A DNA stretch of 58,497 nt, taken from sequence record SRR22947727_2297. One strand, given 5' to 3'. Shown here in pieces: positions 1 through 58,497 of the stretch. The notes beneath the pieces are model-generated. The model made no database searches. It saw only the letters and a program-made list of their open reading frames with translations, and had not been told where the DNA came from. A program made the position numbers and the translations under genes. Numbering within the stretch: position 1 is the stretch's first letter; every line of letters starts with the position of its first letter.

Positions 1-40
1 AGACCGCTGGCAAGCCAGCTTGTCGCCCTGATGGTTCGAA

Positions 41-2299
41 TTAACTTAAATTATGCGGGTCCATGTCCACGGTGACAATCACATCGTCAGGAAAAGTGAG
101 GTCTTTGATGATCGATCGAATGTGGCCAGCGATGCTGCGGGGATTCACGGATTTCAGCATGATCTGAAACCGCCATTGGTCGTGGGAACGAATCAGTGGT
201 GACGGCAGCGGCTCGGTCATGCCAATGTCATCAGGGAGATTCCGTTTCAGTCGCGTATGAAGCGTTTGCAGGGAAAATTCGGCGCGCTGCTGGTGGGTTG
301 ACCGAACTGTGATGATCGCGAGGTGAAAATAGGGTGGGTGATGAAACTGCTTTCGCATTTGAATTTCTTCGTCGGCAAATCCTTCGAAATCGTGATGGCG
401 GCCGAACTGAATCGCTGAGTGATGCGGCGTGTAGGTTTGAACGACGACTTCGCCGGCGATATCGCCTCGCCCAGCTCGACCAGCAACTTGTGTGATCAGC
501 TGAAAGGTGCGTTCTCCGGCGCGGAAATCGGGAATGTGAAGGCCGACGTCGGAATTCAAAATCCCCACGAGCGTCACGTTGGGAAAGTGAAGCCCTTTGG
601 CGATCATTTGCGTTCCGAGAAGAATGTCGATCTTTTTGGCTTTGAATTGAGCCAGGGTATCGCGGAGCTGATTTTTCTTACGCATCGAATCGGTATCGAC
701 GCGGGCAACTCTTGCGGTGGAGAAGACCCTCCGAATGGTTTCTTCGGCGCGTTCCGTGCCATAGCCGGCGTTGACGATGGCTTTTGATTTGCACTCGGGA
801 CACTGGCGCGGCGGCAGTTGGGAGTAGCCACACATGTGGCACATGAGGCGATCTTCCTCGCGGTGAACGGTCAACGTCAGGCTGCAGTGCTTGCACTCGG
901 CGACGTAGCCGCATTCCGGGCACATGATGGAGCGGGCAAAACCACGACGATTCAAAAAGAGAATGGTTTGCTCGCCTTGTTCGAGTCGCTTTTCGACCGC
1001 GAGCCGGAGTTTGGAGGATAAAATTGGGATTTGGCCCTTTTGTTTGAGCGCTTCGAGGCGCATGTCGATGACGCGGACGAGCGGTAATCCCCGGTCATCG
1101 ACTCGTTTTTTCATCTGAACGAGATCATATTTTCCGACGTCGCAATTTTTCCATGATTCGAGCGATGGCGTGGCACTTCCCAACAGGACCGCACAATTTT
1201 CGAGGTGGCCGCGCACGACGGCGAGGTCGCGGGCTTGATAGCGGGGAACGGTTTCCTGTTTGTAGGAATTTTCGTGCTCCTCATCGACAACGATCAGTCC
1301 GAGATTTTCGATTGGAGCAAATACAGCGCTGCGGGCGCCAATAACGATCTTGGCCTGCCGGTTGAGCACTTTCTTCCATTCGTCATGACGTTCGCCGGCG
1401 GAAAGGTTGCTGTGAAGGACGGCGACTTGATCCTGTATTTTCGCAAAACGGGTTTTAAAACGATCGGCGGTCTGTGGAGTGAGAGAAATTTCGGGAACGA
1501 GAACGATGGCGCCCCTTCCTTGGTCTAGGCAGTGCTGAATCGCTTGAAGGTAGACTTCGGTCTTTCCGCTTCCGGTGACGCCGTGGAGCAGAATCGGTTT
1601 GGCGGGTTTTTCCCGGTTTAGTTCACAAGCCTGAACGACCGCATCCAGCGCGACGACTTGTTCGGGGTTCAGAGTTAAGGGAGCGGACTCGACAAACGTT
1701 TGGCCTGCAAAAGGATCCCGCTGAACGGTTTCATCGATCACTTCAACGAGGTCGAGTTTCTCGAGAGCGGTAATCGATGGACGGGCGATCCGATGTTTCG
1801 CAGAAAAATCCTGCAGTGAGATGGTGTTTTCAGGCGCATCCTTGAGCAATTCGAGGGCTTTGACCTGTTTCTTAGCGCGTTTGCCGAGTTTCTCGATGGT
1901 TTCGCTGTCGATGTTTTCACTCTTTAGCCGAACCACTTTGCGAGTTTTCTCGGCCGACTCGGGCGAGCGCACAGCCTGAGGTATCATTGCGCGAAAGGCA
2001 GATTCAACCGGTGCCAGATAATAATCCGACATCCAGTGAGCCAGTTTCATCAACGGCTCGGTGAGAATCGGTTTGTCATCGAGCAGGCTGGTGATGGGCT
2101 TCAGCGCATACTTGGTGGCGTCAGTGTCGACTTCAGTGACGTGAAGCACCGTCCCGAAAGCAGTTCGATTACGCAGAGGAATAGACACACGACATCCCGC
2201 CGCGACCATTCCAAAGAGATTGTCTGGAATCGCGTAGCTGAAGTGGAGATCGTCAGATGCTCCATCGATAAGAACCGCCGCAACCGGGATAAGTGGCAT
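41..2299 (-). CDS. priA: Primosomal protein N' (replication restart helicase)
   Basis: Walker A GVTGSGKTEVYL, DEEHE box, four CxxC zinc motifs (CPEC/CKHC/CHMC/CPEC), QVAGRAGR motif, C-terminal VDMDP. Confidence 0.97.
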   Translation of the reverse strand: MPLIPVAAVLIDGASDDLHFSYAIPDNLFGMVAAGCRVSIPLRNRTAFGTVLHVTEVDTDATKYALKPITSLLDDKPILTEPLMKLAHWMSDYYLAPVESAFRAMIPQAVRSPESAEKTRKVVRLKSENIDSETIEKLGKRAKKQVKALELLKDAPENTISLQDFSAKHRIARPSITALEKLDLVEVIDETVQRDPFAGQTFVESAPLTLNPEQVVALDAVVQACELNREKPAKPILLHGVTGSGKTEVYLQAIQHCLDQGRGAIVLVPEISLTPQTADRFKTRFAKIQDQVAVLHSNLSAGERHDEWKKVLNRQAKIVIGARSAVFAPIENLGLIVVDEEHENSYKQETVPRYQARDLAVVRGHLENCAVLLGSATPSLESWKNCDVGKYDLVQMKKRVDDRGLPLVRVIDMRLEALKQKGQIPILSSKLRLAVEKRLEQGEQTILFLNRRGFARSIMCPECGYVAECKHCSLTLTVHREEDRLMCHMCGYSQLPPRQCPECKSKAIVNAGYGTERAEETIRRVFSTARVARVDTDSMRKKNQLRDTLAQFKAKKIDILLGTQMIAKGLHFPNVTLVGILNSDVGLHIPDFRAGERTFQLITQVAGRAGRGDIAGEVVVQTYTPHHSAIQFGRHHDFEGFADEEIQMRKQFHHPPYFHLAIITVRSTHQQRAEFSLQTLHTRLKRNLPDDIGMTEPLPSPLIRSHDQWRFQIMLKSVNPRSIAGHIRSIIKDLTFPDDVIVTVDMDPHNLS

Positions 2300-2344
2300 G
2301 TACTGTTGATCCCATGGAATACGGTCCGTTTCAAGCGGAACACA

Positions 2345-2380
2345 AAAAAACGCCCATCGGCGAACCGAAGGACGTTTTTA
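2345..2380 (-). terminator. Intrinsic terminator after porin-like gene 2410..3135
   Basis: Imperfect hairpin CGTCCTTCGG-TTCG-CCGATGGGCG followed by a T-run on the minus strand. Confidence 0.75.
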
Positions 2381-2409
2381 AAGTAATAAGCTTCTATCGA
2401 AGCGAAGAA

Positions 2410-3135
2410 TTAGAATTCAACGCTAAGAGAAACACCACCGTGAACGATGTCGTCTTGGATAGAATCAATCGCGTCGAGAGCGAAGAGACCACCAATGTAA
2501 GGAGAGAGCGTTACGTTGCTGCTTAGAGCGATTGGCAACGAAGCCTGAACGTAAGCGTGGTTTAAGCCACCACCCTGTGAGAAATAATCAATTGAGTAGC
2601 CAACGCCAGCGCTGATTACGAGATCGGTGTTGTCAGAGATGCCGAATGACTTCTCAACACCAGTGTCGAAATACCATGCTTCCAGCTCTAAGTCATAGTG
2701 AGCAGAAGCGCTCATGTCTACGATGCCGAGGCTACGAGTAACACCCGCTGCGATTTCATAAGTTTCTCCACTGCCGAGCTCTGGGTAGAGGAAGGCAGTA
2801 GCTGTGATTGAGGTATCGAATCCAGCGATAGAAGGACCAGCAACGCTCGCATAGAGGTCAAGCTCGTCGTTCTGTGAACCAGAAGTTGGGTTAATGTACC
2901 ATACGCCAACGCTAACAGGAATTGGAAGTTCTGTGATTGTGTAATCAATCCCAGTCCAAATCGCGTTTTCGCCGAAATCTACCCCGTAGAAAAGGTAGTT
3001 GGTCATGTATCCTGTGCTGATCGTAGCACCGAGTGACTCTTCAGCCACGATTGGTGCTTTTGCGTCAACATGATCTCCAGCGTTTGCGACTACCGCAAAG
3101 GCTCCGATTGCTGCAACAAGTGCTTTAATTTTCAT
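2410..3135 (-). CDS. Outer-membrane beta-barrel / putative porin (Gcw_chp/TorF-like), paralog 1
   Basis: Signal peptide, DAKAPI N-terminal motif, amphipathic beta-strands, DELDLY motif, C-terminal Phe. Confidence 0.75.
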   Translation of the reverse strand: MKIKALVAAIGAFAVVANAGDHVDAKAPIVAEESLGATISTGYMTNYLFYGVDFGENAIWTGIDYTITELPIPVSVGVWYINPTSGSQNDELDLYASVAGPSIAGFDTSITATAFLYPELGSGETYEIAAGVTRSLGIVDMSASAHYDLELEAWYFDTGVEKSFGISDNTDLVISAGVGYSIDYFSQGGGLNHAYVQASLPIALSSNVTLSPYIGGLFALDAIDSIQDDIVHGGVSLSVEF

Positions 3136-3289
3136 TTAGTTATACCTTGGTTTTTAGTTTTGTTGATGTCAAATCCGACCGAAGTCAGGTTCTCTCCGTT
3201 GGGTTAACGCCATGCCAAGTGTTGAATTTTTCTGACAATGCCAACCCCGCGGAACGCATAGCTTCACGAATCCTTAGAAAAAAACAACA

Positions 3290-3326
3290 AAAAAATGCCC
3301 CTCGGACGAATCCGAGAGGCACTTTT
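3290..3326 (-). terminator. Intrinsic terminator after porin-like gene 3374..4102
   Basis: Hairpin TGCCTCTCGGA-TTCG-TCCGAGGGGCA followed by a T-run on the minus strand. Confidence 0.85.
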
Positions 3327-3373
3327 AAAACCAAGGTATTGTAAATTAGTTACTTACGTCGGAAGAAATCCGA

Positions 3374-4102
3374 TTAGAAATTTACGCTGATGCTTACACC
3401 ACCGTGAACTTCGTCGTCCTGTGCATTTTCAAGTGCGTCAAGAGCGACGAGGCCGGCAACATATGGCGTCAAAGTAACGTTGCTCCGAAGTGAGATCGGA
3501 AGCGATGCGCTAACGTAAAAGTGATTGAAGTCAGAACCCGAAGCGTGGTAGCCATCCTGGTAAGAAACACCAGAGGCGATCACGAGATCCATGTTGTCAG
3601 AGATACCAAATGCTTTTTCAGCACCTGCTTCAGCATACCAGCCTTCGATTTCGAAGTCGTAGTGAACCGACGCGTAGATGTCAACGATTCCGAGGCTGCG
3701 GCTAACGCCGAGTGCAACTTCGTATGTCTCATCGCTGCCTGACTCAGGGTAGAGGAAGGCAGTTACGCTAACAGCTGTATCAAATCCAGCGAATGAAGGA
3801 CCCGCAACAGCAGCGCTGATGTGGAGTTCGTCGTCGTTGCCCTGATTGCGGCTGTCAGTTGGGTTTACGTAGAAAACGCCGAGGTCAACGTCCACTGGAA
3901 GTGCAGTAAGCGTGTAGTCGAGGCCTGTCGAGATAGCGTTGTCGCCGCGGATTTCACCCCGGAAAATGTAGCTGGTATCGTAACCTGTGCTGATTGTAGC
4001 TCCGAGATCGTCTTCGATAACGATTGGTGCTTTGGCGTCTCCGGCATTGGCGAATGTTATCGCGAATGCCCCGGTAATTGCAATAAATGCTTTCAGTTTC
4101 AT
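3374..4102 (-). CDS. Outer-membrane beta-barrel / putative porin, paralog 2
   Basis: Colinear with 2410..3135 (LGATISTGY, DEL, VAGPS, ETYE, SLGIVD, HGGVS), signal peptide, C-terminal Phe. Confidence 0.75.
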   Translation of the reverse strand: MKLKAFIAITGAFAITFANAGDAKAPIVIEDDLGATISTGYDTSYIFRGEIRGDNAISTGLDYTLTALPVDVDLGVFYVNPTDSRNQGNDDELHISAAVAGPSFAGFDTAVSVTAFLYPESGSDETYEVALGVSRSLGIVDIYASVHYDFEIEGWYAEAGAEKAFGISDNMDLVIASGVSYQDGYHASGSDFNHFYVSASLPISLRSNVTLTPYVAGLVALDALENAQDDEVHGGVSISVNF

Positions 4103-4362
4103 AGTAGAACTTTCCCTTGGTATTGAGTTTTGTGGTCTTGGTTTTTAGCCCTTCACCAATCCGCCAGAAAGACGGAACTCGTATGACAAGTCACCTCCAT
4201 TGCGATCGGAACTTTGATCGAACAGTTTGGTGCGCAAGCAGTTGAGGGTGAAACGCTTTCTTTTTATAACGAATGTGTCACTAAGCGCAAGTTCTTTTCG
4301 CAGAAACGCTCAGAGTTGAGTCACGCGATGACGCCTGTAAGCCGCTGTAATCGAGGCGAGGC

Positions 4363-5256
4363 TTACCAAATTCGCTTCATGAATTTGGTGAAGGGTCCCT
4401 CTCTTTTCTTCGGTTTTGATGCTGGTTTGTTGGCCGGAGCGTCAGTTTTGGGCCAATTTTCTGCAACGGGCTGTGCAGGATTACCAGTTTCTGAGGGTTT
4501 TGAAGGAGGTGTGATATCGCGAATGCCCTCCGAAGGAGCTGGCGCTGCTGGTTTTTGGATCGGTGGCGCGGGAGCTGGAGTGTCCACTTTTGTGATCGGA
4601 GCAGGCAAGGGCTTAGGAACCGGGGCTGGCGCGGGAACGACTGCTGGAGCTTCCCCAAGCACTCGCGCGCTTTTGATTAAAATTCGATCAACGGGAACAT
4701 TGCTTTTGTCGGCCGCCGCATTGCCGATTTCGACAAGTGTTTCGAGGCCCGAAACAACATTGCCAAAAACCGTGTATTCGCCATCGAGGGACTCAATTTT
4801 ATCCAATGCCACGTAAAACTGGCTTCCACTGGATTCTTTGGCTGGATTTACTGCGTCGCTGAGACGGGCCATTGCCAAAGACCCTTTTAGGTGAGGTTTC
4901 CCTAATTCAGCCGGAAGGGTGTAGCCCGGCCCACCGGTTCCCCACATTCCCCGTTTGAGTGGCTCTTTAGAAAGGGGGTCTCCTGCCTGAACGATGTAAC
5001 CCGGAATAACGCGGTGAAAAATCGTCCCGTTATAAAAGCCGTTATTGCAGAGTTTGCGGAAATTTTGAGAGGTTTGGGGGGCGTTCACCTCGTCCAATTC
5101 AACCACGATGGACTGGTCTTTGCCTTTAAAGGTTACGACCATCTCAACCTGACTGGTCAGTGGGGCGGCTTCGAGCGTTGAAACCATGGCTCCACAAATC
5201 CATGCGGCTGCGAACCATCCGCGTGCTGAGAGCATTCCATTCCTGCGTGTCTTCAT
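4363..5256 (-). CDS. Cyclophilin-type peptidyl-prolyl isomerase with Pro-rich C-terminal tail
   Basis: FYNGTIFHRVIPGYIVQAGDP, GSLAMAR, SGSQFY, LDGEYTVFG motifs; start moved to ATG 5256 to avoid overlap with the upstream gene. Confidence 0.92.
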   Translation of the reverse strand: MKTRRNGMLSARGWFAAAWICGAMVSTLEAAPLTSQVEMVVTFKGKDQSIVVELDEVNAPQTSQNFRKLCNNGFYNGTIFHRVIPGYIVQAGDPLSKEPLKRGMWGTGGPGYTLPAELGKPHLKGSLAMARLSDAVNPAKESSGSQFYVALDKIESLDGEYTVFGNVVSGLETLVEIGNAAADKSNVPVDRILIKSARVLGEAPAVVPAPAPVPKPLPAPITKVDTPAPAPPIQKPAAPAPSEGIRDITPPSKPSETGNPAQPVAENWPKTDAPANKPASKPKKREGPFTKFMKRIW

Positions 5257-5306
5257 CTTTTTATAAAAGGGGTTGTGGCAGGTCCCATGTTTCGCGGCTG
5301 ATTGAT

Positions 5307-6113
5307 TCAGGATTCCTGAATCTCCCAACCATTTGGTAATCTACCCGCATCAGCTGCTTCTGTAAACGAGCGTTTTACCAGCGCCAAGCCGAGGGTAGCG
5401 GAACCTTCAGGAATCGCGGAGGTGATCTTCCCCATCTTTTTACCTTCAAGGGTTACCGGTTCCTCAACTTCGATGGGTGGCGTGTCACCAGAGGCTTTCA
5501 GGCAAATGAGGGTTCGCTTAACCTGACCAACGCTCTCAATGCGGGAAATGATTTCCTGACCGAGGTAGCAACCTTTGTGAAAGTTCACCGCCGTTTTATC
5601 AAGGCCCATCTCCGCAGGCAATTCATCTCCGGTAAGTTCATGGCCCCATTTAGGAATTCCGCGCTGAATCCGCATCGATTCTACTGCGTCAGCCCCAATT
5701 TGATCGCCCTTAGGCTTGAAATTCTTATCTGAAGAAGAAATCCAAATATCTTTTCCCGGTTCACCCAGGCGCTCGGAAGCGATGCCATCGGCTGACTTTT
5801 CCAAGACATGAAAGAGCTTGAAATCGTCCGTGATGTCTTCGAGTTCACAATCATCCGCGATCAAATAGCGATCTAATCGGGTGAAGAGCTCTTCGCGCAA
5901 TTCCGCATCGCAATCGATAAAGAGGGCATCATCCTTTTCCGTGATCCAAATCAGGGCTTCGATTTTGCCCTTCAGGTTGCAAACGCAGGCCGGAATGGCT
6001 TTCCCCGATAAATCCTGATCGATCTGATTGGAAACCTGTCCGTTCAAGAATCGAACGCGATCAGGGCCGGACAACTTCAGTTTGGTGCGCGCGGAAAGGT
6101 CAATCCAGCTCAT
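5307..6113 (-). CDS. ygfZ: YgfZ/GcvT-family folate-binding protein
   Basis: Signature KGCYLGQE; GPDRVRFLNGQVSN N-terminus. Confidence 0.9.
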   Translation of the reverse strand: MSWIDLSARTKLKLSGPDRVRFLNGQVSNQIDQDLSGKAIPACVCNLKGKIEALIWITEKDDALFIDCDAELREELFTRLDRYLIADDCELEDITDDFKLFHVLEKSADGIASERLGEPGKDIWISSSDKNFKPKGDQIGADAVESMRIQRGIPKWGHELTGDELPAEMGLDKTAVNFHKGCYLGQEIISRIESVGQVKRTLICLKASGDTPPIEVEEPVTLEGKKMGKITSAIPEGSATLGLALVKRSFTEAADAGRLPNGWEIQES

Positions 6114-6988
6114 TCCGGCTTGTATTCCACCTCGACGAGTTGCTCCTGATAATTGGATGCGAGCGATGCATAATCTTCTTCGCCATGTCCTTTCTGCATC
6201 GTCCGGAACATGACACTGGCAGTGGTCGAAAGGGCCGGGAGATCGACTTTGTATTCATTTGCCAAATTCAGAGCGAATTGAGCGTCCTTGAACATATTCT
6301 TCAGCGCAAAATGAGGTTCGTATTCCCGATTGATGATCGCGGGGAGTTTCATTCCGGTAAGTGGTGAAGCACAGCCATTATGCTCCAATGCTTCGATGAG
6401 TTTGTCAGGATTGAGGCCCGCTGAAACCGTCAACGCATACGCTTCGCTCAAAATCTGAACGGTCGTGGCGGAAATCATGTTGGTAGCGATTTTGATTAAG
6501 GAAGCGTCACCCACCTTGCCGATGTAAATGATCTCACGCCCCGTAACTTCCAACAAAGGACGGACACGTTCGAGGATTTTTGTATTGCCGCCGATGTAAT
6601 AGACCAGTGCCCCCTTCTCCGATGCTTCTTTGCTCCCCGTAAACGGAGCTTCTAAATAGGAAGCGCCCTGAGCCTCCACCAATTCACCTGCTTTGATGGC
6701 GGCCGCCGGATCAACCGTGGAATTATTGATGATGACGTGTTTCTTCGTTAATCGGCCATCAAGTTGACCGATCACGTCTAGAAGGGCTTCCCCATTGGTG
6801 ACAAAAATTTGAATGACTGTCGCCAGCTGGGTGATTTCCGCCGGCGAACTTAGGAAATTGGGTACTGGCTTGGGAGAGCGGCTCCATACATAGACGTGAC
6901 GATCGCTGCTGCGAAGTCGCTCTGCTACCCGACTGCCGATGATTCCGAGTCCAATGACTCCCACTTTTTCTAAACTATCTGATGCCAT
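6110..6988 (-). CDS. NAD(P)-dependent oxidoreductase, 3-hydroxyisobutyrate/6-phosphogluconate dehydrogenase family
   Basis: VGVIGLGIIG Rossmann motif, YLEAPFTGS, KIATNM, FALKNMFKD; start at ATG 6988 (MASDS). Confidence 0.9.
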   Translation of the reverse strand: MASDSLEKVGVIGLGIIGSRVAERLRSSDRHVYVWSRSPKPVPNFLSSPAEITQLATVIQIFVTNGEALLDVIGQLDGRLTKKHVIINNSTVDPAAAIKAGELVEAQGASYLEAPFTGSKEASEKGALVYYIGGNTKILERVRPLLEVTGREIIYIGKVGDASLIKIATNMISATTVQILSEAYALTVSAGLNPDKLIEALEHNGCASPLTGMKLPAIINREYEPHFALKNMFKDAQFALNLANEYKVDLPALSTTASVMFRTMQKGHGEEDYASLASNYQEQLVEVEYKPE

Positions 6989-7063
6989 GTTTGATCTGGT
7001 CTGTGGATTTCGTGTGGGGAAAAATCGACGTTTCACGCCATTCTGCAAGCCTTACGATTATTA

Positions 7064-7106
7064 CGAACCAATAGGGTAAGTTCGATGAACTGACAGTATT
7101 AGATCG
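7064..7106. repeat. 21-bp palindromic repeat array (2 units)
   Basis: cgaaccaa-taggg-taagttcg a tgaactga-cagta-ttagatcg. Confidence 0.65.
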
Positions 7107-7183
7107 AAACGCTTGCATTTCCTGAAGTCTCACGCTAAAAATTCCGTCTTTGAAGTCCTCGGAACACTTACAAACCTGCTACT

Positions 7184-7726
7184 TTGGCGGCTGAGAGCAA
7201 AAACGAATCACCACACTTAATCGGGTATCGACTGCTGATTTTTGGCGTATTGATGGCGACGTGGTTTATATTTTCAGGTCTGAATGATGGTTTTCACCTT
7301 TCACTGGGCGTGATTTCCTGTGTGTTTGTCTCCTGGTTGTCCGCTGATTTGCTGTTTTCTGATCGAAGAATTGGAATTGCAGCCCGGATTGGCCAATTTT
7401 TTCGCATGTCTGGATACTTCGTTTGGCTGATGTGGCAGGTGGTGCTCTCGAATCTTCATTTGTTGAAGTTGGCTTTTCAAGGACCAACGGCGCTTTCACC
7501 TCAGATCATCCGCTACGAGACGACTTTGAAATCCGATTTCGAGAAATTCTTGCTCGCGAACTCGATCACGCTGACACCGGGAACTATTACGATGAAGATT
7601 CTCGGGAACACCTTTTACGTCCACGCCGTATCCGATTTCACGGCAAAAGGGCTCGATGGTGAAATGGAGCGCCGCATTTCAGCAATTTTTAATCCGCAAC
7701 CAAAGGGAGGGAAGTCCAATGGTTGA
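7184..7726 (+). CDS. mrpE: Mrp Na+/H+ antiporter subunit E
   Basis: LANSITLTPGT motif; first gene of the operon; TTG start. Confidence 0.92.
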   Translation: MAAESKNESPHLIGYRLLIFGVLMATWFIFSGLNDGFHLSLGVISCVFVSWLSADLLFSDRRIGIAARIGQFFRMSGYFVWLMWQVVLSNLHLLKLAFQGPTALSPQIIRYETTLKSDFEKFLLANSITLTPGTITMKILGNTFYVHAVSDFTAKGLDGEMERRISAIFNPQPKGGKSNG

Positions 7727-8033
7727 TTTCTTTAATGGGACGTTTTCCCACTTCGTTGGAGTTGCTCTCTTTTTGATGATGTTGCCGGCTTTGTGGCGTG
7801 TTTGGATCGGGCCGACTGCGATCGACCGGATTCTCGGGGTCAATGTGATTGGAACTAAGACGGCGGTGCTTCTCGTGATTATTGGATCGATTTTCAAGCA
7901 GGTTGAAATGTTCGTCGACTTTGCCTTGGCGTATGCGCTGCTGAACTTTATCGGGTCGATTGCTGCGTCTCGTTTCCTTCACAAAATGCCCGCTTCCGCC
8001 GGTAAACTCAACCGGGAGGAGGAAACCAAATAA
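7719..8033 (+). CDS. mrpF: Mrp antiporter subunit F
   Basis: GPTAIDRILG, DFALAYALLNFIG; start at ATG 7719 overlapping the end of mrpE. Confidence 0.9.
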   Translation: MVDFFNGTFSHFVGVALFLMMLPALWRVWIGPTAIDRILGVNVIGTKTAVLLVIIGSIFKQVEMFVDFALAYALLNFIGSIAASRFLHKMPASAGKLNREEETK

Positions 8034-8035
8034 TC

Positions 8036-8422
8036 ATGGAGAACGCGATTGTCATCATCAGTATGGTCCTGATTTGCTTTGGATTACTTTTCTTTCTCGG
8101 ATCAGCCGTGGGAATTCAGCGTTTCCCTGATTTTTATACCCGAATGCATGCTGCGGGTAAGGGCGACACGCTCTCCAGCTTGCTTGTAATTTTGGGCTTT
8201 GCCGTTTTTCAGATCCACGATCTTGAGTTTTCAGGAAAGTGGATTTCCGAAAACTGGGTAACGCTCTTGGTTATGCTCAAGTTGCTCGCCATTTGTGCTT
8301 TCATCATGATCACCAGCCCAACTTCGACGCATGCGTTGATGGATGCTGGTTGGGAGGACGGGATTGAGCCGGTATTGAAGAAAGACAAGCCGAACAACGC
8401 ATTGAAGGAGGACCAGGGATGA
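8036..8422 (+). CDS. mrpG: Mrp antiporter subunit G
   Basis: RFPDFYTRMHAAGKGDT and SPTSTHAL motifs. Confidence 0.93.
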   Translation: MENAIVIISMVLICFGLLFFLGSAVGIQRFPDFYTRMHAAGKGDTLSSLLVILGFAVFQIHDLEFSGKWISENWVTLLVMLKLLAICAFIMITSPTSTHALMDAGWEDGIEPVLKKDKPNNALKEDQG

Positions 8423-8664
8423 TTCCAATTTTCGATTATATCCTCCTCATTTTCCTGATCGTCGCCGCAGTAATTTCATTGAAGGTAAAGGATTTACTAA
8501 GTGCCTCAATGGTGTTTGGAATTTACAGTTTCCTGATCTGTCTGTTATGGGCGGAAATGGGTGCCGTTGATGTGGCTTTTACCGAAGCTGCTGTTGGGGC
8601 CGGCGTTAGTGCGGTTTTCTTAATCGCGACGGTTTATAATACGAAACGGAGGTCTTCAGATTGA
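8419..8664 (+). CDS. Mrp subunit B-related small subunit (DUF4040 / MrpA C-terminal-like)
   Basis: AVDVAFTEAAVGAG motif, three TM segments. Confidence 0.85.
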   Translation: MIPIFDYILLIFLIVAAVISLKVKDLLSASMVFGIYSFLICLLWAEMGAVDVAFTEAAVGAGVSAVFLIATVYNTKRRSSD

Positions 8665-8668
8665 TTGT

Positions 8669-9481
8669 ATGAAGTGGATTGCCCTCATCGCTGTGACTCT
8701 CACGGGTTCGTTATTGCTTTTCGGAGTGGGTGACTTTCCGGAATGGGGAGACCCACATTCACCTGCCAACCAAGGACCCAAGCTCAAAAGTGGCGAGCAA
8801 GTCTCGAAAGCAGTTTCACAGGATTTTTTGACCGAAACCTACGAAGTCACTAAAGTTCCGAATGTCGTGACGGCAGTCCTTGCCGACTACCGGGGCTACG
8901 ATACGATGTTCGAGACCGTGGTGGTTTTCGCTGCAGGCCTTGCGATTTTTGCAATCTTGCGTGTATTTGGTGACGGAAGCGACACGCCTCCGATGCGAGC
9001 GGTGGAAGACGACACTTTTGTTGAAGGCGATCATTCGCGGATCATTATCGGAACGACCTGCAAATTACTCATTCCGATCATCCAGCTTTTTGCGCTCTAC
9101 GTGATTGCCCATGGACACTACAGTCCAGGTGGCGGTTTCCAAGGTGGGGTGATCATGGGTGCGAGTTTTATCCTGCTTGCGATTGCGCGCGATTTGAAAT
9201 CCGCCCTGGATTGGTTTTCCGAGAAAAATTTCATGACGCTCGCCAGTGTTGGCATCTTGATTTATGCCGGACTTGGAGTGCTTTGTCAGTTCTTCGAAAG
9301 GAACTTTCTGGACTACGGAGCGCTGAAAGTCTTTATGATTTCCAGCGACCATCCTGAACAGATGGCGAGGTCGTATTCAATGTTGGGCGTCGAGATTGGT
9401 GTCGCGTTCACGGTCACGGCGATCATGTTCGCCATTTACGCAAACCTCTCTTCACGGGGTGAACTCAAAGAGGGGCTCTAA
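8669..9481 (+). CDS. mrpB: Mrp antiporter subunit B (MnhB domain)
   Basis: NVVTAVLADYRGYDTMFE and GHYSPGGGFQGG motifs. Confidence 0.92.
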   Translation: MKWIALIAVTLTGSLLLFGVGDFPEWGDPHSPANQGPKLKSGEQVSKAVSQDFLTETYEVTKVPNVVTAVLADYRGYDTMFETVVVFAAGLAIFAILRVFGDGSDTPPMRAVEDDTFVEGDHSRIIIGTTCKLLIPIIQLFALYVIAHGHYSPGGGFQGGVIMGASFILLAIARDLKSALDWFSEKNFMTLASVGILIYAGLGVLCQFFERNFLDYGALKVFMISSDHPEQMARSYSMLGVEIGVAFTVTAIMFAIYANLSSRGELKEGL

Positions 9482-9487
9482 ATCTAC

Positions 9488-9970
9488 ATGCTTGAATTCA
9501 TCCAGGATAACATCCAGCCATATTTCAATTATTGGGTCTACGTGATCCTGATGATGATAGGATTGTGGGCTACGATTGCCAAAAACAATCTCATCAAAAA
9601 GCTGATCGGGATGTCGATTTTCCAAACAGCGATCATTCTTTTTTATGTGTCAGTCGGTGTGAAGGGCGAGGGATCGAAAATTCCTATCGTTAACCCCTAT
9701 ACTGAAGCTAAATCTGCCGAAGTGGTCGGTGCCGATCAGCACGGCGAGCATGGCGCAAAAGGCGGTGGTGAAAAATATATCGTCGAACCGGATAATTACG
9801 CCAATCCACTGCCGCACGTCCTTATGCTGACGGCTATTGTCGTTGGTGTTGCGACACTGGGCGTTGCTTTGGCTGTAGTTCAGATGCTTTTCAAAGAATT
9901 CGGAACGCTCGAAGAAGACGAAATTCTCGCGCAAATAAAAAACGCTGATTCAGCCTCCCCAGATGTCTGA
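9488..9970 (+). CDS. mrpC: Mrp antiporter subunit C
   Basis: NLIKKLIG and NPLPHVLMLTAIVV motifs. Confidence 0.93.
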   Translation: MLEFIQDNIQPYFNYWVYVILMMIGLWATIAKNNLIKKLIGMSIFQTAIILFYVSVGVKGEGSKIPIVNPYTEAKSAEVVGADQHGEHGAKGGGEKYIVEPDNYANPLPHVLMLTAIVVGVATLGVALAVVQMLFKEFGTLEEDEILAQIKNADSASPDV

Positions 9971-11552
9971 TCAATTTCCCATCCTCATTGTTTTAGCGCC
10001 GCTTTTTGGTGCAGTGATCATCGGGCTGGTTGGTTCGCGGGATCATCGCGTCTGCATGCCGGTCGTTTTGGTCGCGTTGTTCACGTCGCTTTCCGCAGTC
10101 ATTGGAACGCTGACCCAGGTTCTCGAAACAGGTCCTGTTGATTATTTTGTCGGCGGCTGGGAGCCGGGTAAAATGGCTCCAGGGATCCACGGTCCTGTCG
10201 AAATCGCCAAAGGATTCGGAATTCAACTGCGGGTCGATACGCTCAACGGATTTCTGTTGCTGGCCATCGCGATCGTCTCGATTTTTGTGTCGATTTTTTC
10301 CATTCGCCGCGTCAATCAAAAGGCGGCTTCAAAAACGCCTCAGTTTTATACGCTTTATTTGCTGCTCTGCGTTGGCTTGTTCGGAATGACGATCACGGGA
10401 GATGCGTTCAACTTGTTCGTTCTTGTCGAAGTTACGTCGCTGACCAGTTATGCGCTGATCGCGATGGGCAGCAAGCGGCGCGGCACAATGGCTGCGTTCA
10501 ACTACATCCTTATGGGAACGGTGGGGGCTTCGTTTTACCTTCTCGGTGTCGGCTATTTGTATCTCCAAACGGGATCGCTCAACATGGCGCACATTCAGGA
10601 AGTGCTGGCCGCGAATGATTTCGAGATCGGCCGATCCAAGCCGGTCATGGTGGCGTTTATCCTCATCATGGTTGGAATCTGGATCAAGATGGCCTTTTTC
10701 CCACTCTACGGCTGGCTTCCGAATGCCTACAGCTATTGCCCTTCGACGAGCAGCTGCATTTTAGCGCCGCTGATGACGAAGATTTCGGTCTATATCATGA
10801 TTCGGGTGATGCTGTCGGTTTTCGGATGGGAATGGATTTTCGTTGATCACGTTGGGTGGAGCGATGCCGTCGTTATTCTCGCGGTCATAGCAATTCTCGC
10901 CGGATCCACCCTGGCCTTGGCGCAGCGCGAATTGAAAAAAATGCTCTGCTATCTCATCGTCGCCGAAGTCGGTTACATGGTCGGCGGCGCATGGTTAGGT
11001 GATCCGGAGCGCTGGGGAATGTCCGGCGCGGCCTATCATATTTTGGCTGATGCGTTCATGACGCTTTGCTTGTTTCTCTGCGCTGGAATTTTTGCGAAGA
11101 AAGCCAACGCGACCCGAATCGAGCATCTTTCGGGAATGTTTAAGAAAATGCCTCTGACCATGACCGGATTTGTCGTGGGAGCCCTTGCCATGATCGGAAT
11201 CCCACCGACCTGCGGATTTTTCAGTAAATTCTATCTCATCCGTGGCGGCATCGAAGGCGGTCACTGGGAATTCGTTATCGCGCTGATCATCTCCAGCTTG
11301 GTGAACGTCGTGCTGTTCTTCCGGATTTTTGAAATCGCCTTTTTCGGAGCCAAACCGGCTGAAGGTCATGATCACGCACATCACGACGATGAGAAAGATG
11401 ATCATTCTACGAACGATGAACTAACCCTATTGGAACGTGAAGCACCGCTGCGCTCGTTGATTCCACTTTTCGGCACGACTGCTATCATCATTTTATTGGG
11501 TGTGTATAACGGACAAATCGTTGAGTGGATCCGCCTCACCATCAAGCCATGA
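9963..11552 (+). CDS. mrpD: Mrp subunit D-like proton-conducting membrane subunit (copy 1)
   Basis: TGDAFNLFVLVE, KMAFFPLYGWLPNAY, GIPPTCGFFSKF. Confidence 0.88.
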   Translation: MSDQFPILIVLAPLFGAVIIGLVGSRDHRVCMPVVLVALFTSLSAVIGTLTQVLETGPVDYFVGGWEPGKMAPGIHGPVEIAKGFGIQLRVDTLNGFLLLAIAIVSIFVSIFSIRRVNQKAASKTPQFYTLYLLLCVGLFGMTITGDAFNLFVLVEVTSLTSYALIAMGSKRRGTMAAFNYILMGTVGASFYLLGVGYLYLQTGSLNMAHIQEVLAANDFEIGRSKPVMVAFILIMVGIWIKMAFFPLYGWLPNAYSYCPSTSSCILAPLMTKISVYIMIRVMLSVFGWEWIFVDHVGWSDAVVILAVIAILAGSTLALAQRELKKMLCYLIVAEVGYMVGGAWLGDPERWGMSGAAYHILADAFMTLCLFLCAGIFAKKANATRIEHLSGMFKKMPLTMTGFVVGALAMIGIPPTCGFFSKFYLIRGGIEGGHWEFVIALIISSLVNVVLFFRIFEIAFFGAKPAEGHDHAHHDDEKDDHSTNDELTLLEREAPLRSLIPLFGTTAIIILLGVYNGQIVEWIRLTIKP

Positions 11553-13105
11553 CAGTTGAAACCAGCATGCTTCCAGTCTGGGCCTGCCTTGCTTCGCTGC
11601 TGGCCGTTCCCGCATTATTGATCTTTCGCAAAGAACCGTTCATGCGGGAAGCGATCACGTTTCTCGCTGGTTTTGTGAAGCTGGGATTTGTGTTGGCGAT
11701 CTATTTCAAGTTTCTGAAAAACGGAACGCACGTGGAATACACCTTCGTTCAGAAGATTGGCGAGGGCATAAATATCCCGATTATGTTCCACGTCGATGAA
11801 TTGGGAATGCTCTTTGCGTTCGTGGCGTCGAGCTTGTGGATTCTCACTTCACTATACGCGATCGGTTATATGCGCGGCTTGAAAGAGCATTCGCAGACTC
11901 GATTCTTCGTGTTTTTCGCCATCTCGTTGTCCGCAACATTGGGGGTCGCCTTTGCCGGTAATTTACTGACCCTCTATCTTTTCTATGAGCTGCTCTCGCT
12001 CGCAACCTGGCCGTTGGTGACCCATCATCAGGACAAAGAAGCGCGCGGCGGTGGACGAACTTATCTCACTTACCTTGTCGGGACGTCTGTAGGATTCGCG
12101 CTGCCTGCCTTAATTTTTGTCGCCGTGAAAACCGGTGGTGATCTCAGTTTTGCAGGCGAAGCCATTCTCGCCAATCAGGAGATGGGCTACTGGCCGATGC
12201 TGATTTTGCTGCTCGCGCTCTGTTTTGGTTTTTCCAAGGCGGGCATGATGCCGTTTCACTCTTGGTTGCCGGGTGCCATGGTCGCGCCAACACCTGTGTC
12301 AGCGTTGCTTCACGCCGTTGCCGTTGTGAAGGTAGGTGTCTTCTGCATTTTACGAGTGGTGACCGGCGTTTTCGGAATCGATTTCCTGAAAAAAGCAGGC
12401 GGAGAAAATCCGGCGCTGTTTCAAAATCCGGCCGAAGTCCTTGCCTGGATCGCAGCGTTCACCGTGATTACCTCTTCACTGATTGCTCTTACGCAGGACA
12501 ATTTGAAACGGCGTCTCGCGTTTTCCACCATTGGGCAGCTTTCTTATATTATTCTGGGGGCCGCGCTGCTGAGCACGCTTTCGATTCAGGGCGCAACGAT
12601 GCATATCGCGGCTCACGCCGTTGGAAAGATCACTTTATTCTTCTGCGCCGGCGCGATTTTTGTCGCCACTGGAAAGAAATATATTTCGCAAATCGCGGGT
12701 CTGGGTAAACGGATGCCGTTCACAATGGGTGCATTTTTTATCGGATCGCTCGGAGTCATCGGATTGCCGCCAACCATTGGTTTGATTTCGAAATTCCACC
12801 TTGTGATGGGAGCCGCATCCTCACCTCACCCAAGTCACGTTGCTCTGATCGTTGCGTTCCTCATCAGCACGATTTTGAATGCCGCGTATTTTTTCCCAAT
12901 TGTTTATCAGGCCTTTTTCCCCTCGAGCGATTCCACGAGCGAATACGCGAAAGACAAATTTTCCTGGGCGAATATCAAAGAAGCACCGCTGGCTTGCGTG
13001 CTTCCATTGTGTCTCACTGCTTTGATCTCTGTCTTTTTATTCTTCAAAGGCGGATTCATCGCTGACCTGGCCCGAACGTTTGCTGAAACTGTAACCAAAG
13101 GCTGA
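11549..13105 (+). CDS. Mrp D/A-like proton-conducting membrane subunit (copy 2)
   Basis: KAGMMPFHSWLPGAMVAPTPVSALLHAV, LKRRLAFSTIGQL; ATGA overlap with the previous stop. Confidence 0.88.
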   Translation: MTVETSMLPVWACLASLLAVPALLIFRKEPFMREAITFLAGFVKLGFVLAIYFKFLKNGTHVEYTFVQKIGEGINIPIMFHVDELGMLFAFVASSLWILTSLYAIGYMRGLKEHSQTRFFVFFAISLSATLGVAFAGNLLTLYLFYELLSLATWPLVTHHQDKEARGGGRTYLTYLVGTSVGFALPALIFVAVKTGGDLSFAGEAILANQEMGYWPMLILLLALCFGFSKAGMMPFHSWLPGAMVAPTPVSALLHAVAVVKVGVFCILRVVTGVFGIDFLKKAGGENPALFQNPAEVLAWIAAFTVITSSLIALTQDNLKRRLAFSTIGQLSYIILGAALLSTLSIQGATMHIAAHAVGKITLFFCAGAIFVATGKKYISQIAGLGKRMPFTMGAFFIGSLGVIGLPPTIGLISKFHLVMGAASSPHPSHVALIVAFLISTILNAAYFFPIVYQAFFPSSDSTSEYAKDKFSWANIKEAPLACVLPLCLTALISVFLFFKGGFIADLARTFAETVTKG

Positions 13106-13123
13106 CGGATTTTATTTTTTGAT

Positions 13124-13462
13124 ATGGAAAACGGAGACGACAAAAGCCCCCGCGAATTCGACTGGTTTGATCGACCTAAGTCGCGCAAACTGCTGTGGCG
13201 GCTACTCATTGCGGCCTGTATCATCAGTTTTCTGGTCGAAATCCCGGCGTTGATCAGCCATGATCGTCACGCTACGGCACCAATCGATTTTGGAAAATTC
13301 AACATCCCCGGGTTCTACGCAGTCCTTGGATTTGTTGCCTGCACCCTCATGATTTTAGCTGCGAAAGGGCTCGGTATATTCCTGAAGCGAAAGGAAGATT
13401 ACTACGGCGAGCCCGAGGAAGAAACTTTACCGGAGGATATCGATGACGACGTTGTTCTCTGA
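13124..13462 (+). CDS. Small two-TM protein within the Mrp operon
   Basis: Two hydrophobic segments, PGFYAVLGF and KRKEDYY; overlaps the next gene. Confidence 0.75.
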   Translation: MENGDDKSPREFDWFDRPKSRKLLWRLLIAACIISFLVEIPALISHDRHATAPIDFGKFNIPGFYAVLGFVACTLMILAAKGLGIFLKRKEDYYGEPEEETLPEDIDDDVVL

Positions 13463-15308
13463 TTTCCCCCCGGCCTTTGTCCTCATTCTCGGGGCAATTT
13501 TAGTTCCGTTTCTGCCGAAGAAGATTCGCAGTTTCTACGTGATCGCTTTGCCCGCGTTAGCATTTGTGAATGTGTATTATTTGCAACTCGACGGCAACAC
13601 CAAGTGGAACCTTGATGTCTTTTCGTGGCTCACCAATGGCGAGCCGCTCGAACTGCTCCGGACAGAATCACCCGGCGCGGAGAATCCCGAAGCAGGCTAC
13701 AAGCTGGCCAAGGCGTTCGGTTACATCTTCTGTCTCAATGCGGTGATCGCTTTCATCTTCGCGTTTTATGTGAAGAAGAGCACGCAGCACGTCGCGGCAT
13801 TGATTTACATTGGCAGTGCACTCGGCGTTGCGTTTGCCGGAGATCTTCTCACACTCTATGTTTTTTGGGAGCTGATGGCGGTCAGTTCAACCTTCGTGAT
13901 TTTGGCGCGAAATACGGAAAAGGCGAAACGATCAGCTTACCGTTACATCATGATTCACCTGCTTGGCGGACTGCTCCTCCTTGCGGGCATTGTCCTGACG
14001 ATTCAGTCGCGTGGCTCGATTCAGTTTGATGGATTCGATTTTGCCACCGAACAAAGCGCCGGAACCTGGTTGATTCTGCTTGGAATTCTGGTTAATGCGG
14101 CAGTTCCTCCGCTGGCAGCGTGGCTCCCTGATTCGTATCCCGAAGCAAGTGTCACGGGCGGTCTCATTCTCAGTGCCTACACAACGAAAACAGCCGTCTA
14201 CACGTTGCTGCAGGGTTACGCCGGTTGGGAACCTCTCATTTGGATCGGCTGCATCATGTCCGTCTACGGGATTATCTATGCGCTGTTGGAAAACGATATG
14301 CGGCGGATTCTCGCATACTCGATTATCAACCAAGTGGGATTCATGGTTTGTGCGGCGGGTATTGGAACGCACGATGCCATCAGCGGAGCGACGGCGCACG
14401 CGTTCTGCCACATCATTTACAAATCGCTTCTCTGGATGGCTGCTGGTGCCGTGTTGTATCGCGTCGGCAAAAGCAAATGCACCGAGCTCGGCGGGCTTTA
14501 TAAAACCATGCCGCTGACGCTGATTTTTGGAACGATTGGTGCCCTCGCGATTTCTGCGGTGCCGGGAACCAGCGGATTCACCTCGAAAACAATTATCATT
14601 CACGCAGCCGAGCACGAAGCGGCGCACGGTCACGCATCGCTCTGGTGGGCGTGGTTGATTCTCGAAGCTGCCTCAGCCGGCGTATTCCTTCACGCCGGGA
14701 TCAAATTTCCTTACTTTGTTTTCTTTAATAAAGACCGGGGATTGCGTCCGAAAGAGGCTCCAGGGACCATGCTCACGGCGATGGCAATTTTGTCATTCCT
14801 CTGCATTTACCTCGGTGTAAATCCGCAGCCGCTCTATGATATTTTACCGTACGGGGTGAATTACAACGCCTACACGGCAGGCCACGTCATCACTCAGATG
14901 CAGCTACTGATGCTCTCGGCGCTGGTATTCTTTCTCTTCCTGCCAATGTTGAAACGGACCTCGACGATCTCGCTCGATTTCGACTGGCTCTACCGCAAGG
15001 GCGGCCAGCTGTTTTACAAAGCGACCGATAAATCGCTCAACAGTGTGAACGCAGCGACTCGAAAGGGTGTTGTCGACGGCTTCATTCCACGACTCAGCAG
15101 TTTCTTCACCACCGCACCTTCAAGAATTCTCAGCTGGCTCGTAACACCGGTTTGGTTGGCGCAAGGGCTGAATTCAGCTGAACGCGAGAAACGTCGCGAC
15201 CAGCTTTTTGAGCGCGGTCGGCGCGGAGCCTTCCCGATTGGCATCACCGCGATCCTCGGGGTTGTCTTGCTGGGCGTTCTGTATGTTTTCAGCTGGTTTG
15301 CAAGGTAA
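13443..15308 (+). CDS. Na+/H+ antiporter subunit D/A-like (copy 3)
   Basis: AGDLLTLYVFWE, WLPDSYPEA, RRILAYSIINQVG, HAFCHIIYKSLL. Confidence 0.88.
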   Translation: MTTLFSDFPPAFVLILGAILVPFLPKKIRSFYVIALPALAFVNVYYLQLDGNTKWNLDVFSWLTNGEPLELLRTESPGAENPEAGYKLAKAFGYIFCLNAVIAFIFAFYVKKSTQHVAALIYIGSALGVAFAGDLLTLYVFWELMAVSSTFVILARNTEKAKRSAYRYIMIHLLGGLLLLAGIVLTIQSRGSIQFDGFDFATEQSAGTWLILLGILVNAAVPPLAAWLPDSYPEASVTGGLILSAYTTKTAVYTLLQGYAGWEPLIWIGCIMSVYGIIYALLENDMRRILAYSIINQVGFMVCAAGIGTHDAISGATAHAFCHIIYKSLLWMAAGAVLYRVGKSKCTELGGLYKTMPLTLIFGTIGALAISAVPGTSGFTSKTIIIHAAEHEAAHGHASLWWAWLILEAASAGVFLHAGIKFPYFVFFNKDRGLRPKEAPGTMLTAMAILSFLCIYLGVNPQPLYDILPYGVNYNAYTAGHVITQMQLLMLSALVFFLFLPMLKRTSTISLDFDWLYRKGGQLFYKATDKSLNSVNAATRKGVVDGFIPRLSSFFTTAPSRILSWLVTPVWLAQGLNSAEREKRRDQLFERGRRGAFPIGITAILGVVLLGVLYVFSWFAR

Positions 15309-15310
15309 GC

Positions 15311-18300
15311 TCACTTCAGCTTCACTCCCGAAAGCACTGCAGCTTCGGGATTCGACGGATGTTTGTCGTGCGCTAGAAAATTGATCAGATCGACGAGCTC
15401 CTGCTCGGTCATCGTGTTTTCGAGACCTTCGGGCATCAGTGAAATCGGCAGCACTTCGATCGAGTCGATTTGGTTTCGCGGAATGGTGTCGTCCTTTCCG
15501 GTCGGAGGCCGGATGATCACTCGCTGAGCGTTGTCTTCCACTGGAAGCCCCATGATGGATCGTCCGTCTTTAGTTTTTACGATCCGTGCCTGATAATCTT
15601 CGCCTATCACAAGGTTTGGGTCGAGGACGTTCGAAAGCAGCTGGTCCAACGTTCCGCGACCGCTGGTGGTGATGTCCGGTCCGATCAAATTGCCTTTCCC
15701 ATGCATTTTGTGGCAGGCCGCACAAGCGCGTGCGAAAACTTGCTGCCCGTTTTTCCAATCGCCCGTCTTGCTTTTCACCAGCATTTTGGTTTTTGCGATG
15801 ACTTTTTCACGCTGCGGATTTCGTTCAGTTCGAATGGCTCCCCAGATTTCCTTGATCGCTGGCTTCAACTTCGGATTGGCCGACCCCAGTTTGGTGGCTT
15901 GAAGCGGATTGATTTCCGCCTTTTTAACCGTTCCGTTCTTCACCGCAGTCACAAGTTTGGCAGCCCAGTCGGGGCGACTTGCGAGCAATTCGATGGCATC
16001 GCGACGCAAAGCCGGAGACTGATTTCCAAGTGTCTCAAGAACGACGTCCGCAACGGAGGGATCGCCCAGTTTTCCGAGAGTCGAAAGCACGCCTCGTTTG
16101 AATTCCGAATTGGCTTTGCCATTTCCCATAATTTTTTTCGCTTCCGCGGTCACGGTCTCAGATTCTCCAATTGCGATGAATGCTTCCATGGAATGAATTC
16201 TGCCATGCCAACCCCACTTGGGATTCTGGAGCGCGCTTTCGATGAATTCGTAGGCCGCTGGATTTCTCCATCCAATTGCAACCAGCGATGCACTGTATTG
16301 GAGCGGATTGCCCGGTTCGAGAAGCGGATCCAGCGCTGGTTGAAGAATGCCCCGCAGATCGACTAGCTGAGCTTTATCGATTTCGCCCGTTCGAATTTTA
16401 CCGCCCATTTCGCGGAGCAATGCGTTGGCTCCATCGGTGTCTTCCGCTGCGATCAGCATCGTCAGAAGTTCTGAAGCTGCAAACAAATCGGGCTTCTCAC
16501 CACCCAACCAAAAAGCGCCCAACTGAGAAGCCATCTTCGTAATTCCCGGGGAACTGTCGGGATTGGTTTCTTTCTGAAAACGCGACATCAACACATCGGG
16601 GGAAGTGATGCCGTCAACTTTTAGGTTTTGCCAAACCAGATGAGGAATGGTTTCGTCGTCGAGGCAATTGGCGAGGGCATCGGCTAAAATGGATTCACTC
16701 TTCAAGCCCTCTATTTTTCTCGCGGCAATCACCACTTGCCGCACCACGTCAGGTGATTCATCACGCGTCATTTCGGCAATCCGATTCCGGATTTCCTTCG
16801 AAACCTTATCCTGATTCCCCGCCGCCCGAACGCCCCAGGCGCGAAGTTGCGGCTCGGTTTCGTAAAGCAGCATCCGGTGGAAAAATGGATCGAGCGGTTC
16901 GCCATTACCCATCAACGACCAAAGCGCGTGAAGCCGCGTTTTTTTCGGAGCGGTTTTGTCTTCGACGATTTCACGAAGGGTGAATTCCTGATCGCTTTTG
17001 CCGGCCTCTTGCAACAACCGCTGGGCTGTGTTTCGGAAAAATATGTTCGGGTCTTCCAGCATCTCGACAAGGGATTCATCACCGGCCATCGCCAAATCGA
17101 ATATTCCGGCAGCTCGCGGATTTTCGCCGTAGGTCACCCGATAAAGCCGTCCCCGCCCGCGATCGACGCCTTCGGGATCTGCGTTTGCGTCCTGATAACA
17201 ATGGTAGCGATCGTACCAATCCAGCACATAGAGACAGCCGTCCGGCCCGACTTCTTGAGCCACCGGCATATGCCAGACATCATTTGCCGTCATGAAATCC
17301 GGTCGCGGTTTTCCGAAATAACTCGAACCGCTCCGCTCCAGCGAATCGACATTCACGCAGCCACCGTGAATATTTCCCATGTAAAGATGGCCGCTGTATT
17401 CTTCGGGATAGGTCGGCGAATCGAACCATGTGATGCCGCAATAGGCTGCCATCTGATGTTTGTGTTTCACGATCGATTCCAGCTTCCAGGTGTGCGGCGG
17501 ATACGGTCCGCCCTGGCGATGGTAGTAGCCGCTTTCGCTGATGTGCCAGAGATGATCGATCACGCAGGCGCTCAGAAACAGCTCACCATTTTCATCAAAT
17601 GCGATTCCCCACGGGTTTGAAGTTCCCTCAGCGAACAGTTCAAAATCGTGGGTCCCCGCCCATTCGCCTTCCGTTTCCGCACGCGGATTCACCCGAAAAA
17701 CTGCACAGGTGAACGGGATTGTTTTGCCGCGATGCGTCACATTTGAGTAATTAAAAACGCCGTTCAGGCCATACAGCCAGCCGTCCGGTCCCCACGTCAA
17801 CGCGTTGGGAAGCTCGTGAGTATCCGTCCGGCCAAATCCAGTTGCGATCACTTTCTGGGTGTCTGCTTTCAGGTCGCCGTCGGTGTCTTGCAGGAAAAGA
17901 AGATCCGGCGAATTGCACACCCACACACCGCCGTAACCGACTGCGATTCCCGACGGAATATTCAGGCCTTCGGCAAAAATTGTTGTTTTATCAACCACGC
18001 CGTCTCCATCCGTGTCTTCGAGAACCTTGATCCGGTCCAGGCCCGCTCCCGTGTCTTTTTTAGGATAGCTAAAACTCTCCGTCACCCAGAAGCGGCCTTT
18101 CTCATCAATCGCCATCGCGACGGGATTCACCACATCCGGTTCTGCGGCGACGACCTGAACGGCAAAGCCTTCAGGAACCGTAAACTTTTTCGCAGCCTCT
18201 TCCGCAGACAGGGGAGGCCCTGGAGGAGCTGATTGCCGGCGAGGAATATGGACTTTTCCTTGCTGGCCAAAAACGGGTGGTGCCCCAAACGCGAGTAACA

Positions 18301-18331
18301 GAGAAAAGATAGAGAGGTGGTAATGCTTCAT
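15311..18331 (-). CDS. PVC-type heme-binding membrane-bound dehydrogenase-like protein (beta-propeller + HEAT-like + cytochrome c)
   Basis: Signal peptide, FTVPEGFAVQVVAAEP, LEDTDGDG, WGPDGWLY, CAACH heme motif, SLMPEGL tail. Confidence 0.9.
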   Translation of the reverse strand: MKHYHLSIFSLLLAFGAPPVFGQQGKVHIPRRQSAPPGPPLSAEEAAKKFTVPEGFAVQVVAAEPDVVNPVAMAIDEKGRFWVTESFSYPKKDTGAGLDRIKVLEDTDGDGVVDKTTIFAEGLNIPSGIAVGYGGVWVCNSPDLLFLQDTDGDLKADTQKVIATGFGRTDTHELPNALTWGPDGWLYGLNGVFNYSNVTHRGKTIPFTCAVFRVNPRAETEGEWAGTHDFELFAEGTSNPWGIAFDENGELFLSACVIDHLWHISESGYYHRQGGPYPPHTWKLESIVKHKHQMAAYCGITWFDSPTYPEEYSGHLYMGNIHGGCVNVDSLERSGSSYFGKPRPDFMTANDVWHMPVAQEVGPDGCLYVLDWYDRYHCYQDANADPEGVDRGRGRLYRVTYGENPRAAGIFDLAMAGDESLVEMLEDPNIFFRNTAQRLLQEAGKSDQEFTLREIVEDKTAPKKTRLHALWSLMGNGEPLDPFFHRMLLYETEPQLRAWGVRAAGNQDKVSKEIRNRIAEMTRDESPDVVRQVVIAARKIEGLKSESILADALANCLDDETIPHLVWQNLKVDGITSPDVLMSRFQKETNPDSSPGITKMASQLGAFWLGGEKPDLFAASELLTMLIAAEDTDGANALLREMGGKIRTGEIDKAQLVDLRGILQPALDPLLEPGNPLQYSASLVAIGWRNPAAYEFIESALQNPKWGWHGRIHSMEAFIAIGESETVTAEAKKIMGNGKANSEFKRGVLSTLGKLGDPSVADVVLETLGNQSPALRRDAIELLASRPDWAAKLVTAVKNGTVKKAEINPLQATKLGSANPKLKPAIKEIWGAIRTERNPQREKVIAKTKMLVKSKTGDWKNGQQVFARACAACHKMHGKGNLIGPDITTSGRGTLDQLLSNVLDPNLVIGEDYQARIVKTKDGRSIMGLPVEDNAQRVIIRPPTGKDDTIPRNQIDSIEVLPISLMPEGLENTMTEQELVDLINFLAHDKHPSNPEAAVLSGVKLK

Positions 18332-18391
18332 GATGGTTCCATTGGATGATGCAGGAATGATGCCGCTTCGTAAATCACATCTTCACCATTC

Positions 18392-18562
18392 AACAGGGAT
18401 AAGGTTGGTTTATCGAACCAAACCTATCTGATCGAAAAGCCGTTTCGATCGAACCCTGTTCGTTCGTTGAACAGACCCTGTTGATTCGTTTCAAAGGGGC
18501 CGCTTAGCTCCGGCCCTTCGCCCGGCAAGCTGAACTGGGCTCGATCCACCCGAGTTGATTCA
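18392..18562. repeat. 21-bp palindromic repeat array (4 units plus a further copy)
   Basis: Units at 18392 (degenerate), 18414, 18446 and 18468, plus 18542; e.g. cgatcgaa-ccctg-ttcgttcg t tgaacaga-ccctg-ttgattcg. Confidence 0.8.
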
Positions 18563-18653
18563 GAGATATGCTTCTGGTGGATCGTAATTCTTAGAAAAAG
18601 ATCATCGCGTTTTTAGTCGGACTCTGTATTTTCAGGCAGAAGGAAATTGAGAT

Positions 18654-19649
18654 TTGAAAACTGAGTTCGACGAATACACAAGAATCGGGAAGGGATTTCT
18701 CGGAATGTCCAGCCTCTGGCTCGGGACAGATCACCTGCTTTACATCAAAGGTTCGGGGCTGTTCGTGCCGTTTCGGGAGGAATATAGGCGGTTTCGCTAT
18801 CAGGATATTCAATCGATTGCGACGGTTCGAACTGCAGGGATGTGGGGCTACGGAGCGCTGCTTTTACTTGGGTTGGTGATCTTTGGATTGACCACGTTTG
18901 CCATTTTGGCGGGTAGAGATCCGGATTCTAACTTCGGTCTCATTTGGACGTTGGCATTGCCGCTTCCGTTGGGACTAATATGTTTGATCATGCTGGTTCG
19001 TAATTTTGTGTTGGGCCCGCGTTGCGTTTGCGAATTACAGACGGCTTTAAAAAAAGAGCGTATTGGACCGCTCTCGCGAATTTATAAAGCGAAACAGGTG
19101 CTCGATGTTTTGGAAGGACGGATTCAAGAGCAACAGGCTTCCGTGAAGTTGGATGCGGAAAACAGTCCGCCGGCCACGGTTTCCGGCCCCCTTCCTCAGA
19201 TCGTTCCAAAAACCGCGATGTTTGGATTCATCGTATCGCTTGTTGCCGGGCTTCTTTTGGTTGCGGCGGTACACATGGAAAACGTGGTCTTGGTCGGCGC
19301 GCTTTTCACCACCATTTTGGCGGCAATACTTTTGGTGATGGGCGGAGTGATCACTTCGGTCAGAAAACCCTGCCCCGAAGGCGTTCGTGGGAGCCTGTGG
19401 GTGTTGTTGGGAACTTTATTTTCAGTTTCAGGAACGGCGTTAGTGTATTACTCAGTGGTCGCTTTAGATGTTCCTTCTTTCACAATTAGCGCGGCCGGAC
19501 CGTTCGAAGCTTTTGCCTCTCTCCCATCAACAGGAAACCTGGCTTTCTATCTGATTTTTGTAATCGCAGGCGGAGTTATGGCAATCGCGGGATTGATTGG
19601 GCTGATCATCGCAAGTCGCTTCAAAAAACATTCGACCGAGAATTCGTGA
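18654..19649 (+). CDS. Hypothetical multi-pass membrane protein
   Basis: 331-aa ORF, several TM helices, co-directional with the next gene; TTG start. Confidence 0.75.
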   Translation: MKTEFDEYTRIGKGFLGMSSLWLGTDHLLYIKGSGLFVPFREEYRRFRYQDIQSIATVRTAGMWGYGALLLLGLVIFGLTTFAILAGRDPDSNFGLIWTLALPLPLGLICLIMLVRNFVLGPRCVCELQTALKKERIGPLSRIYKAKQVLDVLEGRIQEQQASVKLDAENSPPATVSGPLPQIVPKTAMFGFIVSLVAGLLLVAAVHMENVVLVGALFTTILAAILLVMGGVITSVRKPCPEGVRGSLWVLLGTLFSVSGTALVYYSVVALDVPSFTISAAGPFEAFASLPSTGNLAFYLIFVIAGGVMAIAGLIGLIIASRFKKHSTENS

Positions 19650-19661
19650 TTTTGAACTGAC

Positions 19662-20012
19662 ATGGCAGCGGCAACTCCACTTTCTCAAACCACTTGCTTG
19701 ATCCACGCAGATCGAGCCGCGACGGCTCGCTGCCCGAAGTGTCGGACTTTTTATTGCGGTGAGTGCATCACCGAGCACCATGGAAAACTAACCTGCGCGC
19801 GCTGCCTCTCTGAAGAAAAGGTGAAGCCGGAGGTAAAGAGAAGCCGGTTTTCTCTGCCCCTGATGCCGGTGGTTCACCTCGCGATTGCGGTGGCGGCTTG
19901 CTGGGCGTTTTACTATTTCTTCGCGCAAACGCTGGCGAGAATTCCAAATAAATTCCATGACGGAACGGTGTGGACGGATGATGCGGCCGCGGATGTTCCA
20001 GCGGAGGAGTGA
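19662..20012 (+). CDS. B-box-type zinc-finger membrane protein
   Basis: CxxH...CxxC...CxxC...CxxC pattern (CLIH, CPKC, CGEC, CARC) followed by one TM helix. Confidence 0.8.
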   Translation: MAAATPLSQTTCLIHADRAATARCPKCRTFYCGECITEHHGKLTCARCLSEEKVKPEVKRSRFSLPLMPVVHLAIAVAACWAFYYFFAQTLARIPNKFHDGTVWTDDAAADVPAEE

Positions 20013-20159
20013 AAGCGAGCTTGTCGCTTCTAATTCAGAGCAGAAAGGATTTCATTCATCGAATCAAACATCGATCGAATCAATGTTGCCGCTCCAACTT
20101 TCAATGGAGGAAATTTTCAATCGTATTAGAGCATACAGCCCACAAAGCTGACCCAAGCC

Positions 20160-20602
20160 ATGATGAAGACGATTGAAAAATTACCAAAACACAGGAGAAT
20201 TTTACTCGGCTCGCTCACCGTGGCGGTTGGAGCCCCGTCACTATCGGGATTCTGATTTCCTTCAATCCTAGAGGCCCCGATTTTTCATTGGTCGCCCAGA
20301 TTGTGGTACTAGGTGTGATTCTCAGCCTGATTGCGTTTGTGGTTGCTCGTTTGATTTTTAAAACGGAAACCGCTAAAACCCTCGCCGGATTTTTAGGCTC
20401 GGTGATTTTACTGATTAGCGGAGCGTTTCTAGGGGAGCTCGTTTTCGGCGATGTCGATAATTTGATCCCCTGGATTCCAATTGTCTTGTTTCTCGGAGCC
20501 ATTATTACATCACCGCTCATTGTCGGGTCATGGCTGGGGACCAAAATCATGTTCGCCAGCGAAAAAACAGCTACGGAGTCCACTTCCCAGACAAATCCCT
20601 GA
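20160..20602 (+). pseudogene. Small membrane protein, apparently frameshifted at the C-run 20233-20236
   Basis: ATG 20160 frame (MMKTIEKLPKHRRILLGSLTVAVGAP) stops at 20255; adding one C joins it to the hydrophobic frame ending at 20602. Confidence 0.55.
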
Positions 20603-20659
20603 TTTTATCTTTCAAGTCAGCATTCTTCCGTGTGGATTTTACGTCGCGAAAGAAGGGAG

Positions 20660-20728
20660 ACGAGCCGCAGTTCGGGCACCTGCCAATGACCCGAACTGCA
20701 GCTACCCCTCAACTCAGGACTTTCGATT
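20660..20728 (-). ncRNA. Candidate structured sRNA/terminator element, copy 1
   Basis: 69-nt repeat, 64/69 identical to 20804..20872; long GC hairpin followed by a pyrimidine tail on the minus strand. Confidence 0.5.
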
Positions 20729-20803
20729 AATCTTATCGAGGTCCTAATTTTTACTGACTACTCATGTCAAAAGTGATTGGGCTCGTTTCTTTTCTCAGAA
20801 GAA

Positions 20804-20872
20804 ACGAGCCGCAGTCCGGGCACCTGCCAATAACCCGAACTGCGGCTACCCCTCAACTCAGGGCTTGCGATT
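20804..20872 (-). ncRNA. Candidate structured sRNA/terminator element, copy 2 (3' UTR of OMP gene)
   Basis: Second copy, 144 nt from the first, starting 17 nt after the stop codon of 20890..21564. Confidence 0.5.
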
Positions 20873-20889
20873 GTGAACTTAGAATTTCT

Positions 20890-21564
20890 CTAAAAACTCA
20901 ACCGAAGTCCTAATCCGTACTGACTCACCTCGTTGGAATAATAGGCGCTGCCGAATGCACTTAACCGTGGAGTTATGTGCATGAGCGCCTTCAGATCCAG
21001 GCCGAAGTTGGTGTTATTGTCTATGTTTGTGATTGTGACGCCCCCATCGATCTCAAAGAGATCTCCGAGCATGAGTCGAAGACTCGGTGCCACGTAAAGT
21101 CCATGTCCGTCGATGGGATTATCGAGGATTCCTGATGCAAATTTTTCCCGCGCCAATCCGCCTTCAATCACCAGATCGAGGTTCGATTTCAGGGGAATAC
21201 CGATTCCGCCACCCAACTTCCAAGCGAGGTAGTCGAGGTCTTCACCATCAGATGTCTCTGGTGTGGCGTAGCTTAGAGATGCTTTCGCAAAGAGCGTCGA
21301 GGTAATAGGGAGCGAAAGCTCGCCGCCAAATCCAGTAGCCGAATCAACGCCGGCATCATCAAAATCGTAATTGAAATAGCCAAGATCCAGATAGTCGTAT
21401 GCAAAAATGGATTTGTTTTTAAATAATCTGCGAGAACTGCTCTCGGCGCCTGCCCCGTCTTCATTATATCCCCAATCCTGTCCATGCGCTGTCGAAAGCG
21501 AAAAACCTGAAGCGGCAATCGCAATCGCAGCAATAGTTGTGGGAAGAGATGACAGGGGATTCAT
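20890..21564 (-). CDS. Outer-membrane beta-barrel protein (Ax21/OMP-like)
   Basis: Signal peptide, YDYLDLGY first strand, alternating beta pattern, C-terminal YGLGLRLSF. Confidence 0.8.
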   Translation of the reverse strand: MNPLSSLPTTIAAIAIAASGFSLSTAHGQDWGYNEDGAGAESSSRRLFKNKSIFAYDYLDLGYFNYDFDDAGVDSATGFGGELSLPITSTLFAKASLSYATPETSDGEDLDYLAWKLGGGIGIPLKSNLDLVIEGGLAREKFASGILDNPIDGHGLYVAPSLRLMLGDLFEIDGGVTITNIDNNTNFGLDLKALMHITPRLSAFGSAYYSNEVSQYGLGLRLSF

Positions 21565-21695
21565 TAATTGATTGGCTCCATGACAACCGGCATTGGTTGA
21601 TGGTTAAAGTTACCCAACTATTTATGAGTCGCAACTATCTTTTTTAAAAAAACTTCACTTTTTGCGTATTATTTTTGAGAATTTTTAAAAATTAC

Positions 21696-22253
21696 TCATT
21701 TTGTCGCAATTTTTTGATATCGAGTCGCTGACTGATAGACGAGTTCCCTCTTCAGATTGCGGACTCGGGACTCGATCACGATGTCATCGTCCTCGAAATA
21801 GATATCGATTGTCATGTCGATCCCTTTTTGCCCCTTGATGGGATGAAGTTGGACGCGCTTACCATCTGAGATGATCTTTACGCCGAGTTCGCCTTTGGCA
21901 TCAGCCCCCATTTCGTAGGACGCAGTGATTTTATCGCGATTTCCATTGAAGTTGAAGTTCCACGTGTATGCCAACTCTTTGCCGTTCCGTTTGATCACGC
22001 CCGCCATCTCGAAGGTCTGATTTCCCTTTTTAAACTCCGATTTCCAATAGTCGCGAAACGTTTGCGGCTCCTGAAGCTCATCCTCTTCGATATCAAAGCC
22101 AACACCGCCGCCCTCCCAAGTGCCTTCAGCTTTGGCAAGCACCTCGATATCACCGAGCGATTTGATCGGTTTTTGGGCTTGAGAGAAAACAGAAGATGCA
22201 AGAATAACAGCCAAGACAGCTGCACATCGAAAAAAGAAGGCGCTCCGATTCAT
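21696..22253 (-). CDS. Secreted hypothetical protein (beta-rich, lipocalin-like possible)
   Basis: Signal peptide, EGTWEG near the N-terminus. Confidence 0.7.
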   Translation of the reverse strand: MNRSAFFFRCAAVLAVILASSVFSQAQKPIKSLGDIEVLAKAEGTWEGGGVGFDIEEDELQEPQTFRDYWKSEFKKGNQTFEMAGVIKRNGKELAYTWNFNFNGNRDKITASYEMGADAKGELGVKIISDGKRVQLHPIKGQKGIDMTIDIYFEDDDIVIESRVRNLKRELVYQSATRYQKIATK

Positions 22254-22400
22254 CCTTCGATCATAGCATTTGGGGTTTCGAGAACGAAGCGTAATCCCCG
22301 ATGGTGAGGTGATTCAGGACTCGTCACGAACCTCTGCGGGACTTGGTTGGGCATCCCGCTTGCCGATGCTGGTATAATTTTTCTTAACAAATCTCAAGAA

Positions 22401-22411
22401 ATGAGTCTCAT
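22401..22411. promoter_or_regulatory. Palindrome ATGAG-T-CTCAT upstream of the TonB receptor (possible metal-regulator box)
   Basis: Perfect 5-1-5 palindrome in an AT-rich region about 100 nt upstream of ATG 22510. Confidence 0.3.
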
Positions 22412-22509
22412 CGAAACAATCTCTTACAAAATGTAGAATTAATCCTTGCACTACTCCTAAAAAAACATATCAATCAATCAGGATTTGTTTATATGAATCT
22501 AAGTTGAAC

Positions 22510-24414
22510 ATGAAACTCACTTACAAACTAGTCCTCGCTGCGTCCTTCGCAGCGATTTCAATCGGCTACGCTCAAGAAGAAGACGCTGCTTTTGCAGATG
22601 CGCTCATTCTTGATGACGATAACATCGCGACACTCGACATCACGACAGTGGTGGCGACGAAGACTCCCAAAAACATCAATGATGTTCTGCCTTCTGTTGA
22701 TACCATCTCGGAGCAGCACATGTCATCGCATCAATTTCGTCAAGTCGATGACGTATTGAGCTATCTTCCCGGTGTCTCCGTGGTCCAAGCGGGTCAGACA
22801 GGGGGCGTGACTTCGCTTTTTGTGCGGGGTCAGGAATCCAACCATGTTGTAGTTACTCTAAACGGTCGTCGCCTTGCTCCCGGTTTGGCTGGCCTCTACA
22901 ATCTTGAGCTGATCGACACGACGTTTCTTGATTCCGTTCAGCTTCAGCGTGGTCCTGTAAGTTCGCTTTATGGCTCCGATGCGCTTGCGGGTGTTCTCGA
23001 TCTCCGTATGAAAGACGCTCGTAAGCTCCAGGGCACTTCACTGAATGCCTACACAGAGTCCGGAAGTTTTGATACCAATCGCAGCGGCGGTCAGATCACT
23101 GCAAAAGAAGGTGCGCTCGGCGTTGTTTTCGACATCAACAAAACTGAGACCTCAAATGACCGGCTTCAAAATGACTTCGAAAACGTGAACATCCGTTCAA
23201 ACGTCGCCCTGGAAATCGCCGACCGTACCTGGATCGATCTTCTTGCAACTTATCAGGATTCGGATCTGCAGGTTCCGGGATCAAGCCTCAGCACGTTTTT
23301 CCCTGAGTCACAGATCAACGAAAACGAGTCTTACCTTTTCTCTCCGCGCTTCACAATGGAGCGTGATGATTGGGATTTGTCTGCTTACTATAGCCACACC
23401 GCCAACGAGCTTGTTGCCACTCAGTCTGTGTTTTTGCAGGACAACGTTCTCGACCAGACTGGAAATGAAGTCGAAGCGCAGTTGAATATTCACCCAACCG
23501 ACGACGCAACTTTTACGCTCGGCGGTGGCTGGTATGAATATGAATTCGTTCGCGATCCATTGACCCCCGGACCGTTTAATACAGCATCAGAAAAAAAATT
23601 CTCTTACGGTAGCGTTTTTGCACAGGCTGACATTGATTTGCCAGCAAACTTCAATTTGCTCGCTTCAATTCGTCACGACGAGCACGACTCGTTCGAAAGC
23701 AAGTCGACGTATTCCGCTCAACTCATTAAAACAGTTGAAGCAACCAACACGCAATTTTTTGGGAAATACGCAACGGGCTACAAAGCCCCAAGCGGCCAGG
23801 ACTTCATTTTCCTCGACCCATCCGTTGATCCAAATTTAATCGCTCCAGAGGAAAGTGCTTCATGGGAAGCGGGAATTCGCCAGTTCTTTCCTGAGAACAC
23901 CGGAAACATCGCGGTGACTTACTTCAACGCAGACATTACCAACCTTGTAGATTCAATCGGCTTCCCGGCCTTCCCTGCAATTGTGGATACGGAGACTCAA
24001 GGCATCGAAGTTGAGGGCGTATTGACTCCAATCGACGGAGTTAAGCTGTATGCAAATTACACCTGGCTTGATGCAATTGTCAGCGACGGTCAATACTTCG
24101 GCGGATTCGCAGGTCAGCCTGGCGACACCCTTCCACGTCGCCCCGAGCACACCTTCGCTGCCGGTATCACACTCAGCCCGATTCAGAGCTGGGACATCGG
24201 CGCTGAAGTTCGCGGGGCAGACACCCGCCTTGATAACCCCGGCGTATTCCTGAACGACTATTCCGTTCTTCGGATCTTCACCAGTTATCGCCTCACCGAA
24301 AACATCGAGCTTTTCGGACGAGTTGAAAATGTTCTCGACGAAGATTACGAGAGCACGACGGGTTATGCAGCTCCAAGCACCGCAGCATTTGGCGGCGCAC
24401 GAATTCGGTTCTAG
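22510..24414 (+). CDS. TonB-dependent receptor, BtuB-like (probable cobalamin uptake)
   Basis: Plug motifs (LPGVSV, SLFVRGQESNHVVVTLNG, RGPVSSLYGSDALAGV), RVENVLDEDY, C-terminal Phe; adjacent to metH. Confidence 0.85.
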   Translation: MKLTYKLVLAASFAAISIGYAQEEDAAFADALILDDDNIATLDITTVVATKTPKNINDVLPSVDTISEQHMSSHQFRQVDDVLSYLPGVSVVQAGQTGGVTSLFVRGQESNHVVVTLNGRRLAPGLAGLYNLELIDTTFLDSVQLQRGPVSSLYGSDALAGVLDLRMKDARKLQGTSLNAYTESGSFDTNRSGGQITAKEGALGVVFDINKTETSNDRLQNDFENVNIRSNVALEIADRTWIDLLATYQDSDLQVPGSSLSTFFPESQINENESYLFSPRFTMERDDWDLSAYYSHTANELVATQSVFLQDNVLDQTGNEVEAQLNIHPTDDATFTLGGGWYEYEFVRDPLTPGPFNTASEKKFSYGSVFAQADIDLPANFNLLASIRHDEHDSFESKSTYSAQLIKTVEATNTQFFGKYATGYKAPSGQDFIFLDPSVDPNLIAPEESASWEAGIRQFFPENTGNIAVTYFNADITNLVDSIGFPAFPAIVDTETQGIEVEGVLTPIDGVKLYANYTWLDAIVSDGQYFGGFAGQPGDTLPRRPEHTFAAGITLSPIQSWDIGAEVRGADTRLDNPGVFLNDYSVLRIFTSYRLTENIELFGRVENVLDEDYESTTGYAAPSTAAFGGARIRF

Positions 24415-24427
24415 TTCTAAAGTTTTA

Positions 24428-24472
24428 CGATCAAACAGGTTCTGATCGCTGTTTACGGACCCTGTTACTTCG
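24428..24472. repeat. 21-bp palindromic repeat array (2 units, the second degenerate and offset)
   Basis: cgatcaaa-caggt-tctgatcg ... ttacgga-ccctg-ttacttcg. Confidence 0.55.
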
Positions 24473-24501
24473 AAAACCGGCACCGACGATGCCGGTTTTT
24501 T
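24473..24501 (+). terminator. Intrinsic terminator after the TonB receptor
   Basis: AAAACCGGCA-ccgacga-TGCCGGTTTTTT. Confidence 0.85.
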
Positions 24502-24607
24502 CGTCTTTCAAACCTTTCGAAACCACTGCTGATTTTTCAGAAATTCCGCCATTGCTTCGTTGCGATCGTATCGGATTCCACGAAGTTTAACATACCAATT
24601 TATTCCC

Positions 24608-27600
24608 ATGTCAGACCTCACTCAGGAACTCACCACTGAATTAAAAAAACGCATCCTCGTTCTCGATGGGGCGATGGGAACGACGATCCGTGGCTACGGG
24701 CTAACCGAGGACGATGCGCGGGGAAAACGATTTGCGGATAACGAAAAGGATTTGTTGAACAACGGCGACATTCTTTCGATCACTCGCCCCGATATCATCG
24801 GCGACATTCATAAACGCTTCCTCGAAGCGGGTTCGGATATCATTGAGACGAACACCTTCTCAGCAACGACGTTGGCGCAGTCAGAATTTTTTGTGGAAGA
24901 TCCCCGCGAAAAAGGGCTGGGACGAAAAGACCCCGAGTTTTTTCACGACAAGGTCTGCGAAAATCAATTTCTCAAAGATCTTGCTTGGGAAATCAATGTG
25001 GAATCGGCTCGCCAATGCCGTGAGTGGGCTGACAAAATCGGCTCAGACACCGGACGAAAACGCTATGTCGCGGGTGCGATCGGGCCAATGACGGTTTCGT
25101 TGACGAACTCACCGGATGCGGAAGACCCCGGTTTCCGCGTGGTGAATTTTGATCAGGTCCGCGATGCCTACAAACATCAAATCCGCGCGCTCATCGAAGG
25201 CGGATCGGACATCATGATGGTCGAAACCATCTTTGACTCGCTGAACGCCAAGGCCGCTCTTGTTGCGCTGAATGAAGTTTACGCGGAAGACGGCAAGGAA
25301 TATCCAATCATCGTCTCAGCTGCGGTGGGTCTTGGAGGCGAAACCATGATCTCCGCCCAAAAAGTCGAAGCGATGTGGAATGCGATTGCCCACGTCAAAC
25401 CGCTTGCCGTTGGACTCAACTGTTCACTTGGGCCCGATTTGATTGAACCTCACCTCCGCGAGCTTGCCAAGGTTTCGGAGACGTTTGTTTCGGTTTATCC
25501 AAATGCAGGATTGCCAAATCCGCTTGCGCCAACTGGTTTCGATTTGGAGCCGGACGATATGGAGAAATACCTGGGAGACTTCGCCAATGACGGTCTGGTG
25601 AACTTGATCGGCGGGTGTTGCGGAAATACTCCTGAGCACGTTGCCGCGATCGCAAAAGTCGCTGAAAATTTTGCTCCGCGCGAGGTTCCAACTTCGCCGC
25701 CAGCGATGCGATTGAGCGGATCGGAAGCATTTAACCAAACACCCGAGAAGAATTTCCTGATGGTCGGCGAACGGACCAATGTCGCGGGATCACCCCGATT
25801 CAAAAAGCTCATCAAAGAGGACAAGCTCGAAGATGCCGTCGCGATCGCCCGCCAGCAAGTCGAAGGCGGCGCTCCGGTTATCGATATATGCATGGACGAA
25901 GGGATGATCGATGGCGTCCCGACGATGACTCGTTTTTTAAACCTGCTTGCAGGTGAGCCGGACGTCGCAGCCGTGCCGATCATGGTGGATTCCTCGAAGT
26001 GGGAAATTATCGAAGCCGGTCTCAAATGCATTCAGGGTAAAGGAATCGTGAACTCGATTTCACTGAAAGAGGGCGAAGATATTTTTCGCGAACACGCGCG
26101 GAAAGTCATGAAATACGGTGCCGCCGTTGTGGTCATGGCGTTCGATGAAAAAGGCCAGGCTGACAGTTACGAACGTAAAATTCAGATCTGCGAACGTGCT
26201 TATCGAATCCTCGTCGATGAAGTTGGCTTCAATCAGAACGACATCATTTTTGATCCGAACATTCTCACCGTGGCGACGGGAATGGATGAGCACAACAACT
26301 ACGCGGTCGATTTCATTGAAGCGACGCGATGGATCAAGGCAAACCTGCCCGGCGCAAAAGTCAGCGGCGGAGTTTCCAATATTTCATTCAGCTTTCGCGG
26401 CAACAACGTGGTCCGCGAAGCAATGCATGCCGCATTTCTTTACCACGCCGGCAAAGCAGGCATGGACATGGGAATCGTAAACCCGGGAATGCTCGAGGTT
26501 TACGACGAAGTGAAACCGGACCTTCTTAAACTGGTCGAAGACGTTCTTTTAAACAAGAATCCCGAAGCGACCGAAGCGCTGATTGATTACGCCGAAGAAC
26601 TTAAAGCGGCCGGTGAACACACCAGCGGCTCAAAGTCGACCGGACCGGATTTATCGTGGCGTGAAAACGATGTTCAAGCTCGGATGACGCATGCACTGGT
26701 GAAAGGAATCACAGACTTCATCGAAGACGATACTGAAGAAGCGCGGCAGGCTCTCGGTAAACCACTCAACGTGATCGAAGGCCCTCTCATGGAAGGAATG
26801 AAAGTGGTTGGAAAACTTTTTGGTGACGGAAAAATGTTTCTGCCACAGGTGGTGAAAAGCGCGCGCGTCATGAAAAAGGCGGTTGCGTATTTAGAGCCGT
26901 TCATGCTTGCTGAGAAAGGCGATGATGAGGACGATGGCGCTCCGACCTTTGTCATCGCGACCGTAAAAGGTGACGTTCATGACATCGGCAAAAATATCGT
27001 AGGCGTTGTCCTCGGCTGTAACGGCTACAAAGTGATTGATCTCGGCGTCATGGTCGATTGCGACAAAATCATGGCCGCTGCCAAAGAGCACGGCGCGGAT
27101 ATTGTCGGCATGTCCGGGCTGATCACGCCATCGCTCGATGAAATGATTTCGAACGCGAAAGAGTTCGAAAAACAGGGATGGAAAGTTCCACTGCTTGTCG
27201 GCGGTGCTACGACAAGCCGGGCACATACCGCGATCAAAATCAGCCAGTATTACTCAGAACCCATCGTTCACGTCGGTGACGCGTCGTTGGTGGTTGGGGT
27301 TTGCAATTCCCTGCTTTCAGATAATCTCCGCGAAGACTTCATCACAAATTATCGCGCAACAGAACAAAAAGATCGCGACCTTCATGCAGGAAAGGGATCA
27401 ACCGCCGTCTACGTTCCGTTTGAAGAAGCCAAGCGCCAGAAATACGATGTCGATTGGCAAGCAGCTAGCATCGCAACACCGGAGTTCATCGGCAAACAAG
27501 TGTGGGATCCCGTTCCGCTTCAGGAAATTGTCCATGTGTTTGATTGGAGTCCGTTTTTCCATGCATGGGAGATGCGCGGCGTTTTCCCGAAAATCCTCCA

Positions 27601-28384
27601 GCACAAAAATCACGGCGAAGAAGCCACCAAACTCTACAACGACGCGAAGCGAATTCTCAAAGACCTCGTCGAAAACAATCGAGTTCACGCCCGAGTGGTT
27701 TGGGGAATCTGGCCCGCGCATTCCACTGGAGAAGACGTCGACCTTTTCGCTGATGAAGCAAAAACAGAGAAGCTCACGACCTTTCATTTTCTTCGTCAGC
27801 AGAAAGAAAAGGTGAAAAAGGGAAATCCATTCCAAAGCCTCGCCGACTTTGTGGCCCCCGCCGATTCAGGTCGTGCTGATTACCTCGGCGCGTTTGCTGT
27901 GACCGCCGGAAACGAAGTTGAAGAATATGCCAAGACGTTCAAAGACGCGGGCGACGATTACACAGCGATTATGATTCAGGCTCTGGCCGATCGATTTGCT
28001 GAAGGCCTGGCCGAATTGCTTCACAAAAAGGCCCGAGATTTCATGGGCTTTGGAATCAACGAAGGTCTCGGCGTCGAAGATTACGTCAAAGAACGCTACC
28101 GCGGAATCCGCCCGGCAGCCGGTTACCCCGCCTGCCCTGAACACACCGAAAAAGCTGCGTTATGGGATTTGCTCGATGTTGAAAAAACGGTCGGCATGGA
28201 ACTCACCACGAACTACGCGATGTTCCCGCCATCATCCGTCAGCGGATTGTATTTCTTCAACGAAGCCGCTCGGTATTTCAACGTCGGTAAAATCGAACGC
28301 GACCAGTTGGAAAACTATTGCGCTCGCAAAGGCATGACGATCGAACAGGGCGAGAAGTGGTTGGCTCCCAATTTGGCGGATTGA
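24608..28384 (+). CDS. metH: Cobalamin-dependent methionine synthase
   Basis: [60 protein letters not shown]; start at ATG 24608. Confidence 0.98.
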
Positions 28385-28452
28385 TTTGGCTTACAAGTTA
28401 CTTACATCAATCAGTTTGATACGATCATTCATTCACGCATACTGATTAGCTA

Positions 28453-28863
28453 ATGAAACTCGCAAATAACACAATGGTCATCGCAATTTTGACGGCTCTT
28501 CTATTCTCCTGCGCTGAAAGTGGCACGAAATCCACCGATACTCCTTCTGAATTAGCTACCATCTCGGTGGACATCTTTAATCCACCGAAAGGTTTGAAGG
28601 TCATCACTGGACTCGAAGTTCCTGAAAACTCAAAGGAACCGGTTGCCATTTTTTTTGAAAACCCTTCTCCTTCATCGAACGAATTAGGAATCGATTGGGC
28701 GGTAATAGGAAAGCTAAGCATTGCCAATTCCTCTGGAGTTCGAGAACTTCAACTGTTCAATGGCAACGATGTAGTTCTTTTTACTGAGAACGGGGCGTGG
28801 TACGAAGCAGGCAAATTGGAGGACTTTGTAACCCTCATAAGTGAAATGATTTCGAAGAAGTAA
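28453..28863 (+). CDS. Putative lipoprotein
   Basis: Signal peptide with lipobox-like LFSC. Confidence 0.65.
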   Translation: MKLANNTMVIAILTALLFSCAESGTKSTDTPSELATISVDIFNPPKGLKVITGLEVPENSKEPVAIFFENPSPSSNELGIDWAVIGKLSIANSSGVRELQLFNGNDVVLFTENGAWYEAGKLEDFVTLISEMISKK

Positions 28864-28912
28864 GCTTTTGACGCTTTAGAAACCTCCAAACAAATCGCTC
28901 GCCCCTTATAAC

Positions 28913-28955
28913 TGATCAATCAGGGTACATTCGATGAATCAACCGTGTTGGGGCG
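28913..28955. repeat. 21-bp palindromic repeat array (2 units)
   Basis: tgatcaat-caggg-tacattcg a tgaatcaa-ccgtg-ttggggcg between convergent genes. Confidence 0.55.
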
Positions 28956-28966
28956 TGGAAGGCCAT

Positions 28967-29752
28967 TCAAACATCCGCGTCTTGGATTCTGCGGACAAGA
29001 CCTTTGACGCGCTGGGCATCCCACACGTCATCGAAGGCGACTTCAACATCTTGTCCGCCAGAGGATGCAAATTCGACTCGGCCAACACCGATCATTCCCA
29101 AAAATCCGGTTCGGACGACATTGATGGTTCGGATGTCGTCGATCCGGACTTCGTTGGAGCTTTTTGCGAAGAGCCCTTTCACAATTTCGACTCGGCGCGG
29201 GGTGATGAGATAGAGCTTGGCTGTTCGCTCTAAAACGATGTAGGAAATCGCGATGAGGGCAAAAATTAATCCAACTAACAGGATCCAGCCGCTTGTTTCC
29301 CGAAACCAAATTCCCAGGCCCAGCGAAACGAGGATGATGAACAGCGATTTCGGGAAACTGAGGAGCGACTGATGCCCTGCATAAAGAATTAAAGTGGGAT
29401 CTTTTGGTGGAGCATGAGGTGAAATTTCAATTTCCTCAGGAACTTCAGGCTCGGGCTCGCCTTCCTCCATCCGCTCCACTTCCCCGGGTTCAATCTTTTC
29501 CCGAACGGAAATGATTGGCTCGGGTGATGGCCTGATTTCTCCGACCGCTAACTCTGGAGGTGCCTCATCTTCATCCCAATCGAGAACTTCGTGAACGCGT
29601 TCGCACTCGCTGGAAAAATCACGCAAACACACATCCTCGTATTCAATTTCGCCGCGATCAACGCGTTCCAGTAATTCCTCCCGTGAATATGGCCCGAGAC
29701 GTCGGCCGTCCTTCAAGACGTAGACCTCGTCGTTATCGGCCAATCCACTCAT
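28967..29752 (-). CDS. GYF_2 (DUF4339)-like + bacterial PH (bPH_2) domain membrane protein
   Basis: N-terminal YVLKDGRRLGPYS, acidic linker, two TM helices, YLITPRRVEIVKGLF...GVGRVEF PH-like domain; start at ATG 29752. Confidence 0.78.
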   Translation of the reverse strand: MSGLADNDEVYVLKDGRRLGPYSREELLERVDRGEIEYEDVCLRDFSSECERVHEVLDWDEDEAPPELAVGEIRPSPEPIISVREKIEPGEVERMEEGEPEPEVPEEIEISPHAPPKDPTLILYAGHQSLLSFPKSLFIILVSLGLGIWFRETSGWILLVGLIFALIAISYIVLERTAKLYLITPRRVEIVKGLFAKSSNEVRIDDIRTINVVRTGFLGMIGVGRVEFASSGGQDVEVAFDDVWDAQRVKGLVRRIQDADV

Positions 29753-29756
29753 CAGA

Positions 29757-30263
29757 TCAGGAATTTTCCTCAGGTGGTTGAGGAAGCAAGTCTTCACGAT
29801 TGAGAAGCCCTGGAATATCAAGCCCGGCCAATTCGGCACCTTCGGTCGTCAGAATCATCGACAGTATCGGTGCAATTCGATCCATTTCCGAAACAGTCGT
29901 GTGAACGAGGCCTTTGATAATCTCAGGATTGCCTTGTGGAGTGGGGAAGAGGTTCGTTGCCCTAAAAACCAGGACCCCCAATTCCCAACGCATTTCAAAA
30001 TTTCCAACGGTCAGCATCTCGTTGCAACGCATCGCCAGTTCAGCCAAGCGCTCGCGACGAGCCGGTTCTTTGGTTCCGGTTGAATATTCGGAAACAACGG
30101 AAATGGCGCTCAACTCAGGGAATGCCTGAATGTGCATGTTCACCCGGGTATGATGGGCTTCAAACCCGACCTGAATGACTTCGTGGCCTTCGACTTCGGC
30201 GTACTGCCATTTTTCAGCGGTGAAGGTGTTGCAGATCGTTTGATAGAGTTCGGATGGAGGCAT
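29757..30263 (-). CDS. YbjN-like domain protein
   Basis: RLAELAMRCNEMLTVGNFEM pattern; start at ATG 30263. Confidence 0.6.
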   Translation of the reverse strand: MPPSELYQTICNTFTAEKWQYAEVEGHEVIQVGFEAHHTRVNMHIQAFPELSAISVVSEYSTGTKEPARRERLAELAMRCNEMLTVGNFEMRWELGVLVFRATNLFPTPQGNPEIIKGLVHTTVSEMDRIAPILSMILTTEGAELAGLDIPGLLNREDLLPQPPEENS

Positions 30264-30298
30264 GACTTTTTCAGAAGATGGAGCATTCCGCGCCGGCC

Positions 30299-31264
30299 TC
30301 AAGGCTGAGAATACCGAATGTTGGAATTTTTACCGGGACCGCGATCAATCACAAGCGCGAGACAAATGAGTCCGATGGTTCCGACAACCCCTCCCACGAT
30401 GCTAAATGGCCCCAATGCATGGGTCGAAATCATGGTGACTCCAACGATGATGGGCGTGAAAATGATCAGCGCAATGATCAGGCCGCTGGAAGGTGGATCG
30501 AGCGGGTTTTCATAAAGTCGCAACTGAGCGCGGCCCAATTGAAGTCCATAAACAACAAACAGCGCTGAAGTGATTGCCCCGAGGATTACTCCAAGTGTCA
30601 TTTCCCACACCGAAGGCCCTCCGCCTGAACCGGAAAAACCCAACACGGGAAGTACGCATATCGAAGTGGTGATCGAGCAGGAAATCGCACACACGCCGAT
30701 GATGATGACACGGACTATGATGTTTCTGAATCCGGACGCGCCAATGACGATGCCATTGGACACTGCATTCCCCACGCCCAATACCGCGATCATCAGAATG
30801 CTCTCCACCACTCCGACTCCGCCGAGATAGTAGCGAGTCAGCGCATAGGGAATGAGGGAGACGAGCATGAGCCCGGCAAGAACGCTCCCCACGATCCATT
30901 TCCCCCGAACGATTTGCCACCGGGTGAGATTCGACATGAGAAGGAGTTCCACATTTCGCCCGCTCTGAAGTTCTGGTTGCAGGGCCCCGAACAGCGTCAT
31001 AGGCATCGCAAAGCCAAAGACGATATTTAACAGAAAAAAGAAAATGCCGCCAAACACATCGGCGCCGATAACGTCTCCAGCCTGATTTGAAACCGCCAAC
31101 TCAATCGCAACCGATCCCACCGCAATTAGTTGAACGGCCACGAAAGGAAACACAAACTGCTTTGCCCGGAGTCCCTGGCGAAGTTCTTTTACGAATACAG
31201 CTCCAAATCGTTCCGAAAAAGGAGTCAATCCATCAGGAGTTTGTATCTCATCGCTTTTTGCCAT
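30299..31264 (-). CDS. ABC-2-type permease-like membrane protein
   Basis: VFVKELRQGLR, ELLLMSNLTRWQIVRGKW motifs, multiple TM helices. Confidence 0.75.
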   Translation of the reverse strand: MAKSDEIQTPDGLTPFSERFGAVFVKELRQGLRAKQFVFPFVAVQLIAVGSVAIELAVSNQAGDVIGADVFGGIFFFLLNIVFGFAMPMTLFGALQPELQSGRNVELLLMSNLTRWQIVRGKWIVGSVLAGLMLVSLIPYALTRYYLGGVGVVESILMIAVLGVGNAVSNGIVIGASGFRNIIVRVIIIGVCAISCSITTSICVLPVLGFSGSGGGPSVWEMTLGVILGAITSALFVVYGLQLGRAQLRLYENPLDPPSSGLIIALIIFTPIIVGVTMISTHALGPFSIVGGVVGTIGLICLALVIDRGPGKNSNIRYSQP

Positions 31265-31338
31265 GCTAGTGTGAAGGCGCTAGGGTGCACTGAAAATGGA
31301 CTTCTCCGCAAGTCTACAAAATCAATAAATTAGAAAGC

Positions 31339-31983
31339 ATGGAAGAACTTCCCACCGAAGACGACCCCCAACCGAAACTGGATCCGGCTTCACTCAGAAT
31401 GACGGCAGCAAACGCTCTCATTCGGCGTCGCCGCACCATCAAACCGGCGGATATGCAGGATAAACCCGTCGAGAATCTCCATTTGGCGACTATTCTCGAA
31501 AACGCCAACAGCGCTCCAACGCATGGGAAAACGGAGCCCTGGCGGTTCACTGTATTTTCCGGTGACGGACGCCAGCGCGTCGCGGATTTTTTGCCGGCAC
31601 TTTATAAAAAGTCGACCTCTGAAGAGGACTTTCGTCAGGATAAATTCGAAAAGCTTGGCAAACAGCCGCTCATGGCACCCGTGGTTATTGCTATTTGCAT
31701 GAAACGTCAGGCCATCGAGAAAATTCCTGAAATTGAGGAGATTGAGGCGGTTGCTTGCGCCGTCCAAAACATGCATCTGACTGCTTCGGCTTTGGGATTG
31801 GCGGCATTTTGGTCCACGCCCCCCATTGTTTACTCCGATGAAATGCGGATTTGGCTTGGTTTAGAGAGCGAGAAAGACAAATGCCTCGGCTTTTTCTATC
31901 TGGGCTGGCCCCGGGAGGATTTTGAGTGGCCTGAATCTACACGAGGCGGAATTGCAGAAAAAGTGACGTTCATTCACAACTGA
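31339..31983 (+). CDS. Nitroreductase (YdjA-like)
   Basis: IRRRRTI, APTHGKTEPWRF, AVQNMHLTA, GFFYLG. Confidence 0.92.
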   Translation: MEELPTEDDPQPKLDPASLRMTAANALIRRRRTIKPADMQDKPVENLHLATILENANSAPTHGKTEPWRFTVFSGDGRQRVADFLPALYKKSTSEEDFRQDKFEKLGKQPLMAPVVIAICMKRQAIEKIPEIEEIEAVACAVQNMHLTASALGLAAFWSTPPIVYSDEMRIWLGLESEKDKCLGFFYLGWPREDFEWPESTRGGIAEKVTFIHN

Positions 31984-32011
31984 CTCTTTTGATGAAGCTC
32001 CCTTTAACAAT

Positions 32012-32560
32012 ATGATCCTTGCTGAATTCAAAGACTGGTTTGATTGGTTCCCCGCGGAAGCCGCCGGCGATGCGATTAAATGGACAATCATCCTAATCCT
32101 TATCATCGTAGGGTTTCTGGGCACCTTTCTTCCCATTCTGCCGGGCACCACGATGATTTGGATCGGCATGCTGGTGCACTATTTTTCACTGGGAATGGAG
32201 TCCAGTGGCCTCGCCTGGCAAGGGCTCGTCTTCGTGACCATTCTTTATATCCTATCGCTAATCATTGACTGGTTCAGCGGTGCGATCGGCGCCAAATGGT
32301 TTGGATCCAGCAAGTGGGGAATCGTCGGCGCCATCGTCGGGGGCATCATCGGTTTGTTCTTCAACATCCCCGGGCTCATTTTGGGGCCCATTATCGGAGT
32401 TTTTGTCTTTGAGCTCGCTTTTGCGAAAAAAGAGGTCAAACAAGCTTCAAATTCGACCGTAGGAACCGTCGTGGGAGGCATCGCAGGCTTGATCGGAAAA
32501 GTGATCTTAGCGTGTGGAATGGTTCTTTGGTATGTGGGAGACGTGTTTTTTGTGAACTGA
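32012..32560 (+). CDS. DUF456 family membrane protein
   Basis: LPILPG, GAKWFGSSKWGIVGAIVG, LILGPIIG. Confidence 0.88.
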   Translation: MILAEFKDWFDWFPAEAAGDAIKWTIILILIIVGFLGTFLPILPGTTMIWIGMLVHYFSLGMESSGLAWQGLVFVTILYILSLIIDWFSGAIGAKWFGSSKWGIVGAIVGGIIGLFFNIPGLILGPIIGVFVFELAFAKKEVKQASNSTVGTVVGGIAGLIGKVILACGMVLWYVGDVFFVN

Positions 32561-32583
32561 GAATTTCGTCCAAAAAGCTACGA

Positions 32584-33108
32584 TTAGCGTCCCCCAAAAG
32601 CTTTGGTCGATGGATTGATCGAACCATCCGGCATTGCGATGTGAGCCCCTTTGCCGTGAAGATCACCCCGCTCTACCAGCCAGGGTTGATTCCAGCGATG
32701 GGGGGTAATCATGAATCCATCAAATGCGGTGGGAATGTAACTTCCGGTTTTTTCCTTTTTGAATTTCTCTTTATTGATTTTGTCGGAAGGACACAGCCAA
32801 TTTTCCTCAGAAATTCCATAAGGCTCGATTGATTTCATCCAAAACGTAAAATACTCAGTTTCAGAAAACTCCATCGCTTCCGGAGGCAACTGCGGCCAAT
32901 GCCCCTGGTCAATCAAATAACTGCTGAGGCCACTGTGGACTGTCCTCATCTTCGAAAGACACTGAGCGGTCTCAGCTCGTTTTCTAAAACTATCTGAGAT
33001 CGAAATCACCACCCCTGCCAAGATGGCCACGACGGCAAACACAACCAAAATCTCTAGAAGCGTCATGCCACGAGTTTTATTCGATTGAGTTGCTCTTACC
33101 AGATTCAT
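32584..33108 (-). CDS. Prepilin-type N-terminal cleavage/methylation protein (PVC H-X9-DG type)
   Basis: RG|MTLLEILVVFAVVAILA class III signal; WLCPSD; HGKGAHIAMPDG. Confidence 0.85.
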   Translation of the reverse strand: MNLVRATQSNKTRGMTLLEILVVFAVVAILAGVVISISDSFRKRAETAQCLSKMRTVHSGLSSYLIDQGHWPQLPPEAMEFSETEYFTFWMKSIEPYGISEENWLCPSDKINKEKFKKEKTGSYIPTAFDGFMITPHRWNQPWLVERGDLHGKGAHIAMPDGSINPSTKAFGGR

Positions 33109-33135
33109 CCCCTTTTGACCGCTAGCAATTTACAT

Positions 33136-33171
33136 AAAAAAGGGGGAAAGGAACTTTAGCTCCGATCCCCC
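33136..33171 (-). terminator. Intrinsic terminator after 33196..33873
   Basis: GGGGGATCGGAGC...GTTCCTTTCCCCC followed by TTTTTT on the minus strand. Confidence 0.65.
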
Positions 33172-33195
33172 AAATAATTCTAAAAAAGATCTCCG

Positions 33196-33873
33196 TTATG
33201 GGAGAACCTGTGTGGTTACTCGAGTTCCGTATACTAAGAACCGGCGGGCTGATCCACGCTGTTTGAAAATATCGCTTGAACCGCCAGATGAAGTTTCATT
33301 GCGAGTGAAAGTCCCGTTTGGAGTCGTTTGAGTGAACGTATGCGTCTCAACGACAGTGTCAGTTTGCCCAGAAAAGGAAACTGTTCCAGAACCGTTAAAA
33401 CGCACTACGGGAAACTTCTGTTTAATTTTAGCGACCCAAGAGGAGTTCGCAAAACCGATGTTGTTTCCTATTGAACCTACGAAGTTCCTGTTGTCGAGGG
33501 TGGTACCTCCAGCAACAGCATTACCAGTAGCGGAAACGATTCCCAACTCAGAATTCGCAATCCCCAAAGTATTACCGACATAATGCACACCGCGATAGTA
33601 CCAAATATTCGGTGACGCTGCACCAAGGATACCGCCAAAACTTATGTTTGAGGAAACGAACCCACCCCCGGCGCCTTCGGATGAAACTCCATTGTTCCGA
33701 ACTGCAAAACGATAAAATCCCAATCCATTCTCAACGGTTGCATACGCTTCGTAAACTCCATCGTCACCGTTCACAAAATGTGAGTTATTGCTAAATGGAC
33801 CACCAATCCAAGCTTGCACTTGCGCAGCTGGCATCAATACGATGGCGAGAAAAATTCCTAATACCTTTTTCAT
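33196..33873 (-). CDS. Secreted Gly/Ser/Thr-rich hypothetical protein
   Basis: Signal peptide MKKVLG...VQA; start at ATG 33873. Confidence 0.75.
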   Translation of the reverse strand: MKKVLGIFLAIVLMPAAQVQAWIGGPFSNNSHFVNGDDGVYEAYATVENGLGFYRFAVRNNGVSSEGAGGGFVSSNISFGGILGAASPNIWYYRGVHYVGNTLGIANSELGIVSATGNAVAGGTTLDNRNFVGSIGNNIGFANSSWVAKIKQKFPVVRFNGSGTVSFSGQTDTVVETHTFTQTTPNGTFTRNETSSGGSSDIFKQRGSARRFLVYGTRVTTQVLP

Positions 33874-33980
33874 TACAATTTGTCGTTGAGTGTTTCGAGG
33901 ACTCGATCTTTTATCAAGAACCACCAATTTGAGACGTTTTGAGCGCTCTGTGCAAGGAAAAAACAAAATTTTGTGACTTT

Positions 33981-34820
33981 ATGTTGAAGAACCCTTTTTG
34001 GAGACACCTACTGACAATGGGAATTATCAATATTAATGATGATTCTTTCTCGGGTGACGGAACCCTAAATACAGAGACGGCCCTCTCCACTTCGCAGGCA
34101 ATGATCAGTGCCGGAGCCGATTTTATCGATGTCGGAGCCGAGTCCGCCCGGACAAATCGCGACGCCATCTCGATTTCAGCTGAAATTGACAGGCTGACCC
34201 CTTTTATAAACCGGTTCGATTCCAAGCAGGCGCGGCTATCGATCAATACTTGGCGGCCTGAGATCATTCGGGCGGTTTTGGAAATTCCAAACAACGGGAT
34301 TGATCTCATCAATGATATTTCGGGGCTTCCCACGCCTGAAAATGCTGAAATCTGCGCTTCCAGTGATGCCAGCCTTCTCATCATGCACACCGTTGGAATT
34401 CCTAAAGTTCCGCATACAGAGCAACAGTGGGATGATGTTCTTGCCGCGATCGATTCGTTCTTTACCGAAAAAATTCGAGTCGCCGAATCAGCAGGCCTAT
34501 CGAGAAATAAGATCGTGCTGGATCCAGGAATCGATTTCGCGAAGCAAAGAGACGATAACCTCGTGATCTATCGCCACCTCGAACGCTTGGTTCAGAATTT
34601 CGCTGAATTCCCCATTCTGTTGCCGATTTCGCGAAAAACGGTGATTGGAGATGTCTTAGGCTTGGAAAACCCAGTTGAACGGGATGCGGGCACGATAGCC
34701 TGCCTCGTCCGTGGCATTCGCGCCGGAGCATCCATATTTCGAGTTCACGATGTCGCAGCCTGCGCAAACACCATTCGGACACTTTCGCCGATCACTCGCC
34801 CGCAGAGAAAATTTCCCTGA
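33981..34820 (+). CDS. folP: Dihydropteroate synthase
   Basis: MGIININDDSFSGDG, IDVGAESAR, DPGIDFAK, ISRK, FRVHDV; exact start uncertain. Confidence 0.93.
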   Translation: MLKNPFWRHLLTMGIININDDSFSGDGTLNTETALSTSQAMISAGADFIDVGAESARTNRDAISISAEIDRLTPFINRFDSKQARLSINTWRPEIIRAVLEIPNNGIDLINDISGLPTPENAEICASSDASLLIMHTVGIPKVPHTEQQWDDVLAAIDSFFTEKIRVAESAGLSRNKIVLDPGIDFAKQRDDNLVIYRHLERLVQNFAEFPILLPISRKTVIGDVLGLENPVERDAGTIACLVRGIRAGASIFRVHDVAACANTIRTLSPITRPQRKFP

Positions 34821-35463
34821 GCCAGGGGACGTTCACTTCTTCCATTGATTTCACCCGTCGCGTCGCGCCCTCAAAATCAAGCAGCGCGGTAATGCGGTTT
34901 GGCACCACCACACAGGGGCTTCCCGCTGTGATCGATGCCTTCAGACCATTCAATGAGTCCTCAAAAACGATCGCCTCCTGTGGTTCCACGCCCAGTCCTT
35001 TAGCCGCCGCGAGAAATAACTCAGGCGAGGGTTTTGGCGCAGACACATCGTCAATCGTTCGGGTCAGCTCAAACCGGTCCATCAAACCAATTCGATTCAG
35101 ATGTTGCTCCACCCAACTGCGCGGAGAACTTGACGCCACCGCACACGGAATACCGACCGCTTCAGCCTCATCCAACAGCGCAATGATCCCCGGCATTGGG
35201 CCCAGTAGATCCACCGCATCATGAGCCCGCTGCTCCCGAGCCGCATCCAATTTGCCCCATTCAATGGTTTCGCCAGTCAGTGTTTCCAAATGCTTTTGCG
35301 GATCGAATCCACCAAAGTCACTCCCCACACAGCCGACATAATCATCCAAGCTCAGCTCCTGACCGAATTCCGCGTAATCCACTTGCCACGCATCAAAAAT
35401 CGGAACCTCCGTGTCCACGATCAGTCCATCAAAATCAAAAATAAGTGCCCGTGGTTTTGGCAT
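34792..35463 (-). CDS. HAD-superfamily phosphatase (beta-PGM/CbbY-like)
   Basis: FDFDGLIVDTE, ASSS, KPSPELF, FEDSLNG. Confidence 0.92.
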   Translation of the reverse strand: MPKPRALIFDFDGLIVDTEVPIFDAWQVDYAEFGQELSLDDYVGCVGSDFGGFDPQKHLETLTGETIEWGKLDAAREQRAHDAVDLLGPMPGIIALLDEAEAVGIPCAVASSSPRSWVEQHLNRIGLMDRFELTRTIDDVSAPKPSPELFLAAAKGLGVEPQEAIVFEDSLNGLKASITAGSPCVVVPNRITALLDFEGATRRVKSMEEVNVPWLREIFSAGE

Positions 35464-35505
35464 AAAAATTCAACGTGAAATTTTCACTTTGGTGCAATCG
35501 GTTTT

Positions 35506-36063
35506 CTAAATCCCAAACTCTTGTTTCAGCCGAGCCAACGCTGCCGGGACCCCTTCGCCGATCTCCAAAACCAGCACACTTTCTTCCGCAGGATTCGGCT
35601 CCTCCAATGTTTCAAACTGACTGTCCAACAGCGACGGCTGCATATATTCGTGGTCCCGACTGGTGACATGTCCCCAAATCGTATCACGATCGCCATGCAA
35701 ATATATCAGCAACGTATTCTTGAAACCTTCGAGTAGATAGTCCCGGTATTCCCGCTTCAGAGCAGAACACGCCAGCAATACCGGTTTTCCGTCTTCCGAT
35801 TCCGCAATGGCCTTCGCCGTCTCTGCACGGAGCACATCAAACCACGGCCACCGATCGTCATCCGTCAGCGGAACACCACTGCCCATTTTCTCCTTATTCG
35901 CTGGCGGGTGAAAATCATCTCCATCGAGAAATCGCCACCCTTTTGTCGTTTCCAAAATCGTCCCCAACGTAGACTTTCCGCAGCCCGACACGCCCATCAG
36001 GACCATTAAATCCGGCATCGGTGAAAAATTCGCCGGGTTTTCGCTCTTTGCGTCACTGCTCAT
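35506..36063 (-). CDS. gntK: Gluconokinase (GntK/IdnK type)
   Basis: MGVSGCGKST, DGDDFHP, PLTDDDRWPW, ACSALKR, LLDSQFETLE. Confidence 0.9.
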   Translation of the reverse strand: MSSDAKSENPANFSPMPDLMVLMGVSGCGKSTLGTILETTKGWRFLDGDDFHPPANKEKMGSGVPLTDDDRWPWFDVLRAETAKAIAESEDGKPVLLACSALKREYRDYLLEGFKNTLLIYLHGDRDTIWGHVTSRDHEYMQPSLLDSQFETLEEPNPAEESVLVLEIGEGVPAALARLKQEFGI

Positions 36064-36096
36064 AATTGTAAAACTGGTTTCGTAGAACACTCGTTT

Positions 36097-37494
36097 TTAG
36101 CCAAAAACAGGCTCAGGCAATTCGCGCTCGATCTCATCGCCGCGATAGCCGAATCCGCCTTGGTCACTCAAAGTCGATCCATCTAAAATGCCTTCACTCC
36201 GTGAAAATAATCGTGGATGAACCGCTTCTTCCAGCAAACTCGCGGCAGGGTAAAATTGCATGCTATTACTCTCAATCCCCATGATCGTTCCCGCGTGTGC
36301 CGCCAGTAGAAAGTGCGGAATCTGCGCCAGCATCGGATTCGTCAAATCCTGAACCATCAGCGTCATGCCATGAGCTTTAGCCCAGCAAAGGCTCAGCAAC
36401 GCTCCCGTTTGAGTTTTACAGGTTTTCAAAGCAACGCCGGTCCAGCCAAGTTCGCGGCCCATCTTCACAAAACGCCAGTCGTGCGCGCTTTCATCCATGA
36501 ACAATGGCTTCCGTGCCGATACGCTGTGGACATCGATTTTGTTCGCCTCCAAATCATAGGGAAAGGGCTGCTCCACATACAAAATCCGCTGATACGTTCT
36601 CGGAGCATCGTCTTTCAACTCATCCAGAATCCCGTTCACATAGGCCGGATCCGTCACCATGCAGTTGAAATCCGTCGTCAACCAATCCACGTCCATTTCC
36701 TCACAAATATCTCCGATCGCCTTCAATCGCGCGTAATCCCAATCGCGATCATTTCCGCGCAGCTTCACTTTCAAGCAATTCAACCCATCCGTCGAAATCC
36801 AATCACGCAGCAACACCGGATAACCATCATCCATCGGCTCGTCACCCGTCAATTCGTCTTCAGAAATCGGATCCAATCCACCGACCAAATGCCACACGGG
36901 CAGTTTTTTAGGCGCGTCTGAAATTAAAAAATCGACTGGAAATTTCCCCGCAAAATCATCCGATTCTCCCGGGAAAAACGCCGCCAAATCACGACTCAAG
37001 AAATCGGAATTGTAGGTTTTGTAAATCGGCAGTTCGTGCAGCACGCCATACGCATCGTGTGCCGCAATGTCGAACAGTGAAAAGGCAACCAACGCAGCCA
37101 AATGTGGCAAATGAGCCGCTTCCTCGCGGTTCTCGTTGAATTTTTCCTGAAGCTGCTCGAGTTCCGTTTCGATAAAATCATGCCCAATTTCCATCGCGTG
37201 TCCTAATGATGAAAACTCAGAAAATGCCCGCGCCACTTCGACCGTAAAAACTTCCATCGCTTCACCGCGTTCGTCGAAACTGATTGGTGCCGGCCAGACC
37301 CAGCCAACCGAAAGCGGCGTTTCACCCCAGCCGACAGCCGTTTTTCCCGTGGCCGGACATTCCACAGTGACGCGTGCGCGAGCGCAGGTCACCGAATCCA
37401 GAACCTGATTTCCAAACTTCAGCGGCACCCGCATTTTTACGGGGATAAAATAAAGCGCGACGTCTTTGATCTGGATATCCGTTTCTTTCGACAT
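36097..37494 (-). CDS. Enolase-superfamily (mandelate racemase/muconate lactonizing-like) protein
   Basis: KVKLRG, YVEQPF, MDESAH, ALKTCK metal-ligand pattern. Confidence 0.85.
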   Translation of the reverse strand: MSKETDIQIKDVALYFIPVKMRVPLKFGNQVLDSVTCARARVTVECPATGKTAVGWGETPLSVGWVWPAPISFDERGEAMEVFTVEVARAFSEFSSLGHAMEIGHDFIETELEQLQEKFNENREEAAHLPHLAALVAFSLFDIAAHDAYGVLHELPIYKTYNSDFLSRDLAAFFPGESDDFAGKFPVDFLISDAPKKLPVWHLVGGLDPISEDELTGDEPMDDGYPVLLRDWISTDGLNCLKVKLRGNDRDWDYARLKAIGDICEEMDVDWLTTDFNCMVTDPAYVNGILDELKDDAPRTYQRILYVEQPFPYDLEANKIDVHSVSARKPLFMDESAHDWRFVKMGRELGWTGVALKTCKTQTGALLSLCWAKAHGMTLMVQDLTNPMLAQIPHFLLAAHAGTIMGIESNSMQFYPAASLLEEAVHPRLFSRSEGILDGSTLSDQGGFGYRGDEIERELPEPVFG

Positions 37495-37616
37495 GTGCCG
37501 AGTGTGGCGCGAAACGAAGGGCCGGTCAACTGGCCGAAACGAACGAACAGATCCAAAAGCTGGCTTGCCCAGCGCTCCGAGGAAGGACGGAACGTCTTCC
37601 GCAGGATGTCTCTATA

Positions 37617-37712
37617 CGAATCAACAGGGTCTGTTCGTCGATCGAACCCTGTTGGATCGAAATGGTCCCCGATCCAATAGGGTTGGTTAATCAATCAGAT
37701 ACTGTCTGATCG
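37617..37712. repeat. 21-bp palindromic repeat array (4 units: pair, 10-nt spacer, pair)
   Basis: cgaatcaa-caggg-tctgttcg t cgatcgaa-ccctg-ttggatcg N10 cgatccaa-taggg-ttggttaa t caatcaga-tactg-tctgatcg. Confidence 0.85.
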
Positions 37713-39131
37713 TGAAATCAACTTCGAGTCCATCACCAACAACGGCTTGCGATGGCGTTTGCTGGTCGCTGCATTCACAGGCTTGTGAAGCTCAAATACA
37801 TACCCTTCGCTCGTGAGAATGAAAATCTCTCCGCCGGGGCCGGGACGAATCGCATTGACGGATGCCATCAGCGGTTCTTCATCGGAATCTTTCGCTATGT
37901 TGGGATCGCTGATCAGTTTGAGCCCACCAGCAGATTCATCAGGCTGAGCTTTCGCAGCGAGAAGCCGACCGGTTGTGGTCGCAACGATGATTTTTCCTGC
38001 CAAAATCGGGAAACGCTCACCACGATAAACGAAACCACCAACGACTTTATCGGATTTCCGACCAAACTCGACGTGGGGGGCGGTGACGCCTTCTGTTGGG
38101 CGGCTGCCTTCGCTAGGTGGGAAAAAGAACGAGCCTTCGCATAAATCCCATCCGAAATGCTCGCCGCCATATCCGCTGATATTGACCTCTTCAAGATTTT
38201 CTTTGCCGGTGTCGCCAATGCACAGCCACTCGCGAAACGGATCGAACTGCAGACCATGAGGAGCGCGAAGCCCATAGCACCAGATTTCAGGAATCGCGCT
38301 GTCGATCACGGCGAGGGGATTCCGCTTTGGCAATCCGTATTGACCGTTTTTGGAATTGTCTCCCAGAGGATCGATCCGCAAAACCTTCCCGTAGGGGTTT
38401 GAAAGCGACATCGCATTTCGAGAAGGTGAATTTTTCCCGATTTTAGATTCTGCACCGTCGCCAATGGCGACAAACAGGTTTCCGCGGTGATCAAAGGCAA
38501 GCCCCGCCATATTGTGTTCAATCCCGGGCTGGCTGAGACGAAGCATTTCTCGGCGCTCGCCTTCAAATGTAACCGCGCCTGGCGTTGTTGTTTTGAATTC
38601 CACGAGAACGTCCTGATGATGTTCACTGGAAACCGCAAACTCAGGGCGGAAATCAACCTCACCGGCACCTGCTTTCTCCGGAATGATTGCATAAAAACGA
38701 CCGAATCCTTTGGACTCTTCGTTCAAATACGCGGGATGAAATATAAGCGCCGTAAACGGAATTGCTTCATCGGTTTTCTCATTCGCGAGGTCGAAATACT
38801 CCGTGGTTTCATTGGCGTCTGAATCCGGATTTTCCACGGTCGGAGCGATTCGGGTAATTTTCCCACTTTCATCCAGGAGATAACCCGTTCCTGCATGATC
38901 GAAGGCAAGGTCCACAGGATTTTCTGACTGCGCAAAAAGAACGGTCGCGGCTTCCAATTCGCGGTCCCGAATGATCGGAATCGGGTTGTTCGATGACACT
39001 CCGTGAGAGCTCGCAATCTCGTGGTCGGTTGGGAAAAATGAAGTGACCAGTAAATAGCTTGCTGCTCCCAGAATCGCCCAGAGGCAAAAAAGGCCAACAA
39101 ATCTAAAAGTATTAATGAGAGATCGAAACAT
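37695..39131 (-). CDS. Glucose/sorbosone (PQQ-type) dehydrogenase-like beta-propeller
   Basis: HNMAGLAFD, GKVLRIDP, EIWCYGLRAP, GDTG...EEVN, FGW, VVGGFVYRG. Confidence 0.85.
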   Translation of the reverse strand: MFRSLINTFRFVGLFCLWAILGAASYLLVTSFFPTDHEIASSHGVSSNNPIPIIRDRELEAATVLFAQSENPVDLAFDHAGTGYLLDESGKITRIAPTVENPDSDANETTEYFDLANEKTDEAIPFTALIFHPAYLNEESKGFGRFYAIIPEKAGAGEVDFRPEFAVSSEHHQDVLVEFKTTTPGAVTFEGERREMLRLSQPGIEHNMAGLAFDHRGNLFVAIGDGAESKIGKNSPSRNAMSLSNPYGKVLRIDPLGDNSKNGQYGLPKRNPLAVIDSAIPEIWCYGLRAPHGLQFDPFREWLCIGDTGKENLEEVNISGYGGEHFGWDLCEGSFFFPPSEGSRPTEGVTAPHVEFGRKSDKVVGGFVYRGERFPILAGKIIVATTTGRLLAAKAQPDESAGGLKLISDPNIAKDSDEEPLMASVNAIRPGPGGEIFILTSEGYVFELHKPVNAATSKRHRKPLLVMDSKLISRSDSI

Positions 39132-39324
39132 TGGAACGGGAGTGGGCGGGTCGGTAATCAGAGACGAATTTGCGAGTAATTCGCGATAATTTCAGTAATT
39201 ATAGTCATTTTTAAAAAGAATTGCAAGAATGAAACTCAATTTAGAGGAATTTTATAAAATTTCTCTAAATTTTGCGAGTTTAAATGTGCTGGACTCCAAA
39301 TCTTTTTCGGTTTTTCTGTGGAGC

Positions 39325-39750
39325 ATGTCACTTTCAGTTCTCACCGATCAATTCAGCATCAACACCCGCGGAAAAGGCACCACCGAGATCACGGAGGAGG
39401 TCGAAGGGCTGGTTGCAGAAAGCGGTATCGACAACGGACAGGTTACCGTTTTTGTTCAACACACCAGCGCGAGCCTCGTGATCATGGAAAATGCAGACCC
39501 ATCTGCGCGGACCGACCTGCATGCGTTTTTCGATCACCTCGTGCCGGAGAATCTGCCGTTTCTCGTTCACACCTGCGAAGGCCCGGACGACAGCCCGAGT
39601 CATTTACGGATGGCGCTGACCCGTACCAGCGAAGTAATCCCTATTATAGGAGGCCGGATGGTTTTAGGAACCTGGCAGGGAATTTATTTATTCGAACACC
39701 GAACCGCGCCTCATACCCGGCGAATTTCCGTTTCCGTGATTGGCGAGTAA
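39325..39750 (+). CDS. yjbQ: YjbQ / secondary thiamine-phosphate synthase family (UPF0047)
   Basis: HTSASL, ENADP, HTCEGPDDSPSH, LGTWQGIYLFEH; start at ATG 39325. Confidence 0.92.
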   Translation: MSLSVLTDQFSINTRGKGTTEITEEVEGLVAESGIDNGQVTVFVQHTSASLVIMENADPSARTDLHAFFDHLVPENLPFLVHTCEGPDDSPSHLRMALTRTSEVIPIIGGRMVLGTWQGIYLFEHRTAPHTRRISVSVIGE

Positions 39751-39760
39751 ATCAGATTGA

Positions 39761-41263
39761 TCAACTGCTCGTCCAGAAAAGTGGCGTGTCGATTAGCTGA
39801 ATGATGCGAAAACCGATCACGAGCAGTGGAACGGTCATCATGCTGTAAAAAACAATGTTCACTTTTTTCGCCATCGAAGTGCGCTGGAGCTGCCGACGAA
39901 AACGCTCGGTCACCCAAATAAAGGTCAGTACCATTGGCAAAAAGAGCCCGAGCATAAACCGGTCGCCTTTGCCAATCGGTTCGTAGAAGCCAAAGGCCAG
40001 TGAGGAGATTGTAAATGTTCCGAAGGCAAAAAGCAGCATCCAACGGGCGCTCTGAGACCCGACCGGCCAGACAAGTTTGTCGCGGTTTCTCCACGCGATG
40101 TGATGAAAAACCGAAATTACGACCAGGATGATGAACAGCCAGATTAAGAGCCAGCCTCGCTGCGGCAGTATTTGACGCCACAGTTTGGTCTTCTTGTTAT
40201 TTTGCGTCACCTCTGGCGGGAACATCAGTTCCTTCATTTTTTTCTCAGTCCCGGATCGAAGCCGTTCGATAAAAGTCGCGCGATCATGAGTCTTCAAGTA
40301 ATTCCCCAGCGACGGTTTTTCTTCCGGCTTCATCGCCTTAAGCGCGTCCTTTGAAGAATGATTCACCATAAAACGGGAGCCTTCGTCGAAATCGTCCATC
40401 CACATCCAGTAGCCGGGGTAACTGTGAAACGGGTCGCCAAATTTATCGCTCGCGAAACTGAGCCGTGGCCCGGCCGTCATCATGAACGCCGTGAACATTA
40501 CGGCCATGCCGACAAACTGATTTGGCAAACTCCACCGCTCGTCTTCGTCTCCCCGCCAACGGCCTTGAATGATCGAAACCAGAAATCGCAAAAACGAAAC
40601 GCCGACAAAAACCAGGGCGAACGGCTGCCAGCCTCCTTTTGCGAGGAAAGAGAGCCCAAAGAGAAATCCCAACATTCCGTAGAGCCAGAGGCTGTTTTTT
40701 CGCAACAAACTGAGGGCACAGATCCACGAAAGCAGGAACAGAATGTAATAGATCGGCTCGGGCTGAAAATAAGCCGCCCGCGGCAGCATGGCTCCGAGCC
40801 CACCTAGAAGCATCAAGATACTTGCCGAAACAAACGAGAATGCCCTGGCTGCGAGGACTCCCACGAGCACCAAAAAGGCACACGTCACGGTGACGTTGAA
40901 CCATTTTCCCTTCTCAAAAAATCGATCGTGATCGGTGTCGGCAAACTTGGACGCGACCCACGGCCACAACGGATTCACTACGCCATCGGTGTAATGGGGA
41001 AATGAACGCCACATCGCTGACGTAATACTTTCGCCCGGCTGAATCGATTGCTCAGCTCGTTCGATCGCTGTAAAAGCCAAAGTGATGTTATGCTGCTGAT
41101 CGTAATTGAGCCGGTCTCGATTGGTCTGATAAACGAGATGGGTTCCCAAATAAAAATAGAGCCACACAAAACCAATCAAGAATCCCCCGAAAGCGATCCA
41201 TTTTTTGGCGGTGTTGTTTCGTTTTCCAGCCGAAATCGGAGCCGTTTCTCTCGAAAAACTCAT
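39761..41263 (-). CDS. GT-C fold (ArnT/PMT-like) membrane glycosyltransferase-like protein
   Basis: Acidic luminal YDQ after TM1, many TM helices, QPEP motif, LAK after a TM segment. Confidence 0.65.
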   Translation of the reverse strand: MSFSRETAPISAGKRNNTAKKWIAFGGFLIGFVWLYFYLGTHLVYQTNRDRLNYDQQHNITLAFTAIERAEQSIQPGESITSAMWRSFPHYTDGVVNPLWPWVASKFADTDHDRFFEKGKWFNVTVTCAFLVLVGVLAARAFSFVSASILMLLGGLGAMLPRAAYFQPEPIYYILFLLSWICALSLLRKNSLWLYGMLGFLFGLSFLAKGGWQPFALVFVGVSFLRFLVSIIQGRWRGDEDERWSLPNQFVGMAVMFTAFMMTAGPRLSFASDKFGDPFHSYPGYWMWMDDFDEGSRFMVNHSSKDALKAMKPEEKPSLGNYLKTHDRATFIERLRSGTEKKMKELMFPPEVTQNNKKTKLWRQILPQRGWLLIWLFIILVVISVFHHIAWRNRDKLVWPVGSQSARWMLLFAFGTFTISSLAFGFYEPIGKGDRFMLGLFLPMVLTFIWVTERFRRQLQRTSMAKKVNIVFYSMMTVPLLVIGFRIIQLIDTPLFWTSS

Positions 41264-41688
41264 ATTCCAGATTCCAAATCCCCCCGCTTCTCATCCAGTC
41301 GATCATTTGATTCCATCAAATAGGCTTCGGAGTGTTTGTAATCGATGAACGAGGCGACTTTCTTTGCATCGACGATGGATTTTTTCGAAACCTGAAGCTC
41401 GACCCTGCCAACATCTGCTCCGGGGAAATCTTTAAATTTATCAGGGCACGTTGTGCTCACTTCCAGGATCTTCGGTTTGAACCACCCTCCCAGAAACACG
41501 ACTTTTTCGATTTCTTTGTACTCAAACTCAACCGTTTCCGGATCCGACTTTTTAAAAGCCCGATCCCGCTCCTTAAAATGAAGCTCCACCGTATCCCTTC
41601 CGCAATAAAGCTTTCCCTCCACATGCTCGTAGCCAAGCGCATCGGTGGCTGCGTTGCTGAAATAGACGGAAATGCTATCGAGAATCAT
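41260..41688 (-). CDS. Hypothetical protein
   Basis: 142-aa ORF with ATGA overlap to the downstream gene. Confidence 0.7.
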   Translation of the reverse strand: MILDSISVYFSNAATDALGYEHVEGKLYCGRDTVELHFKERDRAFKKSDPETVEFEYKEIEKVVFLGGWFKPKILEVSTTCPDKFKDFPGADVGRVELQVSKKSIVDAKKVASFIDYKHSEAYLMESNDRLDEKRGDLESGI

Positions 41689-41844
41689 AAAGTTTGAGGA
41701 GAGGGAGCTTTATCATACGAGCAGGGCAAAATAAAGAAATCCGTTCTTCCATCGATTTCATCGTCCGGCATGAATGATTCCAAAAAGAATGAACTACACG
41801 GAAGTGACTGATGCCCAGTAAGAGCAGCAATTCATAGAAACCAA

Positions 41845-44742
41845 TCAATGAGCATCCAGCCAGTTCTCACCGGTGCCGGTTTCCACCAAAATAGGGACTT
41901 TCAACGGCAGGGATGATTTCATGCACTCGACAACAAGCGGTGTCACTTCAGCTTCTTCATCCCGTCGCATGTCGAAGACCAATTCATCGTGAACCTGCAA
42001 CAGCATTCGTGTTTTGAAGCCGCCGTCGTCAAGAGCACGGGCCACACGGGTCATCGCGATTTTGATCATATCTGCCGCAGTGCCTTGAATCGGGGTGTTC
42101 ACTGCAATCCGCTCCGAGGCGCTTTTCATCATGAAGCTTCGTGAATTGATGTCGCGCAGATAACGCCGGCGATGCGTGATCGTCTCGACATAACCGTTTT
42201 TCTGAGCCGCTTCGATCGTTGATTCCTGAAACTCTTTTACCTTCGGATACTGCTTAAAATATTCCTCGATGATTTCGCCAGCCTCCGATCGTGAAACTTC
42301 GCCTCCAAGCCGTTGGGCCAAACCGAAGGCCGAGATGCCGTAGATGATTCCAAAGTTCACCATCTTCGCTTTTCTCCGCATTGATGACTCCACCGCGTCC
42401 AATTCCACTCCAAAAACCCGCGCGGCAGTTGCCTGGTGAATATCCACACCGGTTTCAAAGGCTTCCATCATCGCAGGATCTTCGCAAAGCGATGCCATGA
42501 CGCGTAACTCGATTTGAGAATAGTCGGCCGCCATCAAAATATGATCGGCATCGCGCGGCACAAACGCCTTTCGAATTTCTCGCCCCTGTTCCGTCCGAAT
42601 CGGGATGTTTTGCAAATTCGGATCGTTCGAGGCCAATCGTCCTGTCGCCGTCATCAGCTGATGAAACGTGGTGTGAATCCGGCCGGTTTTCGGAAAAATT
42701 GAATTCGGCAACGCATCGACATAGGTGCTCTTTAATTTCGAGGCCTCTCGAAAGGCCAGTAAATCCCGCACGATTTGGTGCTCCACCGACAATCCCGAAA
42801 GCGTTTGCTCATCAGTTTTGTATTGGCCGGTTTTGGTTTTCTTCGGCTTCTCGACCAGTTTCAATTTATCGAACAAAATCTCTCCAACTTGCTTCGGCGA
42901 CGCGACATTGAATTCTTCGCCCGCCGCGTCGTAGACCTTTTGCTCCATTAGCTTGATGTTTTTGCCGAGGACTTCGCCGATCTCCGATAATATATCAGTA
43001 TCGACGCGAATTCCTTCCGCCTCCATCGCAACAAGAACCGGCGTCAGGGGTGATTCCACGCCGAAGAACAAGGCTTCCTGACCAAACTCCTTCAGCTTCT
43101 CGCGCAAAATTTCCGCCAGCTGCCAGGCCACATCTGCATCTTCCGCTGCATATTCGGCGATGTTCACAAAAGCAGGCCCCATTGGCGCTTCGGGCTCGGG
43201 TTCTGCTTCCAGCACCAATTCGCCGAACATATCGAGTTGCCCCGCTTTGGGATCATTCGCTTCGCCATCCTTGGCTTTTTCTTTTTCTGCGGGCTGGTCT
43301 TTTGCAAACACGTCCTCGTATTTGATCGGCGTGTATCCTAAATACTGCTCCGACAGGTAATCCATTTTATGCCGCAGATCCGGCTCCACCAAGGTGTGCG
43401 CCAACATGGTGTCGAAGAGCTGGCCATCGATCTTCAATCCATTCCAATGCAACACACCGACATCGAACTTTAGATTGTGGCCGATTTTTTCCGTGAACGG
43501 ATCAGTCAAAACAGGCCGCAGTTCTTCTAAGATTGCCTTGGCTCCCGCTTCATCGCCGGGAAAGCCGATGTAGATTCCCGTGTTGGCCTTCCATGAAAAT
43601 GCGACGCCGATGATGTTCGCGACTTTTTCGTCCAGTCCATCGGTTTCCAGATCGAAGCAAAAAGACTGCTGGTCTCCGATTTTTTGGATCGCCTCAGCAC
43701 GCCCTTTCGCATCGTCCGGCGGAAAATATTCGTATGACTTCCTAACGTCCTGAATCGTTTTCAGCTCAGCGAAATTCGATTGCTCCCCTTTCAGCGAGCC
43801 GTCCGCTTGCTTCACCGTTTTGTGACCTCGGCCTGCCTGGAAATCATTACCAAACAAGCGTTTACCGAGCTGATTGAACTCCCACTCGACAAACAAATCC
43901 TTCAGCGCCCCGTCGTCGCGGGGCGTGATTTCGAGCTCTTCGAACGTCACGTCGACCGGCGCATCGAGCATGATCTTGACCAATTTTTTCGACAGCAAGG
44001 CTTGCTCCACATTATTCTCCACGTTCTCTTTCTGCTTACCTTTCAGTTTGTCGGTGTTTTCCAAAAGCCCCTCGACACTGCCGTAGAGCGCCATCAACTT
44101 TTTCGCGGTCTTCTCGCCAATCCCCGGCACCCCCGGAATGTTGTCCGACGCATCTCCCCACAGTCCCAAAATATCCACGACCTGTTCAGGAGTCTCGACC
44201 TCCCATTTCTTTTTGATCGCTTCCACGTCGAGAATCTCAAAATCACCGCCCCGCATTCCCGGTTTGTAAATCTTGATCCGATCCGTCACCAGCTGAGCAA
44301 AATCTTTATCCGGCGTGACCATGAAGATCTCGAAATTTTCATCTTCCTTTTCCGCCCGCTGCGCCAGCGTTCCGATCGTGTCATCCGCCTCCCAGCCAGG
44401 GCACTCAATCACCGGAATGTTGAAAGCTCGAATCAGGCGTTTCACCTCCGGGATTTGCAACGCCAGATCCTCCGGCATGGCATCTCGATTCGCTTTGTAT
44501 TCGGGATACATCTCATGCCGCGGAGTTGGCTCCGAAGTATCAAACGCGACAGCGAGGTGAGTTGGCGCCTGCTTGTCCATCAATTCGAGCAGCGTATTAG
44601 CAAAGCCAAAAACGCCGGATGCGTTGAATCCGCCCGAGGTAAAGATCGGCGATCGAATCAGCCCAAAATGCGCCCGATACATGAGCGCCATGCCATCGAG
44701 AAGAAAGAGCCGTTTGGGAGATGAGGTTTCAGAATCCGCCAT
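41845..44742 (-). CDS. polA: DNA polymerase I
   Basis: 5' nuclease (LLDG, EADD, GDASDNIPGVPGIGEKTA), 3'-5' exonuclease (FDLET, HNLKFD, YAAEDA), polymerase (DYSQIELR, KMVNFGIIYG, QVHDEL). Confidence 0.99.
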   Translation of the reverse strand: MADSETSSPKRLFLLDGMALMYRAHFGLIRSPIFTSGGFNASGVFGFANTLLELMDKQAPTHLAVAFDTSEPTPRHEMYPEYKANRDAMPEDLALQIPEVKRLIRAFNIPVIECPGWEADDTIGTLAQRAEKEDENFEIFMVTPDKDFAQLVTDRIKIYKPGMRGGDFEILDVEAIKKKWEVETPEQVVDILGLWGDASDNIPGVPGIGEKTAKKLMALYGSVEGLLENTDKLKGKQKENVENNVEQALLSKKLVKIMLDAPVDVTFEELEITPRDDGALKDLFVEWEFNQLGKRLFGNDFQAGRGHKTVKQADGSLKGEQSNFAELKTIQDVRKSYEYFPPDDAKGRAEAIQKIGDQQSFCFDLETDGLDEKVANIIGVAFSWKANTGIYIGFPGDEAGAKAILEELRPVLTDPFTEKIGHNLKFDVGVLHWNGLKIDGQLFDTMLAHTLVEPDLRHKMDYLSEQYLGYTPIKYEDVFAKDQPAEKEKAKDGEANDPKAGQLDMFGELVLEAEPEPEAPMGPAFVNIAEYAAEDADVAWQLAEILREKLKEFGQEALFFGVESPLTPVLVAMEAEGIRVDTDILSEIGEVLGKNIKLMEQKVYDAAGEEFNVASPKQVGEILFDKLKLVEKPKKTKTGQYKTDEQTLSGLSVEHQIVRDLLAFREASKLKSTYVDALPNSIFPKTGRIHTTFHQLMTATGRLASNDPNLQNIPIRTEQGREIRKAFVPRDADHILMAADYSQIELRVMASLCEDPAMMEAFETGVDIHQATAARVFGVELDAVESSMRRKAKMVNFGIIYGISAFGLAQRLGGEVSRSEAGEIIEEYFKQYPKVKEFQESTIEAAQKNGYVETITHRRRYLRDINSRSFMMKSASERIAVNTPIQGTAADMIKIAMTRVARALDDGGFKTRMLLQVHDELVFDMRRDEEAEVTPLVVECMKSSLPLKVPILVETGTGENWLDAH

Positions 44743-44866
44743 GATTCCTGATGATAGGCACGACGGCGAAACGAATCAACAGTAGGAAAAAACCGGCATA
44801 CGCCTGACTGAACCCCACCAATTCACGACAACGTTTTCCCTCAAATTCAACGGCTGAACCCGGACG

Positions 44867-44909
44867 TGATCTGGCAGAGTTGGTTCGTTGATTCAATAGG
44901 GGCAGTTCG
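44867..44909. repeat. 21-bp palindromic repeat array (2 units)
   Basis: tgatctgg-cagag-ttggttcg t tgattcaa-taggg-gcagttcg. Confidence 0.6.
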
Positions 44910-44926
44910 TGAAATTCTTTTGCCGA

Positions 44927-46306
44927 TCACTTCGCCGCGCTTGATTGATATTTGGAGACGAAAATGTCGTTCCCCTTTTTTGCGGTCAGCGACGTCGCGC
45001 CAAATTGCGTTTCGTTTCGAAAAGCGCCGGAAATCACCACTCCGCCGTCGGAAGTCGCAGCGATCGCGTAGCTGAGATCATGATCTTTTCCCCCTGCAAG
45101 AATAAACGATTTCACGACGCTGCCGTCAGGCGAAAGCTCCAGAATGTAAGCGTCCCGTTCACCGGTGGTTGTGAATTTCTTACCGTTGAAATTCGCTGCT
45201 TTCGTTATTTCGCCTGTGATCACAAATCCACCGCCGTTCGGCAACGCAGCTGAACCAAGCGCGTAATCTGTTTCCAACCCGCCGCCATGATGCGCGTTCA
45301 AAACGTCGCCGTCGGAAGAATAAACGGCTACGAAAAAATCATTCCCACCGTGCGATGTGAATTCGGAATCACCAAATCGGGCGGTGCCTTTGAACATTCC
45401 GGACAGACAAATATTTCCGGTTTTTTCATCTACAGAAACTCCCGTCGACGCGCCATTTGATTCGCCTCCCGCTTGTTTCACCCACTGGAACTCGCCATTC
45501 GCGTTGTATTTTGCAAGGCCGATGTCTTGAATTTTGCTGGTGGTAGAAACGGTATCCGACCAGTCAATTTTTCCGCGTCCAAAAGCGGCCAGATAAATCA
45601 ATCCATCGCTGCCGACCGTCACATTGTGGCCGCTGATTCCCGGTCCAGTCGCAGCCGCCGACCAAATCATTTCACCGTCAGGAGAAAATTTCGCGACCAC
45701 TGCGGAACGCGATTTCTCCCGCCCGATCACCTTTCCACCAATGTCGCCCAGATTCGCGATCGTTCCCGAAACCACGACATTTCCATCCGACCCCGTGGAA
45801 ATTCCATGGCCAAAATCGTAGTTTTCTCCGCCAAACCGCTGTGCCCAGAGGCATTTTCCTGATTCATTAAATCGAGCAATGAACCCATCGTAGTCTCCGC
45901 TATTTGTGAGCTTCACGTCTCCGAACCTGATCGTTTCGCTTTGAAAATGACCTGTTACGAAACAACCGCCATCCTCATCCGGTGAAACCGCATAGCCGCG
46001 ATCAATTTCCGCGCCACCCGTTCGCACCGCCCAAATGACTTCGCCAGCTTGATCAATTTTCGCGAGCACGAAATCGAGACTGCCGGCGGACTTCAACATA
46101 TGAGGCCCGAAATCAGTTTCGCCCGTGATTTCTCCGGTCACAAATACACCGCCATTTGCGGCTGCACAGGCTCCTCTGATTTTGTCATTCCCTTCGCCAC
46201 CTGCGCGGAAAGACCACTGAAATGAACCAGCGTCTTGTGAGAATAGATTTCCCGCCGTCACAAAAGCGAAGGCGAGAGCGAGATAGCTGAAGATCGAAAT
46301 TTTCAT
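44927..46306 (-). CDS. Secreted beta-propeller repeat protein (SBBP-like)
   Basis: Repeated VxxTG...G..DxF(V/I)AK...G...W units; signal peptide. Confidence 0.85.
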   Translation of the reverse strand: MKISIFSYLALAFAFVTAGNLFSQDAGSFQWSFRAGGEGNDKIRGACAAANGGVFVTGEITGETDFGPHMLKSAGSLDFVLAKIDQAGEVIWAVRTGGAEIDRGYAVSPDEDGGCFVTGHFQSETIRFGDVKLTNSGDYDGFIARFNESGKCLWAQRFGGENYDFGHGISTGSDGNVVVSGTIANLGDIGGKVIGREKSRSAVVAKFSPDGEMIWSAAATGPGISGHNVTVGSDGLIYLAAFGRGKIDWSDTVSTTSKIQDIGLAKYNANGEFQWVKQAGGESNGASTGVSVDEKTGNICLSGMFKGTARFGDSEFTSHGGNDFFVAVYSSDGDVLNAHHGGGLETDYALGSAALPNGGGFVITGEITKAANFNGKKFTTTGERDAYILELSPDGSVVKSFILAGGKDHDLSYAIAATSDGGVVISGAFRNETQFGATSLTAKKGNDIFVSKYQSSAAK

Positions 46307-46414
46307 GAAGTCGCGGTATATCTGATTTCAAGAAAGGTGAGGGGATCGGTCAAGACGGCCCGATGGCGCATTGAAGGCTCGCTCGGCAATTCAGCCGCGA
46401 TCAGGCTCGGTAAT

Positions 46415-47200
46415 TTACTCAATAGGCTCCAATTTTGGAACCTCAAATTTCATTGTCGCCGGCGTGTTCATCAATGACATGCCTTTTTCATCTTCGAAAA
46501 TGACAACAATTTCTTCGAATCGACCAGCTGCCCAGACGTCTTGAGTCAACAGCCAGCGCTTCAAAAACTTGGCGACTGCCAACCGCGATTCGTCGCGAGC
46601 TTTCGACAACGTTTTTGCATCGCTCGCTCGTAAATTCAGCTTCAAGGTAATGTCTCGCTCAAGTGCTTCGAGATTATCATGCTTATCCCATCGGCCCCAA
46701 CCCGATTTTGTTTTCTTCCGCATTTTCCCTGAATCAAAGGCCACTGGCAAACTCGGCTTGAGCTTTGGAGCGATGACCATCAAACGCGATCCGTCAGATT
46801 CGACGAACCAATCGCCATTTAAATCGATGTGAAACCGATACGTCGCAGGAACGGTGATTTCAGAAACGGTAGTGCCAAGTGGCATGATTGCTCCAAACCA
46901 CTCGACGTTTGTTTTTCGGGTAAATTCTTCCGTCGCCTCTGCGGTCGCAACTTCAAGAATATTGCCTTCATTTCCAGCCACCTCGAGTTCGCGCCATTCG
47001 TGAAAGGTCTGAACGGTTTCCCCGGGTTTGAAAAGTTCGACGACGGTTTCTTTCGTAGCATCGATCGATTGTTTACCTAGCCAAATAAAAGCGCCGAAAA
47101 CAATCAAACCGGGGAGAAGCAGCAACACGAAAAGCCAGAATACTTTTGCCCACGGGGAACTGGCTGAGGATTTTGGACTTTCGGCACTGTCTTCGCTCAT
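46415..47200 (-). CDS. Membrane-anchored DUF4230-like protein
   Basis: N-terminal TM, EITVPATYRFHIDL, LMVIAPKL pattern. Confidence 0.6.
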   Translation of the reverse strand: MSEDSAESPKSSASSPWAKVFWLFVLLLLPGLIVFGAFIWLGKQSIDATKETVVELFKPGETVQTFHEWRELEVAGNEGNILEVATAEATEEFTRKTNVEWFGAIMPLGTTVSEITVPATYRFHIDLNGDWFVESDGSRLMVIAPKLKPSLPVAFDSGKMRKKTKSGWGRWDKHDNLEALERDITLKLNLRASDAKTLSKARDESRLAVAKFLKRWLLTQDVWAAGRFEEIVVIFEDEKGMSLMNTPATMKFEVPKLEPIE

Positions 47201-48189
47201 GTGAAATAAGATCGCTGCGTTTCTGAAATCGTCAGTCCCATTTTTTCCATCACTAGCAACATGTCTTCCCAGACCATTCGCTTTTTCGGACGTCCTTTGT
47301 CCGGGTCAGATTCGGCCCGAAGAAGATAGCTCGGATGATACGTCACCATGACAGGTATACCGTTCAGCTCATAAAACTGTCCCCGCATTCGGCTGACCGA
47401 TCCACTCAAATCGAGCAACCCCTCAGCTGCCGTTCCACCACAGGCGATAATCGCTTTAGGTTTTACGATCTCGATTTCAGCCATGATGTATTTTACGGAA
47501 GCCGCCATTTCTTCGGGAGTTGGCTTCCGGTTTTTTGGCCCCTGAAAGCGGCCATCGCCGATCATGGGACGAAATTTAACGATGTTCGAAATGTAGATTT
47601 CATCGCGGCTCAAGCCCATCGCCTTTACGATTCCATCGAGCTTTTGACCCGCGGGTCCGACGAATGGCTTCTTTTGTTTTTCGTCTTCCGCATCGGGTGC
47701 ATCACCGACAATCATGAGGCCCGCCTCGGGATTCCCTGTCGCAAATACCAGCTGGTCGCGGAGTGACTCCAACTTTCGAGCCGCTTCGCTCGCTTTTGCC
47801 ATGCGGTATAAATTGTTCAACTTCTCCCGCTTCGTGGATCCTTCCGGATTCAATATTTCGATTCCCCGTGCAGCTGAAGAATATTCCGGTGAGGCGTGTT
47901 CGATTACAGGAGTTTCCGCAGCAGTGGCTTCAGGTGCAGGATTTGAAGCCATCAGCGGGATCACAGTTTCCGCTTCGACAGAAGGCCCCGTTTCCGTCAT
48001 TGCGGCTGGAGCCGCTGCTGATGCGGGCGCTGAGGCCGACATCTTCATCAGTGTTGTCGGTAGGAATGCCAGTTGATCCAGCGATTCCGGCGATAACACA
48101 ATCCCTTCCACTCCTTGCTCACGGCGGCGAGCCAGCAAGTCGCGGAGCGAATAAAGCGCGTGATTGAGTTCAGAAGGAGTCGTCACCAT
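47197..48189 (-). CDS. Uracil-DNA glycosylase, family 4 (Cys-poor variant)
   Basis: VFATGNPEA, GDAPD, PFVGPAG, YISNIVK, NRKP, TYHPSYLLR. Confidence 0.9.
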   Translation of the reverse strand: MVTTPSELNHALYSLRDLLARRREQGVEGIVLSPESLDQLAFLPTTLMKMSASAPASAAAPAAMTETGPSVEAETVIPLMASNPAPEATAAETPVIEHASPEYSSAARGIEILNPEGSTKREKLNNLYRMAKASEAARKLESLRDQLVFATGNPEAGLMIVGDAPDAEDEKQKKPFVGPAGQKLDGIVKAMGLSRDEIYISNIVKFRPMIGDGRFQGPKNRKPTPEEMAASVKYIMAEIEIVKPKAIIACGGTAAEGLLDLSGSVSRMRGQFYELNGIPVMVTYHPSYLLRAESDPDKGRPKKRMVWEDMLLVMEKMGLTISETQRSYFT

Positions 48190-48322
48190 GGCAGAAATTC
48201 AGTGTGCAATCGGATACTACAAAGGCAACGGCAATTTGTAATCGTGTCTCCCCGAAAACTGGCTTGTGATTCCGTCTCATTTGTAGTCTCATTATCTAAT
48301 CCAAACCCACCCGTCTTAAATC

Positions 48323-49063
48323 ATGTTCAAACGCATTGGCAATCTCATCCGCGGCTTTTTCGGTCTTTTTGTAACTGGTCTCGAAAAACAAAATCCTGAA
48401 GCACTTCTCAATGTTGAAAAGGAAAACCTGAGAAAACAAATTTCTGAGTATAACAAAGGTCTTGCTGCTCACGCAGGCCTTTGTGAGCGCCTAATTTCGC
48501 AGGTCGAAAAAGAGCGTCGCGAGTCGAAAGAATTAACCGCAAAAACCTCCGCTCACCTCAAGGCCGGTAACCGTAAACTCGCCGGTGAATACGCGCTTAA
48601 ACTTCAAAAAGTGAAGGATGACCATGCTTCCAATGTTGAGCAGATGGAAGCGGCGGAAAAAACTTATGAGGAATTAAAGCGTTCCCGCGACATCGCAGTG
48701 AAAGCTGCTCGCGACAAAATTGAATCGCTCAAGCGCAATATTTCAGAAACCAAAATCGCCAAAGCTACCGCTGAGCTCAATGAAATGGCTGCCGGGATGA
48801 TCAATGAAATCGGCGGTGCAGGCGATACCTTGAATCGCCTTGAAGAAATGGTTCGCGAGGAGAAAGAAGAAGCCAAAGGCCGCGCTCGCGTTGCTAAAGA
48901 CAGCATCGACACAACCGACCTCGTTGAAATGGAAGCTGAGCGTTCTGCTCTCGAAGAAATGGCGTTGGCTGATTTCGCCGCCGAATCCGGAATCGTGATG
49001 GAAGGTGACGGCGATGGTGGAGAAACCGAAGCTCCCGCTGCTGAAGACGAGAAAACCATGTGA
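48323..49063 (+). CDS. PspA/IM30 family protein
   Basis: MFKRIGNLIRG amphipathic N-terminus, ExxNPEALL, long coiled coil. Confidence 0.85.
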   Translation: MFKRIGNLIRGFFGLFVTGLEKQNPEALLNVEKENLRKQISEYNKGLAAHAGLCERLISQVEKERRESKELTAKTSAHLKAGNRKLAGEYALKLQKVKDDHASNVEQMEAAEKTYEELKRSRDIAVKAARDKIESLKRNISETKIAKATAELNEMAAGMINEIGGAGDTLNRLEEMVREEKEEAKGRARVAKDSIDTTDLVEMEAERSALEEMALADFAAESGIVMEGDGDGGETEAPAAEDEKTM

Positions 49064-49075
49064 TTTCCGTTTTCA

Positions 49076-49150
49076 CGATCCAACAGGGCTGGTTCGTTGA
49101 ATCAACCCTGTTCAATCGAAACACTGAATCGATCCAATACTGTTGGATCG
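49076..49150. repeat. 21-bp palindromic repeat array (3 units); the last unit doubles as a terminator hairpin
   Basis: cgatccaa-caggg-ctggttcg t tgaatcaa-ccctg-ttcaatcg N11 cgatccaa-tactg-ttggatcg followed by cTTTTTTTT. Confidence 0.85.
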
Positions 49151-49179
49151 CTTTTTTTTGTGTCCGTAGATCCAAGGTT

Positions 49180-50662
49180 TTACGCACCGCCTTCGACGAC
49201 CCAGGCAGCTGATTCCACCCCTTTACCAGTGATATTGTAAACGGCGATCACCAAACAAATCGCGGTGATTCCAAAAACGATGGGCTTCATCGGCACTTTC
49301 CAACCTAATTTAGGAATGGTGAAGACGTTCGCGAATTTGTTGAGGAACGCGATCATCACGAAAACCAATGCGGGGGCCGTTGATAACATAAGTCGCGGTC
49401 CCGTCCGAATGATTTCCAGCCATAGAGGATGCCGTATCCGACAAAAAAACCTAGGATGTATAACAGTTCGACCCAATAGCGGCGCGCGAGTTTAAAAATT
49501 GGTACGATAAACAGAATTCCAATCAGGACACAAAGTCGAAACGTCCGTTTTTTGGTGATCCGATGGAACTCGCGATACTCCCGTGTGATGCGCCCCAATG
49601 TATTGCCGGCGCCTTCAACAGGGCGCTCGATAAAATGGCTGAGGTCGTCTTTTTGCGAGGCTCAATAGGTCTGGAATATTGGCGCATCGTCGGGAATTCC
49701 ATTCTCCGGATCGGAGAGAATCCGCCATCTCTTTTTGGAGGTTTCATCCTCCTGCCACATGAGGTGCTTGCTATGAACGCTCCAAAAGGGGCTGTCATAG
49801 ACGGTCGCTGTCTGCGCGAAATAAGGGGACATAAGAACAAGCCCAAGTGCGGGGATGATGGCGCCTTTTCCGACGTCCAATCCCCAACCTTTCCAGGAAA
49901 ACTCAGAGGTCGTCATTTTCTTTTTCAACTCCACGAAAAGGCGAATTGCGTAGCAAACAACAAACAGAAGCAGTAACGGGGAGAGTGCCGATTTTACAAA
50001 ATAAGCTGCGGCCACAAGCACCCCTGCGATGATTCCCCGCTTCCATGTCGGGTTGATTATTTGCCGCCAGAGAAGGACAAAGCACATCAGAAAAAGCGCG
50101 TAAAAGAGCATTTCCGGTTGAACGTAAATGCATTTAAAAACAAAGATCGTCCATCCAACGATCCACGTAAATAGAAGCGAACCGTAGATGCCTAACATCG
50201 AGATTCCGAAGAAGAAGAGAATCACCAAAAGCACCATGCTGAGAACGATATTGAACTCGCGGCTTCGAGCAAAATACTCGTCGCTCACGCGTCGCCTGGC
50301 TCGCCTTCATAGGCGAGTGATTCGTCGTACAAAAGCGAAAGTAGAATCGGATAGCCCGGGGTCCGTTGCCTGGGCAAAAAATAATCGTAATTACTGCGCT
50401 TCAGCAGGCGGCCCAAGTTCATGTAAACGTGCTGATCGTGATGAAAGATCACGTGAACTTTTACCTTGTCGGTATCAGTAGAATCTAAGAAAGAGGAATT
50501 CTCGTTATTCGGATTGAAGATCGCTTCCCGCTTTTTTGCGGTCGAATAATAAAGTGGAAGGCAAATGGAAAATACGAGTGCGACAACAATCCAAGGCACG
50601 AACCGTCGATAGGTTGCGGCTTTCGTTTTCGAATGCGATAATTTGGTTTCAGCTCCGTCCAT
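49180..50662 (-). pseudogene. Disrupted GT-C membrane glycosyltransferase-like gene (paralog of 39761..41263)
   Basis: Four ORF pieces colinear with the intact paralog; frameshift near 50288, in-frame TGA at 49664-49662, frameshift near 49415. Confidence 0.75.
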
Positions 50663-50710
50663 TGATGAGCGATTTTTAACCGTATATCCTACGATACAAG
50701 CCTGAATTTC

Positions 50711-51142
50711 ATGAAAATCCTGTCTGGTTTCACCGCTTTGTTAGTATGTCTGGTTTTTGCAGCGTGTAACAAGAGTAAAACAGTCATCGACGCTTGGGAC
50801 GTAGAAGTGGGACTTTTAGAATCCACACCATTTCCTGCGCTTGAAGAAATTCAGCCTTATGACGATGCATTGGTTGCTCATCGGTATCAGCTTCTTTCCG
50901 CTGTTGCGGTAGAACGCGAATCCCCGGCCTTGGCAGTCCAGCAACTGATCATCCTCCACTGGGCGATCCGGGACAAAAAGCCGATCGGATCTGTGAAAAA
51001 TTTCAAGCAGGGTGACGTGAAAAAATTCACGATTCAACGAAAATTAGATCGAAGTGATTTGAACGGCCGCTACATAAAAAACGGTATTGATGACTTTGAG
51101 TTGTTTTTGTTTGTCGAAGCAGAAGGCAAAACAAAGTCCTGA
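50711..51142 (+). CDS. Putative lipoprotein
   Basis: Signal peptide with lipobox FAAC. Confidence 0.7.
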   Translation: MKILSGFTALLVCLVFAACNKSKTVIDAWDVEVGLLESTPFPALEEIQPYDDALVAHRYQLLSAVAVERESPALAVQQLIILHWAIRDKKPIGSVKNFKQGDVKKFTIQRKLDRSDLNGRYIKNGIDDFELFLFVEAEGKTKS

Positions 51143-51152
51143 CTTTTTTTGA

Positions 51153-52481
51153 TCAAACCAAATCAAATTTCCCGTCGCTGTCACCAAGTTGTTCGGCGCT
51201 GACTCCGGCTTTTTCGAGTAGCGACAGATACAAATTTGTCATGGGAACGGGTTGTTTAGTTTTTACATGACGCCCTGGATTGAGCTTTCCATTCGCTTTT
51301 CCTGCGAGGACTACTGGAAGATTGTCGTGATCATGACGGTCCGCATCGCTGATTCCACCGCCGAAAACGATCATCGATTGATCCAGCAAACTCTGCCCGG
51401 CCGGGTCTTTCGCTGCTTTCATTTTCTCGAGAAAATACGCAAACTGCTCGACGTAAAACCGATCAATCTTCGCGATCTTTTCCATTTTTTTGGCATCGCG
51501 CCGGTGGTGGGAAAGATGATGATGACCATCGGGAACCCCGATTTCTCGGAAGCTGCGATTGGATCCATCATGAGCGACAAGAAAACTCGCAATCCGGGTC
51601 GTATCGCTTTGAAACGCCAGCACCATCATGTCGTACATGATGCGGATGTGATCTCTATAAGTGCCGGGAATTCCCTTCGGCGCCGTTGCATTCGGCATTG
51701 CTGCGCGAAATTTTTCCGCATTTTCAATCTTCCGTTCCATTTCGCGAACGCCGGTCAGATATTCTTCAATTTTCTGTTGGTCGGTGTAACCCAGTTTTTT
51801 CTGAAGCGATTTGGCATCCTCCATCACATAGTCAAGCAGACTGCTCTGATGAGAAAGTCGGCGGGCCTGTTCTTTCGGATCGATACTGGCTTTGTCGCTA
51901 CCGAACAGTTTTTCAAAAACAAGCCGGGGATCAATTTCCGGTGGAAGCGGAAGTGTTTCGCTGCGCCATGAAAAATTAAACTGATAAGCGCAACTGTAAC
52001 CGGAATCACAACGACCCGCTTTTCGAGCCGGATCACACCCCAGCTGAAGCGAATCGATTTTCGTCTCACTCCCAATTTGGGCAGCTGCGATCTGATCCAC
52101 AGAAACGCCAAGTTTGATATCAGCCCCGGCAGTTTTACGAGCCTGCGCTCCGGTCAGGAAAGTAGCAGTCGCACGAGCATGATCCCCGCCCCCATCTCCA
52201 TTTGCATCTGCTTTATCGTGAGCCAGCCCTGAAATAACTTGCAGCTCGTTCTTTACATTTTTCAGCGATGAAAGCGTTGGCGACAATTTCCAATCGGCTC
52301 CTGCACCGCTCGGCGTCCACTCGGGCATGATTGCTCCATTTGGCGTATAAACATAGGCCATCCGAAGCGGAGCGGCGGCATCGCCTCCTTTCGCAAAAAC
52401 ACTCGAACCTTCCAAGGTTGGCAGCGCAATAGTTGCGCCCAAACCACGGAGAAAACGGCGACGTGAGGCGGATGAATTCAT
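51153..52481 (-). CDS. DUF1552 (HXXSHH) family protein
   Basis: Tat-like SRRRFLRG, CDSGYSCAY, HHHLSHH motif, HDHDNLP. Confidence 0.92.
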   Translation of the reverse strand: MNSSASRRRFLRGLGATIALPTLEGSSVFAKGGDAAAPLRMAYVYTPNGAIMPEWTPSGAGADWKLSPTLSSLKNVKNELQVISGLAHDKADANGDGGGDHARATATFLTGAQARKTAGADIKLGVSVDQIAAAQIGSETKIDSLQLGCDPARKAGRCDSGYSCAYQFNFSWRSETLPLPPEIDPRLVFEKLFGSDKASIDPKEQARRLSHQSSLLDYVMEDAKSLQKKLGYTDQQKIEEYLTGVREMERKIENAEKFRAAMPNATAPKGIPGTYRDHIRIMYDMMVLAFQSDTTRIASFLVAHDGSNRSFREIGVPDGHHHLSHHRRDAKKMEKIAKIDRFYVEQFAYFLEKMKAAKDPAGQSLLDQSMIVFGGGISDADRHDHDNLPVVLAGKANGKLNPGRHVKTKQPVPMTNLYLSLLEKAGVSAEQLGDSDGKFDLV

Positions 52482-52555
52482 GAATTTACAAACTCAAACT
52501 AAACTCCGGCCGTCCCGCAACAAGTGGCTCATTCGGGTACGCAGAAATTAGCTTC

Positions 52556-53155
52556 TTAGCCAATTTTTGAAACAAGGTCGATCTGTTCCATCTTTTCCAT
52601 GAGCACTTCAAAGTCATCGGAAGCTACCAGATTCGAGGCATGATCCGCATTTAAAAATCCGCCACCGACCATATTCTCATCGAGAAATTGAATCAGCGAA
52701 TCGTAATAGCCTGCGACGTTGAGAACGCCATTCGGCTTTGGTTTTTGGCCGTGAAGATCAAGCAATCCCCACGTCACCATTTCGAAAAGTTCATCCATCG
52801 TTCCCATGCCACCCGGCAAAGAAACGAACGCGTCTGACAAATCAGCCATGCGAGTCTTCCGCTCCAGCATGGTCTCGACAACGTCCAGCTGCGTCAGGCC
52901 TCGGTGCCCCACTTCACGATCCAAAAGCTTTGCGGTGATCACGCCGATGATTTTTCCGCCAGCTTCCAGACACGCGTCCGCTAGCTCTCCCATCAAGCCA
53001 ACACTCCCGCCTCCATAAACAATTTGGATGTCACGACTGGCCAAATATTTCGCAAATGCACGAGTTTGCTCAACAAATGTGGGATCGTTTCCTGATTGAG
53101 AGCCACAGAAAACGCAAAGGGATTTGATTTCGTTTTTAGCCGACATGTCTTTCAC
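52556..53155 (-). CDS. LOG family (TIGR00730) nucleotide phosphoribohydrolase
   Basis: VFCGS, VYGGGSVGLMG, MLERK, LPGGMGTMDELFE; GTGA overlap with the pirin stop. Confidence 0.93.
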   Translation of the reverse strand: MKDMSAKNEIKSLCVFCGSQSGNDPTFVEQTRAFAKYLASRDIQIVYGGGSVGLMGELADACLEAGGKIIGVITAKLLDREVGHRGLTQLDVVETMLERKTRMADLSDAFVSLPGGMGTMDELFEMVTWGLLDLHGQKPKPNGVLNVAGYYDSLIQFLDENMVGGGFLNADHASNLVASDDFEVLMEKMEQIDLVSKIG

Positions 53156-53868
53156 AGTTCGATTGCAATGAATTTACTTTTCTCTTTTGCCGCTACCGAA
53201 AAACCACTCTCCGAGCTCACTGCGGCGCCATCCCCCGAAAGGAGAAACTCCTGATTGCTGCCCAATTCCAAATCGCCGTCGATAACTTGAATCCAAAAAT
53301 TCAGCCCTCCAAGCTCCGGTTTCACAACGCACGACTGATTTGCATCGAGTTCACCGAGCCAAATCGTCACATCCTGCCGCACCATGAGTGAATCATCCCG
53401 ACCGTTATTGCTGGCTAAAAGAGTCAATCCATCTTCGGAGTGTCTTTGGCGGGGATCCATTTCAGCATAAATCGGAGTTCCTCCCGGCTGATCCGGTTCA
53501 ATCCAAAATTGCAAAAAATGAACCGGTTCCGACTTTGAAGCATTGACCTCACTGTGCATCACACCTGAAGCAGCGCTCATGTATTGAAACTCCCCCTCAT
53601 TGACCTTCCGCCGGTTACCCAAACTATCCTCATGCTGAAGCGCTCCGCTGATGACGTAGGAAAATATCTCCATAGAATGATGAGGGTGCATTCCAAATCC
53701 AGACCCTGCGGAAACTGTGTCTTCATTCATGATTCGCAAGGCGGAAAATCCGATATATTCCGGATCATAAAAGTCCCCGAACGAAAACGAATGCTTGCTC
53801 TCCAGCCAATCGAAACGGGTGTGGCCGCGCGCTTCAGATGGGCGCTTGATGATTGAAATTTCGGACAT
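53152..53868 (-). CDS. Pirin family protein (YhhW-like)
   Basis: RGHTRFDWLESKHSFSF, GFGMHPH, HEDSLGN, MSAASGVMHSE; start at ATG 53868. Confidence 0.93.
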   Translation of the reverse strand: MSEISIIKRPSEARGHTRFDWLESKHSFSFGDFYDPEYIGFSALRIMNEDTVSAGSGFGMHPHHSMEIFSYVISGALQHEDSLGNRRKVNEGEFQYMSAASGVMHSEVNASKSEPVHFLQFWIEPDQPGGTPIYAEMDPRQRHSEDGLTLLASNNGRDDSLMVRQDVTIWLGELDANQSCVVKPELGGLNFWIQVIDGDLELGSNQEFLLSGDGAAVSSESGFSVAAKEKSKFIAIEL

Positions 53869-53890
53869 ATCAGCTGCGGAATGACTGCTA

Positions 53891-53955
53891 CGAGTCAACA
53901 GGGTGCGCTCGACGAACCAACAGGGTTTGATCGTCGAATCAACTCGGAACTCGTT
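53891..53955. repeat. 21-bp palindromic repeat array (3 units, the third degenerate)
   Basis: cgagtcaa-caggg-tgcgctcg a cgaaccaa-caggg-tttgatcg t cgaatcaa-ctcgg... Confidence 0.75.
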
Positions 53956-53996
53956 TGAATCGTGACAAAGCGCCCTCTTTCTATTAAGAATCGGAA

Positions 53997-54599
53997 ATGA
54001 AACCAAGATTTTATCTATCGGTCCTCTCCATTTGTTTGCTCAGCAGTATCTCTTTTTCTCAAGAGGCCGATGGGTTGAAATCGATCTTCAACGGTAAGGA
54101 TTTTACCGGATGGAAATTGCCTGACGACAACGTCTGGTTCACCGCAGCCGACGGAATATTAACGGTGAAAAACAGCCCCGACAAAAAGGGAAAAACGATT
54201 TGGACAACGGCGGAGTATGCGGATTTCTCGATGGAATTCGATTTCAAATTCGGGAAGGGAATCGTCGATTCCGGAATTTTCATTAAAAACGAAAAGGAAC
54301 AAATTCAAATCGGGATTTCGGGTTCGAAAAAGCGCGACATGACTGCCTCTCCATATATTCCGGGCAAAGGCTATCCGGTCGAAGCGGAGGGAGTTAAGGA
54401 ATTGCTCAAACTCGACGATTGGAATTCCATGCGAATCGAAGTAAGCGGAAAGCTTTATACGGTCTGGTTGAACGGAAAAAAGGTGATGACCTACGAATCC
54501 GAATCAGCCATCGAAAAGGGACCGCTTGGGATTCAACTTCACGCTGGAAAAGAAATGGCGATTGAATATCGGAATCTGAAAGCAACCTCGCAGAAGTGA
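53997..54599 (+). CDS. DUF1080 (3-keto-disaccharide hydrolase-like) secreted protein
   Basis: SIFNGKDFTGW, DSGIF, WNSMRI, GPLGIQLH, YRNL. Confidence 0.9.
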   Translation: MKPRFYLSVLSICLLSSISFSQEADGLKSIFNGKDFTGWKLPDDNVWFTAADGILTVKNSPDKKGKTIWTTAEYADFSMEFDFKFGKGIVDSGIFIKNEKEQIQIGISGSKKRDMTASPYIPGKGYPVEAEGVKELLKLDDWNSMRIEVSGKLYTVWLNGKKVMTYESESAIEKGPLGIQLHAGKEMAIEYRNLKATSQK

Positions 54600-55915
54600 G
54601 TTCGCCGACTAGCCATTTGCGCGCCCGTCTTCTGGCCATCTTGGCGATCGCAATTGGCGTCGCCATTTTGGCAGGGGCCGTTTACGCGGTCACGCATTGG
54701 AAAAAATCGGTCACCTTGCGGCTCAGCGCCGGTCAGCCGGGCGGAACGTATCTGCCGTTTGCCTACGACCTTGCTAAATTGATCGAGCAAAAAAATCCGC
54801 AGATCAAAGTCGAAGTTCTCGAAAGCGATGGCAGTTCAGAAAACTCGCGGCGCGTCACAAGTGGTGAAGCTGAGCTGGCATTGATTCAAAATGACATTCC
54901 CGGCACAAGCGAAATCCGTGCGATTGGGCCGCTTTATTCCGGTGCCCTCCATATTATTGTTCGCCGAGATTCAGAAATACGGACCCTATCGGACCTTCGA
55001 AATCACAAGGTTGGATACGGAAAAGCAAGAAGCGGCACTCCCCAAATTGTTCACGCACTATTGGATCATTACGAATTAAAGAAAGAAATCAAACTCGTCT
55101 CTCTTGAAATTGAAAACGGTTTTTCCATGCTGAAGCAACGTGAGATCGATGCACTGATGATCATGTTGGGCGTAGGATCGCCCGCCATGGAAACCGCTGC
55201 CGACGATGGCGATGTGAGACTTATTCCTATCGGGAGTTCCATCGACCAAGGCTCCGAGCTCGAAAGTTTCCAACTGCATTATCCATTCGCGGAGTCCATT
55301 CTCATACCCCGGTTTGCTTACGCAGTCCCAACTGACCAGCGGCCAGGCGTTCCCGAACAGGGAATTCCGGCTGTGTCTGTTCGGACCGTTTTGGCGACGC
55401 ATTCGAAGGTTCCTTCTCATGTCATCGAAAAAATCACGAAAACGCTGCACGAAAATCGCGCAGCTCTGATTCGAGAATATCCTCCTGCCGCAGAAATTTC
55501 AGAGAGCTTTGATCGTGGTTCGTTGCAGTTTCCTTTGCATGTCGGAGCTGCGCGATATTTGCAACGAAATGAACCCGGATTTCTCGTGAAATATGCTGAA
55601 GTGATGGGGTTGTCACTTTCGTTGTTGATTGCCGCAATCGGTTTGCTTGCAACGCTGAAATCATGGTTTCATCAAAAGCAAAAAGACCGAATTGATGATT
55701 ACTACCTTCAGCTCGATGCGATTTTGGAAAGACTCGAACCCAACGATTTGGATCAGGATGCGCTCTTTGAAATCCACGAAGAACTTCGATCACTCAGAAG
55801 GTGCGCGGTTCGTCAGCTGTCTCAGGAAAAGCTACTTCCCGACGAATCCTTTCGGATTTTCCAAGGCCTGTTATCGGACTGTCAGAACCGGGTCCGCCGC
55901 ATGCAGGAGAACTGA
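54596..55915 (+). CDS. TAXI-family solute-binding protein with C-terminal TM and helical extension
   Basis: AGQPGGTY, GSSEN, ALIQND, HIIVR, FPLHVGAARY. Confidence 0.85.
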   Translation: MSSPTSHLRARLLAILAIAIGVAILAGAVYAVTHWKKSVTLRLSAGQPGGTYLPFAYDLAKLIEQKNPQIKVEVLESDGSSENSRRVTSGEAELALIQNDIPGTSEIRAIGPLYSGALHIIVRRDSEIRTLSDLRNHKVGYGKARSGTPQIVHALLDHYELKKEIKLVSLEIENGFSMLKQREIDALMIMLGVGSPAMETAADDGDVRLIPIGSSIDQGSELESFQLHYPFAESILIPRFAYAVPTDQRPGVPEQGIPAVSVRTVLATHSKVPSHVIEKITKTLHENRAALIREYPPAAEISESFDRGSLQFPLHVGAARYLQRNEPGFLVKYAEVMGLSLSLLIAAIGLLATLKSWFHQKQKDRIDDYYLQLDAILERLEPNDLDQDALFEIHEELRSLRRCAVRQLSQEKLLPDESFRIFQGLLSDCQNRVRRMQEN

Positions 55916-55957
55916 TTTCCAAACCCGCAATTCCAGGCCAATTCACCGCGGCTCTGC

Positions 55958-57607
55958 TCAAGCAGGAGCCAAAAGCGTCTCCGCGAGCGCGATCGTTTGT
56001 TCGCTTTTTCCGCCGAGCATCCTGGCAAGTTCTTCGACCCGCTTTTTACCACTAATCGGCACCAGACCGGAACTCGTCACTCCTTTGCTCACCGTTTTCG
56101 TCACCAGATAATGATGGTGCGCCAACGACGCAACTTGTGGCATGTGCGTGATTGATACCACCTGATGTTGCTTCCCAAGATTTGCCATCTTACGACCCAC
56201 CGCACCGGCGATTTCTCCACCGACATTCGCGTCAATTTCATCAAAAACCATCAGTGGAATCTGATCCTGATCCGCCAGCGCACTTTTCACCGCCAGCATC
56301 ACTCGCGACATTTCACCGCTCGATGCAATAATTCGCAATGGCTTGAGCGGTTCTCCGGGATTCGGCCCGAACATAAATTCAACCGCTTCGTATCCGCGCA
56401 AACTTGGCTCACCGATCGTTACCAAGTCGATTTCAAACATCGATTGCTTGAACCCGAGATCTTTGAGGTGACCCGCAATGTCTTTCGCCAATTTTGGAGC
56501 AGCCGTTTTCCGTTTCTTCGTCAATTTTACCGACACCACATCCAGTTTTGCCCGCGTAGCCTCGACCGCTGCCGAAAGCCGTTCCAGTTCGTTTCCCCGC
56601 CCGTCGATTTGATTCACGCGTTCTGTTGCGCGCATTCCGTAGGTGATGACTTCCTCGATCGATTGACCGTATTTTCGTTTCAGCCCCTCGATCTGATCAA
56701 TCCGATTCTCCATCTCAACCACTTCGGTCGGATCAAATTCCAAATCTCCGGCATACTCTTGCAAATTTACTTCCAGTTCCTCAATTTCCAAACGAGCCGA
56801 TTCAAAACCACTCGTTATTTTATTGATATCAGGATCCAAATGCTCCAAGTCGCGCAACGCACGCTGCACGTCAGAGAGGGAACTGGTCGCTTCACTCAAC
56901 TTGCCTGATGCATCCGATACATATTCAGACAACTTCGCTCCATTTCGCGCCAGCTGATACTGCTGTTCCATTTCCGTGATCGCCTGCGGATTCAGCTCTG
57001 CTTTAAAAATTTCCTCAGCTTGATAGCGCAGCAATTCGATTTCCTGATCACTCGCCTGACGCAAATCCCGAAACGAATCCAGTTCATCCAGAGCTCGCTG
57101 CCACGTCCGATACGCATCCGCATAAGCCGACTGCTCTTTCCGGGCGTGCGCATACGCATCCAGCATATTCAGCTGGCGATCCGGCGACAACAGCGACTGA
57201 TGCTCGTGCGGCCCGTGAAGATCCACCAAATATTTTCCCAGCGATTTCAACGCGGCAAGCGTGCACGGCGAGCAATTCACAAACTGCTTATTTCCACTCG
57301 CCCCACCAAAGATTCGCTTCACCACGAGGCAGTTGCCCTCGCATGCCTCCAATCCCGCTTCTTCCAGCAAATCGTTCACGCTTTGCAAATTCGATGATAG
57401 CTCGAAAATCGCTTCAACCGCGCAACTTTTCTCCCCGGTACGGATGAGTTCGTGATTCGCCCGCTCGCCGAGAATCAACTTCAGCGCGCCGACAATCATC
57501 GACTTTCCGGCTCCAGTGCCGCCAGTGACCCCGATCAATCCGGAGCCGAGTTCCCACGTCAAATCGTCGACGAGGGCGAGATTTTTGATTTTCAGAATCG
57601 AGAGCAT
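55958..57607 (-). CDS. recN: DNA repair protein RecN
   Basis: LKIKNLALVD, GGTGAGKS, HGPHEHQ, ASSGEMSRVMLA, FDEIDANVGG, ITHMPQVA; start at ATG 57607. Confidence 0.96.
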   Translation of the reverse strand: MLSILKIKNLALVDDLTWELGSGLIGVTGGTGAGKSMIVGALKLILGERANHELIRTGEKSCAVEAIFELSSNLQSVNDLLEEAGLEACEGNCLVVKRIFGGASGNKQFVNCSPCTLAALKSLGKYLVDLHGPHEHQSLLSPDRQLNMLDAYAHARKEQSAYADAYRTWQRALDELDSFRDLRQASDQEIELLRYQAEEIFKAELNPQAITEMEQQYQLARNGAKLSEYVSDASGKLSEATSSLSDVQRALRDLEHLDPDINKITSGFESARLEIEELEVNLQEYAGDLEFDPTEVVEMENRIDQIEGLKRKYGQSIEEVITYGMRATERVNQIDGRGNELERLSAAVEATRAKLDVVSVKLTKKRKTAAPKLAKDIAGHLKDLGFKQSMFEIDLVTIGEPSLRGYEAVEFMFGPNPGEPLKPLRIIASSGEMSRVMLAVKSALADQDQIPLMVFDEIDANVGGEIAGAVGRKMANLGKQHQVVSITHMPQVASLAHHHYLVTKTVSKGVTSSGLVPISGKKRVEELARMLGGKSEQTIALAETLLAPA

Positions 57608-57664
57608 GGTATGATAATTTGTTAGCTTTACTGTATTATTGTTCAAGTGTTCAAAAATGCAACA

Positions 57665-58453
57665 ATGAATTCTCTTTTCCAAATAACTTTTCTAGGCACA
57701 GGCACTTCCATTGGTGTTCCCGTGATTGGGTGTAACTGCGCCGTATGCACTTCGGACGACCCGAAAAACAACCGGACCCGCTCTTCCATTCACATTCAAA
57801 CCCCCGAGCTTTCCCTTGTCGTCGATACCGGCCCTGACTTCCGCGACCAGTGCCTGCGTGAAAAAATCACCCAGCTCGACGCCGCGCTTTTTACCCATGC
57901 GCACAGCGATCACATCATGGGTTTTGATGACCTCCGGCGCTTCACGGTTGCCGCAGATGCCAATATCGACATCTACGGGCATCCTGAAACCCTCACCAAA
58001 CTGAAGACTGCTTTTGATTATGTCTTCAACGGCGAGAATCACTACGTTGGGTATTTAAAGCCCGTCGCTCACGAAATTGACGGCCCCTTTTCGTTGGGCG
58101 ATTTGGAAGTGACTCCGCTGCCCGTTACTCACGGTAAAGTCGATACGATTGGTTTCCTTTTCAGCCAGTCAGGAAAAAAACGACTCGCCTACATTCCCGA
58201 CGCGAAAACGCTCTCACCGGAAGCCACCGAAGCGATCCGCGATGTGGAGGTTCTCATCCTTGATGCGCTTCACGACAAACCGCATCCGACTCATTTATCG
58301 ATTAGCGAGTCGATAGAAATCGCTCAACAGGCCGATGCCGGTCAGACGTGGTTTACCCACTTTTCCTGCCGCGTTGATTATACAGTCGTGGAACCCACGC
58401 TGCCCGGAGGGATCCAACTTGGGTGGGACGGTTTAGAAATCAGCGCTAACTGA
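57665..58453 (+). CDS. MBL-fold metallo-hydrolase (PhnP-like)
   Basis: FLGTGTSIGVPVIGCNCAVC, VDTGPD, THAHSDH, HPTH, FTH; start at ATG 57665. Confidence 0.92.
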   Translation: MNSLFQITFLGTGTSIGVPVIGCNCAVCTSDDPKNNRTRSSIHIQTPELSLVVDTGPDFRDQCLREKITQLDAALFTHAHSDHIMGFDDLRRFTVAADANIDIYGHPETLTKLKTAFDYVFNGENHYVGYLKPVAHEIDGPFSLGDLEVTPLPVTHGKVDTIGFLFSQSGKKRLAYIPDAKTLSPEATEAIRDVEVLILDALHDKPHPTHLSISESIEIAQQADAGQTWFTHFSCRVDYTVVEPTLPGGIQLGWDGLEISAN

Positions 58454-58497
58454 CTGACTGATATTGAATTGATAGGAATTTGCTTATTCAAGGATTT

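Follow-up and report, generated by a model that had tools for sequence, protein, structure and literature searches.

A palindromic repeat family built on a 43-bp doublet in genomes of uncultured marine Verrucomicrobiales

What are the short palindromes that recur across this 58,497-nt window (the whole stretch of DNA analysed), which comes from an uncultured marine bacterium of the order Verrucomicrobiales? The original prediction described a 21-bp palindromic element in arrays with a 22-bp period at eight loci. All eight arrays were found at the predicted positions, and the predicted pattern, with up to 2 mismatches, gave 25 strand matches in the window against 2.07 expected (sd 1.56; the largest count in 100 shuffles was 7 and none reached 25). 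Using a position weight matrix with a threshold of at least 12 bits for calling a unit, we identified 21 units in the window. Three units listed originally are degenerate and fall below this threshold: the first at 18392, the partner of 24428 (at an offset of 24 rather than 22) and the third at 53935. The arrays, to which no strand is assigned, are as follows.

7064..7106: doublet of units 7064-7084 and 7086-7106 (26.3 and 19.0 bits), between ORFs 6110..7048 (-) and 7184..7726 (+)
11417..11437: single unit inside ORF 9963..11552 (+) (18.7 bits; pattern match with 2 mismatches)
18392..18488: four-unit array of doublet, 11-nt linker and doublet; units 18414 (20.0 bits), 18446 (27.8) and 18468 (26.8), with the first unit, 18392-18412, degenerate
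18542..18562: weak single unit 54 nt behind the 18392..18488 array (16.2 bits)
24428..24472: unit 24428-24448 (18.4 bits) with a degenerate partner
28913..28955: diverged doublet (14.8 and 14.5 bits) between convergent ORFs 28453..28863 (+) and 28967..29839 (-)
37617..37712: four-unit array with a 10-nt linker; units 37617, 37639, 37670 and 37692 (28.4, 28.4, 21.5 and 16.5 bits)
44867..44909: diverged doublet (13.8 and 16.1 bits) between a polA-like gene, 41845..44742 (-), and 44927..46306 (-) (Pfam)
49076..49150: three-unit array of doublet, 11-nt linker and single unit (25.8, 24.6 and 28.0 bits)
53891..53955: same-orientation doublet (53891 and 53913; 16.4 and 30.1 bits) with a degenerate third unit

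The array at 24428 begins 14 nt 3' of the stop codon of a TonB-dependent receptor gene (22504..24414; Pfam) and is directly followed by a terminator-like hairpin with a T run (24472-24510; terminator scan), and the array at 49076 begins 13 nt 3' of the stop codon of a PspA/IM30 gene (48323..49063, +). The 37617..37712 array lies between the co-directional genes 37695..39131 (-) and 36097..37494 (-), and the last of its units reaches into the end of the upstream gene as called from the longest ORF. The array at 53891 occupies the divergent region between a pirin gene and 53997..54599 (+); as the Pirin domain begins only at residue 60 of the longest ORF (Pfam), the array probably lies upstream of the true pirin start.

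A scan of the whole genome confirmed that the palindromic repeats are real. The matrix gave 4,158 strand hits versus 49 in a block-shuffled copy (a single replicate), and the originally predicted pattern, with up to 2 mismatches, matched 1,529 positions versus 30 in one block-shuffled copy. The hits resolve into about 2,159 non-overlapping units in 1,060 arrays: 568 doublets, 291 single units, 127 four-unit arrays, 73 triplets and one array of five units, which is never exceeded. Neighbouring units within 120 bp of each other give 1,108 distances, nearly all of which take one of two values: 22 bp precisely in 897 cases and 32 bp precisely in 174, leaving 37 that differ from both; thus, the predicted 22-bp period and the pair, linker and pair grammar are real. 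The linker had been put at 10 or 11 nt; 11 nt is the genome norm, given that 118 of the 127 four-unit arrays are spaced 22-32-22, and the 10-nt form occurs in the 37.6-kb array.

The unit consensus is CGAWCMAA-YAGGG-TTKGWTCG, a quasi-palindrome of 21 bp with an 8-bp stem and a 5-nt loop. The core is constrained, being YAGGG or its complement at 551 of 678 near-consensus sites, with CAGTA/TACTG as rare variants. The single unit folds only weakly (-3.3 kcal/mol versus -1.85 when shuffled). The structural module is the doublet, in which two units lie head to head and 1 nt apart, making 43 bp with about 55 bits (54.6) of information and weakly conserved flanks, TTTYA at one end and TRAAA at the opposite end. 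Doublets in head-to-head orientation have a folding energy of -19.3 kcal/mol (-8.4 shuffled), with one long hairpin predicted in 320 of 343, and many doublets are themselves doubled through an 11-nt linker to 97 bp. Of 533 doublets classified, 343 are head to head, 181 in the same orientation and 9 tail to tail, counts that fit an independent flip of the loop at about 0.19 per unit; arm features follow the position in the doublet and not the orientation of the loop.

The original description of the repeats as intergenic is largely right, with 1,500 of the 2,159 units outside ORF calls that cover 88% of the genome, but it is not exclusive, as 124 arrays genome-wide are buried within long ORFs. 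All positional counts are approximate because genes were called with a crude caller (longest ORF plus codon-usage score). Considering gaps of at least 60 bp, there is an array in 140 of the 365 between convergent genes, in 376 of the 1,341 between tandem genes and in 139 of the 603 between divergent genes. The median distance from an array to a facing stop codon is 17-18 nt, with 370 of 785 facing stops within 0-20 nt, and that to a start is 58-68 nt.

The closeness to stop codons, the frequency in convergent gaps and the strong folding of head-to-head doublets would all be expected if the doublets acted in RNA as 3'-end hairpins that stabilize or end transcripts, a role proposed for many REPs. 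RNA-library contigs also cross two arrays, one covering 37513-37791 without a difference (array 37617) and one covering 48328-49219 minus 27 nt at 49098 (array 49076), evidence that consists of contigs only and in which DNA carry-over is possible. However, the stems have no compensatory changes (Watson-Crick pairing equals the expectation from independent columns), the sense strand has no G:U excess (192 G:U versus 229 A:C) and the antisense strand folds slightly better than the sense strand; on these grounds, a hairpin under selection in RNA is not supported. Furthermore, the 3' flank of the doublet is TRAAA and not a T run, the array at 24428 is followed by a separate hairpin of canonical terminator type, the one third of doublets with same-orientation loops cannot pair, and divergent gaps carry arrays as well. 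We consider an RNA role of this kind to be improbable.

The repeats are old. G000 and G001 are two species whose proteins are 72% identical, and 241 gene junctions are conserved in both; arrays are present in both species at 13 of these, in one only at 5 and 2, and in neither at 221 (Fisher p = 8e-16). In eight orthologous doublets, consensus positions are 0.84 identical, variable ones 0.63 and the flanks 0.38-0.39; for unrelated copies the values are 0.85, 0.43-0.51 and 0.26, respectively. The pattern is suggestive of vertical inheritance. The most frequent 21-mer of the repeat occurs 24 times, and the top repeated 43-mers include none from this family, indicating that there is no master copy. 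With array positions common to such distant species and no master copy, the prediction that these are not recent transposon scars holds.

The doublet core was detected in 46 of 85 other genomes of the same taxonomic family (37 of 40 in g2, 5 of 5 in g18 and 2 of 2 in g7) and, at one site each, in 2 of 215 genomes from other families of the order; a reversed control pattern gave 0 matches in every genome searched. The repeat is restricted to a single Verrucomicrobiales family and, within it, to a few genera; its arm sequences vary by genus. All 80 loci from the named collection belong to uncultured, metagenome-assembled Verrucomicrobiales genomes.

The original prediction also offered phased binding sites for a dimeric protein. 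Under this explanation, a lineage-specific protein, dimeric or tetrameric, would recognize the units in double-stranded DNA, for instance as a nucleoid organizer or global regulator at gene boundaries, and selection for binding would keep the units. The spacings of 22 and 32 bp, about two and three helical turns, would keep units in phase, and a periodogram of doublet conservation has power at 10.5-11 bp (reached by 0.45% of permutations), but also at 6 and 8 bp. Stems without compensatory change are consistent with binding, as are central mirror positions less complementary than chance (0.23 versus 0.32, 0.18 versus 0.31 and 0.33 versus 0.52), consensus positions retained at orthologous sites while the flanks are randomized, genus-specific arms, as expected from a co-evolving reader protein, and arrays in divergent gaps, a position that allows no function at RNA 3' ends. 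On the other hand, no candidate protein was found, and a sequence-specific reader of the loop should not easily tolerate 19% of loops inverted in unchanged arms. In addition, it is difficult to see how about 1,060 sites of 54.6 bits, many in frame in genes, could arise unless they were copied, so binding could account for the maintenance of the repeats but not for their origin. We regard this explanation as unlikely. The suggestion that methylation modulates the arms was not borne out: GATC occurs in 799 and TCGA in 1,134 of the 2,159 units, but both are over-represented genome-wide (observed/expected 1.8 and 2.1) with 2-3% of their sites in arrays, and a Dam-type methylase (PF02086) was not found in the 95.6%-complete genome.

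Within genes, 62 arrays of at least two units lie deep inside and in frame, including copies in an Hsp70 paralogue, a class A PBP, an OGG glycosylase and a squalene/phytoene synthase. Some in-frame copies are inside essential genes. In the Hsp70 paralogue, 16 element-coded residues stand against 14 native residues in nine other genera (16 in one), with gap-free flanks, and in the squalene/phytoene synthase 15 element-coded residues occur where orthologues carry 13-20. In both proteins, the doublet takes the place of a native segment instead of adding 15 residues. Such cases raise the idea that the motif spreads by templated replacement and not by insertion, either through an uptake drive like that of DUS/USS or through copies that convert one another or switch strands on a hairpin template. 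A unit loop inverted at the same codons between G000 and G002, the genus-specific arms, the positions conserved between species, and the failure to find a unit-flanked transposase or a target duplication (below) would agree with this. Against it, the core 8-mer is almost never alone (1,335 of 1,509 copies are in full units, with 174 outside versus about 364 expected at equal base use), the four-unit array in the OGG glycosylase adds about 22-26 residues, and linkers of exactly 1 nt and 11 nt at about 1,000 loci suggest that a composite element was copied. Gradual convergence is implausible, given that DNA identity between the doublet and the native Hsp70 segment in the nearest outgroup comes to about 31% (hand count). 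Replacement as the general mode of spread seems to us very improbable.

As predicted, the window contains no RAYT, and the single Y1_Tnp match of the genome belongs to a disrupted gene whose 48-nt inverted repeats are unrelated to the units. The suggested search for an IS200/IS605-like RAYT flanked by units came out negative for all 25 Y1_Tnp loci scanned, which come from nine genomes, eight of them with the element and contributing 21 of the loci, and no small GIY-YIG gene is flanked by units. Arrays flank 44 genes on both sides; of the 20 scanned with Pfam, 15 fell into ordinary metabolic families and 5 matched no family. No target-site duplication was seen at the arrays, and no pair of empty and filled sites with clean breakpoints was recovered.

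We conclude that the repeats probably constitute a lineage-specific palindromic family of the REP/BIME/REPIN type, undescribed until now; the module, abundance, spacing and distribution support the REP/BIME-like reading already put forward in the original prediction. We propose that a non-autonomous DNA spread in the ancestor of a few marine Verrucomicrobiales genera, by means of an enzyme that may now be lost, and that the repeats were vertically inherited thereafter. Copies may persist where harm is small: for the most part 2-22 nt past a stop codon, though gaps on the promoter side and in-frame sites within genes also hold them. The retention of consensus positions while adjoining DNA was randomized may reflect a DNA-level role, with helically phased, protein-bound sites at gene boundaries; the BIMEs of E. 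coli are bound by gyrase, IHF and Pol I. Alternatively, the copies may serve as templates for one another's repair, through template switching or conversion; the inversion of loops in place would then be accounted for as well.

Other palindromic or dispersed repeats share parts of this anatomy. Rickettsia palindromic elements (RPE) are likewise palindromic repeats found in frame in protein-coding genes and translated within functional proteins, but they are longer and add residues, whereas the two well-aligned cases here are nearly length-neutral replacements and most copies are intergenic. The DUS/USS of Neisseriaceae and Pasteurellaceae resemble the present repeats in copy number (thousands, on both strands), in the inverted pairs found behind genes, and in their genus-specific motif variants, preferred reading frames in genes and positions conserved between species; they differ in that the Verrucomicrobiales core is almost never alone and belongs to a structured 43-bp doublet with exact linkers. 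The REP (PU) and BIME sequences of E. coli and other enterobacteria are also short imperfect palindromes in hundreds to thousands of copies, with alternating units, fixed linkers that depend on the ends joined (here 1 nt where heads meet and 11 nt where tails meet) and arrays of a few units mostly downstream of genes. The Verrucomicrobiales unit, by contrast, is shorter (21 bp), forms a weak hairpin alone and lacks the GTAG tag, and its arrays have at most 5 units and occur also in nearly a quarter of divergent gaps. REPIN-RAYT systems (Bertels and Rainey 2011, PMC3116915) share a module that is an inverted doublet folding into one long hairpin, and long-lived, vertically inherited populations; here, however, no RAYT is flanked among the 25 Y1_Tnp loci scanned, no master sequence dominates and each half of the doublet is itself palindromic. 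For Verrucomicrobia, Di Nocera et al. 2013 (PMC3733652) list only GTAG repeats (Opitutus terrae). The CGTC-tagged REPs of that paper differ from the present unit, which lacks the CGTC tag, the A/T first stem pairs and the CCA tail, and same-orientation dimers, negligible there, are common here (181/533). Nevertheless, the two share an 8-bp stem and 5-nt loop, a predominance of head-to-head dimers, a preference for heterodimers over perfect palindromes, the lack of a dedicated transposase and the presence of some copies inside genes.

The eight arrays originally predicted in the window, each consisting of one or more neighbouring 21-bp quasi-palindromic units, were all found where they had been placed. 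The predicted consensus has 25 strand matches in the window at two mismatches or fewer, against 2.07 expected, and none of 100 shuffles reached 25. The enrichment and 22-bp spacing that the original prediction implied genome-wide were also recovered from G000, the genome assembly that holds the window (5.97 Mb in 229 contigs, 51% G+C, 95.6% complete). The consensus matches 1,529 positions, compared with 30 in a block-shuffled copy. Among 1,108 distances of at most 120 bp between neighbours, 897 are exactly 22 bp and a second group of 174 exactly 32 bp. A position weight matrix trained on the consensus matches gives 4,158 strand matches at 12 bits or more versus 49 in the shuffled copy, a single-replicate control, and identifies 2,159 non-overlapping units in arrays that cover 0.85% of the genome. 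Copies of the core 8-mer hardly ever stand alone: 1,335 of the 1,509 lie inside full units. K-mer counts reveal no master copy: the commonest family 21-mer reaches 24 copies, and no family 43-mer occurs among the repeated 43-mers of G000.

The 21-, 25- and 43-mer lists of G000 are headed by a second, G+C-rich repeat family, which is younger, unrelated to the units and present as at least 14 identical 43-mers. At 2,140 sites (observed/expected 0.09), the tetranucleotide GTAC is nearly missing from the genome, suggesting that a restriction system targets it; 165 of these sites fall within arrays, although arrays account for just 0.85% of the sequence. An excess of 1.8- to 2.2-fold is seen for GATC, TCGA and AATT, and Dam methylase was not found in the 95.6% complete assembly.

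The unit consensus is CGAWCMAA-YAGGG-TTKGWTCG, with arms of 8 bp and a loop of 5 nt. The loop is constrained: 551 of 678 near-consensus sites read YAGGG or its complement there. The 1,060 arrays of G000 comprise 568 doublets (two units 1 nt apart, 43 bp), 291 single units, 127 four-unit arrays, 73 triplets and one five-unit array. Of 533 classified doublets, 343 have the canonical head-to-head form (YAGGG, then CCCTR), 181 have two loops pointing the same way and 9 have both loops reversed; these counts match loops that flip independently in about 19% of the units. Pairs at 22-bp spacing are '+-' in 568 cases, same-orientation in 313 and '-+' in 16; at 32-bp spacing, 88 are '-+', 85 same-orientation and 1 '+-'. 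Arm features track position in the doublet, not loop orientation: the outer ends are C/G in 94-96% of copies, and the inner ones vary between C and T or between G and A. Thus, the loop flips inside unchanged arms. In four-unit arrays an 11-nt linker with the weak consensus AAAnGGCnTTT connects two doublets, and 118 of the 127 such arrays have 22-32-22 spacing. Doublets are flanked by TTTYA on one side and TRAAA on the other (at 50-68%). Neither a GTAG nor a CGTC tag is visible in the flank logos of the units, and a search of the flanks detected no target-site duplication and no co-variation. The doublet centre is mostly asymmetric: 463 of 897 doublets carry ATC or its complement GAT at positions 21-23. 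Each of the four most frequent triplets (ATC, GAT, GAC and GTC; 634 of 897) completes a TCGA there. The information content of one doublet is 54.6 bits.

The doublets might function as RNA hairpins. A single unit is a poor predicted hairpin (-3.3 kcal/mol versus -1.85 shuffled); head-to-head doublets have a mean predicted energy of -19.3 kcal/mol versus -8.4 shuffled, and 320 of the 343 are predicted to form one long hairpin. No selection for pairing is visible: position by position along the stems, the Watson-Crick fraction equals the independent-column value. Complementarity at the three central mirror pairs falls short of expectation (0.23 versus 0.32, 0.18 versus 0.31 and 0.33 versus 0.52), which looks like avoidance of a perfect long palindrome and resembles the heterodimer preference of CGTC-tagged REPs described by Di Nocera et al. 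2013 (PMC3733652). Arrays between co-directional genes show no surplus of G:U pairs on the sense strand (192 G:U versus 229 A:C), and their antisense strand folds slightly better than the sense strand. Conservation along the doublet is periodic, with power at 10.5-11 bp (permutation fraction 0.0045) and also at 6 and 8 bp. Together, these results favour recognition of duplex DNA, or the absence of any structural selection, over a selected RNA hairpin.

Positional counts rest on crude gene calls (longest ORFs ranked by codon-usage score; 4,598 genes, 88% coding). On this basis, 1,500 of the 2,159 units are fully intergenic, lying outside ORF calls that cover 88% of G000, and arrays occupy about one intergenic gap in five. 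Among gaps of at least 60 bp, arrays occur in 140 of the 365 between convergent genes, 376 of the 1,341 between tandem genes and 139 of the 603 between divergent genes. The median distance from an array is 17-18 nt to a facing stop codon versus 58-68 nt to a start; 370 of 785 facing stops lie at 0-20 nt, with a broad peak at 2-22 nt. Some ORFs run into units and end at the loop TAG or at the TGA of a TGAAC arm, so gene callers will be misled. Intrinsic terminators consist of a G+C-rich hairpin followed by a T run; the arrays instead have TRAAA as their 3' flank, and a terminator scan of window positions 24000-40000 flagged none of them. An intrinsic-terminator-like hairpin (11 pairs and a T run, window 24472-24510) lies directly behind the array at 24428, after a TonB-dependent receptor gene, and the array there is therefore not the terminator itself. 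Contigs of two RNA libraries cross the arrays at 37617 and 49076, which hints at read-through transcription; many short contigs touching only arrays originate from other repeat copies. One RNA-library contig lacks 27 nt inside the 49076 array (window 49098-49124) that DNA contigs keep, and this may represent strain-level length variation within the array. Same-orientation doublets are weakly associated with local GC skew (139 versus 94).

To assess orthology, we used 1.18 Mb of G001, a congener of G000 with a mean protein identity of 72%. Of 241 conserved gene junctions, 13 have arrays in both genomes, 5 in G000 only, 2 in G001 only and 221 in neither (Fisher p = 8e-16), and aligned orthologous arrays agree in orientation class and place.

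Sequence identity of doublets by class of position
Orthologous doublets (n = 8): consensus positions 0.84; variable positions 0.63; 20-nt flanks 0.38-0.39
Unrelated family copies: consensus positions 0.85; variable positions 0.43-0.51; 20-nt flanks 0.26

Consensus identity is kept while the flanks are nearly randomised, and we therefore conclude that the motif is held at the equilibrium of the family. The comparison with G019, from another genus, offers just 38 conserved junctions, with one shared array and four in G000 only. The 37617 array is unchanged in a near-identical strain from another metagenome. The genes on either side of its gap (window 37494-37695) have their G001 counterparts on separate contigs (C21 and C8), and arrays are rarer at conserved junctions (18 of 241) than in gaps overall (about one in five); arrays may thus be enriched at synteny breaks. 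In both G001 and the related genome G002, a doublet lies just past the orthologue of the gene ending at 41688; the matrix finds no unit in the window's own gap at 41688-41845.

Copies inside genes bear on another explanation, spread of the module by templated replacement. Of 234 arrays within called ORFs of G000, 91 lie 150 nt or less from the ORF 5' end and probably reflect over-extended starts. Deep in long ORFs there are 124 arrays (62 singles, 54 doublets, 1 triplet and 7 four-unit arrays), 62 of them with two or more units. The doublets fall 12, 29 and 13 times in frames 0, 1 and 2, and the preferred frame 1 encodes T[NI]QQG[LT]FDEPTLLDR. Host genes with clear Pfam domains include an Hsp70 paralogue, a class A penicillin-binding protein, an OGG glycosylase and a squalene/phytoene synthase, and units are present at the DNA level in 9 of 12 orthologues from G001 or G019. 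In the Hsp70 paralogue, 12 orthologues align gap-free around the unit site, where G000 and G002 have 16 element-coded residues versus a native 14 in nine other genera (one has 16); G001 has a shorter version without units. The same codons hold a same-orientation doublet in G000 and a head-to-head doublet in G002, indicating loop inversion in place between species. The squalene/phytoene synthase has 15 element-coded residues where orthologues have 13-20. In these two length-neutral cases, the native segment and the peptide of the element share the pattern G-[LV]...[DE]-P..L. A four-unit array adds about 22-26 residues to the OGG glycosylase, and the doublet of the penicillin-binding protein falls where its alignment to solved structures breaks. 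The length-neutral copies may result from replacement, by conversion or template switching, or from insertion plus deletion filtered by selection. The near-length-neutral, in-frame copies in the Hsp70 paralogue and the squalene/phytoene synthase offer concrete cases in which to ask how a palindromic repeat can enter a gene and leave it intact.

Under templated replacement, the module would overwrite a stretch of similar length, even in essential genes, with its frame-1 peptide mimicking a common native G-L...E-P..L loop. We consider it improbable that the module spreads in this manner, and not (or no longer) by cut-or-copy insertion, with its consensus kept by a lineage-specific protein reading the helically phased duplex. 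If true, this combination would represent a novel mode of persistence for repeats that lack a transposase.

The original prediction saw no cognate RAYT transposase in the window, and none flanked by units was found more widely: PF01797 was searched in G000 and nine relatives, and of 25 loci scanned, none has units on both sides. The sole Y1_Tnp gene of G000 (L001:1365-2028, contig C171) contains an internal TAA; inverted repeats of 48 nt (88% complementary) and 25 nt, different in kind from the units, lie on both sides of it. Similar repeats flank a Y1_Tnp gene of G019 (locus L018) that is broken by TAG. This is the only scanned Y1 locus with anything unit-like nearby, namely a CCCRG-core variant of the unit in five 22-bp copies arranged head to tail (L018:2206-2314, G019:C20), on one side and about 370 bp downstream of the gene. 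Y1_Tnp is common in relatives with and without the element (63 matches in an element-free genome, 1 in G002). GIY-YIG has three matches in G000; the two small genes scanned have no units within their loci, and the third match lies in a 539-residue frame. We identified 44 genes flanked on both sides by arrays, of which the 20 scanned against Pfam are ordinary enzymes (15) or have no family (5); the other 24 are mostly long genes. The assemblies are fragmented metagenome bins, and a flanked gene may have been lost from them.

Among the loci listed (at least 80) in a search for the doublet core across 185,579 species genomes, all are from uncultured Verrucomicrobiales metagenome assemblies, ten in number. 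The clade of G000 consists of uncultured marine Verrucomicrobiales present in metagenomes of ten studies. The strict unit has hundreds of copies in three genomes of the window's genus (g1) and in one genome of another genus, and a relaxed pattern, the core with 15-nt spacing, occurs more broadly in the family.

Occurrence of the relaxed doublet core (AAYAGGGT-N15-ACCCTRTT) in Verrucomicrobiales; g numbers are genera of one family
Same family, all genera, G000 excluded: 46 of 85 genomes
g1: both searched genomes, 243-265 sites per genome
g2: 37 of 40 genomes, 1-91 sites per genome
g18: 5 of 5 genomes, 27-383 sites per genome
g7: 2 of 2 genomes, 3-6 sites per genome
g15: 1 of 2 genomes, 1 site
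g5, g6, g12, g23, g34, g40: no match in the genomes searched
Other families of the order: 2 of 215 genomes, 1 site each
Reversed control pattern: no match in any genome searched

The arms vary by lineage, being CGAWCCAA in g1, CGACCCAA in g18 and TGACYYAA in g2. No Rfam family matches the whole window at gathering thresholds, and a literature search on palindromic repeats of Verrucomicrobia and Verrucomicrobiales found no description of this family. The one relevant paper found is that on CGTC-tagged REPs (Di Nocera 2013, PMC3733652). The family is a strong practical marker for this Verrucomicrobiales clade.

REP-type repeats are known mainly from Proteobacteria, and current explanations of how they persist invoke a partner RAYT transposase. 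The family described here is very dense, and its consensus is kept at the same loci across species at 72% protein identity without a RAYT being seen. The family is therefore a test of host maintenance, by a binding protein, versus copy-to-copy correction alone. On balance, we think it probable that this is a non-autonomous repeat that spread in the ancestor of the clade and is now vertically inherited, its consensus being maintained by a host factor that binds the duplex at gene boundaries or, alternatively, by correction of copies against each other. Less likely rivals are that the units are dedicated protein-binding sites, that they act as RNA hairpins, or that they spread by templated replacement.

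DNA uptake sequences (DUS/USS) consist of a short core motif that stands by itself in many copies, a large share of them in coding DNA; in contrast, the core 8-mer here is mostly inside full units. Copies of Rickettsia-type palindromic elements are translated in frame inside functional genes, and the units here likewise lie in frame inside genes with clear Pfam domains. The BIMEs of E. coli, which are bound by gyrase, IHF or Pol I, share alternating unit orientation and linkers of defined length with the arrays. The units resemble REP/REPIN-RAYT systems in being high-copy, short, imperfect palindromes that are mainly intergenic, and in the inverted doublet being predicted to fold as one long hairpin. 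They differ in lacking a conserved unpaired GTAG tag at one end, a RAYT (Y1 HUH transposase) gene flanked by units at the 25 loci scanned, and a master sequence with many identical copies. With CGTC-tagged REPs, as characterized by Di Nocera 2013 (PMC3733652), the units share an 8-9 bp stem, a 4-5 nt loop, head-to-head dimers and, at the loci scanned, the absence of a flanked transposase gene, but they have no CGTC tag, no A/T in the first two stem pairs and no CCA tail. The unit instead begins with CGA and ends with TCG, both paired, and is flanked by A and T. The family thus departs from the defining features of the tagged REP superfamilies and of REPIN-RAYT systems, while it works and is built like the REP/BIME/REPIN class. 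Given this build without a tag, a flanked RAYT or a master copy, we conclude that it is a variant of that class.
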